The notes below the pieces were generated by a model, which worked only from the letters and a program-made list of their open reading frames with translations, had not been told where the DNA came from and made no database searches. Below, piece by piece: positions 1 through 64,000 of a stretch of 64,000 nucleotides of DNA (its first letter is position 1; each line of letters starts with the position of its first letter). Location of the stretch: positions 736,001-800,000 of the forward strand of contig CBDCCI010000002.1 of NCBI GenBank assembly GCA_965214705.1. Reading direction: 5' to 3'. Source of the stretch: Alphaproteobacteria bacterium. GTDB taxonomy: Bacteria; Pseudomonadota; Alphaproteobacteria; UBA828. The position numbers and the translations under genes are program-made.

Positions 1-1
1 A

Positions 2-127
2 GCCGTCTGGCGCGAGATCCTCTGGGTGATGCCGCGCGACCGCGAAGTCTCCATCAAGGTCCGCGAAGGCAAGGTCGCGGTGGAGTTCGGCCCCCAGACA
101 CCGGCGCCAGAGGGGGTGGCGGCATGA
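2..127 (+). CDS. 3' end of hypothetical protein (begins before the window)
   Basis: Open frame AVWREILWVMPRD...GVAA*; its stop overlaps the next ATG (ATGA at 124-127). Confidence 0.6.
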   Translation, partial: AVWREILWVMPRDREVSIKVREGKVAVEFGPQTPAPEGVAA

Positions 128-618
128 CCTGGTTCACAATTCAGGCCGCCTATGCCGGTTACTTCGCAAACACGGTCTCGGTCGAAGCTGAGACCCTCAA
201 GGAGGTGCTGGAGAAGGCCATCGAGGTGGCCAACCAGGACGCCAACTGGAAAAGCGTGGATCATTGCGGCCGGACTCATGTCGACGCTTGCTGCATGGGC
301 CGGGACGAAGATCCCTGGGACAAGAACAAGTCTCTGCCCGTGCCGGCCAGGTTCACGGAGCAGGGCGAGCCGCCCGTCGTCACCCTCACCGGCCCGCGCC
401 CGCCCGGCGGCGTGGAGGTGACGGGCGGCACGGTCCGCATACGCTTCGTGGACCCTGCCACCACCGTCACCACGGAGGTTTCAGATCCGCCGCCTCCGCC
501 CGGCAACAAGCCGGTGGTCACCGTCCGGCCAAGACCCGACGGGGCGCCCCAAGTCGAAGTCAGCGGCGGCAAGGCCATCGTAAGAATCCAGGGCTGGGAA
601 GGAGGCGACCATGCCTGA
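124..618 (+). CDS. Hypothetical protein, ICE/plasmid leading-region type
   Basis: 164-aa ORF, GC3-rich codons, translationally coupled on both sides. Confidence 0.75.
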   Translation: MTWFTIQAAYAGYFANTVSVEAETLKEVLEKAIEVANQDANWKSVDHCGRTHVDACCMGRDEDPWDKNKSLPVPARFTEQGEPPVVTLTGPRPPGGVEVTGGTVRIRFVDPATTVTTEVSDPPPPPGNKPVVTVRPRPDGAPQVEVSGGKAIVRIQGWEGGDHA

Positions 619-1027
619 GCCCGGCAACGCGAACGCATTCGGTCCCGCGATCTCGACCTACACCCGCGCCCAGGCGATCGAGGACGGCATCCTGGTCGAC
701 GTCTCCGACACCGCGCGCGATGCGGGCTTCACCATCCCCGTCGCGCTCACGCGCACCGTCTGGACCCGCCTGGTCGCTCTGCCCGAGGGATACAAGGGTT
801 TCCAGGACGAGCGCGGCCGGCTCTGGGACGTGCTCTGGATGGCGCGCCACTACGCGCTCCGCGCCTCCAACAGCGACCGCGTAACCATGTGCGTGCTGGT
901 GCGCGACATCCGCAAGGACCTCCGCGACAGCCACCGGCCGCCCCGCAAGCACTTCCCCATCGTGGCGATCGGCTCCGGCGACAAAGGTGAGCCCGCGATC
1001 ACGATCATGTTTCCCGGGGACGACTGA
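611..1027 (+). CDS. DUF6573-like plasmid/ICE protein
   Basis: Motifs YTRAQAIEDGILVDVS, QDERGRLWDVLWM and C-terminal EPAITIMFPGDD; GGAGG RBS. Confidence 0.75.
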   Translation: MPEPGNANAFGPAISTYTRAQAIEDGILVDVSDTARDAGFTIPVALTRTVWTRLVALPEGYKGFQDERGRLWDVLWMARHYALRASNSDRVTMCVLVRDIRKDLRDSHRPPRKHFPIVAIGSGDKGEPAITIMFPGDD

Positions 1028-1133
1028 GCGCGCCTTCACCACCCCGGTCTCTCCCGCGCCGCCAGGAGCAGCGTGTGGCGTCCGTCGGGCGAGCGGCGCG
1101 GAACCTGGAGGACTCCGGCGCCGCCTCCCGCTC

Positions 1134-1559
1134 TTCCGCCATCGCCGCTGCCTGATCCCTGCCGACGGGTTCTACGAGTGGCAGCGCCGGGGCGGAACCC
1201 GGCAGCCCTGGCTGTTCGGCCTGCGGGACGGCGCACCCCTGGTATTCGCGGGCCTGTGGGAACGCTGGACGGTGCCGGAGGACGCGGCGCTCACCGGGTC
1301 GCTCGCCGAGCGCAGCCCCGGCGATGCGGTCGAGACCTGCACCATCCTCACCACCGCCGCCAACGAGACGGTGGGGCCGGTCCATGGCCGCATGCCGGTC
1401 ATCCTGCCGCCGGACGCCTGGAGCGCCTGGCTCGCCGGCGAGGACGTGCCGCTCGCGCCCTGTCCGGCGGACGACATGACCGCCCATCCGGTTTCGATGC
1501 ACGTCAACCGGCCCGCCAACGACGACCCGCGCTGCGTCGAAGCCGTCGCGCTGAGCTGA
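1134..1559 (+). pseudogene. SOS response-associated peptidase (SRAP/YedK) C-terminal fragment
   Basis: RRCLIPADGFYEW, FAGLWE and HGRMPVIL motifs; the N-terminal MCGR with the catalytic Cys is absent. Confidence 0.85.
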
Positions 1560-1583
1560 TCCCGGCCCGCCCGTTGACCTGAG

Positions 1584-3743
1584 CCCAAGTTGGCACTTTT
1601 CCGCTGCCTGTGTTCCCTATTGGTTTGATTCAACGCGATATTTTTCTCGGTCGATTCCAACATGGCCCCACATTTTGTGAGATTCTGTCAGCTCATCAGA
1701 CGGGTCCTCGTGCGGTGGATGGCGGGGTCCACGCCCGCCGCCGAGGAGATTGCGGCAACCTCGGCGGCCGGGCGCGTGTCCTGGCGGTTGACGATCAAGG
1801 TGCCGTCGGTCTGGCGCAGGCGCGTGGTGATCCGCACCCAGGTCCGCATGCTCTCGCGGATCGACGCCCAGCACTTGTGGATGCCGCGCGCGGCCAGCCG
1901 GGTACGGATCAGATGCACGGCGTGGTAGGCCAGCACGGCGATCAGCAGGTGGGCCGCGATGCGCCGGTCGAGCTGGTGCCAGATCGGGCGAAGGCCGAGC
2001 TCGGATTTCAGGCTCCGGAATGTCGCCTCGATATCCGTGATCCGCCAGTACGTCCGCAGGACCGTCTCGATGTCCCAGTCGACGTGGCTGGTGCGCAGCA
2101 CATAGGCACCGGCGCCCTCATCGGCCTCGTCGTATCGCGGCCTGCGCTTGAAGCGCACGGCGGTGGCATTGGGGCCGGTTTTCGCCCTCTCGACCGTGAT
2201 CTCGTAGTGCCTGGCGACGGCGGAGAAGCGCTGCTTGAGGCGGCCTATGCTCTCCAGCACCTTGTCGTAGCGCTTGAGGCGGCCCTTGACCGGGAGGCCG
2301 CCGTGGAGCCTTTCCAGCGCCGCCTCGAAGCGGTTCCGCCTCAGGCCGATGATCGCGTTCTCGGCCTTCTTCTTGCCCTCGCTGACGACGTAGAGCCGCG
2401 CCTCGCCGTCCTCGCTGGCAAGCCGCCAGGCCCGCACCTCGTGGCGCGCGCTGGTGATCAGCAGGGCCTCGGGTCCGCCCTCGGGCGGCGCAGGCCTGGC
2501 ACCGCGGCTGACCGCGATCCAGTCGTAGCCCTGCTCGCCCAGCCACGCGATGTTTTTCTCGGTGGCGATGCCCGCGTCCATGACCACCGTGGGCTTCGGC
2601 GCCGTGCCGCCGCACACCGCCTCGAGCCGCGCCAGCGCCTCGTGCAGCGTGCCCGGCTCGCTCACGTTGCCCGGCAGGATCTCGCAACTGCGCGGGAAGC
2701 CCGCGCCGTCGAGCGCCAGCGCCAGCGTGATGAGGGGACAGTCGTCGCGCTTCTGCTTGGAGCGCCCGAACCTGGGAAGCTCGCCGCCCGTGTGGCCGTG
2801 GTAGTGGACGTTGGTGAGATCGTAGAAGGCGATCGTCTCGGGCAGGTCGAGCAGTGCGCGCTCACGGTTGAACAGCTCCCGCTGGATGGCGGCGCGGTGG
2901 CGCCAGAGCAGGTCGCCGATGCGGTAGAGCGTCTTGCGCCGCAGCGCCTTGCGGTCGCCCTCCAGGCCCAGGAGCTCGGCGGCCGCGCTGTCGTGGCGGA
3001 GCCAGCGGCTGGTATCACGCTCGCTGGCGGGATGGACCATCCTGGCGACGATCAGCGCGCTGGCGATGCGCCCGTCGCGGCCCTTGATGTCGAGGCCGTG
3101 GAGGATTTCGGCGAAGCCGAGGGCGTCGAGGGCCTTGAGGCACAGGCGCTCGCAGCCGACCGTGCGCGGGTTCTCGTGCTCCAGGGTATCGAGGTCGACG
3201 GTGGCGATGTCGGGCTTGCGCGCCTCTTCCTGCATCGCCTCGACGCGGAACCCCCTGGCCCTGAGCTTGGCGACGATGTCCTCGGCTGCGGCCCGCACAT
3301 CCGCCTCGCCCTCGAACAGCGGCGGCTTGCCGTGAAGCAGCGCCTCGGCGAGTTCGGTGACGGCCTTCCACTTCTCGCGCGGCACCGGATAGTCGGTGCC
3401 GAGATTGAGCAGCGTCCTGTGGCGCACCTTGTCGCCGACGCGCTGGGCGAGCACGAGGCGATGGCTTCGGACCGGCTGGCCGGCCTTGTCGGTGTGTGTC
3501 CTGGTTGCCTTGATGTACATGGCGGCGCCGTTTCTGCGATGCCTGTTTCGCATACACGGCGTTCGCGGCATCTGGCAAGAGGGATATCGACTCAACTCCA
3601 AAGTCCTGGCCCCACAATTGGCTTCCAGGACCACGAATGGCAAATGTGGGTCTCAGGTGTCCTCCAACCCCAACATCTAGTGGTTCAGCGCCGCAAAACT
3701 GGCTCGAACAGGCTCGGCTGGTCGGAAAAAGTGCCAACTTGGG
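1584..3743 (-). mobile_element. IS1634-like element, copy A (2160 bp)
   Basis: Terminal IR CCCAAGTTGGCACTTTT; 4-bp TSD TGAG (1580-1583/3744-3747); appears identical to 59802-61961. Confidence 0.9.
1688..3520 (-). CDS. IS1634-family DDE transposase
   Basis: FYDLTN, GRSKQKRDD, VMDAG and IEATFRSLKSELGLRPIWH motifs. Confidence 0.9.
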   Translation of the reverse strand: MYIKATRTHTDKAGQPVRSHRLVLAQRVGDKVRHRTLLNLGTDYPVPREKWKAVTELAEALLHGKPPLFEGEADVRAAAEDIVAKLRARGFRVEAMQEEARKPDIATVDLDTLEHENPRTVGCERLCLKALDALGFAEILHGLDIKGRDGRIASALIVARMVHPASERDTSRWLRHDSAAAELLGLEGDRKALRRKTLYRIGDLLWRHRAAIQRELFNRERALLDLPETIAFYDLTNVHYHGHTGGELPRFGRSKQKRDDCPLITLALALDGAGFPRSCEILPGNVSEPGTLHEALARLEAVCGGTAPKPTVVMDAGIATEKNIAWLGEQGYDWIAVSRGARPAPPEGGPEALLITSARHEVRAWRLASEDGEARLYVVSEGKKKAENAIIGLRRNRFEAALERLHGGLPVKGRLKRYDKVLESIGRLKQRFSAVARHYEITVERAKTGPNATAVRFKRRPRYDEADEGAGAYVLRTSHVDWDIETVLRTYWRITDIEATFRSLKSELGLRPIWHQLDRRIAAHLLIAVLAYHAVHLIRTRLAARGIHKCWASIRESMRTWVRITTRLRQTDGTLIVNRQDTRPAAEVAAISSAAGVDPAIHRTRTRLMS

Positions 3744-3829
3744 TGAGCGCCTCGCTCCCCGAGCGGGCGGCAGGAACCGGCGTCCGCGCTTCGTCCCCTT
3801 ACTTCACGCGTTTCTCCGCCCGGAGTCCG

Positions 3830-3900
3830 GCCAGCCGGAGCCGGGCAGGCCGGCGGGCCGTCGCGGGAGGACCCGCCGTGCGCCCAATCCCCGCCGCCAG
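3830..3900 (+). repeat. Leading-region intergenic repeat, copy 1
   Basis: GGAGTCCGG(C/T)CAGCCGG...GGGCAG core shared with the reverse complements of 10915-11035 and 13445-13590. Confidence 0.65.
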
Positions 3901-3983
3901 CCCCGGAGTGCGATTTCCGCACCCCGGAATGCTCCCCAAGGGCTACCTCCGCATCGAACCCGACTGACCCAGGCGAGACGACC

Positions 3984-4322
3984 ATGCATCTCACCGACAT
4001 CGTCATCGACGAAATCGTCAAGGTCGACGACCTTCCCTGCCACGCCATCGGCCGCGCAACCTTCACCAACGGACGCCAGTACCACTTCACGGCCATGTTC
4101 GCCCAGGCCTACGGCGACAGCCGCGTCTTCGTGCGCCGCCACGCGGGCGAACAGGAGCTCCACCCAGGCAGCCGCGCCGCGCGGGCCATATACGACCGGC
4201 TCGGGTTTGGCGACATCGCGACCCGCGAACGCGCCGCGATCGGCGCATTCGAGTACGAGCGCGTCGCCGCGTGCGAGGAGCTGATGACGCAGCCTCGCCG
4301 CGATCCTTCGCCTCCAGCCTGA
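3984..4322 (+). CDS. Hypothetical protein
   Basis: 112-aa ORF with good codon bias, co-oriented with its neighbours. Confidence 0.7.
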   Translation: MHLTDIVIDEIVKVDDLPCHAIGRATFTNGRQYHFTAMFAQAYGDSRVFVRRHAGEQELHPGSRAARAIYDRLGFGDIATRERAAIGAFEYERVAACEELMTQPRRDPSPPA

Positions 4323-4398
4323 CCCCAGGGCCATCGCCGGCCCTTCGCTCGACCGCCCGAGCGCCCTTCCTTCCGACCCACGACCGGAAAGAACCGCC

Positions 4399-4991
4399 AT
4401 GCCCCAGGTCATAGAGATCACGGTCTACGCCATCGACGAGCTATCGGACGCGGCCAAGGAAGCGGCCCGCGCCTGGTATCGGGAGTCCTGCCTCGACCAC
4501 GAGTGGTACGACTTCGTCTACGAGGATTTCGGGACGATCTGCGGGATTCTCGGCGTCTCTCTCGGGACGACCCCAGTGCGCCTCTATGGCGGCGGAACGC
4601 GCGACAAGCCCAAAGTGTATTGGACCGGTTTCAGCTCACAGGGCGACGGCGCATCGTTCGAAGGCTCCTATGCCCACGCCAACGGAGCGGCCAGAGCGAT
4701 TCGGGCCCATGCGCCCAAGGATGACGAGCTGCACCGCATCGCGGACGCCTTGCAAGCCGTCCAGAAGCGCAATTTCTGGCAATTGCACGGCACAATCACT
4801 CAGCGCGGGCGCTACTGCCACGAGCACACCATGTCCATCGAGGTGGAGCGCGACAGCCCGACCTGGCGGCCGCCGACCGACGATGCCGAGGACGCGGTGA
4901 CCGAGGCCCTGCGCGATCTGGCGCGCTGGCTCTACCGCCAGCTCCGCGCCGAGTACGAGCACCTGACCTCGGACGAAGCGATCGACGAGAC
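4399..4991 (+). pseudogene. Conserved ICE protein (often labelled 'antitoxin of toxin-antitoxin stability system'), 5' part; split by inversion A
   Basis: VYAIDELSDAAKEAARAWYR and GFSSQGDGASF motifs; the last 16 codons lie on the minus strand at 13681-13634. Confidence 0.8.
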
Positions 4992-5282
4992 GCCCCCGGC
5001 CGGGTCGTAGCCGACGCTCCCGTCGGCGGCGACGACGACCTCGCAGGCCGGCGTGTCGGTCGGGCAGTGGATGGTTACGTTGCCACGGTCCTGGGCCATG
5101 CCGGACTCGACGGTGATGCGGCTCCCCGGATCGAGCCCGTGGTTCGCGGTCACGCCGGCAAGAGCCCTGACGTCTTCGGTCAGTGCCGGTTGCCCGCCAC
5201 CGCCGGCACAACCGGACATCGCCGCCGCGAACGTCACGGCCGCCGCCAGCAGATAGACGCGCCGAAACTCCCCGATGCGCAT
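4989..5282 (-). pseudogene. Lipoprotein 1 (TbpB-like C-terminal barrel), N-terminal part
   Basis: Signal peptide and lipobox-like MSG-C; joins in frame to 13683-14525 through GTC. Confidence 0.8.
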
Positions 5283-5432
5283 CGGGAACGATCCCTTGGA
5301 GTCATAGTGCATGCATCGAACCTTTCACTGTCCGGCGCCGCACGCGACCCGAGCGACTGCCTGCGTGGGCGGCGGAGCGGGAGCGAGGACGCCGCGAAGG
5401 GAAGACGGGTCGGGGCCTTTTGCCGGCAAGCG

Positions 5433-5981
5433 TCACGGGGTAACGCGCTTTCCGCCGAACGCTCCGGCCACGCCGTCGCGTTCGAACACGCCGCCGACCT
5501 CTTCCTCGTCGGGACCGTAGAACCGCCCCGAGATGGTGTCGTCCGGGGCGTTCCGCCGGGCGAAGCCGCCTTCCTCCACAGTCATGCGGCGCCACGCCAT
5601 GTCGTCGCGGCGTTCGCCGGTCTCGGTATTGGCGATGTCGGTGAACTCGACGTCCGCCGTGATCGCGCTCGCGCCGAACTCGACCGTCACGCCGGCATCT
5701 CCCCGGATCGTCTGGCCGCGGCTGGGCGATGCCCTCATCTCGCGGCCGATCATCAGGCCCTCCCAGCGGGCCGATCCCTCCGCGGCGCCGGGGTTCTCGC
5801 CCGTCGAGAAGCCGAACGAATAGCTCAACGCTACCGTCGCACCCCGGTCCGGATATCTGTCGCCCTTGAGCAGGACGGATTCCGTCGCGAAGAGGCTGTG
5901 GTCGAGCCAGCCGCCGAAGACGTGAACGTCCACGTTGTCGGTCGAGATGTCCTCCACCACCAGGCTCACGCCGCGGCGCGA
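5433..5981 (-). pseudogene. Lipoprotein 2 (TbpB-like barrel), C-terminal part
   Basis: GGWLDHS motif and ending GRFYGPDEEEVGGVFERDGVAGAFGGKR; joins in frame to 8470-8776. Confidence 0.8.
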
Positions 5982-8399
5982 CCGGGTTCGTGTCCGCCAG
6001 TTCCATCTCGCCCCCGCCCGCCGTCACCGTGAAGGCGGAGTCCGACGGCACAGACCCGTCCAGCGCCTCGTCGAAGACGAGCGTCAGCGTCGTCCCGTCC
6101 ACCGATGCCGAGGAGAATTCCGGCGCCCTGGTGTCCGCAGACGTGACGTTCTCCACCGTCTTGTCCGAGAAGCCCGCCACCGGGAGCTTTGCCTTGTCGG
6201 CGTCCCGGAGCGGATTCGTCGCCGGCTCGGCGTAGGCCACCGTCACCGTCTGGGCGCGGTGCGCCACCCCCGGGCGCAGGGTCAGCACCACCTGGTCGGG
6301 CTCGGGGCCGGCTTCGACGAAGCGAACCCTGAAGGCGACCGCGATGGGCGTCTGGTCCGTGCCGTCGACGCTCACGGTGAACGCCGCCGGCGCCGGCACC
6401 GAGTTCGTGTCCAGGTCCGCCTCGAAGACGATGGTCAGCCTGTCCCCGGTCACGCTCGCGCTCTTGAACGCCGGCGGGGTGTTGTTGGCCACCGACACCG
6501 GGGGGCTAATCCCGAAGTTTACCACCTCATTGCCCGACAGGTCCCGCAGCGGCGTTCCCGTGGGCTTCTGGTAGAGCACGCCCACGGTCTGGTCGTGGAC
6601 CGCCGCATCGGCATCCTCCAGGGTCAGCGTCACCGCATTCCCGTCGACGGCGACGCTGGCGGGCGACTTGAAGCCAACCCCGAACAGGTTGGCCTTGAAT
6701 CGCGCCCGGCCCGGCACCGAGCTCTCGTCCAGAGGCTCGGAGAAGATCAGCGTCAGCACCTTCGCGCTCACCGTCGCCGAGGTGAGCGTCGGCACCGTCG
6801 AGTCAGTGGTGTTGTTGGTCACCGTCTTCGTGTCGCCGAAGCCCGTCACCGGAAGGTTCGCGTTGTCCGAATCCCGCAGCGGCTTCCCCCCCGCCTGATC
6901 GGCGTCGTAGGCCACCGTCACCGCCGGCAGGCTGCCGCCCACCGACTGGGCGAGCGTGAGCGTCACCGTCTCCCCGGAGACCGCGACCGCGCCGGTGGCC
7001 GCCAGGCCCACCTCGCTCCCGCCCACCGTCACGGTGAAGGCGTCCTTCCCCGGAACCGAGCCCGTGTCCAGCGCCCCTTCGAAGGTGACCGTCAGCGCCG
7101 CCCCGTTCACCGATGCCGAGGAGAAGGCCGGCGGCGTGTTGTTGGTCACCGACTGGGCCGGGAAGGATGCCAGCACGTTGCCGGACAGGTCCTTGAACTG
7201 ATTGGCGGCGGGGCCGGGGCGCAGGTATTGCACCGTCACCGTCTGGCCGTGGTCGTGGCGCACCGCGTTGTTCTCGTGAGACGTCAGCGTCACCGTGTCG
7301 CCGTCGATGGCGTAGCTCAAGGGTTTGGCGTTGAATGACGATGAGCCTCGGATGATGAACGGGGCCAAACTCCCTCCCTGCGGCACGCTCTCGTCCAGCG
7401 CCTCGGAGAAGGTCAGCGTCATCGTCGTCCCGTTCGCCGTCGCCGAGACGAACCGCGGCGCGGTCGAGTCCGCCGGGGTCTGGTTGGTCACCGACTCGCC
7501 CGAGAAGTCCGGCACCGGAAGCTTCGCGTTGTCCGGATCCCGCAGCGGATTGGCGTCGGGCGCGGCGTAGCCCAACGTCACCGTGCCGGCGGTGGCCAGC
7601 AGCGCCTCGGCGAGCGTCAGCACCACCATGCTGGCGTCGCCGGACTTGAAGGCGACCCCGGCGGGCGTCTGGTCCGTGCCGTCGACAGTGACGGTGAACG
7701 CCGACGCCGCCGTCACCGAACTCGTATCCAGGACCCCGTCGAAGGTGACCGTCAGCGCCGCCCCGTTCACCGATGCCGAGGAGAAGGCCGGCGGCGTGTT
7801 GTTGGTCACCGACTGGGCCGGGAAGGATGCCAGCACGTTGCCGGACAGGTCCTTGAACTGATTGGCGGCGGGGCCGGGGCGCAGGTATTGCACCGTCACC
7901 GACTGGCCGTGGCCGTGGCGCACCGCATTGTTCTCGTGAGACGTCAGCGTCACCGTGTCGCCGTCGATGGCGTAGCTCAAGGGTCTGACGTTGAATGACG
8001 ATGAGCCTCGGATGATGAACGGGGCCAAACTCCCTCCCTGCGGCACGCTCTCGTCCAGCGCCTCGGAGAAGATCATCGTCAGCGTCGTCGCGTTCGCCGT
8101 CGCCGAGACGAACCGCGGCGCGGTCGAGTCCGCCGGGGCGGCGTTGGTCACCGTCTCGCCCGAAAAGTCCGGCACCGGGAGCTTCGCGTTGTCCGGATCC
8201 CGCAGCGGGTTTGCGTCGGGCGCGGCGTAGCCCACCGTCACCGTGCCGGCGATGGCCAGCAGCGCCTCGGCCAGCGTCAGCTCCACCATGGTGGCGTCGC
8301 CGGACTTGAAGGCGACCCCGGCGGGCGCCTGGTCCGTGCCGTCGACGGTGAACGCCGACGCCGCCGGCACCGAACTCGTATCCAGGACCCCGTCGAAGG
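5978..8399 (-). pseudogene. Large SwmB-like repeat surface protein, internal fragment (upstream part)
   Basis: Repeated units of about 100 aa (SASVNGxxLTxxFDxxLD...VTVxY...PLRD); no native start. Confidence 0.85.
7081..8399. repeat. Near-identical 660-bp tandem duplication within the SwmB-like gene
   Basis: 7081-7740 and 7741-8394 align with few substitutions and one 6-bp indel. Confidence 0.9.
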
Positions 8400-8469
8400 C
8401 GACCCGATGCGTGCCGTTCCCGCCCTCGCCCATGGCCCGCAGGCGCCGGAAGCTCCCGCGGAGGATCGC

Positions 8470-8776
8470 ATGAGAAGAGGACTTCCGAATGCGTCCGCGG
8501 CGCTCCTGGTCGCGATCGCGCTTGCGGCCTGCTCCAGCTCCCCGGATCCGGCGCCGCCCACCGCGGAAGAGCAGGCCCGGTTCTCATACGAGAGCATCGC
8601 GAGCGGCTCGAACGCGTTTCTGATGGGCGACCATCTCGGCTATTCCGGCGCTGACGGCGCGGTGGAACGGGTGGGCGTCAGGTGCCTGGACGATACCTGT
8701 GCGGCCGCGTTCACGGGGTTCTTCCGGTCGAGCGAAGCGAGCGTCGAGACCGCGGAGCTTGAATTGCTCGGCTCGC
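8470..8776 (+). pseudogene. Lipoprotein 2, N-terminal part
   Basis: GGAGG RBS, signal peptide and LAA-C lipobox; broken at TCGC 8773-8776. Confidence 0.8.
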
Positions 8777-10289
8777 CGTCGACGGCCCGAAGGTGATGCT
8801 GACGCTTGCCTCGCCGGTGCTGCACGGCCAGGCGGTCACGGTGGGCTACACGAGGCCCGCGGCGACAGGCGCGAGCCGGCTCCGCGACGCCCGCTCCAAC
8901 GAGGTCGCGAGTTTCGCCGGCGAGGACGTGACGAACCGCGCGCCGGCCCCCGCGCCGATCGTCGCGTCGGTGGCGATCGAGTCCACGCCGTCGGTGGACG
9001 CGGACAACGACGGCACGCCCGAGACCTACGGCCTGGGCGAGAATATCCGGGTGAGGGTGACCTGGTCGTCGAAGGTGCGCTGGGACGTGTCGGCCGCGAA
9101 CGCGGCGGTCTCGGTGCGCCTCGACGTGGGCGGGACGCTCAGGCCGGCGGTGCTGGCGACGGGCGGCGCGACCGGCGGCGAGGCGCTTTCGCTCCTCTTC
9201 AGCTACCGGGTCGTGGCGGAGGACTCCGACACCGGCGGCATCGCGGTGACGCCGACCGCGGCAGGCGACATCGTGGCGCTCTCCAACGGGGCGACGCTCA
9301 CGGATGCGAAGGGCCGCAACGCCTCGCGCACCCACGCTGCGGTTCTCGGGGGCGCGGGCCACAAGGTGAACGGCGGCAGCGCACCGCCGGAGTCGCCACC
9401 TGGGGAGCCGGACGACCCGACGCGCGAGCTTGTCGATGCGACGGCGAGCGGCGTGACACTGGCGCTCACCTTCCACGAGGACCTCGCGCCGGCGGCCGAC
9501 CCGGCGCGGGCGGCGACGGCGCTGCGCCAGGCGTTCATCGTCCAGGGCGGGCGCTACCAGGGAGCCCCGGTCGTCAACCAGTCCCCCAACCGGGTGGCGG
9601 TCAGCGGCCGGGTGGTGCGGCTCACCCTGGGCCAGGCGGTAGCGCCCGGCCGGCCGGTCACGGTGACCTACGTCAAGGAGGGGGCCGCGGTCCGGCACCG
9701 GCTCAGGTTCGCCGGCGGCGACGAGGTGGCGAGCATCGACAACCATCCGGTCGCCAACGCCGGCGGGGCCGACCCGAAGCCCCGGCTGTCGCACGCGGCG
9801 GTGGAGGGGAGCACGCTCGTGCTGGTCTTCGACCGGGGGCTGGACACGGGCTCGGTCCCGGCGGGTTCCCGGTTCCAGGTGGAGGGCAGGGGGCTCGCGA
9901 CCATTTCAGGCACGGGCGTATGGATTCCCGGCGGGGAGATGGTCGTGGTCACGCTGGCTCGGGCGGTGCCCGCCAGCCAGGACGTGGTGAGGGTGCACTA
10001 CGCGAGGGGCAACGAGGCGAAGCCGCTGCGGGGCGTCGCCGGCCACGACGTGGCGGACATCAAGAACTGGTGGGCCGCGGCGCTCGACGGGATGGGCCCG
10101 GTGGCGGTCTCCGGCAGCGCCTCCGGGACGAAGGTGACCCTCTACTTCGACGAGGCGCTGTACGAGCCCTCAAAACCGTCGACCGGGGCGTTCACCGTCA
10201 AGGTCACGCCGAGCGGGGGGACGGAGGCGACCCGGGCCGTCAACCGCGTGGATGTGGATGGCACCGCGGTCGTCCTCACCCTGCCCTTC
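8773..10289 (+). pseudogene. SwmB-like repeat protein, downstream part, truncated
   Basis: Continues the repeat broken at 5981 (TNPVA|VDGPKVMLTL) and ends mid-repeat. Confidence 0.85.
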
Positions 10290-10386
10290 ACCGTTGACTG
10301 AAACGATCCTCATTATCTCATGGGCAGGCGCATATGGTCCGTTCTTGCCGGCCTTGCGGATCCGGCATGACGGCGGGGTGCGGATG

Positions 10387-10647
10387 TCAGTGAAGCGTCT
10401 TGTCGCGGGAGCCAGCGGCCATGGACCGGGCGACCAGCTTGCTCCAGGCGTCGCGGTCGAGGCCGAGGCGGCGGTTGAGCCTGTCGCACAGCCTCTCCGC
10501 ATCGGCGAGCGTGAGTGCTACGAGCGCGGTGGGGATGTAGCCGTCCATCCCCTCGAAGACGATGCGGATCTGCTGCGGCTGGTCGGGCAGCTCGTAAGAG
10601 GGCGCGAAGGCGAAGACCGGCTCCTCGGGAAGCTCGTGCGTGGCCAT
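10387..10647 (-). CDS. Hypothetical protein (86 aa)
   Basis: MATHELPEEP... ORF with good codon bias. Confidence 0.6.
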   Translation of the reverse strand: MATHELPEEPVFAFAPSYELPDQPQQIRIVFEGMDGYIPTALVALTLADAERLCDRLNRRLGLDRDAWSKLVARSMAAGSRDKTLH

Positions 10648-10654
10648 CGAAGGT

Positions 10655-10840
10655 GGCCTCGCGCAGGGTGCGGGCATCCAGCGCGCGGCCGGCCTCCAGG
10701 ACGGGCAGCAGGGTCCGGGCCGCGGCCAGCAGCGCGGCGGGCGCGGAAGTGGGCTGCGGCGGGGCGGGTTCGGCGATCGGGGAGACGGGGACGGCTGGCG
10801 GGCGAGCGGGCGCGGGCGGCGCCGGGTGGGCGTCGAGCAT
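10655..10840 (-). pseudogene. N-terminal stub of a strawberry-notch-like methylase/helicase of alphaproteobacterial ICEs
   Basis: AAARTLLPVLEAGRALDARTLREA resembles the N-terminus of that family; the rest is missing. Confidence 0.55.
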
Positions 10841-10914
10841 GAGCAGGCTCCGGTGACGGGGGTGCGGGAAGAGCCGCGGCGGCTCGGCGCGGGGCACTGC
10901 CCTTCACGCCGCTC

Positions 10915-11035
10915 CGTCCGGCCTGCCCCCGGCCGGCTGACCGGACTCCCGCCGGCGCAAGGCGCGCCGGGGAAACCCGGCGCTAGCGGGGCCGGTGGAT
11001 GCGTTCAGGAAGGTGTGGAGGTGCCCTGTGAGTCC
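10915..11035 (-). repeat. Leading-region intergenic repeat, copy 2
   Basis: GGCCGGCTGACCGGACTCCCGC...GGCCGGTGGATGCGTTCAGGA shared with 13480-13590. Confidence 0.8.
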
Positions 11036-11065
11036 GCGCAGTTCAGGGCCGGCCAGGCGGAGCGG

Positions 11066-11299
11066 TCAGCGCAAGGCGCGGGCGAGGTGTCCCGCGTAGA
11101 CGCCGACGGCCCGCCAGTAGCAGGCCATTGGGCCCTTGTGCCGGCGCCACTGGAGCTCGGCGCGGTGCCGCGCGTCGGCACGGAGGTCGAGCAGTGCGGC
11201 ACGGAGCGCGTGGCGGGCGGAAGGCGGCAGGGCCTGGAAGCGCGCGAGCCATGCGTGCTTCAGGTCGGCGTCGGCGCGGTGGATGGTGGAGCGGGACAT
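11066..11299 (-). CDS. Hypothetical protein (77 aa)
   Basis: MSRSTIHRADAD...HKGPMACYWRAVGVYAGH; starts 4 bp after the upstream stop. Confidence 0.65.
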   Translation of the reverse strand: MSRSTIHRADADLKHAWLARFQALPPSARHALRAALLDLRADARHRAELQWRRHKGPMACYWRAVGVYAGHLARALR

Positions 11300-11303
11300 C
11301 GGA

Positions 11304-11379
11304 CTACCGGGGCCGGGCGTCGAGGTGGCGGAGCACGGCGCAGGTGAGCTCACGGATCTCCTCGTAGGCGCGCCCGGTC
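11304..11379 (-). pseudogene. C-terminus of the DUF6197-like gene at 12997-13398
   Basis: TGRAYEEIRELTCAVLRHLDARPR* continues EWNDRTG in frame across the CCCGGTC repeat. Confidence 0.8.
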
Positions 11380-11460
11380 GGCGATTCGGCCACCGACCCT
11401 GCCTACATCCTGAACGAGCGCGGCGTCGGCTACCGCATGCCACGGCCCGGCGCGCCCTGA
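11380..11460 (+). pseudogene. Last 26 codons of an OmpR-type winged-helix regulator
   Basis: GDSATDPAYILNERGVGYRM, a typical Trans_reg_C terminus. Confidence 0.75.
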
Positions 11461-11536
11461 ACGCTGTCAGCCCGGGACCGGGCGGGCCGGACGCACGGCC
11501 ACCCAGTCAGGCGAGTGCGGCGATCGCCGGGTCCCA

Positions 11537-11680
11537 TCGGGTACCGGCCGCCGGCACCAGAGACGATCGTCATGCCAAGCTGGCCGCCCGGCTCCGCTAC
11601 GCTCCGCCGGCCACCCAGCTTGGCCGAGAAGCCGGCTATGCACTAACATTCGAAGTGGACCAATCGACGGGGGCAGGTCA
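11537..11680 (+). mobile_element. IS3-family right-end relic
   Basis: GYRPPAPE transposase tail followed by ...GGGGGCAGGTCA terminal IR; the rest is absent. Confidence 0.75.
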
Positions 11681-12631
11681 ATGAAACTCATAGCCCGTAC
11701 CCTCTCCGCCGTGGCCTTCGTAGCCGCTTCGCTTCTTGCCAGCCACGGAACAGCCGGAAGCGTGGATGATGTTGTAAGGCCAGCAGAAGAGATTGCGCTG
11801 CATGACGCAGCGGGCCGTGTCGAGGCAGGCGGGCGTGCGGGGTTTGTTCCGACGGCGCTGCTGGCCGAAGCGGAAGTGGGGCCGAAGGCAGGGGAAACAT
11901 TCCGGGATTGCCCGTCCTGTCCGGAAATGGTGGTGGTGCCGGCGGGTTCGTTCGTCATGGGCTCGCCGAGGTCGGAAGTAGACCGTGACGGAGATGAAGT
12001 CCTGCAGCATGAGGTGACGATCTCGCAACCCTTTGCGGTGGGCAAACACGAGGTGACGTTTGCGGAATGGGATACCTGCGTATCCGCTGGCGGGTGCGAC
12101 GGGTATCGCCCCGATGACAAGGGCTGGGGCCGTGGAAGTCGGCCGGTCATCCATGTGACCTGGAACGAAGCGCGGTCGTATGTCGCGTGGCTGTCGCGGA
12201 AGACGGGGAAGGAGTACCGGCTGTTGACGGAGGCGGAGTGGGAATATGCGGCGCGCGCGAAGACGCGGACGCGCTATAGCTGGGGGGATTCGGTGGGCCG
12301 GAACCGGGCGAACTGCCGCGGCTGCGGCAGCCGCTGGGACGGCCGTGAAACGGCTCCGGCGGGTTCGTTTGCGGCGAACGGTTTCGGCTTGCATGACATG
12401 TCGGGCAATGTATCGGAATGGGTCGAGGACTGCTGGCACAATGACTATGCGGGCGCGCCGTCGGACGGCAGCGCTTGGGTGGCGGGCGGTGATTGCGGGC
12501 AGCGCGTATTGCGCGGCGGTTCGTGGAGCAACATACCGTGGTTCCTCCGTTCCGCCATCCGCCTCGGGTACAGCGTCGGGAACCGGGTCGTCACCTTCGG
12601 CTTCCGCGTTGCCCGGACGCTTACGCCTTGA
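11681..12631 (+). CDS. Secreted FGE-sulfatase/CLec-fold protein; probable DGR target
   Basis: Signal peptide; RLLTEAEWEYAARA, GLHDMSGNVSEW and RGGSW...GFRVARTL motifs. Confidence 0.9.
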   Translation: MKLIARTLSAVAFVAASLLASHGTAGSVDDVVRPAEEIALHDAAGRVEAGGRAGFVPTALLAEAEVGPKAGETFRDCPSCPEMVVVPAGSFVMGSPRSEVDRDGDEVLQHEVTISQPFAVGKHEVTFAEWDTCVSAGGCDGYRPDDKGWGRGSRPVIHVTWNEARSYVAWLSRKTGKEYRLLTEAEWEYAARAKTRTRYSWGDSVGRNRANCRGCGSRWDGRETAPAGSFAANGFGLHDMSGNVSEWVEDCWHNDYAGAPSDGSAWVAGGDCGQRVLRGGSWSNIPWFLRSAIRLGYSVGNRVVTFGFRVARTLTP

Positions 12632-12656
12632 GTCCTCACTTGTTTACCTCGGGGGT

Positions 12657-12675
12657 CCGGGGGCGGAGCCCCCGG
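12657..12675 (+). other. 8-bp GC hairpin with GGA loop (DGR-type cruciform)
   Basis: CCGGGGGC-GGA-GCCCCCGG, 25 bp after the stop codon. Confidence 0.75.
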
Positions 12676-12680
12676 CAGGA

Positions 12681-12947
12681 TTATTTCGCGGGGCCTCGTG
12701 CCGCCTCGACGACTATCGGCACGAACCGGCCGACCCCGACATCGCCCGCCGGCTCGCGAAACAGCCGACGCCACCTGAACACCTGATTGGCGTTGAGGTT
12801 GTAACGCTGCGCGACCATCGGCACCGAGACCCCAGGCTCACGGGTCTCCGCCACGATCTGCCGCTTCTGCGCCTCGCTCCACCGCCGACGACGGCGACCA
12901 ACCGATCCGCCGCCCTCCGCGCCCGGCTCGTCCTCAGAAACCGACAT
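12681..12947 (-). pseudogene. IS66 TnpA (HTH) fragment
   Basis: RRRWSEAQKRQIVAET...VAQRYNLNANQVFRWRR; no tnpB/tnpC adjacent. Confidence 0.8.
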
Positions 12948-12996
12948 CAGCTAAGGAAGGTCTGATTAGGTCGCGTGTGTCATAATTTGCGCACGA

Positions 12997-13398
12997 CCCG
13001 GTCCGGTCGTTCCACTCGATGACGGCTTCGAGACAGGGCTCGAAGGTGTTTTCGAACCGGAGGTGGCGGTGGAGCCTGCCGACGTTGACGTAGACGAGGC
13101 AGACCTGCTCGACGAGGTCGCCGAGGCACGAGGGGTCGCGGCCGGAGATGTCCCCGGTGTGGATCCGGATCGCGGCCCCGAGGCAGAAGCTGCGGGCGGC
13201 GTCCGGCGGCCGCATGGCGAGAGCGGGTTTGTGGTGCCTGCCCTCCTCGTCCTCGATGTGGAAACGGCCGTCGAAGGAGAGCGGGTAGCCGTCGTCGTCG
13301 CGGCCCCAGCTTCCCTGGTGCCAGCGTTTGGGCTCGTCGAGGGTTTCGTGGACGCGGCGGGCGATCTCGAGGAGTTGCTCGGGCGTGAGGGTCTGCAT
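12997..13398 (-). pseudogene. DUF6197-like protein, N-terminal part (156 aa when restored)
   Basis: WHQG, FCLGAA and WNDxxGR motifs. Confidence 0.6.
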
Positions 13399-13444
13399 TG
13401 CGGGGATCTCCCGATGCGAAGTGTGGGTGCAGCGGTCAGCGGCG

Positions 13445-13590
13445 GGGACGGCGCGAGGCCTCCCGCGCCAACCCCGCCGGGCTGCCCCTGGCCGGCTGAC
13501 CGGACTCCCGCTGGCGCAACGCGCGCCGGGCGGACCCGGCGCGAGCGCGGCCGGTGGATGCGTTCAGGACGGTGTGGAGGCGCCTCCGGA
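13445..13590 (-). repeat. Leading-region intergenic repeat, copy 3
   Basis: Similar to copies 1 and 2. Confidence 0.8.
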
Positions 13591-13630
13591 GCTCGAGCCG
13601 TTGAGGGCCGGCGCGGGACGTGCGGCGGTG

Positions 13631-13685
13631 TCAGACGAAGTATTCGCCCGCTGCCGTGAAGGTCGATTCGTTGGTGGCGAGGGTC
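13631..13685 (-). pseudogene. Displaced C-terminus of the 4399 gene
   Basis: (T)LATNESTFTAAGEYFV* completes EAIDET. Confidence 0.85.
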
Positions 13686-14525
13686 CCCGCCATCGTGCCC
13701 CTGTCTCCGGCTTCCGATTCGGTCGAGGATCTGCTGCGGCGCAGGTTGCTGGATTCGACCTGGCCCGTCGCGGTCGGCTTCGGGGGAGGAATCGCGACCT
13801 GCGAGGCGCTGGGGTGTCCGGTCGCGGACGCGATCCACGTCGACCGGCCCGCCGCGGGCGGCGCCCGGCACCCGAGCGACGATCACCGGCCCGATCTGTC
13901 TGGCTTCGAGCTCCTCGACCCGCGCCGGGGGATCGCGTTGGCAAGCAAGGCGCGGACCGTGGTCGAAGGGCAGCGTTCGGCCCTCCATCGGGCCTTCGGC
14001 GCCTGGACGGACCATGGGTTCTTCCTCGTGGAGACATTCACGATGCAAGGGGACGCGGGCCTCGGACACTACAAGACCACCTGGTTCGGAGACGCGGTCC
14101 ACTCCGGCCCGCTGGCCTCGCCGGGCGACAGCGCGACCTGGTCCGGCGTCATGTCCGGCGTGGAGACCTCGCCGTCCGGCGGGCCCAGCGCCTTCGTGCA
14201 CGGGGATTCCGCCATTACCGTTTCCGGCCTCGCGGCCGGAGTTGAGGTCGAGGTCGCGGTCGCGTTCACCGGCATCGTGAACGAGGACACCGGCGCCGGG
14301 ATCGGCGACATGGTCTGGCGGGGACTGCCTCTTCAGAGCCGGGAGTTCGGGACCGACGATGTCCGGTTCAACGACGGGGAGGGCTACTTCCGGGACGGGA
14401 GCTTCGGCGCCACGGCGGAGGGAAGCATCTACGGCCGCCTCTACGGCCCCGGTCACGAGGAAGTGGGCGGGCTGTTCCACCGCGACGGCATAGCGGGCGC
14501 ATTCGCGGGCAAGCGCGATCGGTAG
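13683..14525 (+). pseudogene. Lipoprotein 1, C-terminal part
   Basis: GAWTDHG motif and ending GRLYGPGHEEVGGLFHRDGIAGAFAGKR; paralogous to lipoprotein 2. Confidence 0.8.
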
Positions 14526-15055
14526 GCGGCCTCATTGACGTGGCGTCCGCCCGTCGTCGGGTAGCAGCGCCCGAAGCGTATCGGCGTTGGCGGAACCCCT
14601 TCAACAAACCTCACCTGTTCCACCTGAGGGTCTGGTCACTGTAGATCGCGCCGGCCTCAGTCTTGACCCTGCAGTCACTCGACGCGATCAAGCACTTCGA
14701 GTGCCATAAACTGTTCTTGCGGCTTCATAATTTGCTCCAGCGGGAGCTGAGTCGAGCCTCCGGGCTTGGACGGCGCGCGGCAGCGTCTCTTCACCGTCCA
14801 CCGCTACCCTGAACGCCGATCAGGTCACGAGCAGTCTTGAGCTCCCTGGAAGTGGATTGCGCGCGATTCCCATGCGATTCCCAGTTGAACGCCACGGACG
14901 TAGATTCCTCTGTTGCAAGGCGGCTGACGGCTTTTGCGTACCGGCATGTGCATTACCGCGGGGTCGACATGCGACCCCAACTATAGACATCCGGACTCGC
15001 GGCGTTGTCGTATTACAGGCGATGTCCATCCCACAATACTAATCTAGTGCGGTTG

Positions 15056-15583
15056 TCACTCTCCCTCCTTGGGTGTGTTGTCTCCAAGTATCAACTTGAC
15101 CCACCGATCAAACTCCTGGCCCTCCGCTGGCTGCGATAACAACGCCGCTTTCACAATGCCGTCGATCTCGTCATTCGTCTTGTCTGCTAAGTGGCGCACA
15201 ATTTCGTTGACAGCCCGATCACGTCGGTTCGACAGATCTTCCTTTATGCCTAGCGAACTGGCGAAACTTCGGATGTACGCGAAGGGTAGCCGTGCATCTC
15301 TGTCCATGAGCCGCGACTTCAATGCGGACAGCCTTTCTGCCTTAGCTCTGTCGACTAGTGCGACTTTCGCAATTACGCTATCGCGCGCCGGATGGCGGAC
15401 CTTCCTCGTCTTCTCGACCGGGCTTGCGCGATGCGCTAACGCATCGTCAATCGCTGCTGCAATATCCTCTACGAACTCTCGGTCTCTCAAACGATTGGCC
15501 AACGCTCGCCAGTCCTTCTCCGGATACTCTACTAGCAGACGACCAAGCTCAGCCGCTAGAGAGGGACGTCTTCCGCCCCCCAC
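15056..15583 (-). CDS. Hypothetical protein coupled to the ParA-like gene
   Basis: In-frame GTG 2 bp after the ParA stop; lower GC. Confidence 0.65.
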   Translation of the reverse strand: MGGGRRPSLAAELGRLLVEYPEKDWRALANRLRDREFVEDIAAAIDDALAHRASPVEKTRKVRHPARDSVIAKVALVDRAKAERLSALKSRLMDRDARLPFAYIRSFASSLGIKEDLSNRRDRAVNEIVRHLADKTNDEIDGIVKAALLSQPAEGQEFDRWVKLILGDNTPKEGE

Positions 15584-15585
15584 TG

Positions 15586-16668
15586 CTAGTCCCCCCTCTT
15601 TGACAGTCCGACTCGATCCATGAATTCCTTGGCCACTGCCTGGAGCTCCTCTTTCTTCCAACTCCGAGCGTAGTCTGTGAGGAAGATGGGCTTACCGACG
15701 CGAGCACCAGCCGGGTAAGAGTCGGAGTGGCTCAACTGTGCCTTGAAAATGTGCCACCCCTGTTCCTTGGCCGCCTTTCGCACGGTCTTGCGTGACCGCT
15801 GATGCTCGCGCTTGGAGGGGTCCGAGTCGTTAAAGACTATACCTGCAAGCTTGGGAACCGGTTCCGTCTTGTGCGTCTTCTTGTAGTCACCCAGCGAGCG
15901 AACGAGCAGCGGCAGACCAATTGTGGAGAAATACTCGGGTCGAACCGGTACAAGCAGGTAGTCGCTGGCCATGTAGGCAGCGGTAGTCAGCATTGACTCC
16001 GTAGGCGGGCAATCAATGAGGATGAGGTCGTAATCGTCCTTCACATCTTGGATGTAGTCGCGGACCAAGTGCTCCTTCTCATGCGGATTCTTCAACGCCC
16101 AAGCCAGATCCAGTGCCGAGGGGATAACATGAATGAGACTACCGTCGTGCCACTCTTGGGCGACCGTGATTGCCTCTTTGCCGAGAATGCCCTTGTCAGC
16201 GTTCCCAAGCGTGTGTTGTTCGAAGATGTCGACGATGGTCGGCTTTTTCTTCGCCAGATGCTTTTCATACCGGTCATTACCGAGCGCATACTGACTAAGG
16301 TTGAATTGAGGATCGAGATCGACCATCAGCACGCGCAAGTTTGCGCGGTAGGCACAATACCAGCCGACATTCGCCGTCAACGTCGACTTTCCGACACCGC
16401 CCTTCATGTTCACCATTGCGACGACGACGCACGTCGATTCCGACGTCCCGCCCATTTCGAGTGCCTCTGCCTTTGCCGTCTTCACCTCCATGTCACGCTC
16501 GTCCGCCCAAGTCAGGATGTCGGGGAGTTCCCAGACAGGCCCACTCTTCAGCGATGCCGCAGGCTTAGGGAAGTCTGCGTATCGCTCTCGCCAGTTCGAA
16601 GCAGCCTGTCTCGATACCCCGAATACATCGGCGATCTCGGCGACCCCGACCAGAACTGTTCGATCCAT
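15586..16668 (-). CDS. ParA/Soj-family ATPase with N-terminal AlpA-like HTH
   Basis: VGVAEIADVFGVSRQAASNW HTH; KGGVGKST, DLDPQ and IDCPP motifs. Confidence 0.85.
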   Translation of the reverse strand: MDRTVLVGVAEIADVFGVSRQAASNWRERYADFPKPAASLKSGPVWELPDILTWADERDMEVKTAKAEALEMGGTSESTCVVVAMVNMKGGVGKSTLTANVGWYCAYRANLRVLMVDLDPQFNLSQYALGNDRYEKHLAKKKPTIVDIFEQHTLGNADKGILGKEAITVAQEWHDGSLIHVIPSALDLAWALKNPHEKEHLVRDYIQDVKDDYDLILIDCPPTESMLTTAAYMASDYLLVPVRPEYFSTIGLPLLVRSLGDYKKTHKTEPVPKLAGIVFNDSDPSKREHQRSRKTVRKAAKEQGWHIFKAQLSHSDSYPAGARVGKPIFLTDYARSWKKEELQAVAKEFMDRVGLSKRGD

Positions 16669-16870
16669 CTTGGTTCTCCTTGGAATGCGATGCACGAGTG
16701 AGTTCGCGAAAATATGACAATCCGACATCAGCGTCAAGAAAATAATGTGTGTCGTTTGTACACAAAGCGAACTTTCTCTGTTCACCTGGCGCTGGCGCAA
16801 GTCCCGGCTCGCACCCACTTAGCTACGCAATGGACTGATTCCATTCAGAAAATCCCCTACTCGTCTCGAC

Positions 16871-16984
16871 GGCTACGACGTTGTGAAAGCGGTCGACGGC
16901 CCGGGCGATCCCGAGCGTTGCAGGCGCACGGTCAACGCAACGGAGCCCGAGATCGTCCGCTGGGTGTTCCGGCAGTTCGCTGTT
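16871..16984 (+). pseudogene. Relic of a large serine recombinase
   Basis: GYDVVKAVDGPGDPERCRRTVNATEPEIVRWVFRQF matches GYDVVTTFD...ERTINEVEANVVRRVFRDF of the 22089-23771 gene. Confidence 0.6.
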
Positions 16985-17429
16985 GTTCGGCGCGCAAATC
17001 GGACGCTGATCGGCGCGCCAACTTGTTGATTTCTTTTGCTTCTCAGGGGTCAGCATTGCTTACTTAACAACAGAACACGAGCTTGAGCGCGGCCTTCTGG
17101 CCGAAAGCGTTGGGAATGAACTTGAACCGCCGACGCTCCTCGACGAACGAACGTTCAAGGAGATTGGTGGTCCGGATCGCCCGACCATGGGTGATCGGCA
17201 TGCGCAGATGCGCGATGCAGACTCGAAGTCATCCATGAAGCAGGCGGCGGTACTGGGCGGCTCGGCCTCCAATTCGGAGACCAGGCCGGAAGGCGAGATC
17301 ACGGGCGATTGCCCGTGCGCGCCGCCAACTCTCTGTCCGATCACTGCGACTGTTGGCTGGACCTGCGGTAGGGCACTCATACCTGCCCCAGGCCCCTGCG
17401 CTGGCTATCAGATTCACCAGTCCTCTGAT

Positions 17430-17514
17430 TTCAGCGATTCGTTGAAACTACCATTTTCAGTGAAATCACTTGACATCGTTCACTGAATACGATATTTTCA
17501 GCAAATGTTGAAAA
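17430..17514 (+). promoter_or_regulatory. Sigma70-type promoter with inverted-repeat operators; probably leaderless
   Basis: TTGACA(17470)-17 bp-TATTTT(17493); IR TTCAGTGAA/TTCACTGAA flanks the -35; TTTTCAGCA..TGTTGAAAA overlaps the ATG. Confidence 0.65.
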
Positions 17515-18611
17515 AGCTCAATGTAGTGAAGGACCTTGAGACCGACGCCGTGGACGCTGCCCACAGGCTCGTCACTGATATTCCGCACCTAAAGCTTATA
17601 TACGAAGCCTATCCCGAACATCTCCCACCCAACCAACCCATCGATGGAAGGATCGACTTCGAGTATGGCGACGACACTTTTGCGCTCATCATCCAGGTCA
17701 AGTCGAACGGCGCACCCCGCTTTGCCCGCTCCGCAGTTTACCAACTCAAGGGTTACATAGCGCACCCGCACGCGCTCGGCCAGACCATGTCCGACCGGCA
17801 GTTGATTCCCATGCTGGTGAGTCCTTACCTCTCGCCCGAGTCGCGCTCCATTTGTGCGGAGCACGACGTCGCCTATCTCGATCTGGTCGGAAACGTTCAT
17901 CTCACCTTTGGCACCGTCTTTATCGACCGAGCCGTCCCGGACCGGCCCAAGTCCGAAGCCCGTGCCCTACGGTCCATTTTCCGCCCAAAGGCGGCCGCAA
18001 TCTTACACGTCATGCTACGCTCTCCGAATCAGGCATGGCGTGTAGCAGAGCTTGCCCAAGAGGCGAATGTCAGCTTGGGTCACGTCAGCAACGTTCGTAA
18101 GGCCCTTCTGGAACGCGAATGGATCGAGGAGCAGGACGATGGCGTTGTCCTCACCGATCCGGGTGCGCTCCTTAGGACCTGGCGCAAGAACTATCGCCGC
18201 CCCGAAGGTCATCGCGTCACCGGATACACCCATTTCCACGGCAAACATCTCCACGAGCGCATCTTGGACAAGCTCAATCCGTATCCAAATCGCCCGCGCG
18301 TGATCTATTCCCTGAACTCCGCTGCTCAATGGTTCGCGCCATTTGTCCGCGACGCCACGACCACCTTCTATGCTGACCAAGCAGGGTTCGACCTCTTGAA
18401 CGACTCGTTGGAACTGAGGCCAGCTTCAAGAGGAGCTAACGTTGTCCTGCGAATTCCGGCAGATGATACCATCTTCGAAGATGTCTTTGAGCCTGCGCCA
18501 GGTGTATTCTGCACTAGCCCCGTCATCACGTATCTGGAGCTGTGGAACGGTGGCGATCGCGACCGTGAAGCAGCTCAATATGTTGCCAAGGAGTTCTTCG
18601 CTTGGTTGTAG
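17505..18611 (+). CDS. Type IV TA AbiEi-family antitoxin/regulator
   Basis: YLDLVGN motif, central HTH and C-terminal YLELWNGGDRDREAA. Confidence 0.75.
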   Translation: MLKKLNVVKDLETDAVDAAHRLVTDIPHLKLIYEAYPEHLPPNQPIDGRIDFEYGDDTFALIIQVKSNGAPRFARSAVYQLKGYIAHPHALGQTMSDRQLIPMLVSPYLSPESRSICAEHDVAYLDLVGNVHLTFGTVFIDRAVPDRPKSEARALRSIFRPKAAAILHVMLRSPNQAWRVAELAQEANVSLGHVSNVRKALLEREWIEEQDDGVVLTDPGALLRTWRKNYRRPEGHRVTGYTHFHGKHLHERILDKLNPYPNRPRVIYSLNSAAQWFAPFVRDATTTFYADQAGFDLLNDSLELRPASRGANVVLRIPADDTIFEDVFEPAPGVFCTSPVITYLELWNGGDRDREAAQYVAKEFFAWL

Positions 18612-19459
18612 AAGAAACACAGTTCGCCAGTGACTACGATAACCGTACCACCGAGGCAGTTAGATCCGCGTTGATCGAGATCGGACAAACCTTGGGCAGC
18701 TTTGAAGGCAGATTCGCGGTCATTGGCGGAGCAGTACCCTGGCTCTTGCTGGCCGAGGCCGAAATGCCTCATATCGGCACTCAAGACATCGATCTCAGCC
18801 TGGACGCGGAAGCCCTTGGTGACAGCGAGTACGTCAATCTCGTTGAAGCCCTCTTCGCTCAAGGTTACCAACAGCGCGCAGGCCTCCGCAGGTTTCAGCT
18901 CGTACGCACTGTGCCCAGCCGCGATGCTGGTCCAGACATCGATGTGATCGTCGATTTCCTTGTGCCTCGAGACGCCCAGATCGAGAAGAACGACCCTCCA
19001 ATTGTGACAGAGTTCGCAGTCCAGCGCGCTCACGGAGCCGAACTCGCTCTGCAATACTCTGAACTCATCCTTCTGGAGGGGGAAATGCCCGACGGCGGCA
19101 AGAACAGTGTGCGCATTGCTGTCGCCTCCATTCCAGCCCTATTGGCGATGAAGGGCTATGCGATCGATGGACGCAACAAGCTCAAAGATGCTTACGACAT
19201 CTACTATTGCGTTCGAAACTTTCCGGGTGGACTCGCCGCCCTCGTCGAAGCGACGACCCTGCTTCTCACGAACGAAACCGCTCGCCAAGGCTACGAATTG
19301 ATAGCCGCCAAATTCCGTGAGTTAGATGATTTCGGTCCTACGAGTGTCCGACATTTTGTTGAAGGCTCCGATGCTCTCGCCGATCGCACTGCCGATCAAT
19401 GGCAGCAGGACGCGTTCGGACAAGTTGACGTCTGGCTCAAGAGCCTCGGATTGCGTTGA
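18602..19459 (+). CDS. AbiEii-like nucleotidyltransferase toxin
   Basis: IGG...GTQDIDL and KDAYDIYY motifs; overlaps the antitoxin. Confidence 0.75.
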   Translation: MVVEETQFASDYDNRTTEAVRSALIEIGQTLGSFEGRFAVIGGAVPWLLLAEAEMPHIGTQDIDLSLDAEALGDSEYVNLVEALFAQGYQQRAGLRRFQLVRTVPSRDAGPDIDVIVDFLVPRDAQIEKNDPPIVTEFAVQRAHGAELALQYSELILLEGEMPDGGKNSVRIAVASIPALLAMKGYAIDGRNKLKDAYDIYYCVRNFPGGLAALVEATTLLLTNETARQGYELIAAKFRELDDFGPTSVRHFVEGSDALADRTADQWQQDAFGQVDVWLKSLGLR

Positions 19460-19609
19460 TCCCTAGATAATCCGCCAATTCCACGATCCACCGTTCTTGT
19501 TGCAATACAGCCATCCTGGGAAGGTCGCGCGCCACGCGACCTAGTCATTCTCTCGGTGGGACGCTAGGCCAGACGCGAGTGGGGACCGCCCGCTATGCGG
19601 CCAGCGCCT

Positions 19610-19880
19610 GCTGTTGGCCGGCCGTTCAATGCCAGGGTAGGAGCTCGTGCAGCCGAATCTGCAGCATCTCGGCGATGCGGGCCAGGACACCCGCGAGCCA
19701 GACTTGGGGATCGATGTCGTTGAGCCTCGCACTGCCGATCAGAGATTACAACACCGCCGCCCTGGTGGCCGCCGCGATCGGAGCCAGCGAACAACCAGGA
19801 TTTGCGTCCGAGACAGATGCCGCGCAGCGCTCTCTCCGCAGTATTGTTCGTGAGGCAAATGCGGCCGTCATGTTGTCTAC
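19610..19880 (-). pseudogene. IS66 TnpC C-terminal fragment
   Basis: DGRICLTNNTAERALRGICLGRKSWLFAGSDRGG and ...LHELLPW; frameshifted. Confidence 0.8.
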
Positions 19881-20001
19881 GCCAGCGCAAACACGCGTCA
19901 AGCATTGTCACTCTAACGAACTTGCCCATCTCTTGCGCCCTGGCACGTGTATCGTGGTTCCGCCACATTCCAAGACTCTCATCGCCAACAGTCGCAACCG
20001 T

Positions 20002-20433
20002 TCAGTCAGCCCGTTCCACCGTGAACTTGTTCGACAGCTTAGCATTGCGGCCGCTGGTCGTAATCGTCGTCCTGTCGAAGGGAAAGTAATCCACATATTC
20101 AGTGTTGCACGGCGGGTCATGCCGATAAATCAATGCCGCCTCGACCCTTTTGCGATCCAAGGACCGGATCCCTGCCTGACTAACGCACAACTCTTCGCTT
20201 CGCCCAAGTTGTTTTACCCACACGTCTCGGCGCTTCTTTGGCTCTTCCGGTACACGCCTTCCGACGTCACCTGCCTCACCAATGTACAACAGCCTTCTTA
20301 TGGATACAGTATCCTTATCCGAATTATACCGACATGCGTAAACGCAATAAATTCCCGATATGGCCGGCAATCCCTCCCAGTCTTGCTCTAGCAGATAGCC
20401 TGCGAATTTCAGCGTGTAGCTTTTCTCAGCCAA
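20002..20433 (-). CDS. GIY-YIG nuclease-like protein
   Basis: SGIY...LYIGE...R...E and HDPPCN motifs. Confidence 0.75.
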   Translation of the reverse strand: MAEKSYTLKFAGYLLEQDWEGLPAISGIYCVYACRYNSDKDTVSIRRLLYIGEAGDVGRRVPEEPKKRRDVWVKQLGRSEELCVSQAGIRSLDRKRVEAALIYRHDPPCNTEYVDYFPFDRTTITTSGRNAKLSNKFTVERAD

Positions 20434-20745
20434 CTTTCTCTCCTCTTCCGCATCTAACTCTTACAGCGCTCTACCGGTGTTCCCTAGCACTCGCCGGAGC
20501 AACATCCCAGTGCGAGGTAATGGTTGCAGATCTCCTGCTGCTCCGCACAACGCTCGTCTCAGCCAGTCTCCGATCCTGCTGCGCAAACCATCACTTAGAC
20601 TTCTACCAAAGTCACCCTTCGGTTTGTATCCTTGCTGCCGCTCGCGTCAACTTTCTTGAGGATGCAGCCGACATCTCGAATTCCCAAGGCAGTCCAAGCG
20701 GCGAGCGCCTTTAACACACCGTGCGGGGTCACGCACGAATCTCAT

Positions 20746-21927
20746 TCATGCCTCCGGTGCGCTGGTCTGGTTCGCTTCCTTACCTTCATCGTTGATTGCC
20801 TGTTGCAGTGATGAAGCGATCCGCTCCGACGCCCGCTGCAGGGGATCGTCCGCGAGATGCGCGTACCGCGCTGTGGTCTGAGCCTGTGTGTGGCCGAGTA
20901 TCCGCCCCACCATCGGCAGGCTCTCGCCTCCCATCACCGCCTCGGAGGCGAACGTGTGCCTGAGGTCATGGATGCGCACGTCCTCGAGCCCGGCCGCCTT
21001 GCGGACTCGCCGCCACGGCTTCTGCAGATCAGTCAGATGCGCGCCCTCTGCGGTCCCGGTGATGACGTAGGGGTTACCCTCGACACGCTTCGTGCCGGCC
21101 AGAACCTCCAGCGCCGGCCCGTTGAGGGGGATCGTCTTGGCACCCGTCTTCGAATCCGGCAAGTGGATACGGTGCCCCCGGATGTGTTCCCACTTTAGCG
21201 TCTGGATCTCCGACAGGCGTGCGCCCGTGTACAGCAGCAGCCGAAACGCCGTCACCGCCGACGGCGCGAACGACTCTTCCTCATCCAGTGCCTTGCCCAG
21301 ACGCGCCAGCTCGTCCGCCGTCAGGAACCGCTCGCGTTTCTTCTCCTTGTACTTGCGGACGTGATAGCACGGATTCGAGCGATCCGGTCGCAGGCCCCAC
21401 GCCTCGGCCTGGTTCATCATCTTCGACACCACCCCCAACGTCCGGTTGGCCTGATAGGGCTTCTCCCGCATCTCGTGATGCAGCGCCGCCACGTCGTCAC
21501 GTCCCAGAGCCGTCACCTTGATCGAGCCCAGCGCCGGCAGGATGTAGCGCTCCACGGCATGCCGGTACTCCACCCCAGTTCGCGGCTTGCAGTGATCCGG
21601 CACGTATTCCTTGAGGAACCGGTCGGCGAGCTCGGCCACCGTGGGCGACAGGCGCTCGGCCTCCTTCTCCTTGTTCGGGTTCCTGCCCTCGTCGATGTCG
21701 GCGATGATCTTGCGTGCGCGCGCCTTGGCCTCCTCGAACGGCACGAGGCCATGGCGCCCGATCTGCACGCGGATGGTCTTCCCCCGCCGGAAGGTCTGGG
21801 CGACGTAGCGCCTGCCGCCATTGGGATACACCCTGGCGCCGAAGCCCTTCAGCTGGTCGTCCCAGACGAAATACTCCTTCTCGCGGACGGGGAGGGCGTC
21901 GATGTGTCGCTTTGTCAGCCTGGGCAT
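20746..21927 (-). CDS. Tyrosine integrase with arm-binding domain
   Basis: TGARLSEI, HDLRH and LGHT...TARY motifs; adjacent to the att site. Confidence 0.92.
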   Translation of the reverse strand: MPRLTKRHIDALPVREKEYFVWDDQLKGFGARVYPNGGRRYVAQTFRRGKTIRVQIGRHGLVPFEEAKARARKIIADIDEGRNPNKEKEAERLSPTVAELADRFLKEYVPDHCKPRTGVEYRHAVERYILPALGSIKVTALGRDDVAALHHEMREKPYQANRTLGVVSKMMNQAEAWGLRPDRSNPCYHVRKYKEKKRERFLTADELARLGKALDEEESFAPSAVTAFRLLLYTGARLSEIQTLKWEHIRGHRIHLPDSKTGAKTIPLNGPALEVLAGTKRVEGNPYVITGTAEGAHLTDLQKPWRRVRKAAGLEDVRIHDLRHTFASEAVMGGESLPMVGRILGHTQAQTTARYAHLADDPLQRASERIASSLQQAINDEGKEANQTSAPEA

Positions 21928-22087
21928 GAATCGATCTCGGAATGCATTCGGAACTTTACTTTCGGCGCTTCCTGTCTACTCTAGTCCGCTCGCGGCCGCA
22001 AGCAGGAGGATGTAAGCCGTTGGCATATAGGAAGAAAGTAACCTCCAGTCCGTTCTAGTCCGTTCCTGTCCAATGCCGATTATCTAC

Positions 22088-22132
22088 CTCATAACCTGAA
22101 GGTCGTAGATTCAAATCCTACCCCCGCAACCA
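22088..22132 (+). other. att site: 3' half of tRNA-Met(CAT)
   Basis: CTCATAACCTGAAGGTCGTAGATTCAAATCCTACCCCCGCAACCA; no 5' half; one T-stem mismatch. Confidence 0.88.
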
Positions 22133-23771
22133 CCGAGACCGACATTCCCGAAATGGGCGTGTCGGTCTTTTCTTTTTCGGCTCCGCTTCCCGTCCACTCC
22201 AGTATCCTGCCGAGCTCGCCGCGCAGCGTGACCTGGAGTTCGCCGCGCTTTTCGCCTGGCGTCAGCACGATCCCGTCGATCAATCCGCGGATCGCAGCCG
22301 CGGCTGCATCACGTTCTTCCGGCTTGCCGAGGGCGTTCGCGAGACGCGCCACCTTGCGGCGATAGACGCCGGCGACGTTGGGGTGGATGTCCGGGATCTC
22401 GGCAGGAACCGTTGCGAGCCGTTTCGTCAACTCCACCTTTCGCGCTTCAAGCTTGTGCAGCCGTTCCTTGAGCACGGCGCTGTAGGCGCCGTCCTGGATG
22501 GCGTCGACGATCCCCTCGATGTTCTTCTCGACGTCGGCCAGCTCCCTGCGTTCCGCCTCGCTTGACGCAGAGCGTTCGCGGTTGAGCCGGTTGGTCTCCT
22601 CCGCCCAGGCGCGCACCGCTGCGTCAGCTGCCTCGGGCGCCATGAGGTGATCCTTGAGACCGACCAGGACGCGCTCCTCGAGTTCGGTGCGGCGAATGCC
22701 CTGGCTGTTCGAGCAACTCCCGTTCATGACGTGGTTGGAGCAGCCGTAGCGGTCCTGCCCGCGCATGGCATAGGGACCGCCGAAGGCGCCGCATTCCAGG
22801 AGGCCGGAGAGGAGATGCCGGGGACGATGGGTGCCGTTCAGGCGATTGGCACGCGCCGTGCGCGTGGCCTCGATGACGGTGGCGTATTTCGCGGTGAGTT
22901 CTTCCTGGCGCTGCTTCACCGCCTGCCATAGCTCGTCGTCGACGATGCGGAGCTCGGGGACCTCCGCGACGATCCATTCCTCGCGCGGGTTGATCCGCGA
23001 CACCCGCTTGCCGGTCTCCGGGTTCTTGACGTAGCGCAGCCGGTTCCAGACCAGGCGTCCGATATAGAGCTCGTTGTTGATCAGCCCGGTGCCGCGCTTC
23101 ACCTGGCCCCGGATGGTGGAGTCGGTCCAGAGCTTGCCCGAAGGACAGGGGATCTTCTCGGCATTCAGGCGCCTGGCGATCGTCCGCGGACTGACGCCCG
23201 AGGTGAAGTCCCGGAATACGCGCCGCACCACATTGGCCTCGACCTCGTTGATCGTGCGCTCGCCCCGCACCGGCTCGCCGGCGGCGGCATCGAAGGTCGT
23301 GACGACGTCGTAGCCGTAGCAGAGCCCGCCGCCCGAGCGGCCCTTCTCCACCCGGCCGCGCAGCCCGCGATGCGTCTTGGCCGCGAGGTCCTTCAGGAAG
23401 AGCGCGTTCATCGTGCCCTTGAGCCCCACGTGCAGTTCGTTGATCTCACCCTCGGCGAGCGTGACGATCATCACCCGGGCGAACTGAAGGTGCTTGAACA
23501 GTGCCGAGACGTCGGCCTGGTCCCGGCTCATCCTGTCGAGCGCCTCCGCCACCACGACATCGAAGGCGCCGGAGCGGGCATCCGCCAGCAGCGCCTGGAT
23601 GCCCGGGCGCAGGATCATGCTGTCGCCCGAGATCGCCGCGTCGCGGTAGGTGTCCACGATTGTCCAGCCCGCGCGCTCGGCGTGGTCCCGGCAGATCCGG
23701 AACTGGTCCTCGATCGAGGCCGCGCTCTGAAGGTCCGAGGAGTAGCGGGCGTAGAGGGCGGCGCGGATCAT
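22089..23771 (-). CDS. Large serine recombinase
   Basis: YARYSS catalytic motif, DRMSR, recombinase domain, Zn-ribbon and coiled coil; C-terminus read from the antisense tRNA sequence. Confidence 0.92.
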   Translation of the reverse strand: MIRAALYARYSSDLQSAASIEDQFRICRDHAERAGWTIVDTYRDAAISGDSMILRPGIQALLADARSGAFDVVVAEALDRMSRDQADVSALFKHLQFARVMIVTLAEGEINELHVGLKGTMNALFLKDLAAKTHRGLRGRVEKGRSGGGLCYGYDVVTTFDAAAGEPVRGERTINEVEANVVRRVFRDFTSGVSPRTIARRLNAEKIPCPSGKLWTDSTIRGQVKRGTGLINNELYIGRLVWNRLRYVKNPETGKRVSRINPREEWIVAEVPELRIVDDELWQAVKQRQEELTAKYATVIEATRTARANRLNGTHRPRHLLSGLLECGAFGGPYAMRGQDRYGCSNHVMNGSCSNSQGIRRTELEERVLVGLKDHLMAPEAADAAVRAWAEETNRLNRERSASSEAERRELADVEKNIEGIVDAIQDGAYSAVLKERLHKLEARKVELTKRLATVPAEIPDIHPNVAGVYRRKVARLANALGKPEERDAAAAAIRGLIDGIVLTPGEKRGELQVTLRGELGRILEWTGSGAEKEKTDTPISGMSVSVVAGVGFESTTFRL

Positions 23772-23772
23772 G

Positions 23773-23973
23773 TCATCGCTCCTTCCGGTCTCCGGTCTCC
23801 TTGACCGGCGTATTGTCGTTGGCCGAAACCTGCCGCTCGAACTGCTCGCGGGCGATCTGGCGTCCGAGCAGGCGGGCGATGGTCAGCACGGCGGACCGGA
23901 CCCGGGCCTCGGCCGCGCCGTTGTCGTTGGCGCCAACGCGGTCCCTGGACCGACCGCTTCCGTTTCTTCCCAT
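23773..23973 (-). CDS. Small ANDN-motif protein upstream of the serine recombinase
   Basis: IARLLGRQIAREQF...ANDN; directly abuts the recombinase start. Confidence 0.6.
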   Translation of the reverse strand: MGRNGSGRSRDRVGANDNGAAEARVRSAVLTIARLLGRQIAREQFERQVSANDNTPVKETGDRKER

Positions 23974-24190
23974 AACGCCCCGCCTCCCCGCAACATCGGC
24001 CCATATGAAGGGCGATCTTTGGGACGAGGCGAGTATTGTCAAGGGATTTAGTCAGTGGTATCAATGGGTTAGATCATACCCTTGGCCGTGGGTGGCCGCG
24101 CCGGGACCCCCTGCGGCCCTGCCTGGCCCGGTGAAAAATTCCTGGCGGGGACGGCGCAGGCGACGGTTCGGGCGGTGTTCGCAGCCGGTC

Positions 24191-24457
24191 TCACGATCCG
24201 CCCCGCCGATAGGCGTCCCGGCGGTGCGCGACGCGGACGACCAGGACGACGAGTTCCTCGTCCCGGATTTCGTACACGACGCGGTAGTCTCCCGTCCGGA
24301 GACGCCGCAGTCCCCGAAGGTCGCCCTTCAGCGGCGCTCCGAGATGGGGGGTCTCGGCCAGCCGGTCGATGGCTGCGACGATGCGCGTCCGGTCCGCCCC
24401 GGCGATCCGCCGGAGCTCCCTGGCCGCGCTCCCCTTAATCCGTATCGAGTAGTTCAC
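24191..24457 (-). CDS. RelE/ParE-family toxin
   Basis: LKGDLRGLRRLRTGDYRVVY. Confidence 0.88.
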   Translation of the reverse strand: MNYSIRIKGSAARELRRIAGADRTRIVAAIDRLAETPHLGAPLKGDLRGLRRLRTGDYRVVYEIRDEELVVLVVRVAHRRDAYRRGGS

Positions 24458-24659
24458 GCCGGACCTGGTCCCAGTCCAGCACCGGATCGCTCGGATCGCG
24501 GAGCCGGTCGATGGCGGCGGAGAGATCGTCGAAGTCTTCGAGGTAGTGCTCGACGGCGAGGCGGATCACGTCCGCCCGGCTGCGCCGGAGCTGCTGCGCG
24601 GCCGCATCCAGCGCATCGACCACTGGGTCCGGCAATCGCGCTGTCACCTGTTGGGGCAT
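24435..24659 (-). CDS. Ribbon-helix-helix antitoxin
   Basis: VTARLPD...SRADVIRLAVEHYLED; overlaps the toxin. Confidence 0.85.
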   Translation of the reverse strand: MPQQVTARLPDPVVDALDAAAQQLRRSRADVIRLAVEHYLEDFDDLSAAIDRLRDPSDPVLDWDQVRRELLDTD

Positions 24660-25105
24660 GGCAGTACCGTATGAGTAGAAGTGAGTGACATTAATCTACT
24701 GCACTCCAACCACTCGGTCAATTGAGATTGAAAGCGAAACGAGCAGGTGGAGAGAACCTTGCCGATCATGCTTCCGCAGGCGTCGGTGATGACGACGGTA
24801 AAGTGCGTGCATCCGGTGCGTGACTCTGAGCGCATGGTGGCGAGTATCCACCACTAACATAGACGCCGTCGATTCCGTCCATTGCCTGCCACGCTGGTTT
24901 ACGCGGTGTCGCCGTAAACTTCCCATAGGTCAGTGGCGAGACTCGCGCTCGGCGGTCCCGCGCGGAGCCGCAACCACGGCGACGAGCGACGGCGCGGTGC
25001 TCGGCGTTGCGTCGGGGCTCGTCACGGCTCGTCACGGCTGGAGCTTTCTCGATATGGCTGTAGCCCGCTCGAATGAAGCCCGCTATCATATGACCAGTTT
25101 CATGA

Positions 25106-25360
<255 letters not shown>

Positions 25361-25378
25361 GATCGGCAGTCGGTTCCA

Positions 25379-25828
25379 ATGCGCTATTTCGACACCAGTT
25401 TCCTCGTTCCCCTCGTCCTGCCCGAGGCGACCAGTGAACCGATCACGGGTTTCTTCGAGGGCCTGCCGGCGGACGCTCTGGCGGTCAGCCATTGGACCCG
25501 GGTCGAGTTCGCCTCGCTGCTTGCCCGCGAGGTTCGCACGGGCGGTCTGGAAGCGGCGGTGGCACGCGAGGCGGGTTCACAGTTCGAAACAATCATCGAG
25601 GAGTCTTTTGTCGTCTTGTTGCCAAACCGCGACGACTTCGATCGGGCCAGGGAATGGCTGAGCCGTTTCGAGACCGGACTGAGGGCCGGGGACGCGTTGC
25701 ACCTCGCCATCGCGAGCAACCGCGGAGCGGAGGCGATCTACAGCCTGGACAAGGTGATGATCGCGGCCGGGAAGACGCTGCGTGTGCCGACCAGCGCAGG
25801 GGTCCGTCTCCCGGGTTATGACGATTGA
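25379..25828 (+). CDS. VapC PIN-domain toxin
   Basis: YFDTS, LRAGDALHLA and SLD motifs. Confidence 0.9.
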   Translation: MRYFDTSFLVPLVLPEATSEPITGFFEGLPADALAVSHWTRVEFASLLAREVRTGGLEAAVAREAGSQFETIIEESFVVLLPNRDDFDRAREWLSRFETGLRAGDALHLAIASNRGAEAIYSLDKVMIAAGKTLRVPTSAGVRLPGYDD

Positions 25829-25889
25829 TGGCATCCTTGTCGTGTTCGAATTGATGCGGCCCGCGCTCGACAGAGAGTAAGGTGCGCCC

Positions 25890-26159
25890 GTGGAAAGGCG
25901 CAAAGTCCGGTTCGACACCCACGCCTCCTTCAAGAAGCTCGTCGCCGCGGGCATACCGAGGCAGCAAGCCGACGCCTATGTGTGTCTGCTCATCCGGCTG
26001 ATCGGGCAGAAAATCGCGAGCGACAGGCATCTCGACGAACCGTTGCAAACGGCGCAACGCGAATTTCGGTTCGACACCGCCGCCGCCGAGGAGCTCGTCG
26101 CCGCAGGCTTTCCCGAACCGCAAGGCGACGCACTGGTGTGTCGCTCGTCCAGTTCATGA
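25890..26159 (+). pseudogene. DUF1640-like fragment with duplicated FDT..LVAAG unit
   Basis: FDTHASFKKLVAAGIPRQQA and FDTAAAEELVAAGFPEPQG. Confidence 0.5.
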
Positions 26160-26199
26160 AGTGCAGGCTCGCAATTACCGCCGTCATTTGACATCTCGA

Positions 26200-26405
26200 C
26201 AAGCCGGCAAGACGTCTCCGGACCGTCTGGCTGTCGCAGCCCGCGAGGGACATCCTCGATGCCATGGAGCGAAGGGGCCGTTGAGTTTTCCGTCGTCTCC
26301 CGGCACCGGCCCCGTCGGCAAGGCTTGGCTGCACGGCTTCTGGTGGCGGGTCCGCGAGGAAGCGGATTTGTCCGACGTGCGCCTTCACGAGTGCCACCAT
26401 ACTTG
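26200..26405 (+). pseudogene. Degenerate tyrosine-integrase fragment
   Basis: WWRVREEADLSDVRLHECHHT resembles WRRVR...DVRIHDLRHT. Confidence 0.6.
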
Positions 26406-26457
26406 TGTTGTTGGCGCGGATCGTTCCGCGAGCAGCCCTATCGCCGTGACCCGATCT

Positions 26458-26709
26458 TCAGTGCGAACCGCCTTTGGGTGTTTGAATGAGCTCGATGTCC
26501 GAGCCGTCCAGCACCCGCCTGGCCGTCTCCTGCAGGACCATCGCCATGTTGATCGCCCGCTCGGGCGTCACGTAAAACGTCAGCTTCTCCGGTTGCTCCT
26601 CCCCCTCCCTTTGCGCCTCCAGAAAGATGGCCAGGTGTCCGCTGGGCGCGACACCCACGTTGAACATCGTAAGCGGCGGAACTTCAATGATGTGCTCGTC
26701 CTCGGGCAT
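26458..26709 (-). CDS. Hypothetical protein (83 aa)
   Basis: GGAGG RBS before MPEDEHII. Confidence 0.55.
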   Translation of the reverse strand: MPEDEHIIEVPPLTMFNVGVAPSGHLAIFLEAQREGEEQPEKLTFYVTPERAINMAMVLQETARRVLDGSDIELIQTPKGGSH

Positions 26710-27194
26710 CACCGCCTCCCTGTTCCATCTGGCCGAACTGTCCCGCATGGTAACGTGCAGGTTGGGGAGTCCCGTCTCATCCGACCCGTTCTCCGCGCTC
26801 CTCGGTCCGCTAACGACCAGTGTGCATAACCGAGGTCCGTCGCAGCTGCCTTTGTGTCGTCGATCATGGGGCGTTCCAACCGTAAGGGTCACAAGAGCGG
26901 AGCATGCACAGCATTTTCCGAATTGTCCTGCGGGTTCTCGCCGAGGCGCAGTCCAAGGCAATACTGTTGCGAGGTGCCGAACGGCCGAGTGCCAGGCCTG
27001 CTGTCACACCGCGCCCGCCCGCTAATCGAGATCGTCACCGGCCGGGAGCACGGCCCCTATGACAGCGAGGCCGATGTTGCGCTCTGCCTTGGCGACGGCA
27101 AGATCGGCGAAGACGTTGCTGCTGCCGCGTTGCACGGGCGTGTCGGGGGTTTCCATGGTTTCAAGCCCCACGAAGCGCGAGACGATACACGCCG

Positions 27195-27902
27195 TCAGTC
27201 GCTCTCGCGCGTAGTCTGCCGTTTTCCCAACGCCCAGCTCATGAGATCGGTGCGGGTATAGACGATCCTGCCATGAAACCTGTGATAGGCCGGGTCCACG
27301 CCCCTCGAACGATACCGGACCAGCGTACGTCGCGCGAGGCCGAGCAGCGCCGCGGCTTCGCTGGTGTCGAGGAATTCCCGGCGGTGGTGCGCCGGAGGGT
27401 CTTCAGCGTCTGTGTCGGACACTCGGAAGGCACTGCCCTTTTTCCTCTCGGCGTGCGACATCGGGTTCGCGACGGCGCCGCATGTCGACTCGCCGCCGTC
27501 TTCGAGCATCCCGGCGATGACCGCGCGCTGCGAAGGGTCGGCGGCGCGGTCCATGTACTCACGCGCTTGTTGAACGGCAGCAAGCCGAACCGATCGCTGG
27601 GTCCCGAGCCTGCTTACGAACCGGGCAGAGCCGACGGCGTCGATTCCGAACCTCTCCGGCCTCGTTCCAGTGACCTCGAGAAAGGTTTCGACATCGCGCT
27701 TGAAGGTGGGGCCGATCGGCACTTCGCCCATGAAGCGAAGCACGCGGTCCGCGGTATTGAGCGTCATCGTCCGTTGCACGCCGAGCCGTCGCACGAAATC
27801 GGGTCGACCGAGCGCGCGCCTGCCGAACTCTTCGTCCGCGATCCCGGTGCGCGCCAGATAGTCCGAGACCTTGGTGCGGATGTCCGCCATCAGGTCCGTC
27901 AT
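27195..27902 (-). CDS. Regulator with two Cro-like repeats and a C-terminal excisionase-type HTH
   Basis: Duplicated FG..A.G...FV.RL unit; LDTSEAAALLGLARRTL...Y. Confidence 0.7.
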   Translation of the reverse strand: MTDLMADIRTKVSDYLARTGIADEEFGRRALGRPDFVRRLGVQRTMTLNTADRVLRFMGEVPIGPTFKRDVETFLEVTGTRPERFGIDAVGSARFVSRLGTQRSVRLAAVQQAREYMDRAADPSQRAVIAGMLEDGGESTCGAVANPMSHAERKKGSAFRVSDTDAEDPPAHHRREFLDTSEAAALLGLARRTLVRYRSRGVDPAYHRFHGRIVYTRTDLMSWALGKRQTTRESD

Positions 27903-28403
27903 GGGGCTTGCTCTAATCCGGACTCGAACCCGAGCGCTGCCGCGAGCGGTGAAGCGCCGACCGGTCAGCGCAGTTCAAGATGGTTGCCCTTGCGTCTTGC
28001 CCATTCCCAGGCCAGGAGATCGGCCCGGAAATACCGCACATGCGTTCCCAGCTTGCAATAAGTGGGGCCGCCCCCGACGGCCCGGAAGCGGGACAGCGTG
28101 AGCGGCTTCAGGTTGACAATGGCCGCGGCCTCCGCCGGGGTGAGCAGGATCTTCTCTTCGATCGCGCGAATGGATTCTCCCGCAAGGGCTCCGCCGCCGC
28201 CATCGGCGCGCGGCTTCCCCTCGACCAGCGCGTTCAAGGCGCCCGGGTCCGGATTGAGGAGGGGATCGGGCGCGTCGGGGTCGGCGATCGCCTGAGCGAT
28301 CGCCACACGTTCTCCGTGGCTCGCGGTTTCGCGCATCCAGGTCCGCACCTTCTGGACGGTGTCCAATCGAGGCGTCGAGCCCCCGTTCAGCCTGTGCACG
28401 AAA

Positions 28404-30563
28404 CCCAAGTTGGCACTTTTTCCGGTTGCTCAATGCCGGTCTGCCCATATTTTGCGGACCGAAGTACCACATATTGGGGTAGCTCCGAGATGATGCCACT
28501 ATATGTGTAATTGAGGCGCTGGAAGCGCGTTGTAGTGCCAGGATTTGTTAGGTATTGACGATTTTCCCTTGACCCCAGACCCCAAGCCGACAAATCTTGG
28601 CCCCTCGCAACAATCTCGCGACGGGCGACATGTTCATCAGGGCAACCAAGACCCACACCACCGACGGCAAGCCCGTCCGAAGCCATCGCCTCGTGCTCTC
28701 CCAGCGCATCGGCGACAAGGTCAGGCAGCGCACGCTCCTCAACCTCGGCACCGACTATCCGGTGCCGAAGGAGAAATGGCGCGAAGTGGCCGAACTCGCC
28801 GAGGCGCTGCTGCACGGCCGCCCGCCGCTGCTCCAAGCCGTCCCGGACGTGCAGGCCGCAGCCGAGGACATCGTCGCCAAGCTCAGGGCCAGGGGGTTCC
28901 GTGCCGAGGCGATGCAGGAAGAGGCGCGCAAGCCCGAGATCGCCACCGTCGACCTCGATACCCTGGAGCATGAGAACCCGCGCACCGTCGGCTGCGAGCG
29001 CCTGTGCCTCAAGGCCCTCGACGACCTTGGCTTCGCCGAAATCCTCCACGGCCTCGACATCAAGGGCCGCGACGGACGCATCGCCAGCGCGCTGATCGTC
29101 GCCAGGATGGTCCATCCCGCCAGCGAGCGTGATACCAGCCGCTGGCTCCGCCACGACAGCGCGGCCGCCGAGCTCCTGGGCCTGGAGGGCGACCGCAAGG
29201 CGCTGCGGCGCAAGACGCTCTACCGCATCGGCGACCTGCTCTGGCGCCACCGGGCCGCCATCCAGAGGGAACTGTTCAACCGTGAGCGCGCGCTGCTCGA
29301 CCTGCCCGAGACGATCGCCTTCTACGATCTCACCAACGTCCACTACCACGGCCACACCGACGGCGAGCTTCCCAGGTTCGGGCGCTCCAAGCAGAAGCGC
29401 GACGACTGTCCCCTCATCACGCTGGCGCTGGCGCTCGACGGTGCGGGCTTCCCGCGCAGTTGCGAGATCCTGCCCGGCAACGTGAGCGAGCCGGGCACGC
29501 TGCACGAGGCGCTGGCCCGGCTCGAGGCGGTGTGCGGCGGCACGGCGGCGAAGCCCACGGTGGTCATGGACGCGGGCATCGCCACCGAGGAGAACATCGT
29601 CTGGCTGGGCGAGCAGGGCTACGACTGGATCGCGGTCAGCCGCGGTGCCAGGCCTGCGCCGCCCGAGGGCGGACCCGAGGCCCTGCTGATCACCAGCGCG
29701 CGCCACGAGGTGCGGGCCTGGCGGCTTGCCAGCGAGGACGGCGAGGCGCGGCTCTACGTCGTCAGCGAGGGCAAGAAGAAGGCCGAGAACGCGATCATCG
29801 GCCTGAGGCGGAACCGCTTCGAGGCGGCGCTGCAAAGGCTCCACGGCGGCCTTGCGGTCAAGGGCCGCCTCAAGCGCTACGACAAGGTGCTGGAGAGCAT
29901 AGGCCGCCTCAAGCAGCGCTTCTCCGCCGTCGCCAGGCACTACGAGATCACGGTCGAGAAGGCGGACACCGGCCCCAATGCCACCGCCGTGCGCTTCAAG
30001 CGCAGGCCGCGATACGACGAGGCCGATGAGGGCGCGGGCGCCTATGTGCTGCGCACCAGCCACGTCGACTGGGATATCGAGACGGTCCTGCGGACGTACT
30101 GGCGGATCACGGATATCGAGGCGACATTCCGAAGCCTGAAATCCGAACTCGGCCTTCGCCCGATCTGGCACCAGCTCGACCGGCGCATCGCGGCCCACCT
30201 GCTGATCGCCGTGCTGGCCTACCACGCCGTGCATCTGATCCGTACCCGGCTGGCCGCGCGGGACATCCACAAGTGCTGGGCATCGATCCGCGAGAGCATG
30301 CGGACCTGGGTGCGGATCACCACGCGCCTGCGCCAGACCGACGGCACCTTGATCGTCAATCGACAGGACACGCGCCCGGCCGCTGAGGTTGCCGCAATCT
30401 CCTCGGCGGCGGGCGTGGAACCCGCCATCCACCGCACGAGGACCCGCCTGCCGAACTGACAGAATCCAACAAAATGTAGTGCCATGTTGGAACCGGCCGA
30501 GAGAAATATCGCGTTACATCAACACGATAAAGGACATGGGTAGGACAAAAGTGCCAACTTGGG
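28404..30563 (+). mobile_element. IS1634-like element, copy B (diverged isoform, 2160 bp)
   Basis: Same terminal IR; TSD GAAA. Confidence 0.9.
28630..30459 (+). CDS. IS1634-family transposase
   Basis: Highly similar to copies A and C. Confidence 0.9.
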   Translation: MFIRATKTHTTDGKPVRSHRLVLSQRIGDKVRQRTLLNLGTDYPVPKEKWREVAELAEALLHGRPPLLQAVPDVQAAAEDIVAKLRARGFRAEAMQEEARKPEIATVDLDTLEHENPRTVGCERLCLKALDDLGFAEILHGLDIKGRDGRIASALIVARMVHPASERDTSRWLRHDSAAAELLGLEGDRKALRRKTLYRIGDLLWRHRAAIQRELFNRERALLDLPETIAFYDLTNVHYHGHTDGELPRFGRSKQKRDDCPLITLALALDGAGFPRSCEILPGNVSEPGTLHEALARLEAVCGGTAAKPTVVMDAGIATEENIVWLGEQGYDWIAVSRGARPAPPEGGPEALLITSARHEVRAWRLASEDGEARLYVVSEGKKKAENAIIGLRRNRFEAALQRLHGGLAVKGRLKRYDKVLESIGRLKQRFSAVARHYEITVEKADTGPNATAVRFKRRPRYDEADEGAGAYVLRTSHVDWDIETVLRTYWRITDIEATFRSLKSELGLRPIWHQLDRRIAAHLLIAVLAYHAVHLIRTRLAARDIHKCWASIRESMRTWVRITTRLRQTDGTLIVNRQDTRPAAEVAAISSAAGVEPAIHRTRTRLPN

Positions 30564-31049
30564 GAAAGATGGATCTCTGAGAGCCAGTTGCCCGAGCGCG
30601 GTGCCGTTGGTGCCGGAGACGACGAGGAAGGCCGCAATCTCGGCCCGGAATGCCGGACCGATCTCCGGTTCGTCCATGAAGCGGAGTACCCGGTCGGCGG
30701 TGTCCATCGTCGGCGCAGCCCCCTTGCGGAGGTTCGTAACGAACTCGCCGTGGCCGGCGGCATCCCTGCCGAACTTGGCGTCATTCAGTGACGATCGGCG
30801 GAGAAAGGCCAGGACCAGGTTCCGGAAGTTGGTTTCGAGGCTCGTCACCGGAGCTCCCTTCGGTCCGGCTCCGAACCCGCGCATCGACCGGCAAGAGGCC
30901 GGCCGGCGATGAAGTCTGGGTCGACGCGCATTCCCGAGGATTGTCTGCTCTTCGGTGCCGATAGGCGGTGGCCTGGAGAATCGACCGCTCCCGACGACGA
31001 TGGGTAGGCATCCGGTGAGGATCGCCTTGGCGAATCGGCAGGGCTGAGA

Positions 31050-31374
31050 TATCGAGAAGGCGCGTCCGCGAGTCGATGAAGACAAGGTGTTCCTGCGCGT
31101 GCCGGCCCCGCATGTGCCATTCCCCTCTTCGAACGCCGTCACCCACATCGTGTGTCGCGCTCTGAACCGAACCGGCATGCACGACGCCCACCCCCGGGGA
31201 GCCCAGCTCTTCCGGCACTCCACGGCGACCGGCCTGCTGCGGTCCGGGGCCTCGCTGGAAACCGTCGGCACCCTGCTGAGGCATCGGCTGCCGAGTACCA
31301 CCGCGATCTACGCCAAGGTCAATGTCCCCATGCTCCAGGAAGTGGCGCAGCCCTGGGTGGGAGACGCCCGATGA
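31050..31374 (+). pseudogene. RitA-like tyrosine recombinase, 3' fragment
   Basis: LFRHS...LLRH...TTAIYAKV. Confidence 0.8.
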
Positions 31375-32294
31375 CCATGATCGACAACGTGGAACGTTAC
31401 ATCACCTTCAAGCACCATCTGGGATACAAGTTCGACCAGGCCGCCCGCATCCTGCGAGCCTTCGCCAACGAGACCGACGCCTCTTGCGATGAGTTGATCC
31501 GCGCCATCGCCGTTATCGACTGGTCCCGGAAGGCAGGCACGGCCGGGCAGGCGCAGATCCGGCTCCGGGTGGTTGCTGACTTCGCCGCTTGGCTGCACGC
31601 GGAAGACCAACGCCACGAAGTTCCATCGCGAGATGCCCTCGGCCGAGTGCCGGTGCGAAGATCCTCCCCTCATCTCCTGAGCCTGGGCCAGGTCAAGGAG
31701 ATCATGGACGCAGCGCTGTTGATGAAGAGCACGGGCCCACTCAACCGGTACACCTACCACTACATGATCGGATTGCTCGCCACCACCGGGCTGCGGCTGT
31801 CGGAGGCGCTCGCTCTGAAGCTGAACGACATTACTGCCGACGGGCTGGTGGTCCAGGCTTCGAAGCTCGGAAAATCGAGACTGGTTCCGCTTCATGACAG
31901 CACCAGCAAGGCGCTGGACCGTTATCTCGAAATCAGGATGCGCATGGGCGGCTCCGACGAGCACTTGTTCGTTCTCTCGAGCGGCAAACCCCCGCATCAC
32001 TCCACTCTATCGAAGATCTTCCTCAGGCTCGCCAGGCAAATCGGCCACCGTGGCGGTCCCGGGGAGCCCGGCTCTCGATTGCACGACTTGCGGCACGGAT
32101 TCGCCACGCGTTCGCTTGAGAACGCGGTCGTAGCCGATCGCGACAGCGTCAGCCGACACGTTCTGGCGCTATCCACTTATCTGGGGCACGTCAACATGGC
32201 CTCCACCTACTGGTATCTGGAGGCCACGCCGGTCCTGCTCCGCGGGATCGCCCGAGCTGCGGAAGCCACACATGCAGGGAGGGCGACCCGATGA
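31371..32294 (+). CDS. RitB-like tyrosine recombinase
   Basis: TGLRLSE, HDLRH and LSTYLGH...TYWYL. Confidence 0.88.
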   Translation: MTMIDNVERYITFKHHLGYKFDQAARILRAFANETDASCDELIRAIAVIDWSRKAGTAGQAQIRLRVVADFAAWLHAEDQRHEVPSRDALGRVPVRRSSPHLLSLGQVKEIMDAALLMKSTGPLNRYTYHYMIGLLATTGLRLSEALALKLNDITADGLVVQASKLGKSRLVPLHDSTSKALDRYLEIRMRMGGSDEHLFVLSSGKPPHHSTLSKIFLRLARQIGHRGGPGEPGSRLHDLRHGFATRSLENAVVADRDSVSRHVLALSTYLGHVNMASTYWYLEATPVLLRGIARAAEATHAGRATR

Positions 32295-32906
32295 CCGAGC
32301 TCGCGCCCTATATCAGCGCGTTCCTTGGGGAGCATCTACCCCGCGATCGCGGTGCCAGCCGCCACATGATCGAAAGTTACGCCGTGAGCTTCACTCAGCT
32401 CGTCTGCTTTGCGGAAGCCAGATACGGCGTTCGTCCCTGCAAGATCATGATCGAACAGTTGACGGCCGATCTGATCCTCGACTTCCTGGAATATCTGGAG
32501 CGTGATCGGGGAGCCACAATCGGGACACGCAACGTACGGTTGGCTGCGTTCAAATCCTTCTTCCGATACCTCGAGTACAGGGTTCCATCCTGTCTCGCCC
32601 TGGCCGGTCAGGTCCACGCGATCCCACTCAAGCGGCGAAACGAGCCAGTGGTCGATTATCTCGATCATGACGAGATACAGGCCCTGCTGGACGCGCCCGA
32701 TCCGGGGACGCGTTCCGGGATACGCGATCGCGCAATGCTGCACCTTGCGTACGCCGCCGGGCTGCGCGTGTCGGAGTTGGTTGGAATCGCATGCAACGAT
32801 GTCGAACAACCCGGCCTCGACGCCGTCCGCATCCATGGAAAGGGGCGTCGAGAACGCTCGTTGCCGCTGTGGACGCAAACGCGATCCGTCATCCGGGACT
32901 GGCTAG

Positions 32907-34519
32907 CCCGACCTATTCATGGAGAGCCTTGCACATGAGGCTCGGCTGAGGGGTCGCGTCGTGGCCTGACGCGGTTTGGCGCCGGGATCTGAGGATGGGT
33001 CGCTATTGGGTTGAGGGTTGAACGAGCCTGGGTTGTCGGGGCACATCGCCCCGGCGCTCAGGGGCCTGCTGCGGCGAGGCGGCCTGCGAGCAGTCGGAAG
33101 AGAGCGGCGTCCGGGCAGGCCGAGGCGAAGTGGATGCGGACGCGGGTGGCCTTCTCGATGACGCGGGCGCCGATCTTGAGGAGGCGCAGCCTGAGGGTTG
33201 CAAACTCGGCGCGGGCGAGCGGCGCTGTGCGGGGAATGGCGTCGCGGAGCGCGAGCATCAGCCAGTAGGCTGCGGTGTGGAGCACCAGCCTGAGCTGGTT
33301 GGCGAGCGGGCTCTGGCAGGAGGTGCGGTCCGAGGCGAGCTGGCCCTTGTGCATCTTGATCAGGTTTTCGGCCTGGCCGCGGGCGCAGTAGATGTCTTCG
33401 TAGAGGTGGCGGGGCTCGCCCTTGAGCGAGGTGACGACATAGCGGGCATCGAAGCCGCGCGTCGTCGCCTCCAGCCGAGCCACGACCCGGCGTTCGCGGC
33501 TCCAGGAGCGGGCGGCATAGGCGAAGGCGGCGAAGCTGCGCATCCTGTCCGCGCCGGCCTCGGCGCGGCGGACCTTGAGATCGTCGGCCACCTCGTAGGC
33601 CAAGGCGTTGAGCGCGCGGTTGCCCGCGAGGCCGAAGATGTAGTCGACGCCGTTCTGCTCGCACCAGGCCATGGCTTGCGCGCGGCCATAGTGGCTGTCT
33701 CCCCGGAAGACGATCCGAGTGTGCGGCCAGTGGCGGCGGATGCGGCGGACCAGGTGCTTGATGAGGGTGCGGACCTCGATCCCCGAGGGCGTCTTGCCGG
33801 GGCGCAGGAGGACCGCCACCGGCTTGCCGCTTTCCACGTGATAGACGTGGATGGGGAGGAAGCAGCGGGTGTCGTAATGAGCGTTGAACAGCGACAGCTG
33901 CTGGTGCCCGTGCACGGCATCGCAGGTGTCGTCGATATCCAGCGTGATGGCGGCGGGTGGGGCTGAGAAGGAGCGGCAGAAGAGATCGACCAGGGCGGCC
34001 GTCATGCGCGCCACCTCGATGCGAGACGGAGCGTTCTCCAGGCGGCTCATGGTGGGCTGGGAACAGAGATCGCGGCCGTTCTCCGGCGCCCGGCCTGAGG
34101 CCAGCTTGAACAGAGGGTCCGCGCGCAGCGTGTCGCAGTCGTCGGCGTCCTCGTACCCGCAGGCGATGGCCAACATGCGAAAGCGGAGCATGGCCGAGAG
34201 CGAGTGGATCACCTGCGCCTGATTGCGCCGGTCCCGGATGCAGCCCGCCAGGGTCTCGGCGAGACGCAAGCGGCGTTCCGCTTCGCGCAGCAGGACGAGG
34301 CCGCCGTCAGACGAGATCAGGCCGCCGTCGAAGGCGGCGCTCACCTTCTTGCGCGCGACGGCTGGCAGATCGAAGGGGAGAAGGCTATCGTCGGTCATGG
34401 CGGGCGTGGCGTGGCGTGGCTCGGAGAGGAAGACGCTCGGACAACGAATTCCTACCCGATGGCAACGGCTTACGCTACGTTCGCCACCCCAAAATCAGAC
34501 CTGCCATGAATAATCCGGG
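32907..34519 (-). mobile_element. IS1380-family element, copy 1
   Basis: Imperfect IR CCCGACCTATTCA/TGAATAATCCGGG; TSD CTAG. Confidence 0.9.
33058..34398 (-). CDS. IS1380 transposase
   Basis: FDGGLISSDGG, SQPTMSRLEN and YCARGQAENLIK. Confidence 0.92.
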   Translation of the reverse strand: MTDDSLLPFDLPAVARKKVSAAFDGGLISSDGGLVLLREAERRLRLAETLAGCIRDRRNQAQVIHSLSAMLRFRMLAIACGYEDADDCDTLRADPLFKLASGRAPENGRDLCSQPTMSRLENAPSRIEVARMTAALVDLFCRSFSAPPAAITLDIDDTCDAVHGHQQLSLFNAHYDTRCFLPIHVYHVESGKPVAVLLRPGKTPSGIEVRTLIKHLVRRIRRHWPHTRIVFRGDSHYGRAQAMAWCEQNGVDYIFGLAGNRALNALAYEVADDLKVRRAEAGADRMRSFAAFAYAARSWSRERRVVARLEATTRGFDARYVVTSLKGEPRHLYEDIYCARGQAENLIKMHKGQLASDRTSCQSPLANQLRLVLHTAAYWLMLALRDAIPRTAPLARAEFATLRLRLLKIGARVIEKATRVRIHFASACPDAALFRLLAGRLAAAGP

Positions 34520-34992
34520 CTAGCAATCCGTCCCGACGGATCAAGCGACCATCTGTTCCTCAACGCCCGCGGCGTCGGCATGACGCGACACGGCTTCGCT
34601 CACCGTCTGAAGCTACATGCTGCGACGGCGCGGCGAGCCGCACCATCCATCGCCACCAAGCGCATTAGCCCGCATGTGCTTCGACACGCCTGCGCGATCC
34701 ACACCCTGGAAGCCACGCGCGACATCCGCAAAATGTCTCTCTGGCTGGGTCATGCAAGCGTTCAGAGCACGGAGATCTACCTCCGGGCCGATCCCGTGGA
34801 CAAGCTGGATGTCCTTGCTGCGCGGCAACCACCGTCGGTGCGGAAGGGAGTCTTCATGGGTGCGACCGACCGTCTGATGGCGATATTGCACGACGTGAAG
34901 CGCCAATAGAAATGGTGAGCGGCTCCGGCCCTGAAGCCCGGTCTTGCAGGGTCGCGGCGCACCTACTCTCCATTATCTAGCCGTCACCATTA

Positions 34993-35193
34993 CACAGCGT
35001 CGATCGCCACATCGGCTGCGACGGCGGTGCGATGGCAGCGCTGCGCCGAAGCCCGAAGCCAGTCATATTGCTCCGCAGACATGAACACGAACTCACGGCG
35101 CCCATGCCGGGTAATCTCCACCGGCTCGCGCTGCGCTTCATGCTGGAACCGACCGAACTTCTACTGGAACTCGAAGGCGCTCACGGTGGGCAT
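34993..35193 (-). pseudogene. Phd/YefM antitoxin pseudogene cut by the RIT
   Basis: MPTVSAFEFQ*KFGRFQHEAQREPVEITRHGR, with an internal TAG. Confidence 0.7.
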
Positions 35194-35342
35194 GGCAGCC
35201 TTTCCAGGTAACAGGTACCTGCCTCAATATACAATCCCTAGGAACGAAATAGGCAGGCGAAGGCAACCTTCGCGCGGTTGGTGGGGCGATGTCAGAAATC
35301 GCTCTGATTCGTGTCCAGCGGGGCTCCGGAGACGCGTTCCGG

Positions 35343-35831
35343 TTAGCAGACCCATGCAGAAGCGACGGACGATGCGGCCGAGCGCATCAGCGCCTCGACC
35401 TGATCGGCGATCCTCTGTGCGGGCTCGCGAAGCTGGGCGATGGTCCAATCTGCGGCATAGCCTCCGGTGACATCGTTGGGCCGCGCGTGGTTGGCCAGCC
35501 GCTTGGTCAGCGAGGGAGGCAGCATCAGCTCGCGCTCGGCGACGGTAATGAAGGAATTGCGCAGTCCGTGGAACCAGAACCTGGCGCCGCCGGCCTCTCC
35601 GATGCGGGCGTAGAGATGATGCGGGTCCTGGACATGGCCGGTGGCGGCGGTGCGCGAGGGGAACACCCAGTCGCGGACATCGACCGGGTAGTCGCCGGCC
35701 TCGGCCTGCCGGCGCTTGAGAATGGCTGCGAGCTGCCGGGTGGTGTGCCAATCCTTCTCGATGAAGGACGGGTCGACGGCGAGCTCCGTGGCGACCGCCT
35801 CAAGAAGCTCTTGACCGGGAGAGTCGCTCAA
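35343..35831 (-). pseudogene. In-frame chimera: AbiEii-like N-terminus fused to a tyrosine-integrase C-terminus
   Basis: ...PSFIEKDWH joined near 35745 to TRQLAAIL...HGLRNSF...NH...VTGGY. Confidence 0.75.
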
Positions 35832-36234
35832 AGGAGACGTATTTTCCGTCGTAGCCGATCTTGCGGGAGATGCGGCTCCGGACGGCGATCACGCGTCCGG
35901 TGGGGACTTGGGTGCTGGTGCCTGCACTATTGGCCTGGGCAAATGTGGATGGCATCGCTTGCACGTCGAGCCGCTCCAGAGCTTCAAGCGTAAGCGCGGG
36001 GAGGGGCTTGGCGACGACAGTCCTGCCGGATATTGGCGAAATGGCGGTGCGGGCATACAGGCCATAACCGATCTTGACGAGGCGGCCCTTGGCGGTAAGG
36101 CATTTCAGCGCGCGACCGACCTGGTCGTAACCGCCAAGATCCTCGAAGTCACGGCGCAGGAAGACATTGGCCTTCTTGCACGCAATGCGCCGGGCGATCC
36201 GCTTCTCCAAAGGCTGAGGTCGTGAGGATGCCAT
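35800..36234 (-). CDS. DUF6088/AbiEi-like antitoxin
   Basis: DFEDLGGYDQVGRAL...GYGLY and STQVP motifs. Confidence 0.75.
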   Translation of the reverse strand: MASSRPQPLEKRIARRIACKKANVFLRRDFEDLGGYDQVGRALKCLTAKGRLVKIGYGLYARTAISPISGRTVVAKPLPALTLEALERLDVQAMPSTFAQANSAGTSTQVPTGRVIAVRSRISRKIGYDGKYVSFERLSRSRAS

Positions 36235-36474
36235 GGTTGCCAGCTTGCAAAAATACGACACTCGGCAGCACACGGATATGGTGTGAGCGGGCTGCTGTCA
36301 ACAGCTTGGGAGGAGGGCTCACCGGGTCGAAACGGACATACAACCCGAACCGTAGAACCCGCCCGTCTTCCAGAATTCCGATCCGACGGCGGCCGCCTCC
36401 GAGGTCAAGCCGTCGAGGATCGTGCGGACAGGCAGCTCAAGAGCCCCCCTACACGGGGATCGGAACGAAACGCA

Positions 36475-38946
36475 TCATCCGACCTCCGGCAGGCGTGGGC
36501 GGCTCAGCAGGTCATTGCCGGCGATCTCTGGCGAAGCGGCGCCCGACCTCTCGACGGTGTAGCCAAGGCTTTCATACCCTCGGACGCGCTTCTCGCTCAT
36601 GCGCATGAGCGTCGGCACGGCCTGGTCGACATAGTCGTGGACCAGCACTTCGTGCTTCGCGGCGTGCAGGCGGTGGAGGCGGCCGACATATTGCGCGAGC
36701 GTGCCCTTCCACGAAATCGGCATCGTCAGGAACAGGGTGTCGAGGCGGGCGTCGTCGAAGCCTTCGCCGACATAGCGGCCTGTCGCGATCAGCACCCGCT
36801 CTTCCGTCTCGGGGATGTCTTCGAGACGCTGCATGATCTCGCGGCGCTGCCTGGTCCCCATGCCTCCGCGGAGAACGAGCACGTTCCGGGCAAAGCGGCC
36901 GAGCCGCTCCGCAAGGCGGTGGGCATGGTCCTTGCGTTCGGTGAGCAGGATCGGCGAGCGGCCCGCCTCCAGCGCCTGCAGCACATCGTCGAAGATCATG
37001 TCGTTGCGATCCTCGTCCGAGGCCAGCGCGGCGTATACATGCTGGATGAGCGGGCGCTCCGCGTCCATGCCGGCCGGCAGCCGGAATTCCGTCGGGCGCA
37101 GGATCGCCCGGTGTCCGAAGGGTCGTTGCCGGGCCTGCGCCTTCGCGCTGGTGCTGAACCGGACAGGACCGCACTGCATGAAGACGATCGGATGGTGACC
37201 ATCCCGGCGCGTGACCGTTGCAGACAGACCGAGGACGTATTTCGCCTTCGCCCGGCGCGCGACCGCCTCGAAGCTGACGGCGGAGATATGGTGGCACTCG
37301 TCGACCACGAGATGTCCGTAATCGGCGACGATGTCGTCGACCTCGCCCTTGCGCACCAGGCTCTGGATGACACCGACATCGACGATGCCGCCCGGTTTGC
37401 GCCTGCCGCCGCCGATTTGCCCGATCGCGGCGACCGGAAGATCGAGAAACGCCGCGAGCCGCGCGATCCATTGTTCCATGAGCTGGCGCCGGTGGACCAG
37501 CACCAGCGTGTTGGTCCGGCGGGCGGCGATGACGGCCGCGGCGATGACCGTCTTGCCGAACCCGGTCGCCGCCGCGAGCACGCCGATGTCGTGCGGCAAC
37601 AGTGCATCGGCGGCGGATTGCTGCTCCGGAGTCAGGCTTCCGAGAAACGTCGTTTCTACCGGACGGCCGGGATTGCGCTCGTCGCGCATGTCCAAAGGGA
37701 TGCCCAGTTCTTCCAGCAACCCCTCCATCGCCTCGCCGCAGCCGCGAGGCAGGGCAATGTGGTGAGACAGCAACTCGGCGCAGGCGACGATGCGCGGGAT
37801 GCCGAAGGTGGAGCGCCGCATCGCCTGAGCGCTGTAGAAGGCCGGGTTCTGGAAGGCCGCGAGACGGATGAGCCGGTTGACCAGACCCGGCGGCAAATTG
37901 GCGCGCGGGATGTAGATCTGGTCGCCCCGAACCGCGTCGATCCGCTCCGGCAGCGGTCCGGCAATCTCGGGCAGCGGCCGGCGCCGCGACGGCGGCGCGC
38001 TCCAGGGCTCGTCGTCCTCTTCGTCGAGCGGCAAACGCAGCCCGACAACCCGGCCCTGCCGGCCAGCCTCGTCAACGATGGCGGTCGCCTCGGCCAGGGA
38101 GAGGCGGCGCATGGAGGAGAGGAAAGCCCACTGGTCGGCATGGGGCTCGAAACTGTCGTCCAGAAAGACGCTGTTGCCGTCCTCGCGCGGACCGCCCTGC
38201 AGCGGCAGCGCGATGAGATTGCCGAAGCCGCCCGCGGGCACGGTGTCCTGGCTCGGGAAGAACCGGTCGTAGGACGCGAACCCGATATCCGGGTTGCGCT
38301 CCATCGTCTCGGTGACCAGATGGGCGCCGAGACGGCGGGCGAGGGCGGCGGGCACCGGCTCGACGAAGAAGATCCAGACATGCCCGCCATTGCCCGAACG
38401 CGAGCGTTCGAGAGCCGCCGGCACGCCCTTCAAGCGGCAGGCTTCGAGAAAGGCGCCCGCGTCCCGTCGCCAGCTCGCCTTATCGAAGTCGGCGGCGAGA
38501 ATCCGGCAGGTGTCGTCCGGGAGCATGGGATAGACGCCGATCGTGTGGCGGCCGCGCAGATGCCCGTCGATCGCCTCGTCCGTCACCTCCCGGAACGCCT
38601 GGTTGGGACAGGCGCCGCACTTGACGCGCGGCTTGCCACAGATGCGGGGCGCCCACTCATTGGCGCAGACCGGTGCGTATCCCGCCTTGCCTGTCCCGGC
38701 GTTGTCCCAGCGCTTCGGATAGACGTCCTCGCGGCCGCGAAACAGGGATCTGAACAGCGCGATCTTGTCGTGTGCCGACGAACGGTTGGTGATCGGTCCC
38801 GCGGACGGCAGGACATCCTTCAACGCGGTGGGCGGATTCCCAATCTCAGCGAGACGGGCCTCAAGGGTCGCCTTCTCGGCCTCAAGACGCGCAAGCCGCT
38901 CGCGTATGAGCGCGGCTTCCTCGTCGTGGGATGAAGCGTGCGCCAA
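36475..38946 (-). CDS. AEP primase-polymerase/SF2 helicase fusion (IEE/TOTE-like), about 823 aa
   Basis: LFRGREDVY, DFD, SRSGNGGH and GNLIALPLQ (AEP-type); ATGFGKT, DECHH, SAT and QYVGRLHR (SF2); start codon estimated. Confidence 0.85.
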   Translation of the reverse strand: MAHASSHDEEAALIRERLARLEAEKATLEARLAEIGNPPTALKDVLPSAGPITNRSSAHDKIALFRSLFRGREDVYPKRWDNAGTGKAGYAPVCANEWAPRICGKPRVKCGACPNQAFREVTDEAIDGHLRGRHTIGVYPMLPDDTCRILAADFDKASWRRDAGAFLEACRLKGVPAALERSRSGNGGHVWIFFVEPVPAALARRLGAHLVTETMERNPDIGFASYDRFFPSQDTVPAGGFGNLIALPLQGGPREDGNSVFLDDSFEPHADQWAFLSSMRRLSLAEATAIVDEAGRQGRVVGLRLPLDEEDDEPWSAPPSRRRPLPEIAGPLPERIDAVRGDQIYIPRANLPPGLVNRLIRLAAFQNPAFYSAQAMRRSTFGIPRIVACAELLSHHIALPRGCGEAMEGLLEELGIPLDMRDERNPGRPVETTFLGSLTPEQQSAADALLPHDIGVLAAATGFGKTVIAAAVIAARRTNTLVLVHRRQLMEQWIARLAAFLDLPVAAIGQIGGGRRKPGGIVDVGVIQSLVRKGEVDDIVADYGHLVVDECHHISAVSFEAVARRAKAKYVLGLSATVTRRDGHHPIVFMQCGPVRFSTSAKAQARQRPFGHRAILRPTEFRLPAGMDAERPLIQHVYAALASDEDRNDMIFDDVLQALEAGRSPILLTERKDHAHRLAERLGRFARNVLVLRGGMGTRQRREIMQRLEDIPETEERVLIATGRYVGEGFDDARLDTLFLTMPISWKGTLAQYVGRLHRLHAAKHEVLVHDYVDQAVPTLMRMSEKRVRGYESLGYTVERSGAASPEIAGNDLLSRPRLPEVG

Positions 38947-39161
38947 GTCGTCCCCGTTTCGTAGATCGACCCGCAAATGCCGGCGAGGGAGCAGGATAGT
39001 GCGCCCCGAAAGCCCCGGTAAACATCGCCACCGCCGCGTACCGTTCAGCCCGCGCCTCCTCCAGCTCCTGCTCCGCATTGGTTCTGGGCGCTCTTTGAAT
39101 GTCCGGGGCGTACGCTTCTTCCACCGAATCCGTGAAACAGCATGAGCCGGACCGGAAGCGG

Positions 39162-40457
39162 CTAGTCGCGGACAACGAGGATAGCCGAGAGAGAGCCAAG
39201 CGGATCCGCATTTTCGAGCCGGTTGGCCAGCAGGTAGAGATCCCGGGCGTGCATCCCGAGTCTCCGGTGCCGCCACACCAGACACTGCACGCCGTTCAGC
39301 GTTCCGTGGCCATCCGTCGGGCTTTGTTCCCCTGCCCCATAGAAGAGAAGTGTGTTTCCCCCGTACATCCAGTCCGCACGGAGGGCCGGAGGATGCTCGG
39401 ACAGCAGCTTCTCGAAGGAAGCCAGATCCTCGCCCTCGGCGCTTGTTCCGGCCGGCTGGGGCACGCTCACGACGCATAGGCCGAGGGAAGACGGCACCAC
39501 GCCCCAGTCGCCGTGATTGTCGTTGCCGGGTTCCCGAGCGCCGTGCTGCACGTCGCCGCCGCGTCGCCGGAGCCGCTCGTGTCCGGAGAAATACCGATAG
39601 GCCTCGATCTGCGCGGACACGATCTCCGGAAGAAACGTCGGGTACGGCGTGTCGGCCTTGACCAGGTTGGCTCCGTGAACGCTGTCGCCACGCCTGAACC
39701 GCGTCGTCGGCTCCGCATAGTAACGAGAGTCTGTGTAGACCCCGCTGCTCGAACCGTAGGTGCTGTTATACCTCCCCAGAATGGCTTCCACGGTTGGGGG
39801 CTCGATGCCGAGGGCCGTCAGGTTGGTGTTCAGGTATGACTTGGAAAACACGGCGTCGATCCGGTCGCGATGAGCGGGATGGAGCGCCTTGTACAGTCGT
39901 AGGAGGGAATGCCCGGACGCGTCCTTGTCGTCCCTCGTCAGGCAGGCCTTGAACCCCAGTTCGGCGGCCGTGACGAGGAGGTGCAGCGCAAGCATGATCT
40001 CGACCAGACTGGCCGGCAGTCGTCCGGCCGGCACAGCAGCGTTGTAGAGCCTGAAATACTGCTCCGCGAACTCGAGCATGAGATCGGGGTCGCCGTGGCG
40101 GTCGATGACCGTGCCGTCCTGCACGTTGCCCTCGAATGTGGGCCACAGCGCGTTCCGGCCGGCCCGATAGGCGGCGGGGAACTGGACGGACACGAAGTCT
40201 CGCCTGTCCGCGGGCAGGTTGTGGAGCATCACCTGCCGGCGGCGCACATCGCCGGTTCGGGTGTCGCCGTCCGCGGCGCGTTCCACCGGCGTTTCGTGCG
40301 CCAGGGGATCGTCCGTAGTCCGCCGACCGCATGCGGGGCAGAGATACTCTGTCTCCTCTTTGACCAGATTCCCGAGGAGCCGAAGTCCGAACCGGAACGC
40401 CTTGGGCGTGGCGATCAGCTCGGTATCGGTGCATGCGTCGCAAACACGGTTCATCAA
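39162..40457 (-). CDS. Hypothetical protein with N-terminal Zn ribbon and HEPN-like region
   Basis: CxxC...CxxC; ELGFKA, GHSLLRLY and SRY. Confidence 0.55.
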   Translation of the reverse strand: MMNRVCDACTDTELIATPKAFRFGLRLLGNLVKEETEYLCPACGRRTTDDPLAHETPVERAADGDTRTGDVRRRQVMLHNLPADRRDFVSVQFPAAYRAGRNALWPTFEGNVQDGTVIDRHGDPDLMLEFAEQYFRLYNAAVPAGRLPASLVEIMLALHLLVTAAELGFKACLTRDDKDASGHSLLRLYKALHPAHRDRIDAVFSKSYLNTNLTALGIEPPTVEAILGRYNSTYGSSSGVYTDSRYYAEPTTRFRRGDSVHGANLVKADTPYPTFLPEIVSAQIEAYRYFSGHERLRRRGGDVQHGAREPGNDNHGDWGVVPSSLGLCVVSVPQPAGTSAEGEDLASFEKLLSEHPPALRADWMYGGNTLLFYGAGEQSPTDGHGTLNGVQCLVWRHRRLGMHARDLYLLANRLENADPLGSLSAILVVRD

Positions 40458-40749
40458 GGTTCTCCGCAGAGGAATAGCTCAGGCCGCTCCGATTTCGGGA
40501 CGGCACGTTACCCTTTTCGGACTCACCCCGCGCGGGACGAAGACGGCTCGCCGATACTGCCCGGAGAGCCGCACCCCTCGGCCTGCGGGCAGGCTGTCCG
40601 GCAGTGCGGCCGCCGGGCGAATGCGACCTTGTAGATGCGACAGTTGCCCATGCAGGGCGTGCCCCGAGTGTTGGCGGACAATTCCGGGCCGACGAGGCTC
40701 CGGGAGACAATGAAGATGGGATCGGAGTAGGCGAGCGGGCCAAGTCTTT

Positions 40750-41508
40750 CTACGTTAGTTGATACACGGTGCGAAGAAGATCGGCTGCCTCATCCCGGGT
40801 GAAGGGAACGTCAAATGCCCTAGGATCGAGAGTCTGGTCGGCGTGAGCCTGGTCGACGAAAGCGCTAAGGTCTTGGCGGACGGATTCGGGCAGTGCGACC
40901 CGTGTGTCCTCGGGCAGGAGTTGCGCGAGCCGGAAGACATCGTTGCGATGCTTCCTGATGTCCCTTCGGTCGACGTTCGCGCCTTCCTCGGACCGAGCGG
41001 TGAGGTCGAGAACTGCGCGGGCCTTGAACGGTATGAGCAGGGTCTCGTCGACGATCGTGACGCCCTCGACTTGGCGCTTGGCGGCCTGGAGCGCCGCGAA
41101 ATAGGCATCGTCCAGCAGGATTGCCGAAAGGCTGACGATGTCCTGGTCTACCGGTACCCGCGCGTAGATCGCGCCTTCGGGCAGGTCGAGGTTCACCGGG
41201 CGCCGCGCAAAGAGCTCAATCATGAAAGGGAAGCTCCGGTCGGTCGGACGGTGAAATCGGCAGAATTCCCTTCGACCGTCGCTCCGTTCGCGGGCTTGAT
41301 ATCCGCCTGCATCAAGGAACGTTTGGAAGGCCTTTCCGAATTCGGCGTCGACCACCTCGATGCAAAGCACCATGTCGATGTCCCTGGTCGCCCTGAAATC
41401 GAGACCAGCTGCGTCGAACAGCAGGTCGCAAGCGGTGCCGCCGATGATGGCGTATTGCCCCTCGTGGGCTGCGAAGTGTTCGCGAAACTTGTCGATTCCG
41501 GTTACCAC
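40750..41508 (-). CDS. Nucleotidyltransferase (AbiEii-like)
   Basis: IIGGTAC...RATRDIDM and KHRNDVFRL. Confidence 0.75.
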   Translation of the reverse strand: MVTGIDKFREHFAAHEGQYAIIGGTACDLLFDAAGLDFRATRDIDMVLCIEVVDAEFGKAFQTFLDAGGYQARERSDGRREFCRFHRPTDRSFPFMIELFARRPVNLDLPEGAIYARVPVDQDIVSLSAILLDDAYFAALQAAKRQVEGVTIVDETLLIPFKARAVLDLTARSEEGANVDRRDIRKHRNDVFRLAQLLPEDTRVALPESVRQDLSAFVDQAHADQTLDPRAFDVPFTRDEAADLLRTVYQLT

Positions 41509-42479
41509 GGCATTCCGTCCAACAGTCGTTCCGCCGCCATGGAAACGCGCTCATCGCGGTGATCGCGGAACTGCGCGTAGAGCGACAGCGGATCCACGGT
41601 GCGCGCAGTGGACAAGGCGGCCGGGTCATATGACCAGGTTTCCACGATATGGGAAGCTTGATCCCGGTCGGTTTCGAACAGCCCATGGGTCTGGGCGACA
41701 ATCTTCCAATCGCTGGCCGCGACCGCGAAAGCCGGCAGCGGCGGCGGGGACAGGTCTGTGAGATCGGCGAGCGCGCTCTCGCCTGCGTGTTTCAAAGGCG
41801 GAGGGGGGTGAGCGTCTCGAATGAACTTCTCGGTGCGCACAGGGCTGCGGAGCAGGTCGTGCGCGGCATCGAACAGTTGCCTGCCCTCGGCCTGGAATCG
41901 GATATGCCGCTCCTTGCCGTGTCTTTCGGTATGGGCCAGCCCGGCACCGACCAGATCGTCGAACGCGCGGCCGATCGACATGGCCGAGTAGTGCAGCTGT
42001 GCCGCTACGAGGGATGGGGCTGTCACGGTCTCGTCGAGCCGCAGGAGGCGATGGAACAATACCGCCTGGGCCGCCGGCGAGAGGCCGGCTGCGCGACGTG
42101 GCTTCGGCGTGCGGAAGCGTTCGCGCAAGTCCATCGCGAGGTCAGGGATGTAGAGCTGCTTGCCGGGCACGACGAACGGGATTCGTCGTTCGATGAGGCG
42201 CGAGCGGTTGTGCGCGCTCAGCCACGGAGCGACGAAGACGACGATCGCGTCAACGGCGGGGCGGACCAGGGCGACATGCTTGGCGATGTCGGATGGCGTG
42301 GCGGCGTTGTCGACGGTCGCAAGGAAGATGCATCGCCTTCCAGCCACGTGGCCTTCAAGGAGGCTGTACATGCGGGAAAGAAATGATGGGAGGCCGGGCG
42401 CGCCGTCGAGCGCAGCGACCCTTGCGGGTTCGTGAAGGGTATCTTCGAGATAGCGCTGGAGCGCGGCGGCGATTGGCAT
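41502..42479 (-). CDS. HTH regulator, AbiEi-like partner
   Basis: IPFVVPGKQLYIP, HTH, AGESAL and VDPLSLY...DERV. Confidence 0.7.
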   Translation of the reverse strand: MPIAAALQRYLEDTLHEPARVAALDGAPGLPSFLSRMYSLLEGHVAGRRCIFLATVDNAATPSDIAKHVALVRPAVDAIVVFVAPWLSAHNRSRLIERRIPFVVPGKQLYIPDLAMDLRERFRTPKPRRAAGLSPAAQAVLFHRLLRLDETVTAPSLVAAQLHYSAMSIGRAFDDLVGAGLAHTERHGKERHIRFQAEGRQLFDAAHDLLRSPVRTEKFIRDAHPPPPLKHAGESALADLTDLSPPPLPAFAVAASDWKIVAQTHGLFETDRDQASHIVETWSYDPAALSTARTVDPLSLYAQFRDHRDERVSMAAERLLDGMPW

Positions 42480-42774
42480 TGCCAACGTTTCGCGGTTTAT
42501 TACTAACGTCATAATGCATGCTAACACTATCAATGTTAGTGTGCAAAGATGTCGTTACAGACGTGTCGGTTCGCCGCAAAATGCCCTCCCGAGTCGGGCT
42601 CGCGGATGTCGCGCACCGCCTTGAGGCGGTCGGGCATGTGCTCGGGCCTGGTGGCGTACTGGTTGCGCCCGCTCTTCAGACGGTGCAACCAACGCTCAAC
42701 CAACCACATTCGATCCGAACTTCTCGACGCTACGGTTGGGGCGGGTCGGGCTGTCGATCCTTCCCGCCGTCGCG

Positions 42775-43191
42775 CTACGCGCCGCCGGGTGCATCCAGCC
42801 CGACGGCCTGCGCCGCAGCGGCCAGCGCCCGGTCCAGGGTCGCAAGCGGCAGCCGCATGCGCAGCGCGAGCTCGAGATTCATAGCATCGTAGACGGAGAG
42901 GTTGTGCTCGTCGGCGAGAGCGAGCGCAGGGCCCCATACGCGGGATGCAGATACCGGGTCGATCTCGATGGGCAGCGCTTCCAGGCTGGCGCACACGGCG
43001 GGCCACTCGTCCGCGCGAAGGCGGCCGCGTTTGGTAGCTGCGAGCAACACGCTGCCGACCTCGACCGGCCAGAGGGAGGGGACGAAGGCGCGGTCGTCGA
43101 TGAGGGAGTCCCGCAAGCGGGCCGTCGCCTCGGTCGCCTCGTCGGCGAAAACCCATGCCATGGAGACCGAGCAGTCGAGGACGAAGGGCAT
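42775..43191 (-). CDS. VapC PIN toxin
   Basis: VLDCS, LSVYDA and LATLD. Confidence 0.88.
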   Translation of the reverse strand: MPFVLDCSVSMAWVFADEATEATARLRDSLIDDRAFVPSLWPVEVGSVLLAATKRGRLRADEWPAVCASLEALPIEIDPVSASRVWGPALALADEHNLSVYDAMNLELALRMRLPLATLDRALAAAAQAVGLDAPGGA

Positions 43192-43423
43192 CAGTACCTG
43201 CGCGCTTCCTCGACGATACTGCGCACCGACAGCCCTCCGAGGCTGTGGGTCTCCTGGAACGCTCTCAGGGTGTCGATCGCGCTCCGCACCTTGGCGGCAT
43301 CGCGCTGCCGGAAGGGAATGAGCTCGGCCACCGGACGGCTGTGCTTGGTGATGACGAAGCGTTCGCCCGCTTCGACGCGCTGGAGTAGCTTGGGCAAATG
43401 CGTCTTGGCCTCGAATGCGCCGA
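43191..43423 (-). pseudogene. Phd antitoxin lacking its start
   Basis: GAFEAKTHLPKLLQRV; the 5' end is replaced by an IS1595 fragment. Confidence 0.8.
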
Positions 43424-44066
43424 ACTCGGCCGCCGGCTGGGGGTCAAGCAGCCGACGGCCTGGGCCATGAAGCACAAGATCATGGCGGTGATGGCGCGGC
43501 GCGAGGGACAGACGCGGCTCGACGGGCGGGTGGAGATGGACGACGCCTATCTCGGCGGCAGGCGTTCCGGCGGCAAGCGGGGCCGGGGCGCAGCCGGCAA
43601 GACGCCCTTCGTGGCGGCGGTCTCGACCGGCCCCAAGGGGCGCCCGCGCAAGCTCAAGCTGGTGCCGGTCAGGGGCTTCCGCAAGCGCGAGATCGCGCGC
43701 GGCGCCCCGCGCTGGCTGGCTCCCGGATCGGAGGTCGTCACCGATGGTCTCGGCTGTTGGCGTGTGCTCGGCGAGGGCCCCTGCAGCCATCGCCCAGTCC
43801 TCACCGGCTCGGGACCCAAGGCGGCCCGCGCGCCGTCTTTCAAATGGGTCAACACAACGCTGGGCAACATCAAGAGCGCGATCACCGGAACCTACCGCAA
43901 GACCGGCCCCGATCATGCCGAGCGCTACCTCGCCAGCTTCGCCTGGCGCTACAACCGGCGCTACCACCTCAGGACCATGATCCCGCGCTTCGTCCACAGC
44001 GCCGCACGAACCAGCCCCGTGCCCTAACAAACCCTCATCACTGGATGAAAATCACGGATAAGCAGG
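43421..44066 (+). mobile_element. IS1595-family 3' relic
   Basis: VEMDDAYLGG, TDG and WRYNRRY; N-terminus and left end missing. Confidence 0.8.
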
Positions 44067-44444
44067 TTCAAAAATGTAGATATCACAATCTCAGTGTGCG
44101 GCAAGCGCTCAGCTTCGCGCCGGAGAAACCGCGCACCTTGATATGGCACAGGGTCCCGCCTCCGCTCGCAAGCAACGGGCCGGTGGTGCCCGTCACGCAA
44201 TGAAGAAGCTCGTGGCCGCTCAACGCGACCAGTTGCGAGCTCTTCGCGCTTGGGTGGCGACACCGCTACGACGATTTCCCAAGCCGAGATGCCCGGACAT
44301 GGTTGAGCGTTCCGAAAGAATTGTTGATGAGTGCCCTGACTCTCTTATATATGCATTTCAGGCATCTTATCCATAAGATTAACGCATAATAAATCGCTGC
44401 ATGTCTCACCCGAGAAAGGAGACAGGCGACCTGGCGGCAGGGGC

Positions 44445-47400
44445 GTGAACGACAACGATGGGATGGCAACGTTCCCGGCACTTTTGACGCGGGTCTCGGC
44501 TGTCCTTGCTTGTCTCGTCGGCCTGATGTCGGCGGCCGAGCCAGCCGGGGCCGACCAACTGACGTCCTCGGCAGGCGGCATCCGCGCCGGTTTCGTCGAT
44601 GTGACCGAGACGGTCGGCCTGAGCTATCGCGTCAAGACGGGCGACGAGGAAGCCGCTCCGGAATTGAGCGAGGGAGGCCGGGAGGACGGCGGCCTCGCCC
44701 TTGCCGATGTTGACGGCGACGGCTGGCCCGAGCTCTACGTCGCCCACGGGGCCGGCGAGCCCGGCCGGCTCTTCAGCTGGAACGGACGCCGCTTCGTCCG
44801 CAGCCCCGAGAATGGCGGCATCGCGCCGGCGGCGATGGACCGGGCCGGCTACTTCATCGACCTCGACGAGGACGCCGTTCTGGATTTCCTTTCGATTCAC
44901 GCGGAGGGAACGCAGGCGTTCCGTAACGACGGCAGCGGGCGGTTTAGGGAGTTGCCCACCCCGTTCGGCGCCGGAACCGACCGCTCCGTCTATTCGATGG
45001 CCGCCGCGGATTACGACGGCGACGGCGACCTCGACCCCTTCTTCGCCCACTGGAACCTGCCCTGGAACGGGATCAGGCCGCCCGCCCGCTATCTCTGGCG
45101 CAACGACGGCAAGGGACGCTACGAGGACGTGAGCCACATGGTGCCGGTGCGCCCCGGTGTGGTCCCCCGCACCGGTGACACGCGCGAATTCTCCTTCACG
45201 CCGACCTTCGCCGACATCGACGGCGACGGCGACCCCGACATCCTGCTGGCCGCCGACTTCGGCGCGAGCCAGGTGCTGCGCAACGAAGCCGGCGCCGCCT
45301 TCACCGACATCACCGGTTCCGCCATCACCGACGAGAATGGCATGGGTGCCGCGGTGGGCGACTACGACCTCGACGGGGACATGGACTGGTTCGTTACCAG
45401 CATCCACGATGCGGAGGGCAGCTCCGGCTACGGCCCCACGGGCAACCGGCTCTATCGCAACCTCGGCGATGGCGTGTTCGAGGACGCGACCGACGCCGCC
45501 GGCGTGCGCGAAGGCGGTTGGGGCTGGGGCACCTGCCTCGCCGACTTCGACAACGACGGCCACCGGGATCTGTTCCTCACCAACGGCTGGTTCGGCGAAT
45601 ACGTCGAGGACGCGGACGGCAAGGAGCGGGAGATCACCGCGTTCCTCGAGGACCCGTCGCGGCTCTTCATGGCCAACGGCGACGGCACCTTCACGGAGCG
45701 TGGCGCGGCGCTGGGCATCCGCCACACCGGCCAGGGCCGGGGCGTGGTCTGCGCCGACTACGACGGCGACGGCCGGGTGGACATCCTCATCGCCAACCAC
45801 GGTGCCGCGCCCACGGTCTATCGCAACGTCTTCGAGAGCGGACACCACTGGCTTGCCATCGATCTCGCAGGCCAGCACGCCAACCCGCAAGCCATCGGCG
45901 CGCGGGTCACGGTGCGGACGGCCTCGGGCGACCAGGTGCAGGAGGTGCGGCTCGGGACCGCCTATCTCTCCCAGGCGCCGGCGACGCTGCACTTCGGGCT
46001 GGGCACCGACGAGGCAGCGCACGCCATCGAGGTGCGCTGGCCCGGCCCCGGCAACCAGGTCAGCCGGCTCGGAGCCATCGCCGCCGACCGGCGCATCACC
46101 ATCGACCAGGCGGAGCCCGAGGGTCATCTGCTGCGCGTCGCGCGCGGAACTGGCGCCGGCCTCTATGGCGAAGGCGAGCGGGCCGCCATCAGCGCGGAGC
46201 CGGCCCGCGGCCACTATCGCTTCAGTCACTGGAGCGCCGAGGGCCGCGGTGCGTTCGCCGATGCGCGCGCGCCGGTCACGACCTTCGCTATGCCGGCGGG
46301 GCCCGCGACCGTGTTCGCCTACTACCTGCCCGGCCCGGCGCGGGCGGATGCAGGCGTCTCGGTGGCGCGGCGCTGGATGGAGGTGCTGCTGCAGGCGATC
46401 CGCGACGACTTCGCCCGTCCCACGGTCCATGCCCGCAACCTCTTCCACCTCTCGGCCGCGATGTACGACGCCTGGACCGCATGGTCGACGGCGTCGTCCC
46501 CCTATCACTTTGGCGAGAGCGGTGCCCCCTGCCCGGCCGCGGACCCGCCGGCAGAGGCCGGCGACCTGAGACGCGCGCGTGCGGAGGCGATCAGTCACGC
46601 CGCCTGGCGGCTCGTCCGCCACCGCTTCCAGCATTCGCCGGGCGCCGCCTCGACGCTGCGCAATGCGGACACGCTGATGGCTGCGCTGGGTTTCGATACG
46701 GGCGCCGGTGCGGCCCTCGGGCCGGCGGCGGCGCTCGGCGCCTGCATCGGCGCGTTCTACATCGCTCGAGGGCTCGAGGACGGATCGAACGAAGCCAATG
46801 ACTACGCGAGCATCGCCTATCGCCCGGTCAACGAGGCGCTGGAGCCCGCCGAACCGGGCAATCCCGCGCTCACCGACCCCGACCGCTGGCAGCCCCTCGA
46901 CCTGGAGGTGTTCGTCGGCCAGTCGGGCATCGTCGAAGACGACATTCCCGAATTCGTGTCGCCCGAGTGGGGCCTGGTCACGCCGTTCGCGCTGGCCGAG
47001 GAGGACCTCACGGTCCATCACCGGGACGACACCGACTGGCTCGTCTATCACGACCCCGGCCCGCCGCCGTCTCTGCAGGGCCCGCTCGCCGAGCACTACA
47101 AGTGGGGTTTTGCACTGGTCGCCCGCTGGTCGGCCGCGCTCTCGCCCGAGGACGGGGTGCTTATCGATATCGCGCCGTCGGGCATCGGCAACATCGGCGC
47201 CCTGCCCCGGTCCATCGACGACTACCCCGCCTTCTACGACGGCAACCCGCACGGCCCCGGCCACGCGGTCAATCCCGCCACGGCTGAGCCCTACGCGCCC
47301 CAGGTCGTGCCGCTCGGCGACTACACCCGCGTGCTTGCGGAGTTCTGGGCCGACGGGCCCGATTCCGAGACCCCGCCCGGCCACTGGTTCGTGATCCTGA

Positions 47401-48176
47401 ACGCGGTGAGCGACCATCCGGCGCTGGTCAGGCGGCTCGGCGGCTCGGGGCCGGTGCTCGACCCGCTGGAATGGGAAGTGAAGACCTACTTCGCGCTGGG
47501 CGGCGCGATGCACGACGCCGCCATTGCCTCCTGGGGGATCAAGGGCTGGTACGACTACGTCCGGCCGATCTCGGCGCTCAGGTTCATGGCGGACCGGGGC
47601 CAGTCCAGCGACCCCGCGCTGCCCTCATGGTCGCCGGACGGCATCCCGCTCTCGCCCGGCCTCATCGAGCTGGTCGGCCCCGACGACCCCCTCGCGGGCG
47701 AGGACGGCGCGCATGTGGGAAAGATCAAGTTCCTGGCTTGGCGCGGGCCCGATCATGTGGCGGATCCCGCGACCGACGCAGCCGGCGTCGGCTGGAGCCT
47801 GGCGGAGACCTGGTGGCCCTACCAGCGGCCCTCCTTCGTCACGCCGCCCTTCGCAGGCTACGTCTCCGGCCATTCCACCTACTCGAGGGCTGCGGCGGAG
47901 GTGCTGACGGTGCTCACCGGCGACCCTTTCTTCCCCGGCGGCATGAGCGCGTTCCCGGCTCCGGCGAACGACTTCCTGGTCTTCGAGCGCGGGCCCTCGG
48001 TCGACATGACCCTGCAGTGGGCCACCTACCGCGACGCTGCCGACCAGTGCAGCCTGTCCCGCATCTGGGGTGGCATCCACCCCCCGGCCGATGACATTCC
48101 CGGCCGCCTGATCGGGGAGCGGGTGGGCCGCGATGCCGTCAAGCTGGCGCTATCGCTCTTCGCTGGTGGCGAATAA
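44445..48176 (+). CDS. Secreted FG-GAP/ASPIC-UnbV protein fused to a vanadium-dependent haloperoxidase-like domain
   Basis: Signal peptide; repeated DxDGDGxxD; LHFGLG...EVRWP; KGWYDYVRP, YVSGHS and SRIWGGIH. Confidence 0.85.
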   Translation: MNDNDGMATFPALLTRVSAVLACLVGLMSAAEPAGADQLTSSAGGIRAGFVDVTETVGLSYRVKTGDEEAAPELSEGGREDGGLALADVDGDGWPELYVAHGAGEPGRLFSWNGRRFVRSPENGGIAPAAMDRAGYFIDLDEDAVLDFLSIHAEGTQAFRNDGSGRFRELPTPFGAGTDRSVYSMAAADYDGDGDLDPFFAHWNLPWNGIRPPARYLWRNDGKGRYEDVSHMVPVRPGVVPRTGDTREFSFTPTFADIDGDGDPDILLAADFGASQVLRNEAGAAFTDITGSAITDENGMGAAVGDYDLDGDMDWFVTSIHDAEGSSGYGPTGNRLYRNLGDGVFEDATDAAGVREGGWGWGTCLADFDNDGHRDLFLTNGWFGEYVEDADGKEREITAFLEDPSRLFMANGDGTFTERGAALGIRHTGQGRGVVCADYDGDGRVDILIANHGAAPTVYRNVFESGHHWLAIDLAGQHANPQAIGARVTVRTASGDQVQEVRLGTAYLSQAPATLHFGLGTDEAAHAIEVRWPGPGNQVSRLGAIAADRRITIDQAEPEGHLLRVARGTGAGLYGEGERAAISAEPARGHYRFSHWSAEGRGAFADARAPVTTFAMPAGPATVFAYYLPGPARADAGVSVARRWMEVLLQAIRDDFARPTVHARNLFHLSAAMYDAWTAWSTASSPYHFGESGAPCPAADPPAEAGDLRRARAEAISHAAWRLVRHRFQHSPGAASTLRNADTLMAALGFDTGAGAALGPAAALGACIGAFYIARGLEDGSNEANDYASIAYRPVNEALEPAEPGNPALTDPDRWQPLDLEVFVGQSGIVEDDIPEFVSPEWGLVTPFALAEEDLTVHHRDDTDWLVYHDPGPPPSLQGPLAEHYKWGFALVARWSAALSPEDGVLIDIAPSGIGNIGALPRSIDDYPAFYDGNPHGPGHAVNPATAEPYAPQVVPLGDYTRVLAEFWADGPDSETPPGHWFVILNAVSDHPALVRRLGGSGPVLDPLEWEVKTYFALGGAMHDAAIASWGIKGWYDYVRPISALRFMADRGQSSDPALPSWSPDGIPLSPGLIELVGPDDPLAGEDGAHVGKIKFLAWRGPDHVADPATDAAGVGWSLAETWWPYQRPSFVTPPFAGYVSGHSTYSRAAAEVLTVLTGDPFFPGGMSAFPAPANDFLVFERGPSVDMTLQWATYRDAADQCSLSRIWGGIHPPADDIPGRLIGERVGRDAVKLALSLFAGGE

Positions 48177-48284
48177 TCCCGGCGCGACGATTCGCCTGTC
48201 TGCGACACCTCGCCGGTCCTGAATCAATCCCGCCGCCGCCGCGCAGACCGTGGCCGCGGTGAGAAACGAGGGTTCAGCGTGCGG

Positions 48285-48604
48285 CAAGTCATTGTCAGGC
48301 GGCAAAGAGTGCCGCTGCGGCGGCTCATAGGAAATTGCGATTACAGGTATAATTATAAAGTATAGATATAGCTATAACGAATGTACTAGGCTGCGCGTAT
48401 GAGACGGTGCATGTCGCGAGCGGCGATGGAGACGGGTCACCCGAGGGTGCCGCGCCTCCCGGTGCGGGGCCGGCCCTACCGCTTTCGCAACGCGAATTCG
48501 ACGAACCACCCGGCGGCGCAACGAAGGGGCCCGGCAGGCCTTGCCGAGTCGGCTCATCACCCATGCCGCCACCCTGCTCCCAGCCTCCAGAAAGGAAGCG
48601 TGAA
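48285..48604 (+). promoter_or_regulatory. AT-rich promoter and long leader, duplicated at 53160-53461
   Basis: TTGCGATT..AGGTATAATTATAAAGTATAGATATA present in both copies. Confidence 0.6.
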
Positions 48605-49219
48605 ATGAGGACGCGACATTCGATTCTTGGCCTGTTGGCATTCGCATTGATCGTGGCCGTTGCGGGCGCAGCCTACGCCGCCTCCTGCAGCGGCTCCAAC
48701 CGGGTGTTCCATTCAAATGCCGAATGCCTGCACGGTTGGTGGGACAACAACGAGTGGCCCAAGGATTCGACGTTCGGAGTTCAAGGCTCCTGTTCAGACT
48801 GGGGCACGGTGGTCGCCAAGATCGAACTCGTCGGGGCGATGGACCGGACCTGGCACTTGAACAACGACAACAAACGAAGGGGTAGTTCAAGCTCAAGAGT
48901 CAATGGCATTCACTGCTGCAAGGATGTCGGTGACCTCTGCAATCACGACGACATGATGACCCCGGACAACTGTAAGAGCCAGTTTGAAGACAGCCCGGCC
49001 GCCAATACCTGTTATCTTTCAGGTGGCCAGTACTATGGCTCGGACGGTCTTTCTCCGGTCAGTGTGTTTGGCGAAGATTGCCACTTCTGGGCGAAGTGCG
49101 AGTACTACGACGAAAACTGGCTCAAACAAGAGAACGAAACCTCGATCGAAGGTGTCTGGTACCCCGATGCCGATACCCTGCGCAACTGTGATGGGGAGTT
49201 GAAGATAGGTAGATGTTGA
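48605..49219 (+). CDS. Secreted 12-Cys protein, paralog 1 (204 aa)
   Basis: Sec-type signal ending AYA; 12 Cys, the last at the C-terminus. Confidence 0.85.
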   Translation: MRTRHSILGLLAFALIVAVAGAAYAASCSGSNRVFHSNAECLHGWWDNNEWPKDSTFGVQGSCSDWGTVVAKIELVGAMDRTWHLNNDNKRRGSSSSRVNGIHCCKDVGDLCNHDDMMTPDNCKSQFEDSPAANTCYLSGGQYYGSDGLSPVSVFGEDCHFWAKCEYYDENWLKQENETSIEGVWYPDADTLRNCDGELKIGRC

Positions 49220-49257
49220 AGCGAGGTTGAAGACCAAGTGCTTGACGCAAGTTCATT

Positions 49258-50936
49258 GGGTGTGATTCTCGTATGGCGATATGCCAGTCGTGATGGCGCT
49301 AAAGGATATGGGCTGGTTCATTTTGGTCAAGCAGCGAGTGCCAGGACTTCGGTTGGGCTGATGTTGTCGTTAGCTGGTCCGGATCGGGCGTCCATGAGCG
49401 CATCCCATGCCCGGTCGAAGAGGCCGGATTTGATCAGGGCGCGGAAGGTCAGAACCGCCTGCCCGCCGTCGATCCGCCAGCGCATGCCCGAGCGTTTCAA
49501 GCGCTGCGCGACGAGGGTCTTGCAGGCCGCCTCGACCACACCCGAGCCGATGGCGATGCCCTCTTCCTTCAGGGCGTGGTAGCGCATCCGATGGCGGTGC
49601 TTTCGGAAGAAGGCCAGTTCGCGCTCGATCTCGGCCGGGTCCCCCTTTGCCCTGTCCAGGAGGTAGCGCAGTGCCCGGATCACCTTGTCGACGCCGCGGG
49701 GGTCGTGGCGCAGGATTTCGCGGTGCTTCTCGAACCAGTGGCGCGCCACCGCATGGTCAGAGGCCACGCGGAGATGCTCGCAAGCGTGCCAGAAGTCGAT
49801 GACCTCGGTCTCGGGCGAGAGGCTTTCGAGGAAGGTCCAGTTGTCGGCGGCCCCGTCGGCGACGGCGCCGATCCTGATCTTCGGGCTCACACGGCGGATA
49901 TGGGCGACCTCGCTTGCAAGTTGCGCTTTCAGCGCGGCCTTGCCGCTCTCGGGCATACGGCCGAGATAGAGGGTCTTCAGCCGTTGGCCCTCGGCGTCGT
50001 GGAAGGAGACCGTGCCGCAAGAGGCCTCGCGCCAGCACGCCTCGGCACGGCCGTCCTCGCCGGCCCGCAGCGCCACCATGACGCCGTCAAGGGAGACGGA
50101 CGCGGTGACCGCATCGGGCGGTATGCCCTGGGTTTCACGGATGCTGGCCAGCGTCTCCGGGGCGACGCTCTCCCAGTGCTCATGCATGCTCAGGGCCAGG
50201 CGCTGCAGCGTGCTCACCGACGGCGTCATTCCGCCCATTTTCGCGAAGAACTCCTCCGCTTCACGCGGCGTACAGTGGCCCATCATCATCAGCCCGAGCT
50301 GCGCCGCCGGCCGCGTCAGGTAGTCGTCGATGAGGCCCAGGCTCTCGTCCACCGGCACCAGCGACGTGCTGCTCGCGCCGCTGCGATAGCGCGCACGCCG
50401 ATAGGTCACGGGACCGAGCGTCGTCATGATCGTCTTCGGCGTCGCCGCCACCCGGACCCAGCTCTGTCCGTCGCGCTCGATCCGGCTCGCACCGTCGTCG
50501 CGGCTCTCGGCGAAGGCCCCAAGGAGCTTGCAACCCAAGCCGTTCATGGCGTCCCGCAGCCCCGTCTCAACCGTTTCGAACGTCTCGGCAGACGGGTCAG
50601 ACCCAGCCTGTTCGCGACAGAACTCCACCACCTGGGCGACCGCTTCGGCGACTTCGGCAGGCAGGCCCAAAAGGTCGATGGACGAGGCGATGAGAGACTG
50701 CGACACTGGCATGGGAACGCTCCTGATGTTGGGTCTGATGTTGGGTTGTCGGCGCGGCATCCTACCGCATCTCGCGGTGCGGAGCGTTCCCACCCACCAC
50801 TGCTGGATGCCGCCGTTGTGACAAAATCCGGCCCTGCACCGGCCGATTGTCACGAAAACCCGATTCTGGCTGCCTACGGCCACCCGCCAATCGCGCTAAA
50901 TCAATGACTTACGATCGCCATGCCAGACCTACACCC
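49258..50936 (-). mobile_element. ISKra4/UPF0236-type IS
   Basis: Imperfect IR GGGTGT...ATGGCGAT; 8-bp TSD AGTTCATT. Confidence 0.85.
49327..50712 (-). CDS. DDE transposase (ISKra4/UPF0236-like)
   Basis: DG, DGA, DFWHA and GSGVVEAACK...RLKRSGMRW. Confidence 0.85.
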   Translation of the reverse strand: MPVSQSLIASSIDLLGLPAEVAEAVAQVVEFCREQAGSDPSAETFETVETGLRDAMNGLGCKLLGAFAESRDDGASRIERDGQSWVRVAATPKTIMTTLGPVTYRRARYRSGASSTSLVPVDESLGLIDDYLTRPAAQLGLMMMGHCTPREAEEFFAKMGGMTPSVSTLQRLALSMHEHWESVAPETLASIRETQGIPPDAVTASVSLDGVMVALRAGEDGRAEACWREASCGTVSFHDAEGQRLKTLYLGRMPESGKAALKAQLASEVAHIRRVSPKIRIGAVADGAADNWTFLESLSPETEVIDFWHACEHLRVASDHAVARHWFEKHREILRHDPRGVDKVIRALRYLLDRAKGDPAEIERELAFFRKHRHRMRYHALKEEGIAIGSGVVEAACKTLVAQRLKRSGMRWRIDGGQAVLTFRALIKSGLFDRAWDALMDARSGPANDNISPTEVLALAA

Positions 50937-51084
50937 AGTTCATTCCAAGTAGGCTAGTTGGGGAGGGGAGCCCGCAGGATGAACACCGGAGCGTGGAGAA
51001 ACCGGACATCGGTATCTTTCGTATTCCGTCTTCTCATGCTGGCCGGCACCTTGAAATCCGCCGCCTGAACATGTCCGGCCCTAG

Positions 51085-51375
51085 CCCGGCTTTCTCACCA
51101 AGGTCATGGTCTGCGCGGCGCTGTCCGGGCGACAGGGCAGGAAAGGCGCGCAGCGCGATGCAGGGACATCGGGCAAGCGACTTGACGAACCCTGTCGCCC
51201 GGAGAGCGCCGCCCTTCGGGTCGCGCCCAGGCGCCCGCCCGCGTCGCGCGTTCCACGCGCGCGGGAGCGCGCGATGCGGGCCTCAACCGTATTCCCCGAT
51301 ACGCTTTTCGGCCCGCTTCTTGCGGATAGAACACCTGGGAGCGACGCAGGCCGTGACATTGGTGAGAAATCCGGG
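51085..51375. mobile_element. MITE with IS1380-like ends
   Basis: IR CCCGG(C/A)TTTCTCACCAA(G/T)GTCA; flanked by CTAG/CTAA; no credible ORF. Confidence 0.75.
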
Positions 51376-51419
51376 CTAAGGGTCCACTCCGATAAGGGCT
51401 AATATTCCACGCTCAAGAA

Positions 51420-51495
51420 CTGCTCACCGGCGATTCCTTCTTCCTCGGCGGGATGAGCGAATTCGAGTTCCCGGCGAACGACTTCCTGGTCTTCA
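51420..51495 (+). pseudogene. Relic of the haloperoxidase 3' end
   Basis: Matches about 47911-47984 (TGCTCACCGGCGA...CCGGCGAACGACTTCCTGGTCTTC). Confidence 0.7.
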
Positions 51496-51545
51496 GGCTC
51501 GGACCAGCCCGCCTAGGGCACCGTAAGTCGTTGTCAGGAGGCTAA

Positions 51546-53159
51546 CCCGACTTATTCACGGAGAACCTTGCGGTTGAGGCTGGGTTGTCGGGTCGCGTCG
51601 TGGCCTGACGCGGTTTGGCGCCGGGATCTGAGGATGGGTCGCTATTGGGTTGAGGGTTGAACGAGCCTGGGTTGTCGGGGCACATCGCCCCGGCGCTCAG
51701 GGGCCTGCTGCGGCGAGGCGGCCTGCGAGCAGTCGGAAGAGAGCGGCGTCCGGGCAGGCCGAGGTGAAGTGGATGCGGACGCGGGTGGCCTTCTCGATGA
51801 CGCGGGTGCCGATCTTGAGGAGGCGCAGCCTGAGGGTTGCGAACTCTGCACGGGCGAGCGGCGCCGTGCGGGGAATGGCGTCGCGCAGCGCGAGCATCAT
51901 CCAGTAGGCTGCGGTGTGGAGCACCAGCCTGAGCTGGTTGGCGAGCGGGCTCTGGCAGGAGGTGCGGTCCGAGGCGAGCTGGCCCTTGTGCATCTTGATC
52001 AGGTTTTCGGCCTGGCCTCGGGCACAGTAGATGTCTTCGTAGAGACGGCGGGGCTCGCCCTTGAGCGAGGTGACGATATAGCGCGCGTCGAAGCCGCGCG
52101 TCGTCGCCTCGAGCCGGGCAACGACCCGGCGTTCGCGGCTCCAGGAGCGGGCGGCGTAGGCGAAGGCGGCGAAGCTGCGCATCCTGTCCGCGCCGGCCTC
52201 GGCGCGGCGGACCTTGAGGTCGTCGGCCACCTCGTAGGCCAAGGCGTTGAGCGCGCGGTTGCCCGCGAGGCCGAAGATGTAGTCGACGCCGTTCTCCTCG
52301 CACCAGGCCATGGCTTGCGGGCGGCCGTAGTGCGCATCTCCCCGGAAGACGATCCGGGTGTGCGGCCAGTGGCGGCGGATGCGGCCGACCAGATGCTTGA
52401 TGAGGGTGCGGACCTCGGGCCCCGACGGCGTCTTGCCCGGACGCAGGAGAACCGCCACCGGCTTGCCGCTCTCGACATGATAGACGTGGACGGGGAGGAA
52501 GCAGCGCGTGTCGTAATGAGCGTTGAACAGCGACAGCTGCTGGTGCCCGTGCACGGCATCGCAGGTGTCGTCGATATCCAGCGTGATGGCGGCAGGTGGG
52601 GCTGAGAAGGAGCGGCAGAAGAGATCGACCAGGGCGGCCGTCATGCGCGCCACCTCGATGCGAGACGGCGCGTTCTCCAGGCGGCTCATGGTCGGTTGAG
52701 AACACAGGTCGCGGCTGCTTTCCGGCGCCTTGCCTGAGGCCAGCTTGAACAGCGGGTCCGTGCGCAGCGCGTCGCAGTCGTCGCCATCCTCGTAACCGCA
52801 GGCGATGGCCAGCATGCGAAAGCGCAGCATGGCGGAGAGCGGGTGGACCACCTGCGCCTGATTGCGCCGGTCGCGGATGCAGCCCGCCAGGGTCTCGGCC
52901 AGACGTAAACTGCGCTCCGCCTCGCGCAACAGGACCAGGCCGCCGTCAGACGAGATCAGGCCGCCGTCGAAGGCGGCGCTCACCCTCTTGCGTTGGACGC
53001 TTGGCAGATCGAAGGGGAGAAGGCTATCGTCGGTCATGGCGGGCGTGGCTTTTTCGTTGTTCGGAGAGGAAGACGCCTCGACAACGAATTCCTACCCGAT
53101 GGCAACGGCTTACGCTACGTCCGCCACCCCAAAATCAGACCCGCCACGAATAATCCGGG
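51546..53159 (-). mobile_element. IS1380-family element, copy 2
   Basis: Same IR type; TSD CTAA. Confidence 0.9.
51697..53037 (-). CDS. IS1380 transposase
   Basis: Close paralog of 33058-34398. Confidence 0.92.
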   Translation of the reverse strand: MTDDSLLPFDLPSVQRKRVSAAFDGGLISSDGGLVLLREAERSLRLAETLAGCIRDRRNQAQVVHPLSAMLRFRMLAIACGYEDGDDCDALRTDPLFKLASGKAPESSRDLCSQPTMSRLENAPSRIEVARMTAALVDLFCRSFSAPPAAITLDIDDTCDAVHGHQQLSLFNAHYDTRCFLPVHVYHVESGKPVAVLLRPGKTPSGPEVRTLIKHLVGRIRRHWPHTRIVFRGDAHYGRPQAMAWCEENGVDYIFGLAGNRALNALAYEVADDLKVRRAEAGADRMRSFAAFAYAARSWSRERRVVARLEATTRGFDARYIVTSLKGEPRRLYEDIYCARGQAENLIKMHKGQLASDRTSCQSPLANQLRLVLHTAAYWMMLALRDAIPRTAPLARAEFATLRLRLLKIGTRVIEKATRVRIHFTSACPDAALFRLLAGRLAAAGP

Positions 53160-54071
53160 CTAAGAGTGCCGCTGTGGCGGCTCATAGGAAATTGCGATTG
53201 CAGGTATAATTATAAAGTATAGATATATCCATAAGGAATATAATAGGCTGCGAGTATGAGACGGTGCATGGCGCGAGCGGCGATGGAGACGGGTCACCCG
53301 AGGGCGCCGCGCTTCCCGGTGCGGGGTCAGCCCCACCGCTTTCGCAACGCGAATGCGACGAACGACCCGGCGGCGCAACGAGCGGGCCCGGCAGGCCTTG
53401 CCGAGTCGGCTCTTCACGCACGCCGCCACCCTGCTCCCAGCCTCCGGAAAGGAAATGTGAAATGAAGACGCGACATTCAATTATTGGCTTGTTGGCATTC
53501 GCATTCATCGCGGCCGTTGCGGGCGAAGCCTGGGCCGCGTGCACGGGCAGCAACAGGATAGATCACAGCGATGCCGAGTGTCTGCATGGCTGGTGGGACA
53601 ACAACAGTTGGCCAAGGGAGTCGACCTTTGGCGCGCAGAACCTGTGCCCGGACTGGGGCACGGTCGTCGCGAAGGTGGATATCGCAGGAACCAGCGACAG
53701 GACGTGGCATCTCGCCAACGGCGACAAGAGGCGCGGCAGAACCTCGTTCACGGTTCGGGACATGGTTAAGGGTTGGGCAGGCTCTCTCTCGAGAGCCTGC
53801 CCAACCCTTTTGAACGAAGCCGCGGGCCACGAGAGGCGAAGTTGAGCTATGTGGAAAGTGCGCTGATGTCAGCGTCAGGCGGCATCCACCGGCAGCAGAG
53901 TTGCGCATAAAATCGACGCTCGCGCCGGTCTTTCGGCAGGCATGCGGGCGCACGCTGCGAGGACTGAGCGGGGTGTGAGCCGAGGGCTGTCAGCCCGGCT
54001 CAAGCGGAGACAGGTTCGGTCGTGCGTCGGCGCTTTGGCGCCGTTGCGCGGGGCCGAAGCGAGCGGGCGTC

Positions 54072-55313
54072 TCACGGTTTCCCCCTGTGGGTCGGCGGCA
54101 GCGCCGGCGGGCCGCGCGTCGAGCGGGGCTCATGGCGGCGGCGGATTTCGCGGACGAGGCGCATGACGCCGCCGCAGTGGGGGCAGGCCACGGGCGCGGT
54201 GCCGATCTCGGGCTCTTCGTCGGGCTCGGCCTGAGCGCCGTCCACGCTTCCCTCGGGGGCGGCGCAGCCGAGGGCGCCGAGAGCCTGGCGTGCTCTCTCC
54301 AGCGTGCTGGCGCGGCAGCCGTTGGCGAGGATGCCGAAGTAGCGAATGCGGTGCATGCCGTCCGGCAGGACGTGCCTCAGGAAGCGGCGGATGAACTCGT
54401 CGGCGCTCACGGTGGCGATGCCGTAGCGCGGCTTTCTCTGCCCCGGCGCCTTGGGCTTTCGGTGGCGGAAGGAGACCGTCTCGCCGTCGAAGGAGACGAT
54501 GCGGCTGTCGGAGATGGCGATCCTGTGCGTGTAGTGCGAGAGGTACCGGAAGACCTGCTCAGGCCCGCGGAAGGGCCGCTTGGCGTAGACCACCCAGTCC
54601 CTGGCCCGGGCGGCGGCAAGCGTGGCGTGGAACTCGCCGGGATTGGCGAGGTGGGCGAGGGTGCCGTGGAACTCCAGGTCCCCCCGGCCGTGGGCGCGGG
54701 CGAGCTCCTTGAGGAAGAGGCGGCGGAACAGGCTGCCGAGGACCTTGACGGGGGCGAGGAAGGTGGTGCTCCCCGTCTTCCACTCGCCACTGTCTACGTC
54801 GAAGCCCGCGTTGGGCACGACCACGTGCAGGTGCGGGTGGAAGCGGAGCTTCTGATCCCAGGTATGGAGGACCGCGGTGCCGCCGATGCGCATGCCGCCG
54901 TGGCGGGGATCGGCGGCGATGGTGCGCAGGGTCTCGGCGACGGCCCGGAAGAGGATGTCGAACACCACCCTGCGGTTGCAGAAGGCAATGGCGGCAACCT
55001 CCTTGGGCAGGGTGAAGACCACATGGAAGTAGGGCACCGGCAGGATGTCCCCGGCGCGCTCCTCGCTCCAGAGGTTGGCGGCGAGACCCTGGCAGGTGGG
55101 GCAGTGGCGGTTGCGGCAGGAGTTGAAGAGCGGATGCTCGCGCCCGCAGCCCTCGCAGGCGTACATGTGGCCGCCGAGCACGGCGGTGCGGCACGCCTCG
55201 ATGGCGCCCATGACCTTGAGCCGGGCGGCGTCGATGCGCCCTTTGTGGCGCTCACGGAAAGCGGCGCCGGCGCGGCGGAAGATCTCCGCCACGCCCGCGC
55301 GTTCGGCCTCCAC
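54072..55313 (-). CDS. IS91-family HUH (Y2) transposase
   Basis: SCRNRHCPTC, HVVFTLP, HPHLH and YLSHY. Confidence 0.92.
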   Translation of the reverse strand: MEAERAGVAEIFRRAGAAFRERHKGRIDAARLKVMGAIEACRTAVLGGHMYACEGCGREHPLFNSCRNRHCPTCQGLAANLWSEERAGDILPVPYFHVVFTLPKEVAAIAFCNRRVVFDILFRAVAETLRTIAADPRHGGMRIGGTAVLHTWDQKLRFHPHLHVVVPNAGFDVDSGEWKTGSTTFLAPVKVLGSLFRRLFLKELARAHGRGDLEFHGTLAHLANPGEFHATLAAARARDWVVYAKRPFRGPEQVFRYLSHYTHRIAISDSRIVSFDGETVSFRHRKPKAPGQRKPRYGIATVSADEFIRRFLRHVLPDGMHRIRYFGILANGCRASTLERARQALGALGCAAPEGSVDGAQAEPDEEPEIGTAPVACPHCGGVMRLVREIRRRHEPRSTRGPPALPPTHRGKP

Positions 55314-55319
55314 GCGCCG

Positions 55320-56198
55320 TCAGTTGCGCAACGCTGCGAAGCCTGAGATCGGGTGGTCGAGGCCCTCGAACATCTTGCCGGTGACGCGGGCGTAGTGACG
55401 GGTCGTGTTCGCGCTTCGATGGCCGAGCATGTCCCGGATCACCTCGATATCGCCGCCGCGCTCGAGGAGATGGGTCGCCGCCGAATGGCGCAGGCAATGG
55501 AAGGTGTAGCTGCGGTCGAGCTCGGCAATGTCGCGCGCCCTCCTGAAGGCGGCCTGCAAGGTCTCCGTTGCGATGGGCCTGTCGAGCGAGACGCCGTAGA
55601 AGAGCCAGTTCGTCGGACGCGGCCAGATGTTCCTGTAGTAGACGCGCAAGTAGTGGATGACGATGTCCGGCAACGGTGCCATTCTCTCGGTGCCGCCTTT
55701 GCCGGAGGGGATGTGCAGCAGCTTCTTCTCCGACAGGATGTCGCCGACCTTGATGGCCAAGGTCTCGGAGATGCGGAGCCCGCCGCCATAGCCGGTGACA
55801 ATGGCAGCACGGTGGCGGAGGTCGGGTGTCGCAAGGATGAGGTGCTCGACCTCCTGCTCCGACATGTAGCGCGGCAGCTTGCCGGGCTTCTTGCGGGAGC
55901 GCAGGCCGGCGACATGGTCAGGCCAGCCGAGTGTGTCGATGTAGAGGAAGTTCAGCGCGGCGAAGGAGACGTTGGTCGTGCCCGGACTGAGCCCCTTGTC
56001 GATCCGCCCCAGGTACCACTGGCGCACCTGCTCGGCGTCGAGCTCGTCCGGCGAGGCGTCGTAGTACCTGGCCAGGTTCTTGATCTCGCAGATGTAGGCC
56101 TTGGACGTGCTCGCGGCCAGATTGGCGATGCGGAGCTGCTCCTCCATGCGCTGGCGAAGAGGGGTGACGGTGTTCGTGTCGCACGCGGTCCCGGTCAT
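55320..56198 (-). CDS. Tyrosine recombinase
   Basis: GLRISE, HCLRHS and LGH...TRHY. Confidence 0.9.
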   Translation of the reverse strand: MTGTACDTNTVTPLRQRMEEQLRIANLAASTSKAYICEIKNLARYYDASPDELDAEQVRQWYLGRIDKGLSPGTTNVSFAALNFLYIDTLGWPDHVAGLRSRKKPGKLPRYMSEQEVEHLILATPDLRHRAAIVTGYGGGLRISETLAIKVGDILSEKKLLHIPSGKGGTERMAPLPDIVIHYLRVYYRNIWPRPTNWLFYGVSLDRPIATETLQAAFRRARDIAELDRSYTFHCLRHSAATHLLERGGDIEVIRDMLGHRSANTTRHYARVTGKMFEGLDHPISGFAALRN

Positions 56199-57286
56199 TA
56201 TCGATCTCCCTGGATCGCGACGGCGCGCCGCCGGACCGATCCGGCGACGGTCCGTCGCAGGGGTCGATGCTAACCACTGGTGATCGGGAGGCTGCTGGGG
56301 ATCCGCCACCCGACGGGCGGAGCGCCACTGACGCAACCGGGAAGCGAACGCACAGAACAAACGGCACCCGCGACGCCTCGGAAATGAATGAACTCTACGC
56401 CGCTAACTCCGCGTAGCGGCTTCGTTCAAATACTGCTGCAAGGACCTCGCCGACAACTTTTGCGACAAGACTGACCTGGTTTCGGTGGCGAGTTGCACGG
56501 ATCAGTTCGAGGACAGCGAGGCCGCCGACGACTGCGTTCTAGACGGCAACCCGACGGTCAATAACACGCACTGCGTGTTCGATCTGACGTGCGAGTATAC
56601 AGCGGACGGGACAGATCACGAGCACAGCTCCACGTACACTATAATCTGGTACCGCGCAGATGATATCCAATTCTGCGTCCAACATACCGGAAATGTAGGG
56701 ATATACATCAACACCTGCTGAGTGCCTGACGATGGCCGATAGCGGCGCGGCGGCATGTTCGTGGGCCGGCGACGAGCGCCGCACGATCGGGTGCCGGCGC
56801 GATTGCAGGGGCCTTGGACAGTAGCCTTCGGAGGGCGTGGGCCGGCGCCCTCCAAGGTGCCGGTATCGGCTCCCGGTCGGCTGCCCCGGAATATCGTCGG
56901 CCGCTGTCTTGCCGCTCAAGATCACGGACTTGCGATCCGGTCGTTCGGTTGCCGCACCTCCCTCGCAGAACAATCCCTCTACTATCCTCGACGAGACAGG
57001 TCTTGGCACCGTTGGGGACTGTCCGATTCGATACTTGAATAAGCGCTCTATTCATATACTGTATTTATATAATCAATAGTTATGTCGTGCGCCGACGGGT
57101 GCCGCGGCTGGCGTGCCGACATGGGAGACACGGATTTCGGTTCATCCAGAAGACGCGGGCGACGCCCGCGCGGCGCTTGCTCGGCGACGACAGGGCTGAC
57201 CGCATGGTCGTGATCGGCGCCGGTCGTCGCAGGTCGTTTCGTCCAGGCGAAATCCTGTCCGGGCCGGAGCGGCCCGGTTGCGCACG

Positions 57287-58753
57287 ATGAGCGAAGACGA
57301 ACGGCGCCGACGGTCCTGGCGGGTCGCCATCCTCCCGACGCGGCCCTGCATACCCGCGTTCGTGCTGCTGCTCATGGTGCCGCTGTTGTTTGCCTCCTGG
57401 TCGCCGGCGTCTGGCCAGGGGCAGGAGGGCGCCGACGAGGCGGCACTCGAGCTGACGCTGGACGACGCGATCCGGCTCGCGCTGCAGAACAACCGGAACC
57501 TGCTCGATGCCCGGCTCGCGCGCACTCTTCAGGAGTTCGCGCTGGACGTAGCCGAGGACCGCTACCGGCCGACGGCCGCCTTCAGCCCGGTCGTGCGGGC
57601 GGCGAGGGAGCAGGACACGACGGCGGAGCTTGCCGCCGAAACGGGGCTCCGGGTCGAGACCGGCGGGCAGTTCTCGCTGCGCTTCTCGCAGCCCGTTGCG
57701 GGCCCGGACGACGCCGACGGGAGCGTCTCGCTCAACTTCTCGCAGCCGCTGCTGCGGGGCTTCGGGATCGACATCGATACCGCCCCGCTCCGCATCGCGC
57801 GCCTCGGCGACAGGATCGGCGTTCTGGCGTTCCGCGAGACGATTGCCGGCGTCGTGGTCTCCACCATCAATGCGTGGCGGAACCTGGTGCGGGCCAGACG
57901 GCAACTGGAGATCGGCGAGGCCTCGCTGGTGCGCGCCCGCCAGCAGCTCGAGACCAACCGCACGCTGATCGAGGCGGGCCAGATGGCGGCACGCGAGATC
58001 CTGCAGAGCGAGGCGGACGTCGCCGACCGCGAGCTTGGCCTGGTGCAGACGCGGAACGTCGTGACGACGGCCAACTTCGGGCTGATCGGCATCCTCGATA
58101 TCGACAGCGCGACGGTGGTCCGACCGATGGAGGTGCCGTCCGCACCGCGGCCAACGCTCTCGCTGGCCGACGCGATCGAGACGGCGCTCCGTCATTCGCC
58201 CCGCTATACGCGCGCGCTGCTGGGCAAAGAGATCGCGGAAATCGACCTGGAGGTGGCCGAGGACGACCAGCTCTGGGATCTGTCGCTGGATGCCGACGTG
58301 TCGCGGGGCGTGGGCGGGGGTGCCGGGCAGACGGACTATTCCGCGGGCCTGCGTCTGACCATCCCGCTGTGGGACCGCGGGCCCGAGCTCGGTCTCAGAG
58401 CCGCGCAGGCCGACGTCACGCAGGCCGAACGCGGCCTGGTAGAGCTGCGCCAGTCGATGGACATCCAAGTGCGCCAGGCGGTGCACGACGTGGAGGTGGG
58501 CCTCAGGCAGATCGAGCTTGCCCGGCAAGCGCTCAGGCTTGCGGAGGAGAAGCTCGCGATCGAGCGGAGCAAGCTGCAGCAGGGGCTGTCGTCCATCTTC
58601 CAGCTCGCCCGCTTCGAGGATGACCTGGTGCGGGCGCAGAACGCCGAGGTGGACGCGCTCGTCGACTACGAGAACGCCCTGACGGCGCTGGACCAGACTC
58701 TGGGCACGACGCTCGAGACCTGGGGCATCACGGTCGAGCAGGTCGGGCGATGA
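57287..58753 (+). CDS. TolC-family outer-membrane efflux protein
   Basis: LTLDDAIRLALQNN, QPLLRG and LTIPLW; first gene of the operon. Confidence 0.88.
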   Translation: MSEDERRRRSWRVAILPTRPCIPAFVLLLMVPLLFASWSPASGQGQEGADEAALELTLDDAIRLALQNNRNLLDARLARTLQEFALDVAEDRYRPTAAFSPVVRAAREQDTTAELAAETGLRVETGGQFSLRFSQPVAGPDDADGSVSLNFSQPLLRGFGIDIDTAPLRIARLGDRIGVLAFRETIAGVVVSTINAWRNLVRARRQLEIGEASLVRARQQLETNRTLIEAGQMAAREILQSEADVADRELGLVQTRNVVTTANFGLIGILDIDSATVVRPMEVPSAPRPTLSLADAIETALRHSPRYTRALLGKEIAEIDLEVAEDDQLWDLSLDADVSRGVGGGAGQTDYSAGLRLTIPLWDRGPELGLRAAQADVTQAERGLVELRQSMDIQVRQAVHDVEVGLRQIELARQALRLAEEKLAIERSKLQQGLSSIFQLARFEDDLVRAQNAEVDALVDYENALTALDQTLGTTLETWGITVEQVGR

Positions 58754-59801
58754 TGGAGCCGCACACCGACGTCCACGGGCGTGTGCTGGAGAACCTGCTG
58801 GACGGGGTGATGGTGGTCGAGCGCGGCGGCACCATCGCGGTGTTCAATGGTGCGGCCGGCCGCATCCTGGGCATGGCGCCGGACGAGGTGCTGGGGAAGA
58901 GCTTCGCCGAGCTGTTCGTCCCGCACGACGAGCTGGAAGAGTTCAGCGAGCTCGTGCTGGGCACGGTTGCGGGCGAGAGCGAGAGCGGCCGGCAGGTGGT
59001 GACGCTCGATCCCGGCGGCCAGCCGCGCTCGCTCTCGGTATCGACGTCCTACATCAGGCAGACCGTCGGCGGCGTGTCCGAGCCGATGGCGCTGATCGCC
59101 GTCTTCAGCGACATCACTGAGATCAGGGAACTGCGCGAGACCGAGCTTCGCATGGCGAAGGAGGTGGAAGCGCAGCACGCCGAGCTGCAGTCGGCCTACC
59201 GGCAGATCGAGGAGCGCAGCGAGACCCTGGCCCGGACACTGAAGAAGGTCCAGGTGGCGCGGATCATGGCGACGGTGCTGGTGATCGGGGTGTTCCTGGG
59301 CGCCGGCGCCTACGTGTGGCGGCCGTTCGACCACGTCGATGTGCCGTTCATCGGCGGCTCGTCGGGCTCGTCGATGATCGCCGAGGCCGACGCCGATACC
59401 GCGAGCGGCCTTTACACCCTGACGGTGGAGCCCGAGCCGGTGCGCGAGACGATCTCGCTGGCGGGAACGCTCGAGCCGTGGCGCTCGGTGTCGGTCGCGA
59501 GCCCGCTTGAGAGCCACATCGCCGTCGTGCACTTCCGCCAGGGCCAGGCGGTGACGGAGGGCGACCTCCTGATCGAGCTCAACACCTCGGAGACGGTTCG
59601 CCTGCACCGCGAGGCGCAGGTGAAGCACATCGAGGCGCTGAGGGCGTTCGAGACCGTCAGGGACTGGGAGAGCGGGCCCGAGATGGCCGAGGCGCGGCGC
59701 TCGTTTGCGCGGGCGCGGATGGCGCTGGAAAGCCAGGAGAAGCAGCTGAAGCGGACTGCATTCCTGCTGGAGCAGGGGCTCGTTCCCGCATCGGATCACG
59801 A

Positions 59802-61961
59802 CCCAAGTTGGCACTTTTCCGCTGCCTGTGTTCCCTATTGGTTTGATTCAACGCGATATTTTTCTCGGTCGATTCCAACATGGCCCCACATTTTGTGAGA
59901 TTCTGTCAGCTCATCAGACGGGTCCTCGTGCGGTGGATGGCGGGGTCCACGCCCGCCGCCGAGGAGATTGCGGCAACCTCGGCGGCCGGGCGCGTGTCCT
60001 GGCGGTTGACGATCAAGGTGCCGTCGGTCTGGCGCAGGCGCGTGGTGATCCGCACCCAGGTCCGCATGCTCTCGCGGATCGACGCCCAGCACTTGTGGAT
60101 GCCGCGCGCGGCCAGCCGGGTACGGATCAGATGCACGGCGTGGTAGGCCAGCACGGCGATCAGCAGGTGGGCCGCGATGCGCCGGTCGAGCTGGTGCCAG
60201 ATCGGGCGAAGGCCGAGCTCGGATTTCAGGCTCCGGAATGTCGCCTCGATATCCGTGATCCGCCAGTACGTCCGCAGGACCGTCTCGATGTCCCAGTCGA
60301 CGTGGCTGGTGCGCAGCACATAGGCACCGGCGCCCTCATCGGCCTCGTCGTATCGCGGCCTGCGCTTGAAGCGCACGGCGGTGGCATTGGGGCCGGTTTT
60401 CGCCCTCTCGACCGTGATCTCGTAGTGCCTGGCGACGGCGGAGAAGCGCTGCTTGAGGCGGCCTATGCTCTCCAGCACCTTGTCGTAGCGCTTGAGGCGG
60501 CCCTTGACCGGGAGGCCGCCGTGGAGCCTTTCCAGCGCCGCCTCGAAGCGGTTCCGCCTCAGGCCGATGATCGCGTTCTCGGCCTTCTTCTTGCCCTCGC
60601 TGACGACGTAGAGCCGCGCCTCGCCGTCCTCGCTGGCAAGCCGCCAGGCCCGCACCTCGTGGCGCGCGCTGGTGATCAGCAGGGCCTCGGGTCCGCCCTC
60701 GGGCGGCGCAGGCCTGGCACCGCGGCTGACCGCGATCCAGTCGTAGCCCTGCTCGCCCAGCCACGCGATGTTTTTCTCGGTGGCGATGCCCGCGTCCATG
60801 ACCACCGTGGGCTTCGGCGCCGTGCCGCCGCACACCGCCTCGAGCCGCGCCAGCGCCTCGTGCAGCGTGCCCGGCTCGCTCACGTTGCCCGGCAGGATCT
60901 CGCAACTGCGCGGGAAGCCCGCGCCGTCGAGCGCCAGCGCCAGCGTGATGAGGGGACAGTCGTCGCGCTTCTGCTTGGAGCGCCCGAACCTGGGAAGCTC
61001 GCCGCCCGTGTGGCCGTGGTAGTGGACGTTGGTGAGATCGTAGAAGGCGATCGTCTCGGGCAGGTCGAGCAGTGCGCGCTCACGGTTGAACAGCTCCCGC
61101 TGGATGGCGGCGCGGTGGCGCCAGAGCAGGTCGCCGATGCGGTAGAGCGTCTTGCGCCGCAGCGCCTTGCGGTCGCCCTCCAGGCCCAGGAGCTCGGCGG
61201 CCGCGCTGTCGTGGCGGAGCCAGCGGCTGGTATCACGCTCGCTGGCGGGATGGACCATCCTGGCGACGATCAGCGCGCTGGCGATGCGCCCGTCGCGGCC
61301 CTTGATGTCGAGGCCGTGGAGGATTTCGGCGAAGCCGAGGGCGTCGAGGGCCTTGAGGCACAGGCGCTCGCAGCCGACCGTGCGCGGGTTCTCGTGCTCC
61401 AGGGTATCGAGGTCGACGGTGGCGATGTCGGGCTTGCGCGCCTCTTCCTGCATCGCCTCGACGCGGAACCCCCTGGCCCTGAGCTTGGCGACGATGTCCT
61501 CGGCTGCGGCCCGCACATCCGCCTCGCCCTCGAACAGCGGCGGCTTGCCGTGAAGCAGCGCCTCGGCGAGTTCGGTGACGGCCTTCCACTTCTCGCGCGG
61601 CACCGGATAGTCGGTGCCGAGATTGAGCAGCGTCCTGTGGCGCACCTTGTCGCCGACGCGCTGGGCGAGCACGAGGCGATGGCTTCGGACCGGCTGGCCG
61701 GCCTTGTCGGTGTGTGTCCTGGTTGCCTTGATGTACATGGCGGCGCCGTTTCTGCGATGCCTGTTTCGCATACACGGCGTTCGCGGCATCTGGCAAGAGG
61801 GATATCGACTCAACTCCAAAGTCCTGGCCCCACAATTGGCTTCCAGGACCACGAATGGCAAATGTGGGTCTCAGGTGTCCTCCAACCCCAACATCTAGTG
61901 GTTCAGCGCCGCAAAACTGGCTCGAACAGGCTCGGCTGGTCGGAAAAAGTGCCAACTTGGG
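59802..61961 (-). mobile_element. IS1634-like element, copy C
   Basis: Terminal IR; TSD ACGA; appears identical to copy A. Confidence 0.9.
59906..61738 (-). CDS. IS1634-family transposase
   Basis: Same translation as copy A. Confidence 0.9.
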   Translation of the reverse strand: MYIKATRTHTDKAGQPVRSHRLVLAQRVGDKVRHRTLLNLGTDYPVPREKWKAVTELAEALLHGKPPLFEGEADVRAAAEDIVAKLRARGFRVEAMQEEARKPDIATVDLDTLEHENPRTVGCERLCLKALDALGFAEILHGLDIKGRDGRIASALIVARMVHPASERDTSRWLRHDSAAAELLGLEGDRKALRRKTLYRIGDLLWRHRAAIQRELFNRERALLDLPETIAFYDLTNVHYHGHTGGELPRFGRSKQKRDDCPLITLALALDGAGFPRSCEILPGNVSEPGTLHEALARLEAVCGGTAPKPTVVMDAGIATEKNIAWLGEQGYDWIAVSRGARPAPPEGGPEALLITSARHEVRAWRLASEDGEARLYVVSEGKKKAENAIIGLRRNRFEAALERLHGGLPVKGRLKRYDKVLESIGRLKQRFSAVARHYEITVERAKTGPNATAVRFKRRPRYDEADEGAGAYVLRTSHVDWDIETVLRTYWRITDIEATFRSLKSELGLRPIWHQLDRRIAAHLLIAVLAYHAVHLIRTRLAARGIHKCWASIRESMRTWVRITTRLRQTDGTLIVNRQDTRPAAEVAAISSAAGVDPAIHRTRTRLMS

Positions 61962-62712
61962 ACGAGGATGCGGAGCGCCAGTATCGGGGCCAGCTCCTGG
62001 ATTTCGAGGCAGCCCAGGAGGACCTCGCCGCGGCGCGTGCCAGGGGCGGCCAGGAGGCACTGGACAAGGTGGCGCTGGAGCTGAGCACCGCCGAAGAGGA
62101 GTTGCAGGAGCTGGCGGAGAGCCTCGGCCAGAGCCGAATCCATGCGCCGCTCTCGGGTGTCGTGCTGGCCGGGTCCGGCCGCGCAGGCTTGTCGGAGGGC
62201 AGCAAGGTCGGCAAGGGCCAGGTGGTGGCGACTATCGGCGACTTCAGCCGCATGGCGGCTACGGCCAAGGTCGACGAGGTCGACGTGGTGCGGATCGCGG
62301 TCGGCCAGGCGGTCACCGTGACCGGCAACGCCTTCGGCGGCCTGCGCCTGCGAGGGACCGTGACTCACGTCGCCTCCCAGCCCGATCCCCGCTCGCGGGG
62401 CACGCCCCAGTTCGACGTGGCGGTGACGCTGGATCCGCTCGATGAGGAGCAGATGGAGCGGATCCGCGCCGGCATGTCGAGCCGCCTCAGGATCGTGGTT
62501 TACAGCAAGGAGGCGGCGCTGATGGTGCCGCTCGAGGCGGTGGAGGATCGGGGGCGCTCCTACTGGGTGAGCGTGGTCGACCCGTCGACCCGGGAGGTGG
62601 GCGAGCGGGAGGTGGTCATCGGACCGACCACCCAGGATTCGGTCGAGATCACGGCCGGGCTGCAGGCCGGCGACGAGATCGTGATTCGGGAACGATAGCC
62701 ATAAGCCTCGCA

Positions 62713-63405
62713 ATGCTGCGGCTGGTTGACATCCAAAAATCCTTCAGGCTGGGCACGATCGACGTGGAGGTTCTACGCGGCGTCAACCTGGAGGTGGCGG
62801 AGGGCGAGCTGCTCTCGATCATGGGCCCGTCCGGCAGCGGCAAGTCCACGCTGATGAACATCATCGGCCTGCTGGGCAGGCCCACGGCGGGCTCCTACTT
62901 CCTCGACGGGCGCGATGTCTCGTCGATGAAGGACCGGGAGCTGTCGGCCTTCCGCAACATGCACATCGGCTTCGTGTTCCAGTCCTTCAACCTGCTGGAC
63001 CACCTGACGGCGCTGGAGAACGTGGCGGTGCCGCTGGTCTATCGCGGTCTGGGCCGGGGCGAGATCAGGCGCCGGGCGCGGGAGATGCTGGAGAAGGTCG
63101 GCATGGAAGACCGGCTCGGCCACAAGCCGGACCAGCTCTCGGGCGGGCAGAAGCAGCGGGTGGCGATCGCCCGTGCGCTGGTGGGGAAGCCCTCGGTGGT
63201 ACTCGCCGACGAGCCGACGGGTGCGCTCGATTCGGACACCGCCGAGGAGGTCATGCAGCTCCTCATCCGCCTCAACCGGGAGGACCGGATCACGATCCTG
63301 ATCATCACCCACGACCTCCTGGTCTCACGGCTCTGCGAGCGTCAAACCATGATCCGCGGCGGCGCTCTGCTGGGAGGCCTGCACCAGGCCGAAGCGGCGG
63401 AGTGA
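62713..63405 (+). CDS. MacB/LolD-type ABC ATP-binding protein
   Basis: GPSGSGKST, LSGGQ and LADEPTGALD. Confidence 0.93.
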   Translation: MLRLVDIQKSFRLGTIDVEVLRGVNLEVAEGELLSIMGPSGSGKSTLMNIIGLLGRPTAGSYFLDGRDVSSMKDRELSAFRNMHIGFVFQSFNLLDHLTALENVAVPLVYRGLGRGEIRRRAREMLEKVGMEDRLGHKPDQLSGGQKQRVAIARALVGKPSVVLADEPTGALDSDTAEEVMQLLIRLNREDRITILIITHDLLVSRLCERQTMIRGGALLGGLHQAEAAE

Positions 63406-63420
63406 GGCGCCGTGCGGAGC

Positions 63421-64000
63421 GTGCGCACGGCCCTTACGTCCACGCTGCGCGAGGCGGTGCGCAGCCTCTACGGCGCCCGGCTGCGCACGCTGCTGGGGCT
63501 GATCGGCATCATGATCGGCATTGCCTCGGTGATCACCATGATCTCGATCGGCGAGATCGCGAAGTCCCAGTCGCGCAAGGATTTCGAGGCGCTGGGCACG
63601 GACATTCTCACCGTCAAGCCGCCGGACCACCTGATCGGCAGCCCCAGCCGTGCGACCATCGGGCTCGACGACGCGCTCTCCTTGGCGGAGGTGCTGCCGT
63701 CCGTCTCGGTGGCAGCGCCCCGGATCGAGACGCAGGGCACCTTCCGCTACGCAGGCAGGCGTGTCGGCAGCGGCTCGGTGCAGGGGGTCTCCGCCTCGTT
63801 CGCAGAGGTGAACAAGCTAACGATGGCCGAGGGGCGGTTCGTCTCGAACCTCGACAGGGGCCGCTACTTCGCGGTGGTCGGCGCGGATGTGGCAAACGCC
63901 ATGCGCCGGCGCGGCGCCGGTACCGTGGTAGGCCAGATCCTGCAGGTGGGCGGGCGCCTCTACACGGTACTCGGCGCGCTCGAGTCCGCGCCGGAGACCT
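63421..64000 (+). CDS. MacB-type ABC permease (runs off the window)
   Basis: LRTLLGLIGIMIGIASVITMISIGE; GGAG RBS before GTG. Confidence 0.88.
   Translation, partial: MRTALTSTLREAVRSLYGARLRTLLGLIGIMIGIASVITMISIGEIAKSQSRKDFEALGTDILTVKPPDHLIGSPSRATIGLDDALSLAEVLPSVSVAAPRIETQGTFRYAGRRVGSGSVQGVSASFAEVNKLTMAEGRFVSNLDRGRYFAVVGADVANAMRRRGAGTVVGQILQVGGRLYTVLGALESAPET

Follow-up and report, generated by a model that had tools for sequence, protein, structure and literature searches.

Introduction

In bacteria, illegitimate recombination can proceed without RecA at short homologies, and alternative end joining is also known. The closest described enzyme to the one considered here is the IS-excision enhancer (IEE) of Escherichia coli O157:H7 Sakai, which in passages of PMC9943667 is described as joining 3' overhangs that share at least 4 bp of homology in vitro and as promoting IS excision. 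Passages of that paper and of the Chandler preprint attribute to IEE both IS excision and larger IS-adjacent deletions, in a transposase-dependent manner, and those of the preprint count ISLre2 among the copy-out-paste-in families. An IEE-linked inversion or fragment capture is not described in these passages; the preprint uses the word "inversion" a single time, within the name FIS.

Here, we analyzed a 64,000-nucleotide stretch of DNA (the window, to which all positions without a prefix refer) from a 7.9-Mb, IS-flooded and repeat-rich genome with a G+C content of 67%, whose host would be an alphaproteobacterium-like, sponge- or marine-associated organism. A sequence-only reading of the window had listed two reciprocal inversions and three fragment insertions between 1.1 and 14.5 kb, and had proposed an IEE-like PrimPol-helicase encoded in the same window as the maker of this mosaic. 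The window was compared with 21 genomes of the genus, labelled G000 (the host genome), G005, G006, G008, G014, G017, G020 and so on, with pA and pB, the sister copies of the island within the host genome, and with contigs of the short-read runs X1, X3, X17 and X19. The ancestral order was reconstructed from relatives that are 78-97% identical and from paralogues rather than from a direct ancestor.

Results

Two nested, exactly reciprocal inversions

The first 14.5 kb of the window probably represent a conjugative-island-type backbone, present as a dead copy and carrying surface-protein cargo. Five IS-free, gene-destroying rearrangements are gathered in this one island copy, each at an identity of 2-8 nt, and the disrupted genes are all cargo or backbone. 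Both sister copies, pA and pB, remain colinear with G014:C65 and G014:C163 across 12-20 kb. Scans for Rfam families and tRNAs in the window gave no match.

Inversion 1 spans 4992-13682, with the exchange lying within a 3-nt inverted identity, GAC (4989-4991, and its reverse complement at 13683-13685). It cuts a gene here called alpha into 4288-4991 and a part read on the reverse complement from 13682, and a lipoprotein gene, beta, into 5324-4992 on the reverse complement and 13683-14522. The ancestral joints are kept in G014:C65 (30795-30797), G006:C83 and G020:C4, and also in G008:C2 (183145-183152). Inside this segment, inversion 2 spans 5982-8772 with an exchange within the 4-nt inverted identity GCGA (5978-5981, reverse complement at 8773-8776), and cuts two genes, one for a TbpB-like lipoprotein and a giant one for a surface protein with SWM repeats. 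Position 5979 is joined to the reverse complement of 8771 in the host's own paralogue (C2, 74051-74925) and in five relatives; likewise, an X3 contig from a sponge-metagenome relative joins 5981 and 8772 on opposite strands with four shared letters, which is the un-inverted joint. Re-inverting both segments in silico with symmetric cuts yielded four open frames, three of which are gap-free across the joints against intact homologues, namely alpha (251 aa, homologue of 252 aa), beta (391 aa, homologue of 390 aa) and the TbpB-like frame, while the SWM frame is open for 1376 aa. Both inversions are exactly reciprocal, with 0 bases lost or gained, and the claim of two reciprocal inversions was thereby upheld by relatives, paralogues and restored frames. 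Beside the breakpoints of inversion 1 only 9 of 14 positions match, and no extended recombinase-type inverted sites were seen.

Two deletions, one mosaic insertion and one ordinary IS insertion

A deletion of 1.77 kb at 1133/1134, with a 2-nt identity (CT), is defined by comparison with G014:C65 (27335/29102) and with the paralogue pA (C1, 1367254/1371185). It removed the 5' 100 codons of a gene for an SOS-response-associated peptidase (SRAP), leaving a 3' fragment at 1134-1556 on the plus strand (Pfam PF02586, profile positions 93-213 of 214); intact SRAP in pA has 241 aa, and the window fragment matches it from residue 101 only. The second deletion, of about 4.4 kb, has its joint at 10654-10661 with an imperfect identity of 5-8 nt, within a gene that encodes 1883 aa in pB. 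The flanks of this joint stay ~4.4-4.9 kb apart in ten island copies (eight in relatives, pA and pB), so that the interval is kept in all ten other copies, seven of them from IEE-encoding genomes.

The 1.6-kb mosaic insertion at 11380-12996 carries CCCGGTC, a 7-nt direct repeat, at its borders (11373-11379 and 12990-12996), and its uninterrupted site was found in G014:C65 and G006:C83. It is composed of the 3' end of a putative OmpR-type regulator gene, as read from the translation (11380-11465), the tail of an IS3-family element (11539-11680), an FGE-sulfatase gene (11681-12692), a piece of an IS3 orfA that lacks its end (12689-12955) and a piece to which no source was assigned (12956-12989). 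The termini are unrelated fragments without terminal inverted repeats, and both inner IS pieces are truncated. G017 and G005 both carry the composite 11539-12955 at 97-98% identity, and G020 carries its first 1.2 kb (11539-12754); because the same composite exists in these genomes, its internal fusions are inherited. A donor of 11380-11538 was sought in the 21 genomes of the genus, which returned generic response-regulator tails only (74-95%).

In addition, a full-length DDE_Tnp_1 IS of 2160 bp on the minus strand (1584-3743) inserted in the ordinary way, duplicating 4 bp (TGAG), and its site is empty in G014:C65; a genome census found 36 full and 8 truncated copies of this element (at least 96% identity). 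Thus, the places previously given for the rearrangements were accurate to within a few bases, whereas the event types differ: of three supposed fragment insertions, only one, at 11380-12996, was identified, and two deletions and one ordinary IS insertion were found besides.

Identity at the joints and contig support

The five joints carry pre-existing identities of 2, 3, 4, 5-8 and 7 nt, which is well above the chance expectation. The mean for 200,000 random junction pairs was 0.82 nt, and identities of at least 2, 3, 4, 5 and 7 nt occurred among them with probabilities of 0.20, 0.076, 0.028, 0.010 and 0.0012, respectively. The 3-7 bp first read at each joint do exceed chance, whereas the measured range is 2-8 nt. 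A repeat scan and Pfam search found neither IS or transposon ends nor long repeats at the five joints, in agreement with the earlier description.

Contigs of X17 and X19, both from one study, bridge 5981|5982, 8772|8773, 11379|11380, 11538|11539 and 13682|13683 with 0 differences; 4991|4992 is bridged by X17 alone and 5981|5982 also by X1, from a second study, again with 0 differences. Six joints are accordingly spanned by short-read contigs, whereas the two deletion joints (1133/1134 and the stretch 10561-10823) had no bridging contig among the 32 pieces listed, with 1269 more beyond these. Moreover, the similarity of relatives ends at exactly these joint bases. No alternative isoforms appeared in contigs of the strain's own runs, in which rare variants are invisible. 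X17, X19 and X1 also show joints whose sides measure 20-26 letters; these resemble artefacts of contig ends and were set aside. The X3 contig also joins 10807 to 4995, with 23 letters between them.

Other gene fusions and element stumps

Abrupt fusions had been noted at several further places, and those near 10655, 11537 and 12684 were found as described. Near 35745, a fusion frame on the minus strand (35346-35831) joins a putative AbiEii start, which by our own reading comprises the first 29 residues, at about 35744 to the C-terminal portion of a tyrosine recombinase; an AbiEi antitoxin gene lies upstream (35800-36273). Near 43421, an IS1595-family stump on the plus strand (43420-44070), which by Pfam lacks its left end and the first ~115 codons, adjoins a 5'-cut phd antitoxin gene on the minus strand (43200-43424). 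The fusion claimed near 31050 was recovered in part, as a C-terminal integrase fragment by Pfam with nothing further seen beyond it. This fragment is the first gene, 5'-truncated at about 31048, of a RIT-like tyrosine recombinase trio on the plus strand (31048-34906; Pfam and repeats), the third gene of which is interrupted by a 1620-bp DDE_Tnp_1_4 IS (32901-34522). One-ended stumps of IS3, IS1595 and RIT elements were thus seen as reported. The window also contains a large serine recombinase gene (22092-23882) and, according to Pfam, codes for several integrases/recombinases.

A full-length IEE homologue in a solitary cassette

The gene at 36475-38946 on the minus strand (TTG start at 38946, no stops) encodes a predicted 823-aa protein with an archaeo-eukaryotic primase (AEP)-type primase-polymerase domain and an SF2 helicase. 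BLASTP against IEE of E. coli O157 Sakai (ECs_1305) gave 682 bits across 808 columns, of which 46% are identical and 61% positive; the alignment pairs residues 178-982 of the long frame with residues 1-784 of the 786 in ECs_1305, i.e. end to end. The AEP domain matches PF22548 (AEP-TOTE) with an E-value of 5.4e-96 over profile positions 1-226 of 230, and E. coli IEE gives 1.7e-98 on the same model. The helicase part matches ResIII (7.2e-22), DEAD (3.6e-11) and Helicase_C (1.4e-4), and has XPB/RadD-like matches in the PDB. The DFD of motif A (hDhD), Tyr128, Lys451 (GKT) and Arg735 (GRLHR) are aligned with and conserved relative to E. coli IEE, in which, according to passages of PMC9943667, they serve as the metal-binding motif A, a tyrosine replacing the usual histidine, the Walker A lysine and the arginine finger. 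These comparisons, which bear out the proposed likeness to IEE, identify the predicted product as a genuine full-length member of the established IEE family, a protein of an already known kind, with its catalytic residues kept. The family comprises at least 8000 proteins at E ≤ 1e-20, annotated mostly just as "DEAD/DEAH box helicase". By analogy with the E. coli enzyme, the likeliest role of the homologue would be in promoting the excision and loss of copy-out-paste-in IS along with their transposases.

The gene lies in a solitary 2.67-kb cassette (36375-39039), the extent shared with G005:C2 (92%), where the flanks are unrelated. Its neighbours in the window are three ORFs without an assigned function and the AbiEi gene. 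When a conserved operon was sought in the 1.5-kb flanks of nine other IEE loci, the three upstream ORFs, AbiEi and PIN recurred at none. The cassette is 22 kb away from the scrambled stretch, with several other mobile elements between, and the notion of a self-encoded shuffling system is therefore weak.

IEE is present in 11 of the 21 genomes, with two intact genes in G000, of which the one outside the window lies at C3, 18296-20710, and at least two in G014, which keeps the ancestral order. The IEE loci of the genus and of E. coli SpLE1 lie amid partial IS copies. However, comparison of relatives with and without the gene, of the kind that the sequence-only reading had suggested for junction density, showed IS3 tail stumps to be equally frequent (4/11 IEE-positive vs 4/10 IEE-negative genomes). 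G000 holds ~150 full-length copies over four IS families; its commonest families are DDE_Tnp_1, an IS91-like Y2 element and ISLre2-like elements, the last with 23 full copies. Purging of IEE-sensitive IS families, considered in view of only 14 rve matches in G000, was set aside on account of these 23 copies and of ~15 identical full IS3-family copies in the IEE-positive G017. A search for Ku (PF02735) in the host genome (98.5% completeness) returned 0 matches.

Discussion

The rearrangements probably accumulated in a dead island copy through illegitimate recombination that was guided by microhomology and independent of RecA. Short identities would have annealed, or the template would have switched, during replication or break repair, giving rise to the joints, and the rearrangements may persist because this copy is no longer under selection. 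Against this explanation, five events within 13 kb of one copy, as opposed to none detected in pA and pB, form a striking concentration, for which relaxed selection accounts only post hoc, and simple slippage would not be expected to give inversions at 3-4 nt that are perfectly conservative. The scrambled copy is also the one that shares a replicon region with the IEE gene. IEE may have contributed to microhomology joining here, and it stays a candidate because a genome without Ku offers few dedicated end-joining candidates, but no observation ties it to these particular joints.

It is rather unlikely that the resident IEE itself produced the inversions, deletions, fragment capture and IS stumps by joining transposase-made breaks or strand-transfer intermediates at microhomologies. 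Such an origin would fit an enzyme that is intact, conserved and present in two copies in a Ku-less genome with a huge transposase load, including the copy-out-paste-in ISLre2-like elements, as well as the surroundings of IEE loci in partial IS copies and the overhang joining, IS excision and larger deletions ascribed to the E. coli enzyme in passages of PMC9943667 and the Chandler preprint. However, all joints here lie away from IS ends, whereas the events in those passages are IS-anchored and transposase-dependent; the 2- and 3-nt identities fall below the 4 bp reported there in vitro; and the inversions are loss-free, a kind of event that, like fragment capture, those passages do not connect with IEE. 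Moreover, G014 retains the ancestral order despite its IEE genes, the sister copies pA and pB of this very cell are not scrambled, IS3 stumps do not follow the gene, G017 keeps its IS3-family copies and some of the fusions are inherited. The earlier attribution of the mosaic to IEE is thus not sustained. The wider proposal that an IEE-family enzyme in a Ku-less, transposase-saturated genome catalyses IS-independent rearrangements, namely inversions without loss at inverted identities of 3-4 nt, microhomology deletions and the capture of foreign fragments, preferentially near its own gene, so that the cassettes themselves produce the "IS graveyards" and scrambled islands around them, is improbable. 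If the link to IEE were true, enzymes of the IEE type would act broadly in restructuring bacterial genomes rather than as aids to IS excision.

Little credence is due to the view that a conservative breakage-and-reunion enzyme made the inversions at chance sites, with the deletions and the insertion being of separate origin. Candidates would be a type II topoisomerase, by gyrase subunit exchange with its 4-nt stagger, or the serine recombinase at 22092-23882, the integrases and the RIT trio acting at pseudo-sites. Exact reciprocity, exchange within 3-4 nt inverted identities and the several recombinase genes in the window are in keeping with it, whereas the poor matching beside inversion 1, the lack of extended recombinase-type sites and the absence of other examples in the host genome argue against it. 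Normally, a longer stretch of overlap identity is needed by tyrosine recombinases and a 2-nt core by serine recombinases. Finally, assembly or amplification chimeras, for which the very repeat-rich genome and the two deletion joints unbridged among the listed contigs could speak, are extremely improbable given six joints bridged with 0 differences in runs of two studies, frames and reciprocity preserved across joints, and the similarity of relatives ending at the same bases.

With microhomology-guided illegitimate recombination as the favoured origin, the value of the locus now is that it cleanly documents naturally arisen microhomology joints, among them two nested, perfectly conservative inversions for which the ancestral forms still exist. 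In addition, the host looks culturable, is saturated with IS, lacks Ku and has two IEE genes, which would make it a good system for studying IEE function outside E. coli.

Comparison with known systems

The AEP domain of the homologue is named by Pfam after conflict systems termed TOTE (TPR, OB, TBP, Effector), work on which is cited in PMC12458937. The locus differs from these systems in having no operon partners, with no TPR, OB/CSD or TBP Pfam match in the five upstream ORFs (39162-43156) or the three downstream (35253-36436), and its neighbours are not conserved at the nine other IEE loci. The same domain matches PADLOC PDLC01465 ("PrimPol, CAS-associated") at 4.6e-89 and PDB 7nqd at 3.5e-09; we take 7nqd and 7nqf to be CRISPR-associated PrimPol. 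In contrast to that protein, the AEP domain here is fused to an XPB/RadD-like helicase, and the window has no Cas family among the 150 ORFs searched by Pfam, nor did the repeat scan show a CRISPR-like family of repeats.

The closest counterpart is IEE of E. coli O157:H7 Sakai (ECs_1305, SpLE1), with the same N-terminal Z1568-like/AEP-TOTE AEP domain and C-terminal SF2 helicase at 46% identity, the same DFD, Tyr in place of the usual His, Walker A Lys and Arg finger, and the same setting as a solitary island gene amid partial IS. It differs in that the host here is marine and of 67% G+C, and the activity is predicted. Upstream of the E. coli gene lie DUF3987 and a small ORF, in place of the three ORFs and the AbiEi gene found here, and it is DDE_Tnp_1, IS91-like Y2 and ISLre2-like elements, not IS629, that dominate in the present genome. 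The scrambled stretch, for its part, resembles short-homology illegitimate recombination in its 2-8 nt identities, joints without mobile-element ends and destroyed genes, and differs from it in its two perfectly conservative inversions and in the clustering of five events within 13 kb of a single copy.

An island patchwork in a genome rich in insertion sequences

The host genome (G000), 7.92 Mb in three contigs with 67% G+C, is flooded with insertion sequences (IS); the window spans positions 736001-800000 of its contig C3. At 96% identity or more, a 2160-bp DDE_Tnp_1 element (window copy w1584-3743) has 36 full copies and 8 truncated ones; its 94% variant has 22 and 2, and an ISLre2-like element 23 and 1. 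At the same threshold, a 2666-bp IS91-like element encoding a Y2 transposase and a tyrosine integrase (window copy 53764-56429) has 66 full and 17 truncated copies, plus 19 that an insertion has split. In the 19 split copies the second insertion always sits at one internal position (~w55124), a hot spot for nesting. While other IS families account for about 150 full copies, rve-type integrases gave only 14 matches in this genome. At w1584-3743 the IS inserted in the ordinary way, with a TGAG duplication, and its site is empty in the relative G014. An identical 62-nt sequence precedes the 2160-bp IS at window 1522-1583, downstream of SRAP, and at G000:C1:1368270-1368330 in pA, one of two sister islands (pA and pB) elsewhere in the genome, upstream of SRAP, suggesting that this IS targets a motif repeated within the island.

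The window itself is a patchwork of segments. Island backbone with surface-protein cargo (1-14.5 kb) gives way to a segment of 57% G+C (14.6-22 kb) that includes an integrase and a ParA-like gene. The rest of the window contains several toxin-antitoxin pairs, a large serine recombinase, a trio of recombinases, the gene of an IS-excision enhancer (IEE) and further IS. The stretch 14600-21000 has 56-58% G+C against 67% in the genome, and the second segment carries an HTH-plus-ParA-like ATPase (15589-16818, minus strand), a weakly matching AbiEii-like gene (18569-19456) and the integrase (20749-21975, minus strand). Next to an IS1595 stump, 44340-48173 (plus strand) encodes a protein of 1278 aa that combines FG-GAP repeats with ASPIC/UnbV and a helical domain of the VCPO type.

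Two nested, exactly reciprocal inversions

Both inversions proposed by the sequence-only reading are present, as judged from relatives, paralogues and in silico restoration, the ancestral order being inferred from relatives and paralogues. For inversion 1 (w4992-13682), w3744-4991 continues into the reverse complement of w12997-13685 and then of w10654-11379 in the relatives G014 (C65) and G006 (C83), which are 95-97% identical, and in G008 (C2) the reverse complement of w13676-14582 directly continues into w4990-5352; these are thus the two ancestral joints of a single inversion. Resolved to the base, the exchange falls within GAC (w4989-4991) and the matching reverse complement (w13683-13685). 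Inversion 2 (w5982-8772) is nested within inversion 1. In a paralogue from the host genome itself (C2:74051-74925) and in five relatives, w5444-5979 runs into the reverse complement of w8436-8771. A sponge-metagenome contig of run X3 (~97% identical) connects w5981 with w8772 across opposite strands and has four letters that suit either side; these are GCGA (w5978-5981) and its reverse complement (w8773-8776).

Reversing both inversions in silico with symmetric cuts restored four frames: gene alpha (251 aa, gap-free against a frame of 252 aa in G014:C65), the lipoprotein gene beta (391 aa, gap-free against a frame of 390 aa in G008:C2), a TbpB-like lipoprotein (gap-free across the joint against the C2 paralogue) and an SWM-repeat protein (1376 aa, in frame). 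Both inversions are therefore exactly reciprocal, with zero bases lost or gained. Inversion 2 placed the halves of the SWM gene on opposite strands, which explains the inverted repeats I3 and I4. The SWM-repeat gene (6000-8400) comprises about four tandem 660-bp units, 60-93% alike. Another X3 sponge-metagenome arrangement, w10807 joined to w4995 with 23 other letters in between, matches neither the window nor the inferred ancestor.

Two deletions and a mosaic insertion

Where three fragment insertions had been proposed, we found two deletions and a single insertion. At w1133/1134, with 2-nt identity, a deletion of 1.77 kb took away the first 100 codons of the SRAP gene, which is intact in G014:C65 and in pA. 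A deletion of ~4.4 kb at w10654-10661, with 5-8 nt of imperfect identity, removed most of a gene encoding 1883 aa in pB; its flanks stay 4.4-4.9 kb apart in ten other island copies. The 1.6-kb insertion (w11380-12996) lies between 7-nt CCCGGTC repeats at a site uninterrupted in G014 and G006, and is itself pieced together from five parts: the 3' end of a gene for a response regulator (by our reading of the translation), the terminal 142 bp of an IS3-family element (w11539-11680) whose OrfB in G017 carries HTH_21, rve and rve_3, a gene for an FGE-sulfatase, part of an IS3 orfA without a terminal repeat, and 34 nt with no source assigned. Tail-only stumps of this IS3-family element, which retain its right end and the C-terminal 36-84 residues of OrfB and are often of similar extent, occur at many sites in 8 of the 21 genomes of the genus set, and may be a solo-end or MITE-like derivative. 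The further gene fusions that had been noted were confirmed at 10655, 11537, 12684, 35745 and 43421, and the one at 31050 was seen only as a C-terminal integrase fragment by Pfam.

As had been claimed, neither a long repeat nor an IS end lies at the five joints. Short identities (2, 3, 4, 5-8 and 7 nt) occur at all five, against a chance mean of 0.82 nt; the chance probabilities of at least 2, 3, 4, 5 and 7 nt are 0.20, 0.076, 0.028, 0.010 and 0.0012.

A solitary IEE gene

The frame at 36475-38946 (minus strand, TTG start at 38946) encodes 823 aa and matches AEP-TOTE (5.4e-96), ResIII, DEAD and Helicase_C in Pfam. The E. coli O157 Sakai IEE (ECs_1305, taken from the annotated record) matches the same models and aligns end to end (46% identity, 682 bits), and the residues named for it in the available text of PMC9943667 (metal-binding motif A, Tyr128, Lys451 and Arg735) are all conserved in the alignment. 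By homology, therefore, the gene is a true member of the IEE family, as had been suggested. The family numbers at least 8000 proteins at E<=1e-20, which sources name only as DEAD/DEAH helicases; the closest named homologues among the matches listed belong to Alphaproteobacteria and Rhodobacteraceae MAGs. At the same threshold, 11 of the 21 genus genomes have a match, with two in the host genome.

Judging from its surroundings, the gene forms a cassette on its own: the 93% identical copy in G005 resembles this locus only over w36375-39039, and no neighbour recurs at nine other IEE loci. Three consecutive ORFs upstream (431, 252 and 343 aa; 39162-42533, minus strand) have no Pfam match and a single weak, CARF-like PADLOC match (1.5e-4); they are unique within the host genome and missing from other IEE loci.

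Origin of the rearrangements

The joints, their short identities and the destroyed genes are observed; they are best explained by RecA-independent, microhomology-guided rearrangements that would have accumulated in a defunct island copy. The self-encoded shuffling system proposed earlier, in which the resident IEE generated the mosaic, is unsupported, and we consider it unlikely. In its favour, Ku (PF02735) was not found in the 98.5%-complete host genome, which has two intact IEE genes and an enormous transposase load; partial IS copies surround the IEE loci, and the five events cluster in the sole island copy sharing a stretch with an IEE gene. However, the available text of PMC9943667 and of a preprint by Chandler, Ross and Varani describes IEE-dependent events as transposase-requiring excision of copy-out-paste-in IS and larger IS-associated deletions, with in vitro joining requiring 4 bp or more, whereas here no IS end coincides with any of the five joints, two of the identities fall short of 4 nt and the inversions are conservative. 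G014 retains the ancestral order despite at least two intact IEE genes, as does G006, where no IEE was found; the 4.4-kb interval is intact in all ten other island copies, seven of them in IEE-encoding genomes; and pA and pB share 12-20 kb of colinear sequence with G014:C65 and G014:C163. The internal fusions of the composite w11539-12955 were inherited, since it recurs at 97-98% identity in G017 and G005, and its w11539-12754 part in G020. In a small sample of related genomes, tail-only stumps of the IS3-family element are present in 4 of 11 genomes with IEE and in 4 of 10 without, and the IEE-positive G017 holds ~15 identical full copies.

The loss-free inversions are the oddest feature of the mosaic. 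Compared with resection-based end joining, a double template switch or a conservative exchange at staggered breaks would fit them better, and we therefore keep a topoisomerase or recombinase as an alternative, an improbable one, for the inferred enzymology. An assembly artefact is highly implausible: among public-run contigs aligned over w900-14700, which are unable to show rare isoforms, those of X17 (4502-7108, 8686-10558, 10823-11599, 11601-12801 and 12885-14622, with 0 differences), equivalent ones of X19 from the same study, except over 4991/4992, and one of X1 from a different study with a different organism code (5825-7108) bridge every inversion and insertion joint, although none of the 32 pieces listed bridges the two deletion joints. 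Similarity to X3 contigs ends exactly at w4992 and w13685. Runs containing the window stretch come from cultures coded organism A and B and from sponge, coral and marine metagenomes.

Comparison with known systems

Our literature search, in the portions of the sources available to it, found no description of IEE-linked inversions or fragment capture, which is not proof that none has been published. Microhomology joints within decaying islands are a known kind of event, and the window gene adds another member to an already known family. Its AEP-TOTE domain takes its Pfam name from TOTE systems, but the TPR, OB and TBP partners from which these take their name (available text of PMC12458937) were not found near it. 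Like the IEE locus of E. coli SpLE1, the IEE loci here lie among partial IS copies.

Follow-up and report, generated by a model that had tools for sequence, protein, structure and literature searches.

The window analysed here is a stretch of 64,000 nucleotides from the IS-rich genome of a sponge-associated bacterium (7.9 Mb in 3 contigs), in which a mobile island bounded by copies of the tRNA-Met 3′ end contains a short segment, designated inversion B, whose ends cut two genes (Table 1). One encodes a lipoprotein (lipoprotein 1) and the other an adhesin with SWM repeats; the upstream neighbouring unit encodes a TrwC relaxase. The Slam-type label given to lipoprotein 1 refers to two matches of its C-terminal half, one to Pfam above the cut-off (PF01298, 32 bits, cut-off 26) and one to NCBIfam below it (NF041636, Slam-dependent lipoprotein, 37 bits, cut-off 80). 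No alternative in-frame product arises from B: the frame of the N-terminal half meets a stop at 8796, 5 residues past the joint, to give 108 aa, and that of the SWM upstream part, the 5′ end of which is absent, now continues into an antisense tail, and at the left joint its GC3 drops from 0.93 to 0.55. The outcome of B is loss of function, with a signal-peptide half lacking its barrel, a barrel lacking its signal peptide, and an already truncated adhesin fragment split in two.

The SWM gene is cut at both ends (8401-8404 and near 10284-10302) in either orientation of B, at joints that we call C and D, and in the genome G008 the homologous frame of its downstream part continues for more than 4 kb further. 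Joint C falls where a preceding lipoprotein gene ends in the paralogous array. The proposal that it is one end of a third inversion was rejected, as tblastn returned no reciprocal piece and SWM matches were confined to the window and C1:3.43 Mb; given this lack of a reciprocal partner, joint C is probably a deletion or a capture. An intact SWM 5′ end in the metagenome run X1 was also considered and set aside, the record concerned (record 1, 684 bp) having the exact length of a collapsed repeat cycle and being uninformative.

A second exact inversion, A (4989-13685), encloses B, and its two ends have 3 bp in common (GAC/GTC). Undoing A restores the island backbone gene, the final codons of which now lie at 13631-13682 on the minus strand, and lipoprotein 2; the ancestral joint in the backbone gene is present in G014 and G006 (95-97% identity), and lipoprotein 2 is intact in G008 (85%). 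The backbone gene gave no Pfam and no NCBIfam match, and the label 'ArdC-like' for the gene at 4399-5043 does not stand. Of the four genes that A and B interrupt, three encode surface proteins (two lipoproteins and one SWM adhesin fragment). A may originally have been shorter, if the SWM piece and an FGE-sulfatase cassette arrived later. Four illegitimate joints within 10 kb mark a decaying region.

Table 1. Positions of the rearranged genes, exchange sites and neighbouring island features within the window
Feature	Position	Strand	Evidence or remark
Island backbone gene	4399..4991	+	215 aa restored; 11 distinct continuous homolog copies
A, left core GAC	4989..4991	+	sequence and homologs
Lipoprotein 2, N-terminal part	4992..5312	-	continuous in G008 at 85%
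Lipoprotein 1, C-terminal half	5433..5977	-	TbpB-type barrel, now without signal peptide
Left palindrome	5969..5978	.	perfect, 10 bp; centre 4 nt outside left B core
Inversion B	5978..8776	.	2,799 bp counting both cores
B, left core GCGA	5978..5981	+	read in sequence
SWM-repeat (SwmB-like) gene, upstream part	5982..8404	-	PF13753, 7 stretches; GC3 drop
Joint C, GACC	8401..8404	.	SWM gene joined to spacer upstream of lipoprotein 1
Lipoprotein 1, N-terminal half	8470..8776	+	signal peptide, lipobox-like LAAC (by eye); paralog match
B, right core TCGC	8773..8776	+	read in sequence; spanned by contigs of X1, X17 and X19
Right palindrome	8775..8786	.	perfect, 12 bp; centre 4 nt outside right B core
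SWM-repeat gene, downstream part	8777..10301	+	PF13753; ends within a repeat
Joint D	10284..10302	.	SWM fragment joined to island backbone in mid-repeat
A, right core GTC	13683..13685	+	spanned by contigs of X17 and X19
Lipoprotein 2, C-terminal part	13686..14525	+	continuity in G008
Tyrosine integrase of island	20746..21927	-	nearest recombinase, 12 kb from B
tRNA-Met 3′ copy	22088-22132		just after island integrase

The cassette itself (11379-12997; FGE-sulfatase gene and IS remnant) interrupts a DUF6197 backbone gene and is flanked by 7-bp direct repeats, GACCGGG; in G014 this gene is joined, with a single GACCGGG copy, and G002, G005, G008, G017, G018 and G020 carry most of the cassette at 97-99% identity. 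Members of a GC-rich intergenic element family, 78-85% alike and possibly single-strand promoters, lie upstream of small backbone genes (3807-3857, 10918-11053 and 13477-13612), and the order of the gene modules between them differs among relatives. TbpB-barrel lipoproteins like lipoprotein 1 form a tandem array at G000:C2:74051-75767 of this genome and are kept in G006, G007, G008, G017 and G019; the island copy is 86-87% identical to some metagenome copies vs 83% to the array paralog.

Ancestral order and orientation in metagenome runs

The restored lipoprotein 1 was aligned to 22 distinct homolog copies (29 rows, 7 of them duplicates) from this genome, five relatives and metagenome loci. 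The ancestral state was found in all 22 and the flipped state in none, with no gap at the joint in any copy (0/22) and a compensating pair of 1-nt gaps about 15 nt from it in three; the alignment to the paralog at G000:C2:74051-74925 is likewise free of gaps at the joint. SWM homologs in G008 and G009 are continuous through the other joint of B. At the core position the five closest lipoprotein homologs read TCCC (four) or TCGC (one), and TCGC also occurs in three SWM repeats elsewhere, so that, judged from these alignments, both cores of B predate the event. The same homologs and repeats excluded a core made by the event itself as a duplicated overhang, for which GAGC in the C2 paralog had been a hint. 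Because the homologs run continuously through both joints and the cores are older than the event, the present order across B is, on this comparison, the derived one, with no base lost or gained.

The preliminary description had placed GCGA and TCGC at the positions where we find them; the match is of exactly 4 bp and cannot be extended by one base on either side. It had also stated that an in silico flip yields a 283-aa lipoprotein through joints that are exact and in frame, and that B is nested; the flipped gene indeed lacks internal stops, the homolog alignments are gap-free at the joints, and an outer inversion, A, was found that restores two more genes. Its further claim, restoration of the SwmB-like frame, holds for a continuous frame with the joints as quoted and does not extend to the whole gene: since the SWM piece is bounded by joints C and D, the flip of B brings back lipoprotein 1 in full but the SWM gene as an internal fragment.

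The stretch occurs in runs of sponge metagenomes and in runs whose organism label is a code. Contigs of four of these 20 runs (X1, X2, X17 and X19) were compared over 8090-15000, leaving out X3-X16 and X21 (small or no share) as well as X18 and X20. The right joint of B appeared in the window orientation, with no differences, in three of the four runs and in two studies: in X1 (study P1) on a contig covering 8686-8967 at a depth of 3.5, with 87 and 191 bases on either side of the joint, and in X17 and X19 (study P7) on contigs covering 8686-10558 at depths of 15.4 and 49.7. The X17 and X19 contigs break at a paralog-shared stretch about 80 bp away. X1, which differs from X17 and X19 in study and year, has 6 differing letters in about 5 kb among the pieces listed. 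The right joint of A and joint C were spanned by X17 and X19 (two of four runs) and joint D by all four, while X2 has no cover at 8783-9013 and X1 no piece across the right joint of A among those listed, which are holes and not evidence. The flipped-back form of B was absent at the right joint from the contigs of the four runs over 8090-15000, contigs being prone to drop rare variants, and no loose end or joint fell at 8773-8776 among the 24 of 295 loose ends and 32 of 468 pieces listed.

The window form of the contigs from X1, X17 and X19 argues against misassembly. An assembly or library artefact, either a chimera or a misjoin, is extremely improbable: the genome is very rich in repeats (five or more self-matches overlie 22-33% of each contig), X17 and X19 may be source material and the run contigs cover the right joint of B only, yet X1, of separate study and year, spans that joint with no differences and the assembly contains the reciprocal partner joint. 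The view of the preliminary description, that B is a true reciprocal inversion and not an amplification chimera, is borne out at the right joint by the contigs of three runs in the window orientation; reads in the restored orientation alone, which it had named as contrary evidence, were not what these runs gave. We hold with high confidence that B was exactly inverted between two pre-existing 4-bp cores, with two genes cut and no bases lost or gained, and that the samples hold the inverted form. B is real, apparently fixed or nearly so, and destroys genes.

Contig depth in X17 declines from about 15 to 10 to 7 toward the right end of the island (12885-15000), with no mirror of this in X19.

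Switches, end-joining and further inversions

As a mark of invertons and shufflons we took inverted repeats of about 11 bp or more at the ends. At the ends of B no inverted repeat exceeds 4 bp, gapped or longer forms included, and the two ends are not connected by any of the window's 25 longest inverted pairs. Recombinase domains were absent from the ORFs scanned between 3744 and 20700, the nearest being those of the island integrase (20746) and of a large serine recombinase (22089). Neither an IS copy nor a long inverted repeat was found at the ends of B, both of which lie within coding sequence, and no multi-copy element is present there. Because it has no inverted repeats, no adjacent recombinase and no in-frame fusion, B does not look like a programmed switch, and no sign of reversibility was found. 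A reversible phase-variation switch that alternately expresses and silences two surface proteins, whether of the intergenic style or as a partial intragenic inverton, is accordingly very unlikely in our judgement. The preponderance of surface proteins among the cut genes (three of four) and the exactness of the flip, which makes it reversible in principle, would suit such a switch; against it stand the 4-bp limit of the inverted repeat, the truncation of the SWM gene at both ends whichever the orientation, the ancestral state of 22 of 22 lipoprotein homolog copies, and contigs unbroken across the right joint at depths of 49.7 and 15.4, in which, rare variants being dropped from contigs, a low-frequency flip is possible. 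Like the (partial) intragenic invertons of bioRxiv 10.1101/2023.03.11.532203, B has ends within genes, truncated products and surface proteins among its targets; in the available part of that report, however, invertons are defined by inverted repeats and usually occur in both orientations, whereas B has no repeat pair, a single observed orientation and no linked invertase.

The Ku gene (PF02735) gave no match in this genome, which is 98% complete, with a positive control in 1 of 14 genomes; this argues against classical end-joining.

A second inversion of this kind outside the island was not detected in three genome-wide scans, each of limited sensitivity. A scan of paralogs for strand switches, which missed inversion A and is limited in sensitivity to that extent, returned five low-copy candidates, namely B and four at inverted repeat copies. 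In a comparison with G017 that covered 2.0 Mb of about 4.8 Mb (1.61 Mb aligned, 94.6%), none of 25 strand switches had both ends within 100 kb. The codon-based scan gave 21,136 candidate pairs, of which 6,403 were tested, and 9 restored joints with a spanning homolog, five of them at B and four at a pair of inverted repeat copies; an unfiltered first pass of the genome-wide scan had been dominated by IS ends. In the 38 kb upstream, further inversions were not seen by eye among the matches listed.

Short homology, palindromes and the route of exchange

Random break pairs drawn in the region share at least 4 bp in 2.9% of draws and at least 3 bp in 7.9%. Sharing is above chance at both A and B, and short homology therefore probably guided both events; the homologies, 4 bp at B and 3 bp at A, pre-exist in homologs, as in microhomology inversions.

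Each core of B also adjoins a perfect palindrome (Table 1). The two differ in sequence and have an equal offset at both ancestral sites, and in the ancestral lipoprotein gene the left one belongs to a longer, imperfect hairpin; it is conserved coding sequence in most homologs. Both ancestral sites of A carry 4-bp arms round a 3-nt loop, offset as in B. Compared with site pairs in the same genes and of the same core length (loops up to 4 nt, offset within 12), dyads matched in offset and as good or better occurred in 10 of 14,217 comparable pairs for B and 68 of 8,829 for A, counts that include the observed pair. The Fisher p is 7e-5, or 4e-4 under looser settings, and is an after-the-fact statistic, the pattern having been noticed before it was tested. 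When only loop-free palindromes are admitted A is unremarkable (8,560 of 8,829 pairs as good), and the geometry differs between the events, the core lying in the loop in A and in the arm in B. The hairpins are also short: for 51-nt stretches at the four present-day joints, folding is no stronger than that of shuffled sequence (z from -0.51 to +0.76), and no shuffle control accompanied the folds of the ancestral sites.

Cumulatively, we favour, at a probability of roughly 0.55, the reading that B is a single past accident, now fixed, in dispensable cargo of the tRNA-Met island, and that it arose by a microhomology-primed, hairpin-guided template switch. Two switches during DNA synthesis would be involved. 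A nascent 3′ end in GCGA would quit its template at the first palindrome and prime on TCGC beside the second, on the opposite template; the segment would then be copied backwards until the first palindrome blocked synthesis just past the core, and re-priming would occur through the same 4 bases. Since each core lies against the inner side of its hairpin, the same 4 bases would serve in both switches and the exchange would be exact.

A related scheme, template switching between two structures, is proposed in section 12 of PMC3161906 for inversions in starving E. coli, where, in the available part of the text, 1-2 kb of single strand is assumed and the joints are not quite reciprocal. Those inversions resemble B in lacking long repeats, in short junction homology, in putatively stem-forming sequence at both ends and in the two switches proposed; they differ in that the joints of B use the same 4 bases with nothing lost or gained, that B (2.8 kb) exceeds 1-2 kb, and that it is a natural, fixed event and not a laboratory one. 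We infer that B is exact, as the E. coli cases are not, because its cores abut the hairpins from inside. The sizes of B and A (2.8 and 8.7 kb, vs 1-2 kb) argue against a single fork; also adverse to a template switch are the exactness of both inversions, set against published joints that are not quite reciprocal, and the fact that no enzyme or intermediate was observed. Salmonella chemostat inversions (PMC3411829) are likewise unprogrammed and bounded by short inverted homology, although the verified cases in the portion of that text at hand have 12-18 bp (candidates of 7 and 9 bp being unverified) vs 4 and 3 bp here. B belongs, as far as these partial sources go, with the unprogrammed microhomology inversions of PMC3411829 and PMC3161906.

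A one-off event of breakage and rejoining at staggered double-strand cuts, for instance a swap between two cleavage complexes of gyrase or topoisomerase IV in which complementary overhangs at the two sites permit exact inverted religation, is an unlikely origin of B. Type II topoisomerases cleave with a 4-nt stagger, equal to the 4-bp core of B. Break-and-reunion gives exact reciprocity and has no size limit, so that the 8.7-kb A fits; yet the core of A is 3 bp, the palindromes centred 4 nt outside the cores are left unexplained, and genome-wide action would be expected where none of the 25 strand switches against G017 is local, although selection on the core genome may hide events. In PMC11164529 it is surmised that interface swapping by gyrase may lead to illegitimate recombination and to micro-inversions; it resembles B in allowing exact exchange without long homology, while the part of that text available contains no in vivo demonstration and the scheme does not account for off-centre palindromes.

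We consider it rather improbable that B is the product of a single action on cryptic sites by a resident site-specific recombinase, be it a tyrosine, a large serine or an IS110 bridge enzyme. Such enzymes exchange exactly and are plentiful in the genome (54 IS110-family and 11 serine-recombinase matches, with many tyrosine recombinases), the dyad symmetry recalls recombination sites, and three of the four half-arms at the B dyads resemble GYGASC by eye. The 8-bp palindromic centres, however, match at 0 of 8 positions and remain with the outer flanks, A and B have no motif in common, and 12 kb separate B from the closest recombinase. Inspected by eye, the ends and flanks of seven mobile families (one IS91-like and six IS110 types, four with one usable flank pair) lack a GCGA or GAC core. 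IS110 bridge recombination would call for one site that is the donor joint of the element and for cores that fit its target, and the ends and flanks of the six IS110 types gave no such match by eye.

It is improbable that the island family possesses a structure-guided, sequence-independent reciprocal recombination in which two unrelated short hairpins are aligned in register and all four strands are exchanged at a shared core of 3-4 bp, perhaps while the island is single-stranded during transfer. If so, this route would have struck twice in 10 kb, could shuffle or silence surface-protein cargo without a repeat or an adjacent invertase, and would form a class invisible to repeat-based inverton finders. 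To point to a new recombination route, the event would have to be shown to reverse, or to recur at dyads of this kind. The literature, covered in part and without supplements, yielded no paper on the locus or on exact inversions at matched dyads.

Under the favoured reading, a template switch at short homology, B is ordinary in function and mildly curious in mechanism. Together with A it is a clean case from nature in which exact inversions, one nested in the other, arose at 3-4 bp of homology and destroyed surface-protein genes carried as island cargo, and it illustrates that an exact reciprocal flip need not imply a programmed switch and that such events evade repeat-based searches. The matched palindromes are a testable hint as to how very short homologies are chosen.

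Several further observations concern the surroundings of the island. Tandem islands are stacked at one tRNA-Met (G000:C3:666311-666387, 713357-713451 and window 22042-22136), each with a tyrosine integrase, and are followed by a large serine recombinase element (window 22089-23771) with a close match in G017. Between 15000 and 21000 GC content is lower (56-59%), and this stretch carries an HTH-ParA gene and an AbiEii-type nucleotidyltransferase gene beside an unnamed partner. An AEP-TOTE primase fused to a helicase is encoded at 36475-39477, and a 1243-aa protein combining FG-GAP, ASPIC/UnbV and vanadium haloperoxidase-type domains at 44445-48176. The element at 53764-56429, encoding an IS91-type Y2 transposase and a tyrosine recombinase, has 67 other copies at 97% identity or more; its ends are GGTTAAGG and TCGTTCAA, with AA or TTCG before them in most cases, and one copy splits a type IA topoisomerase gene adjoining recQ (L026:5793-10840).
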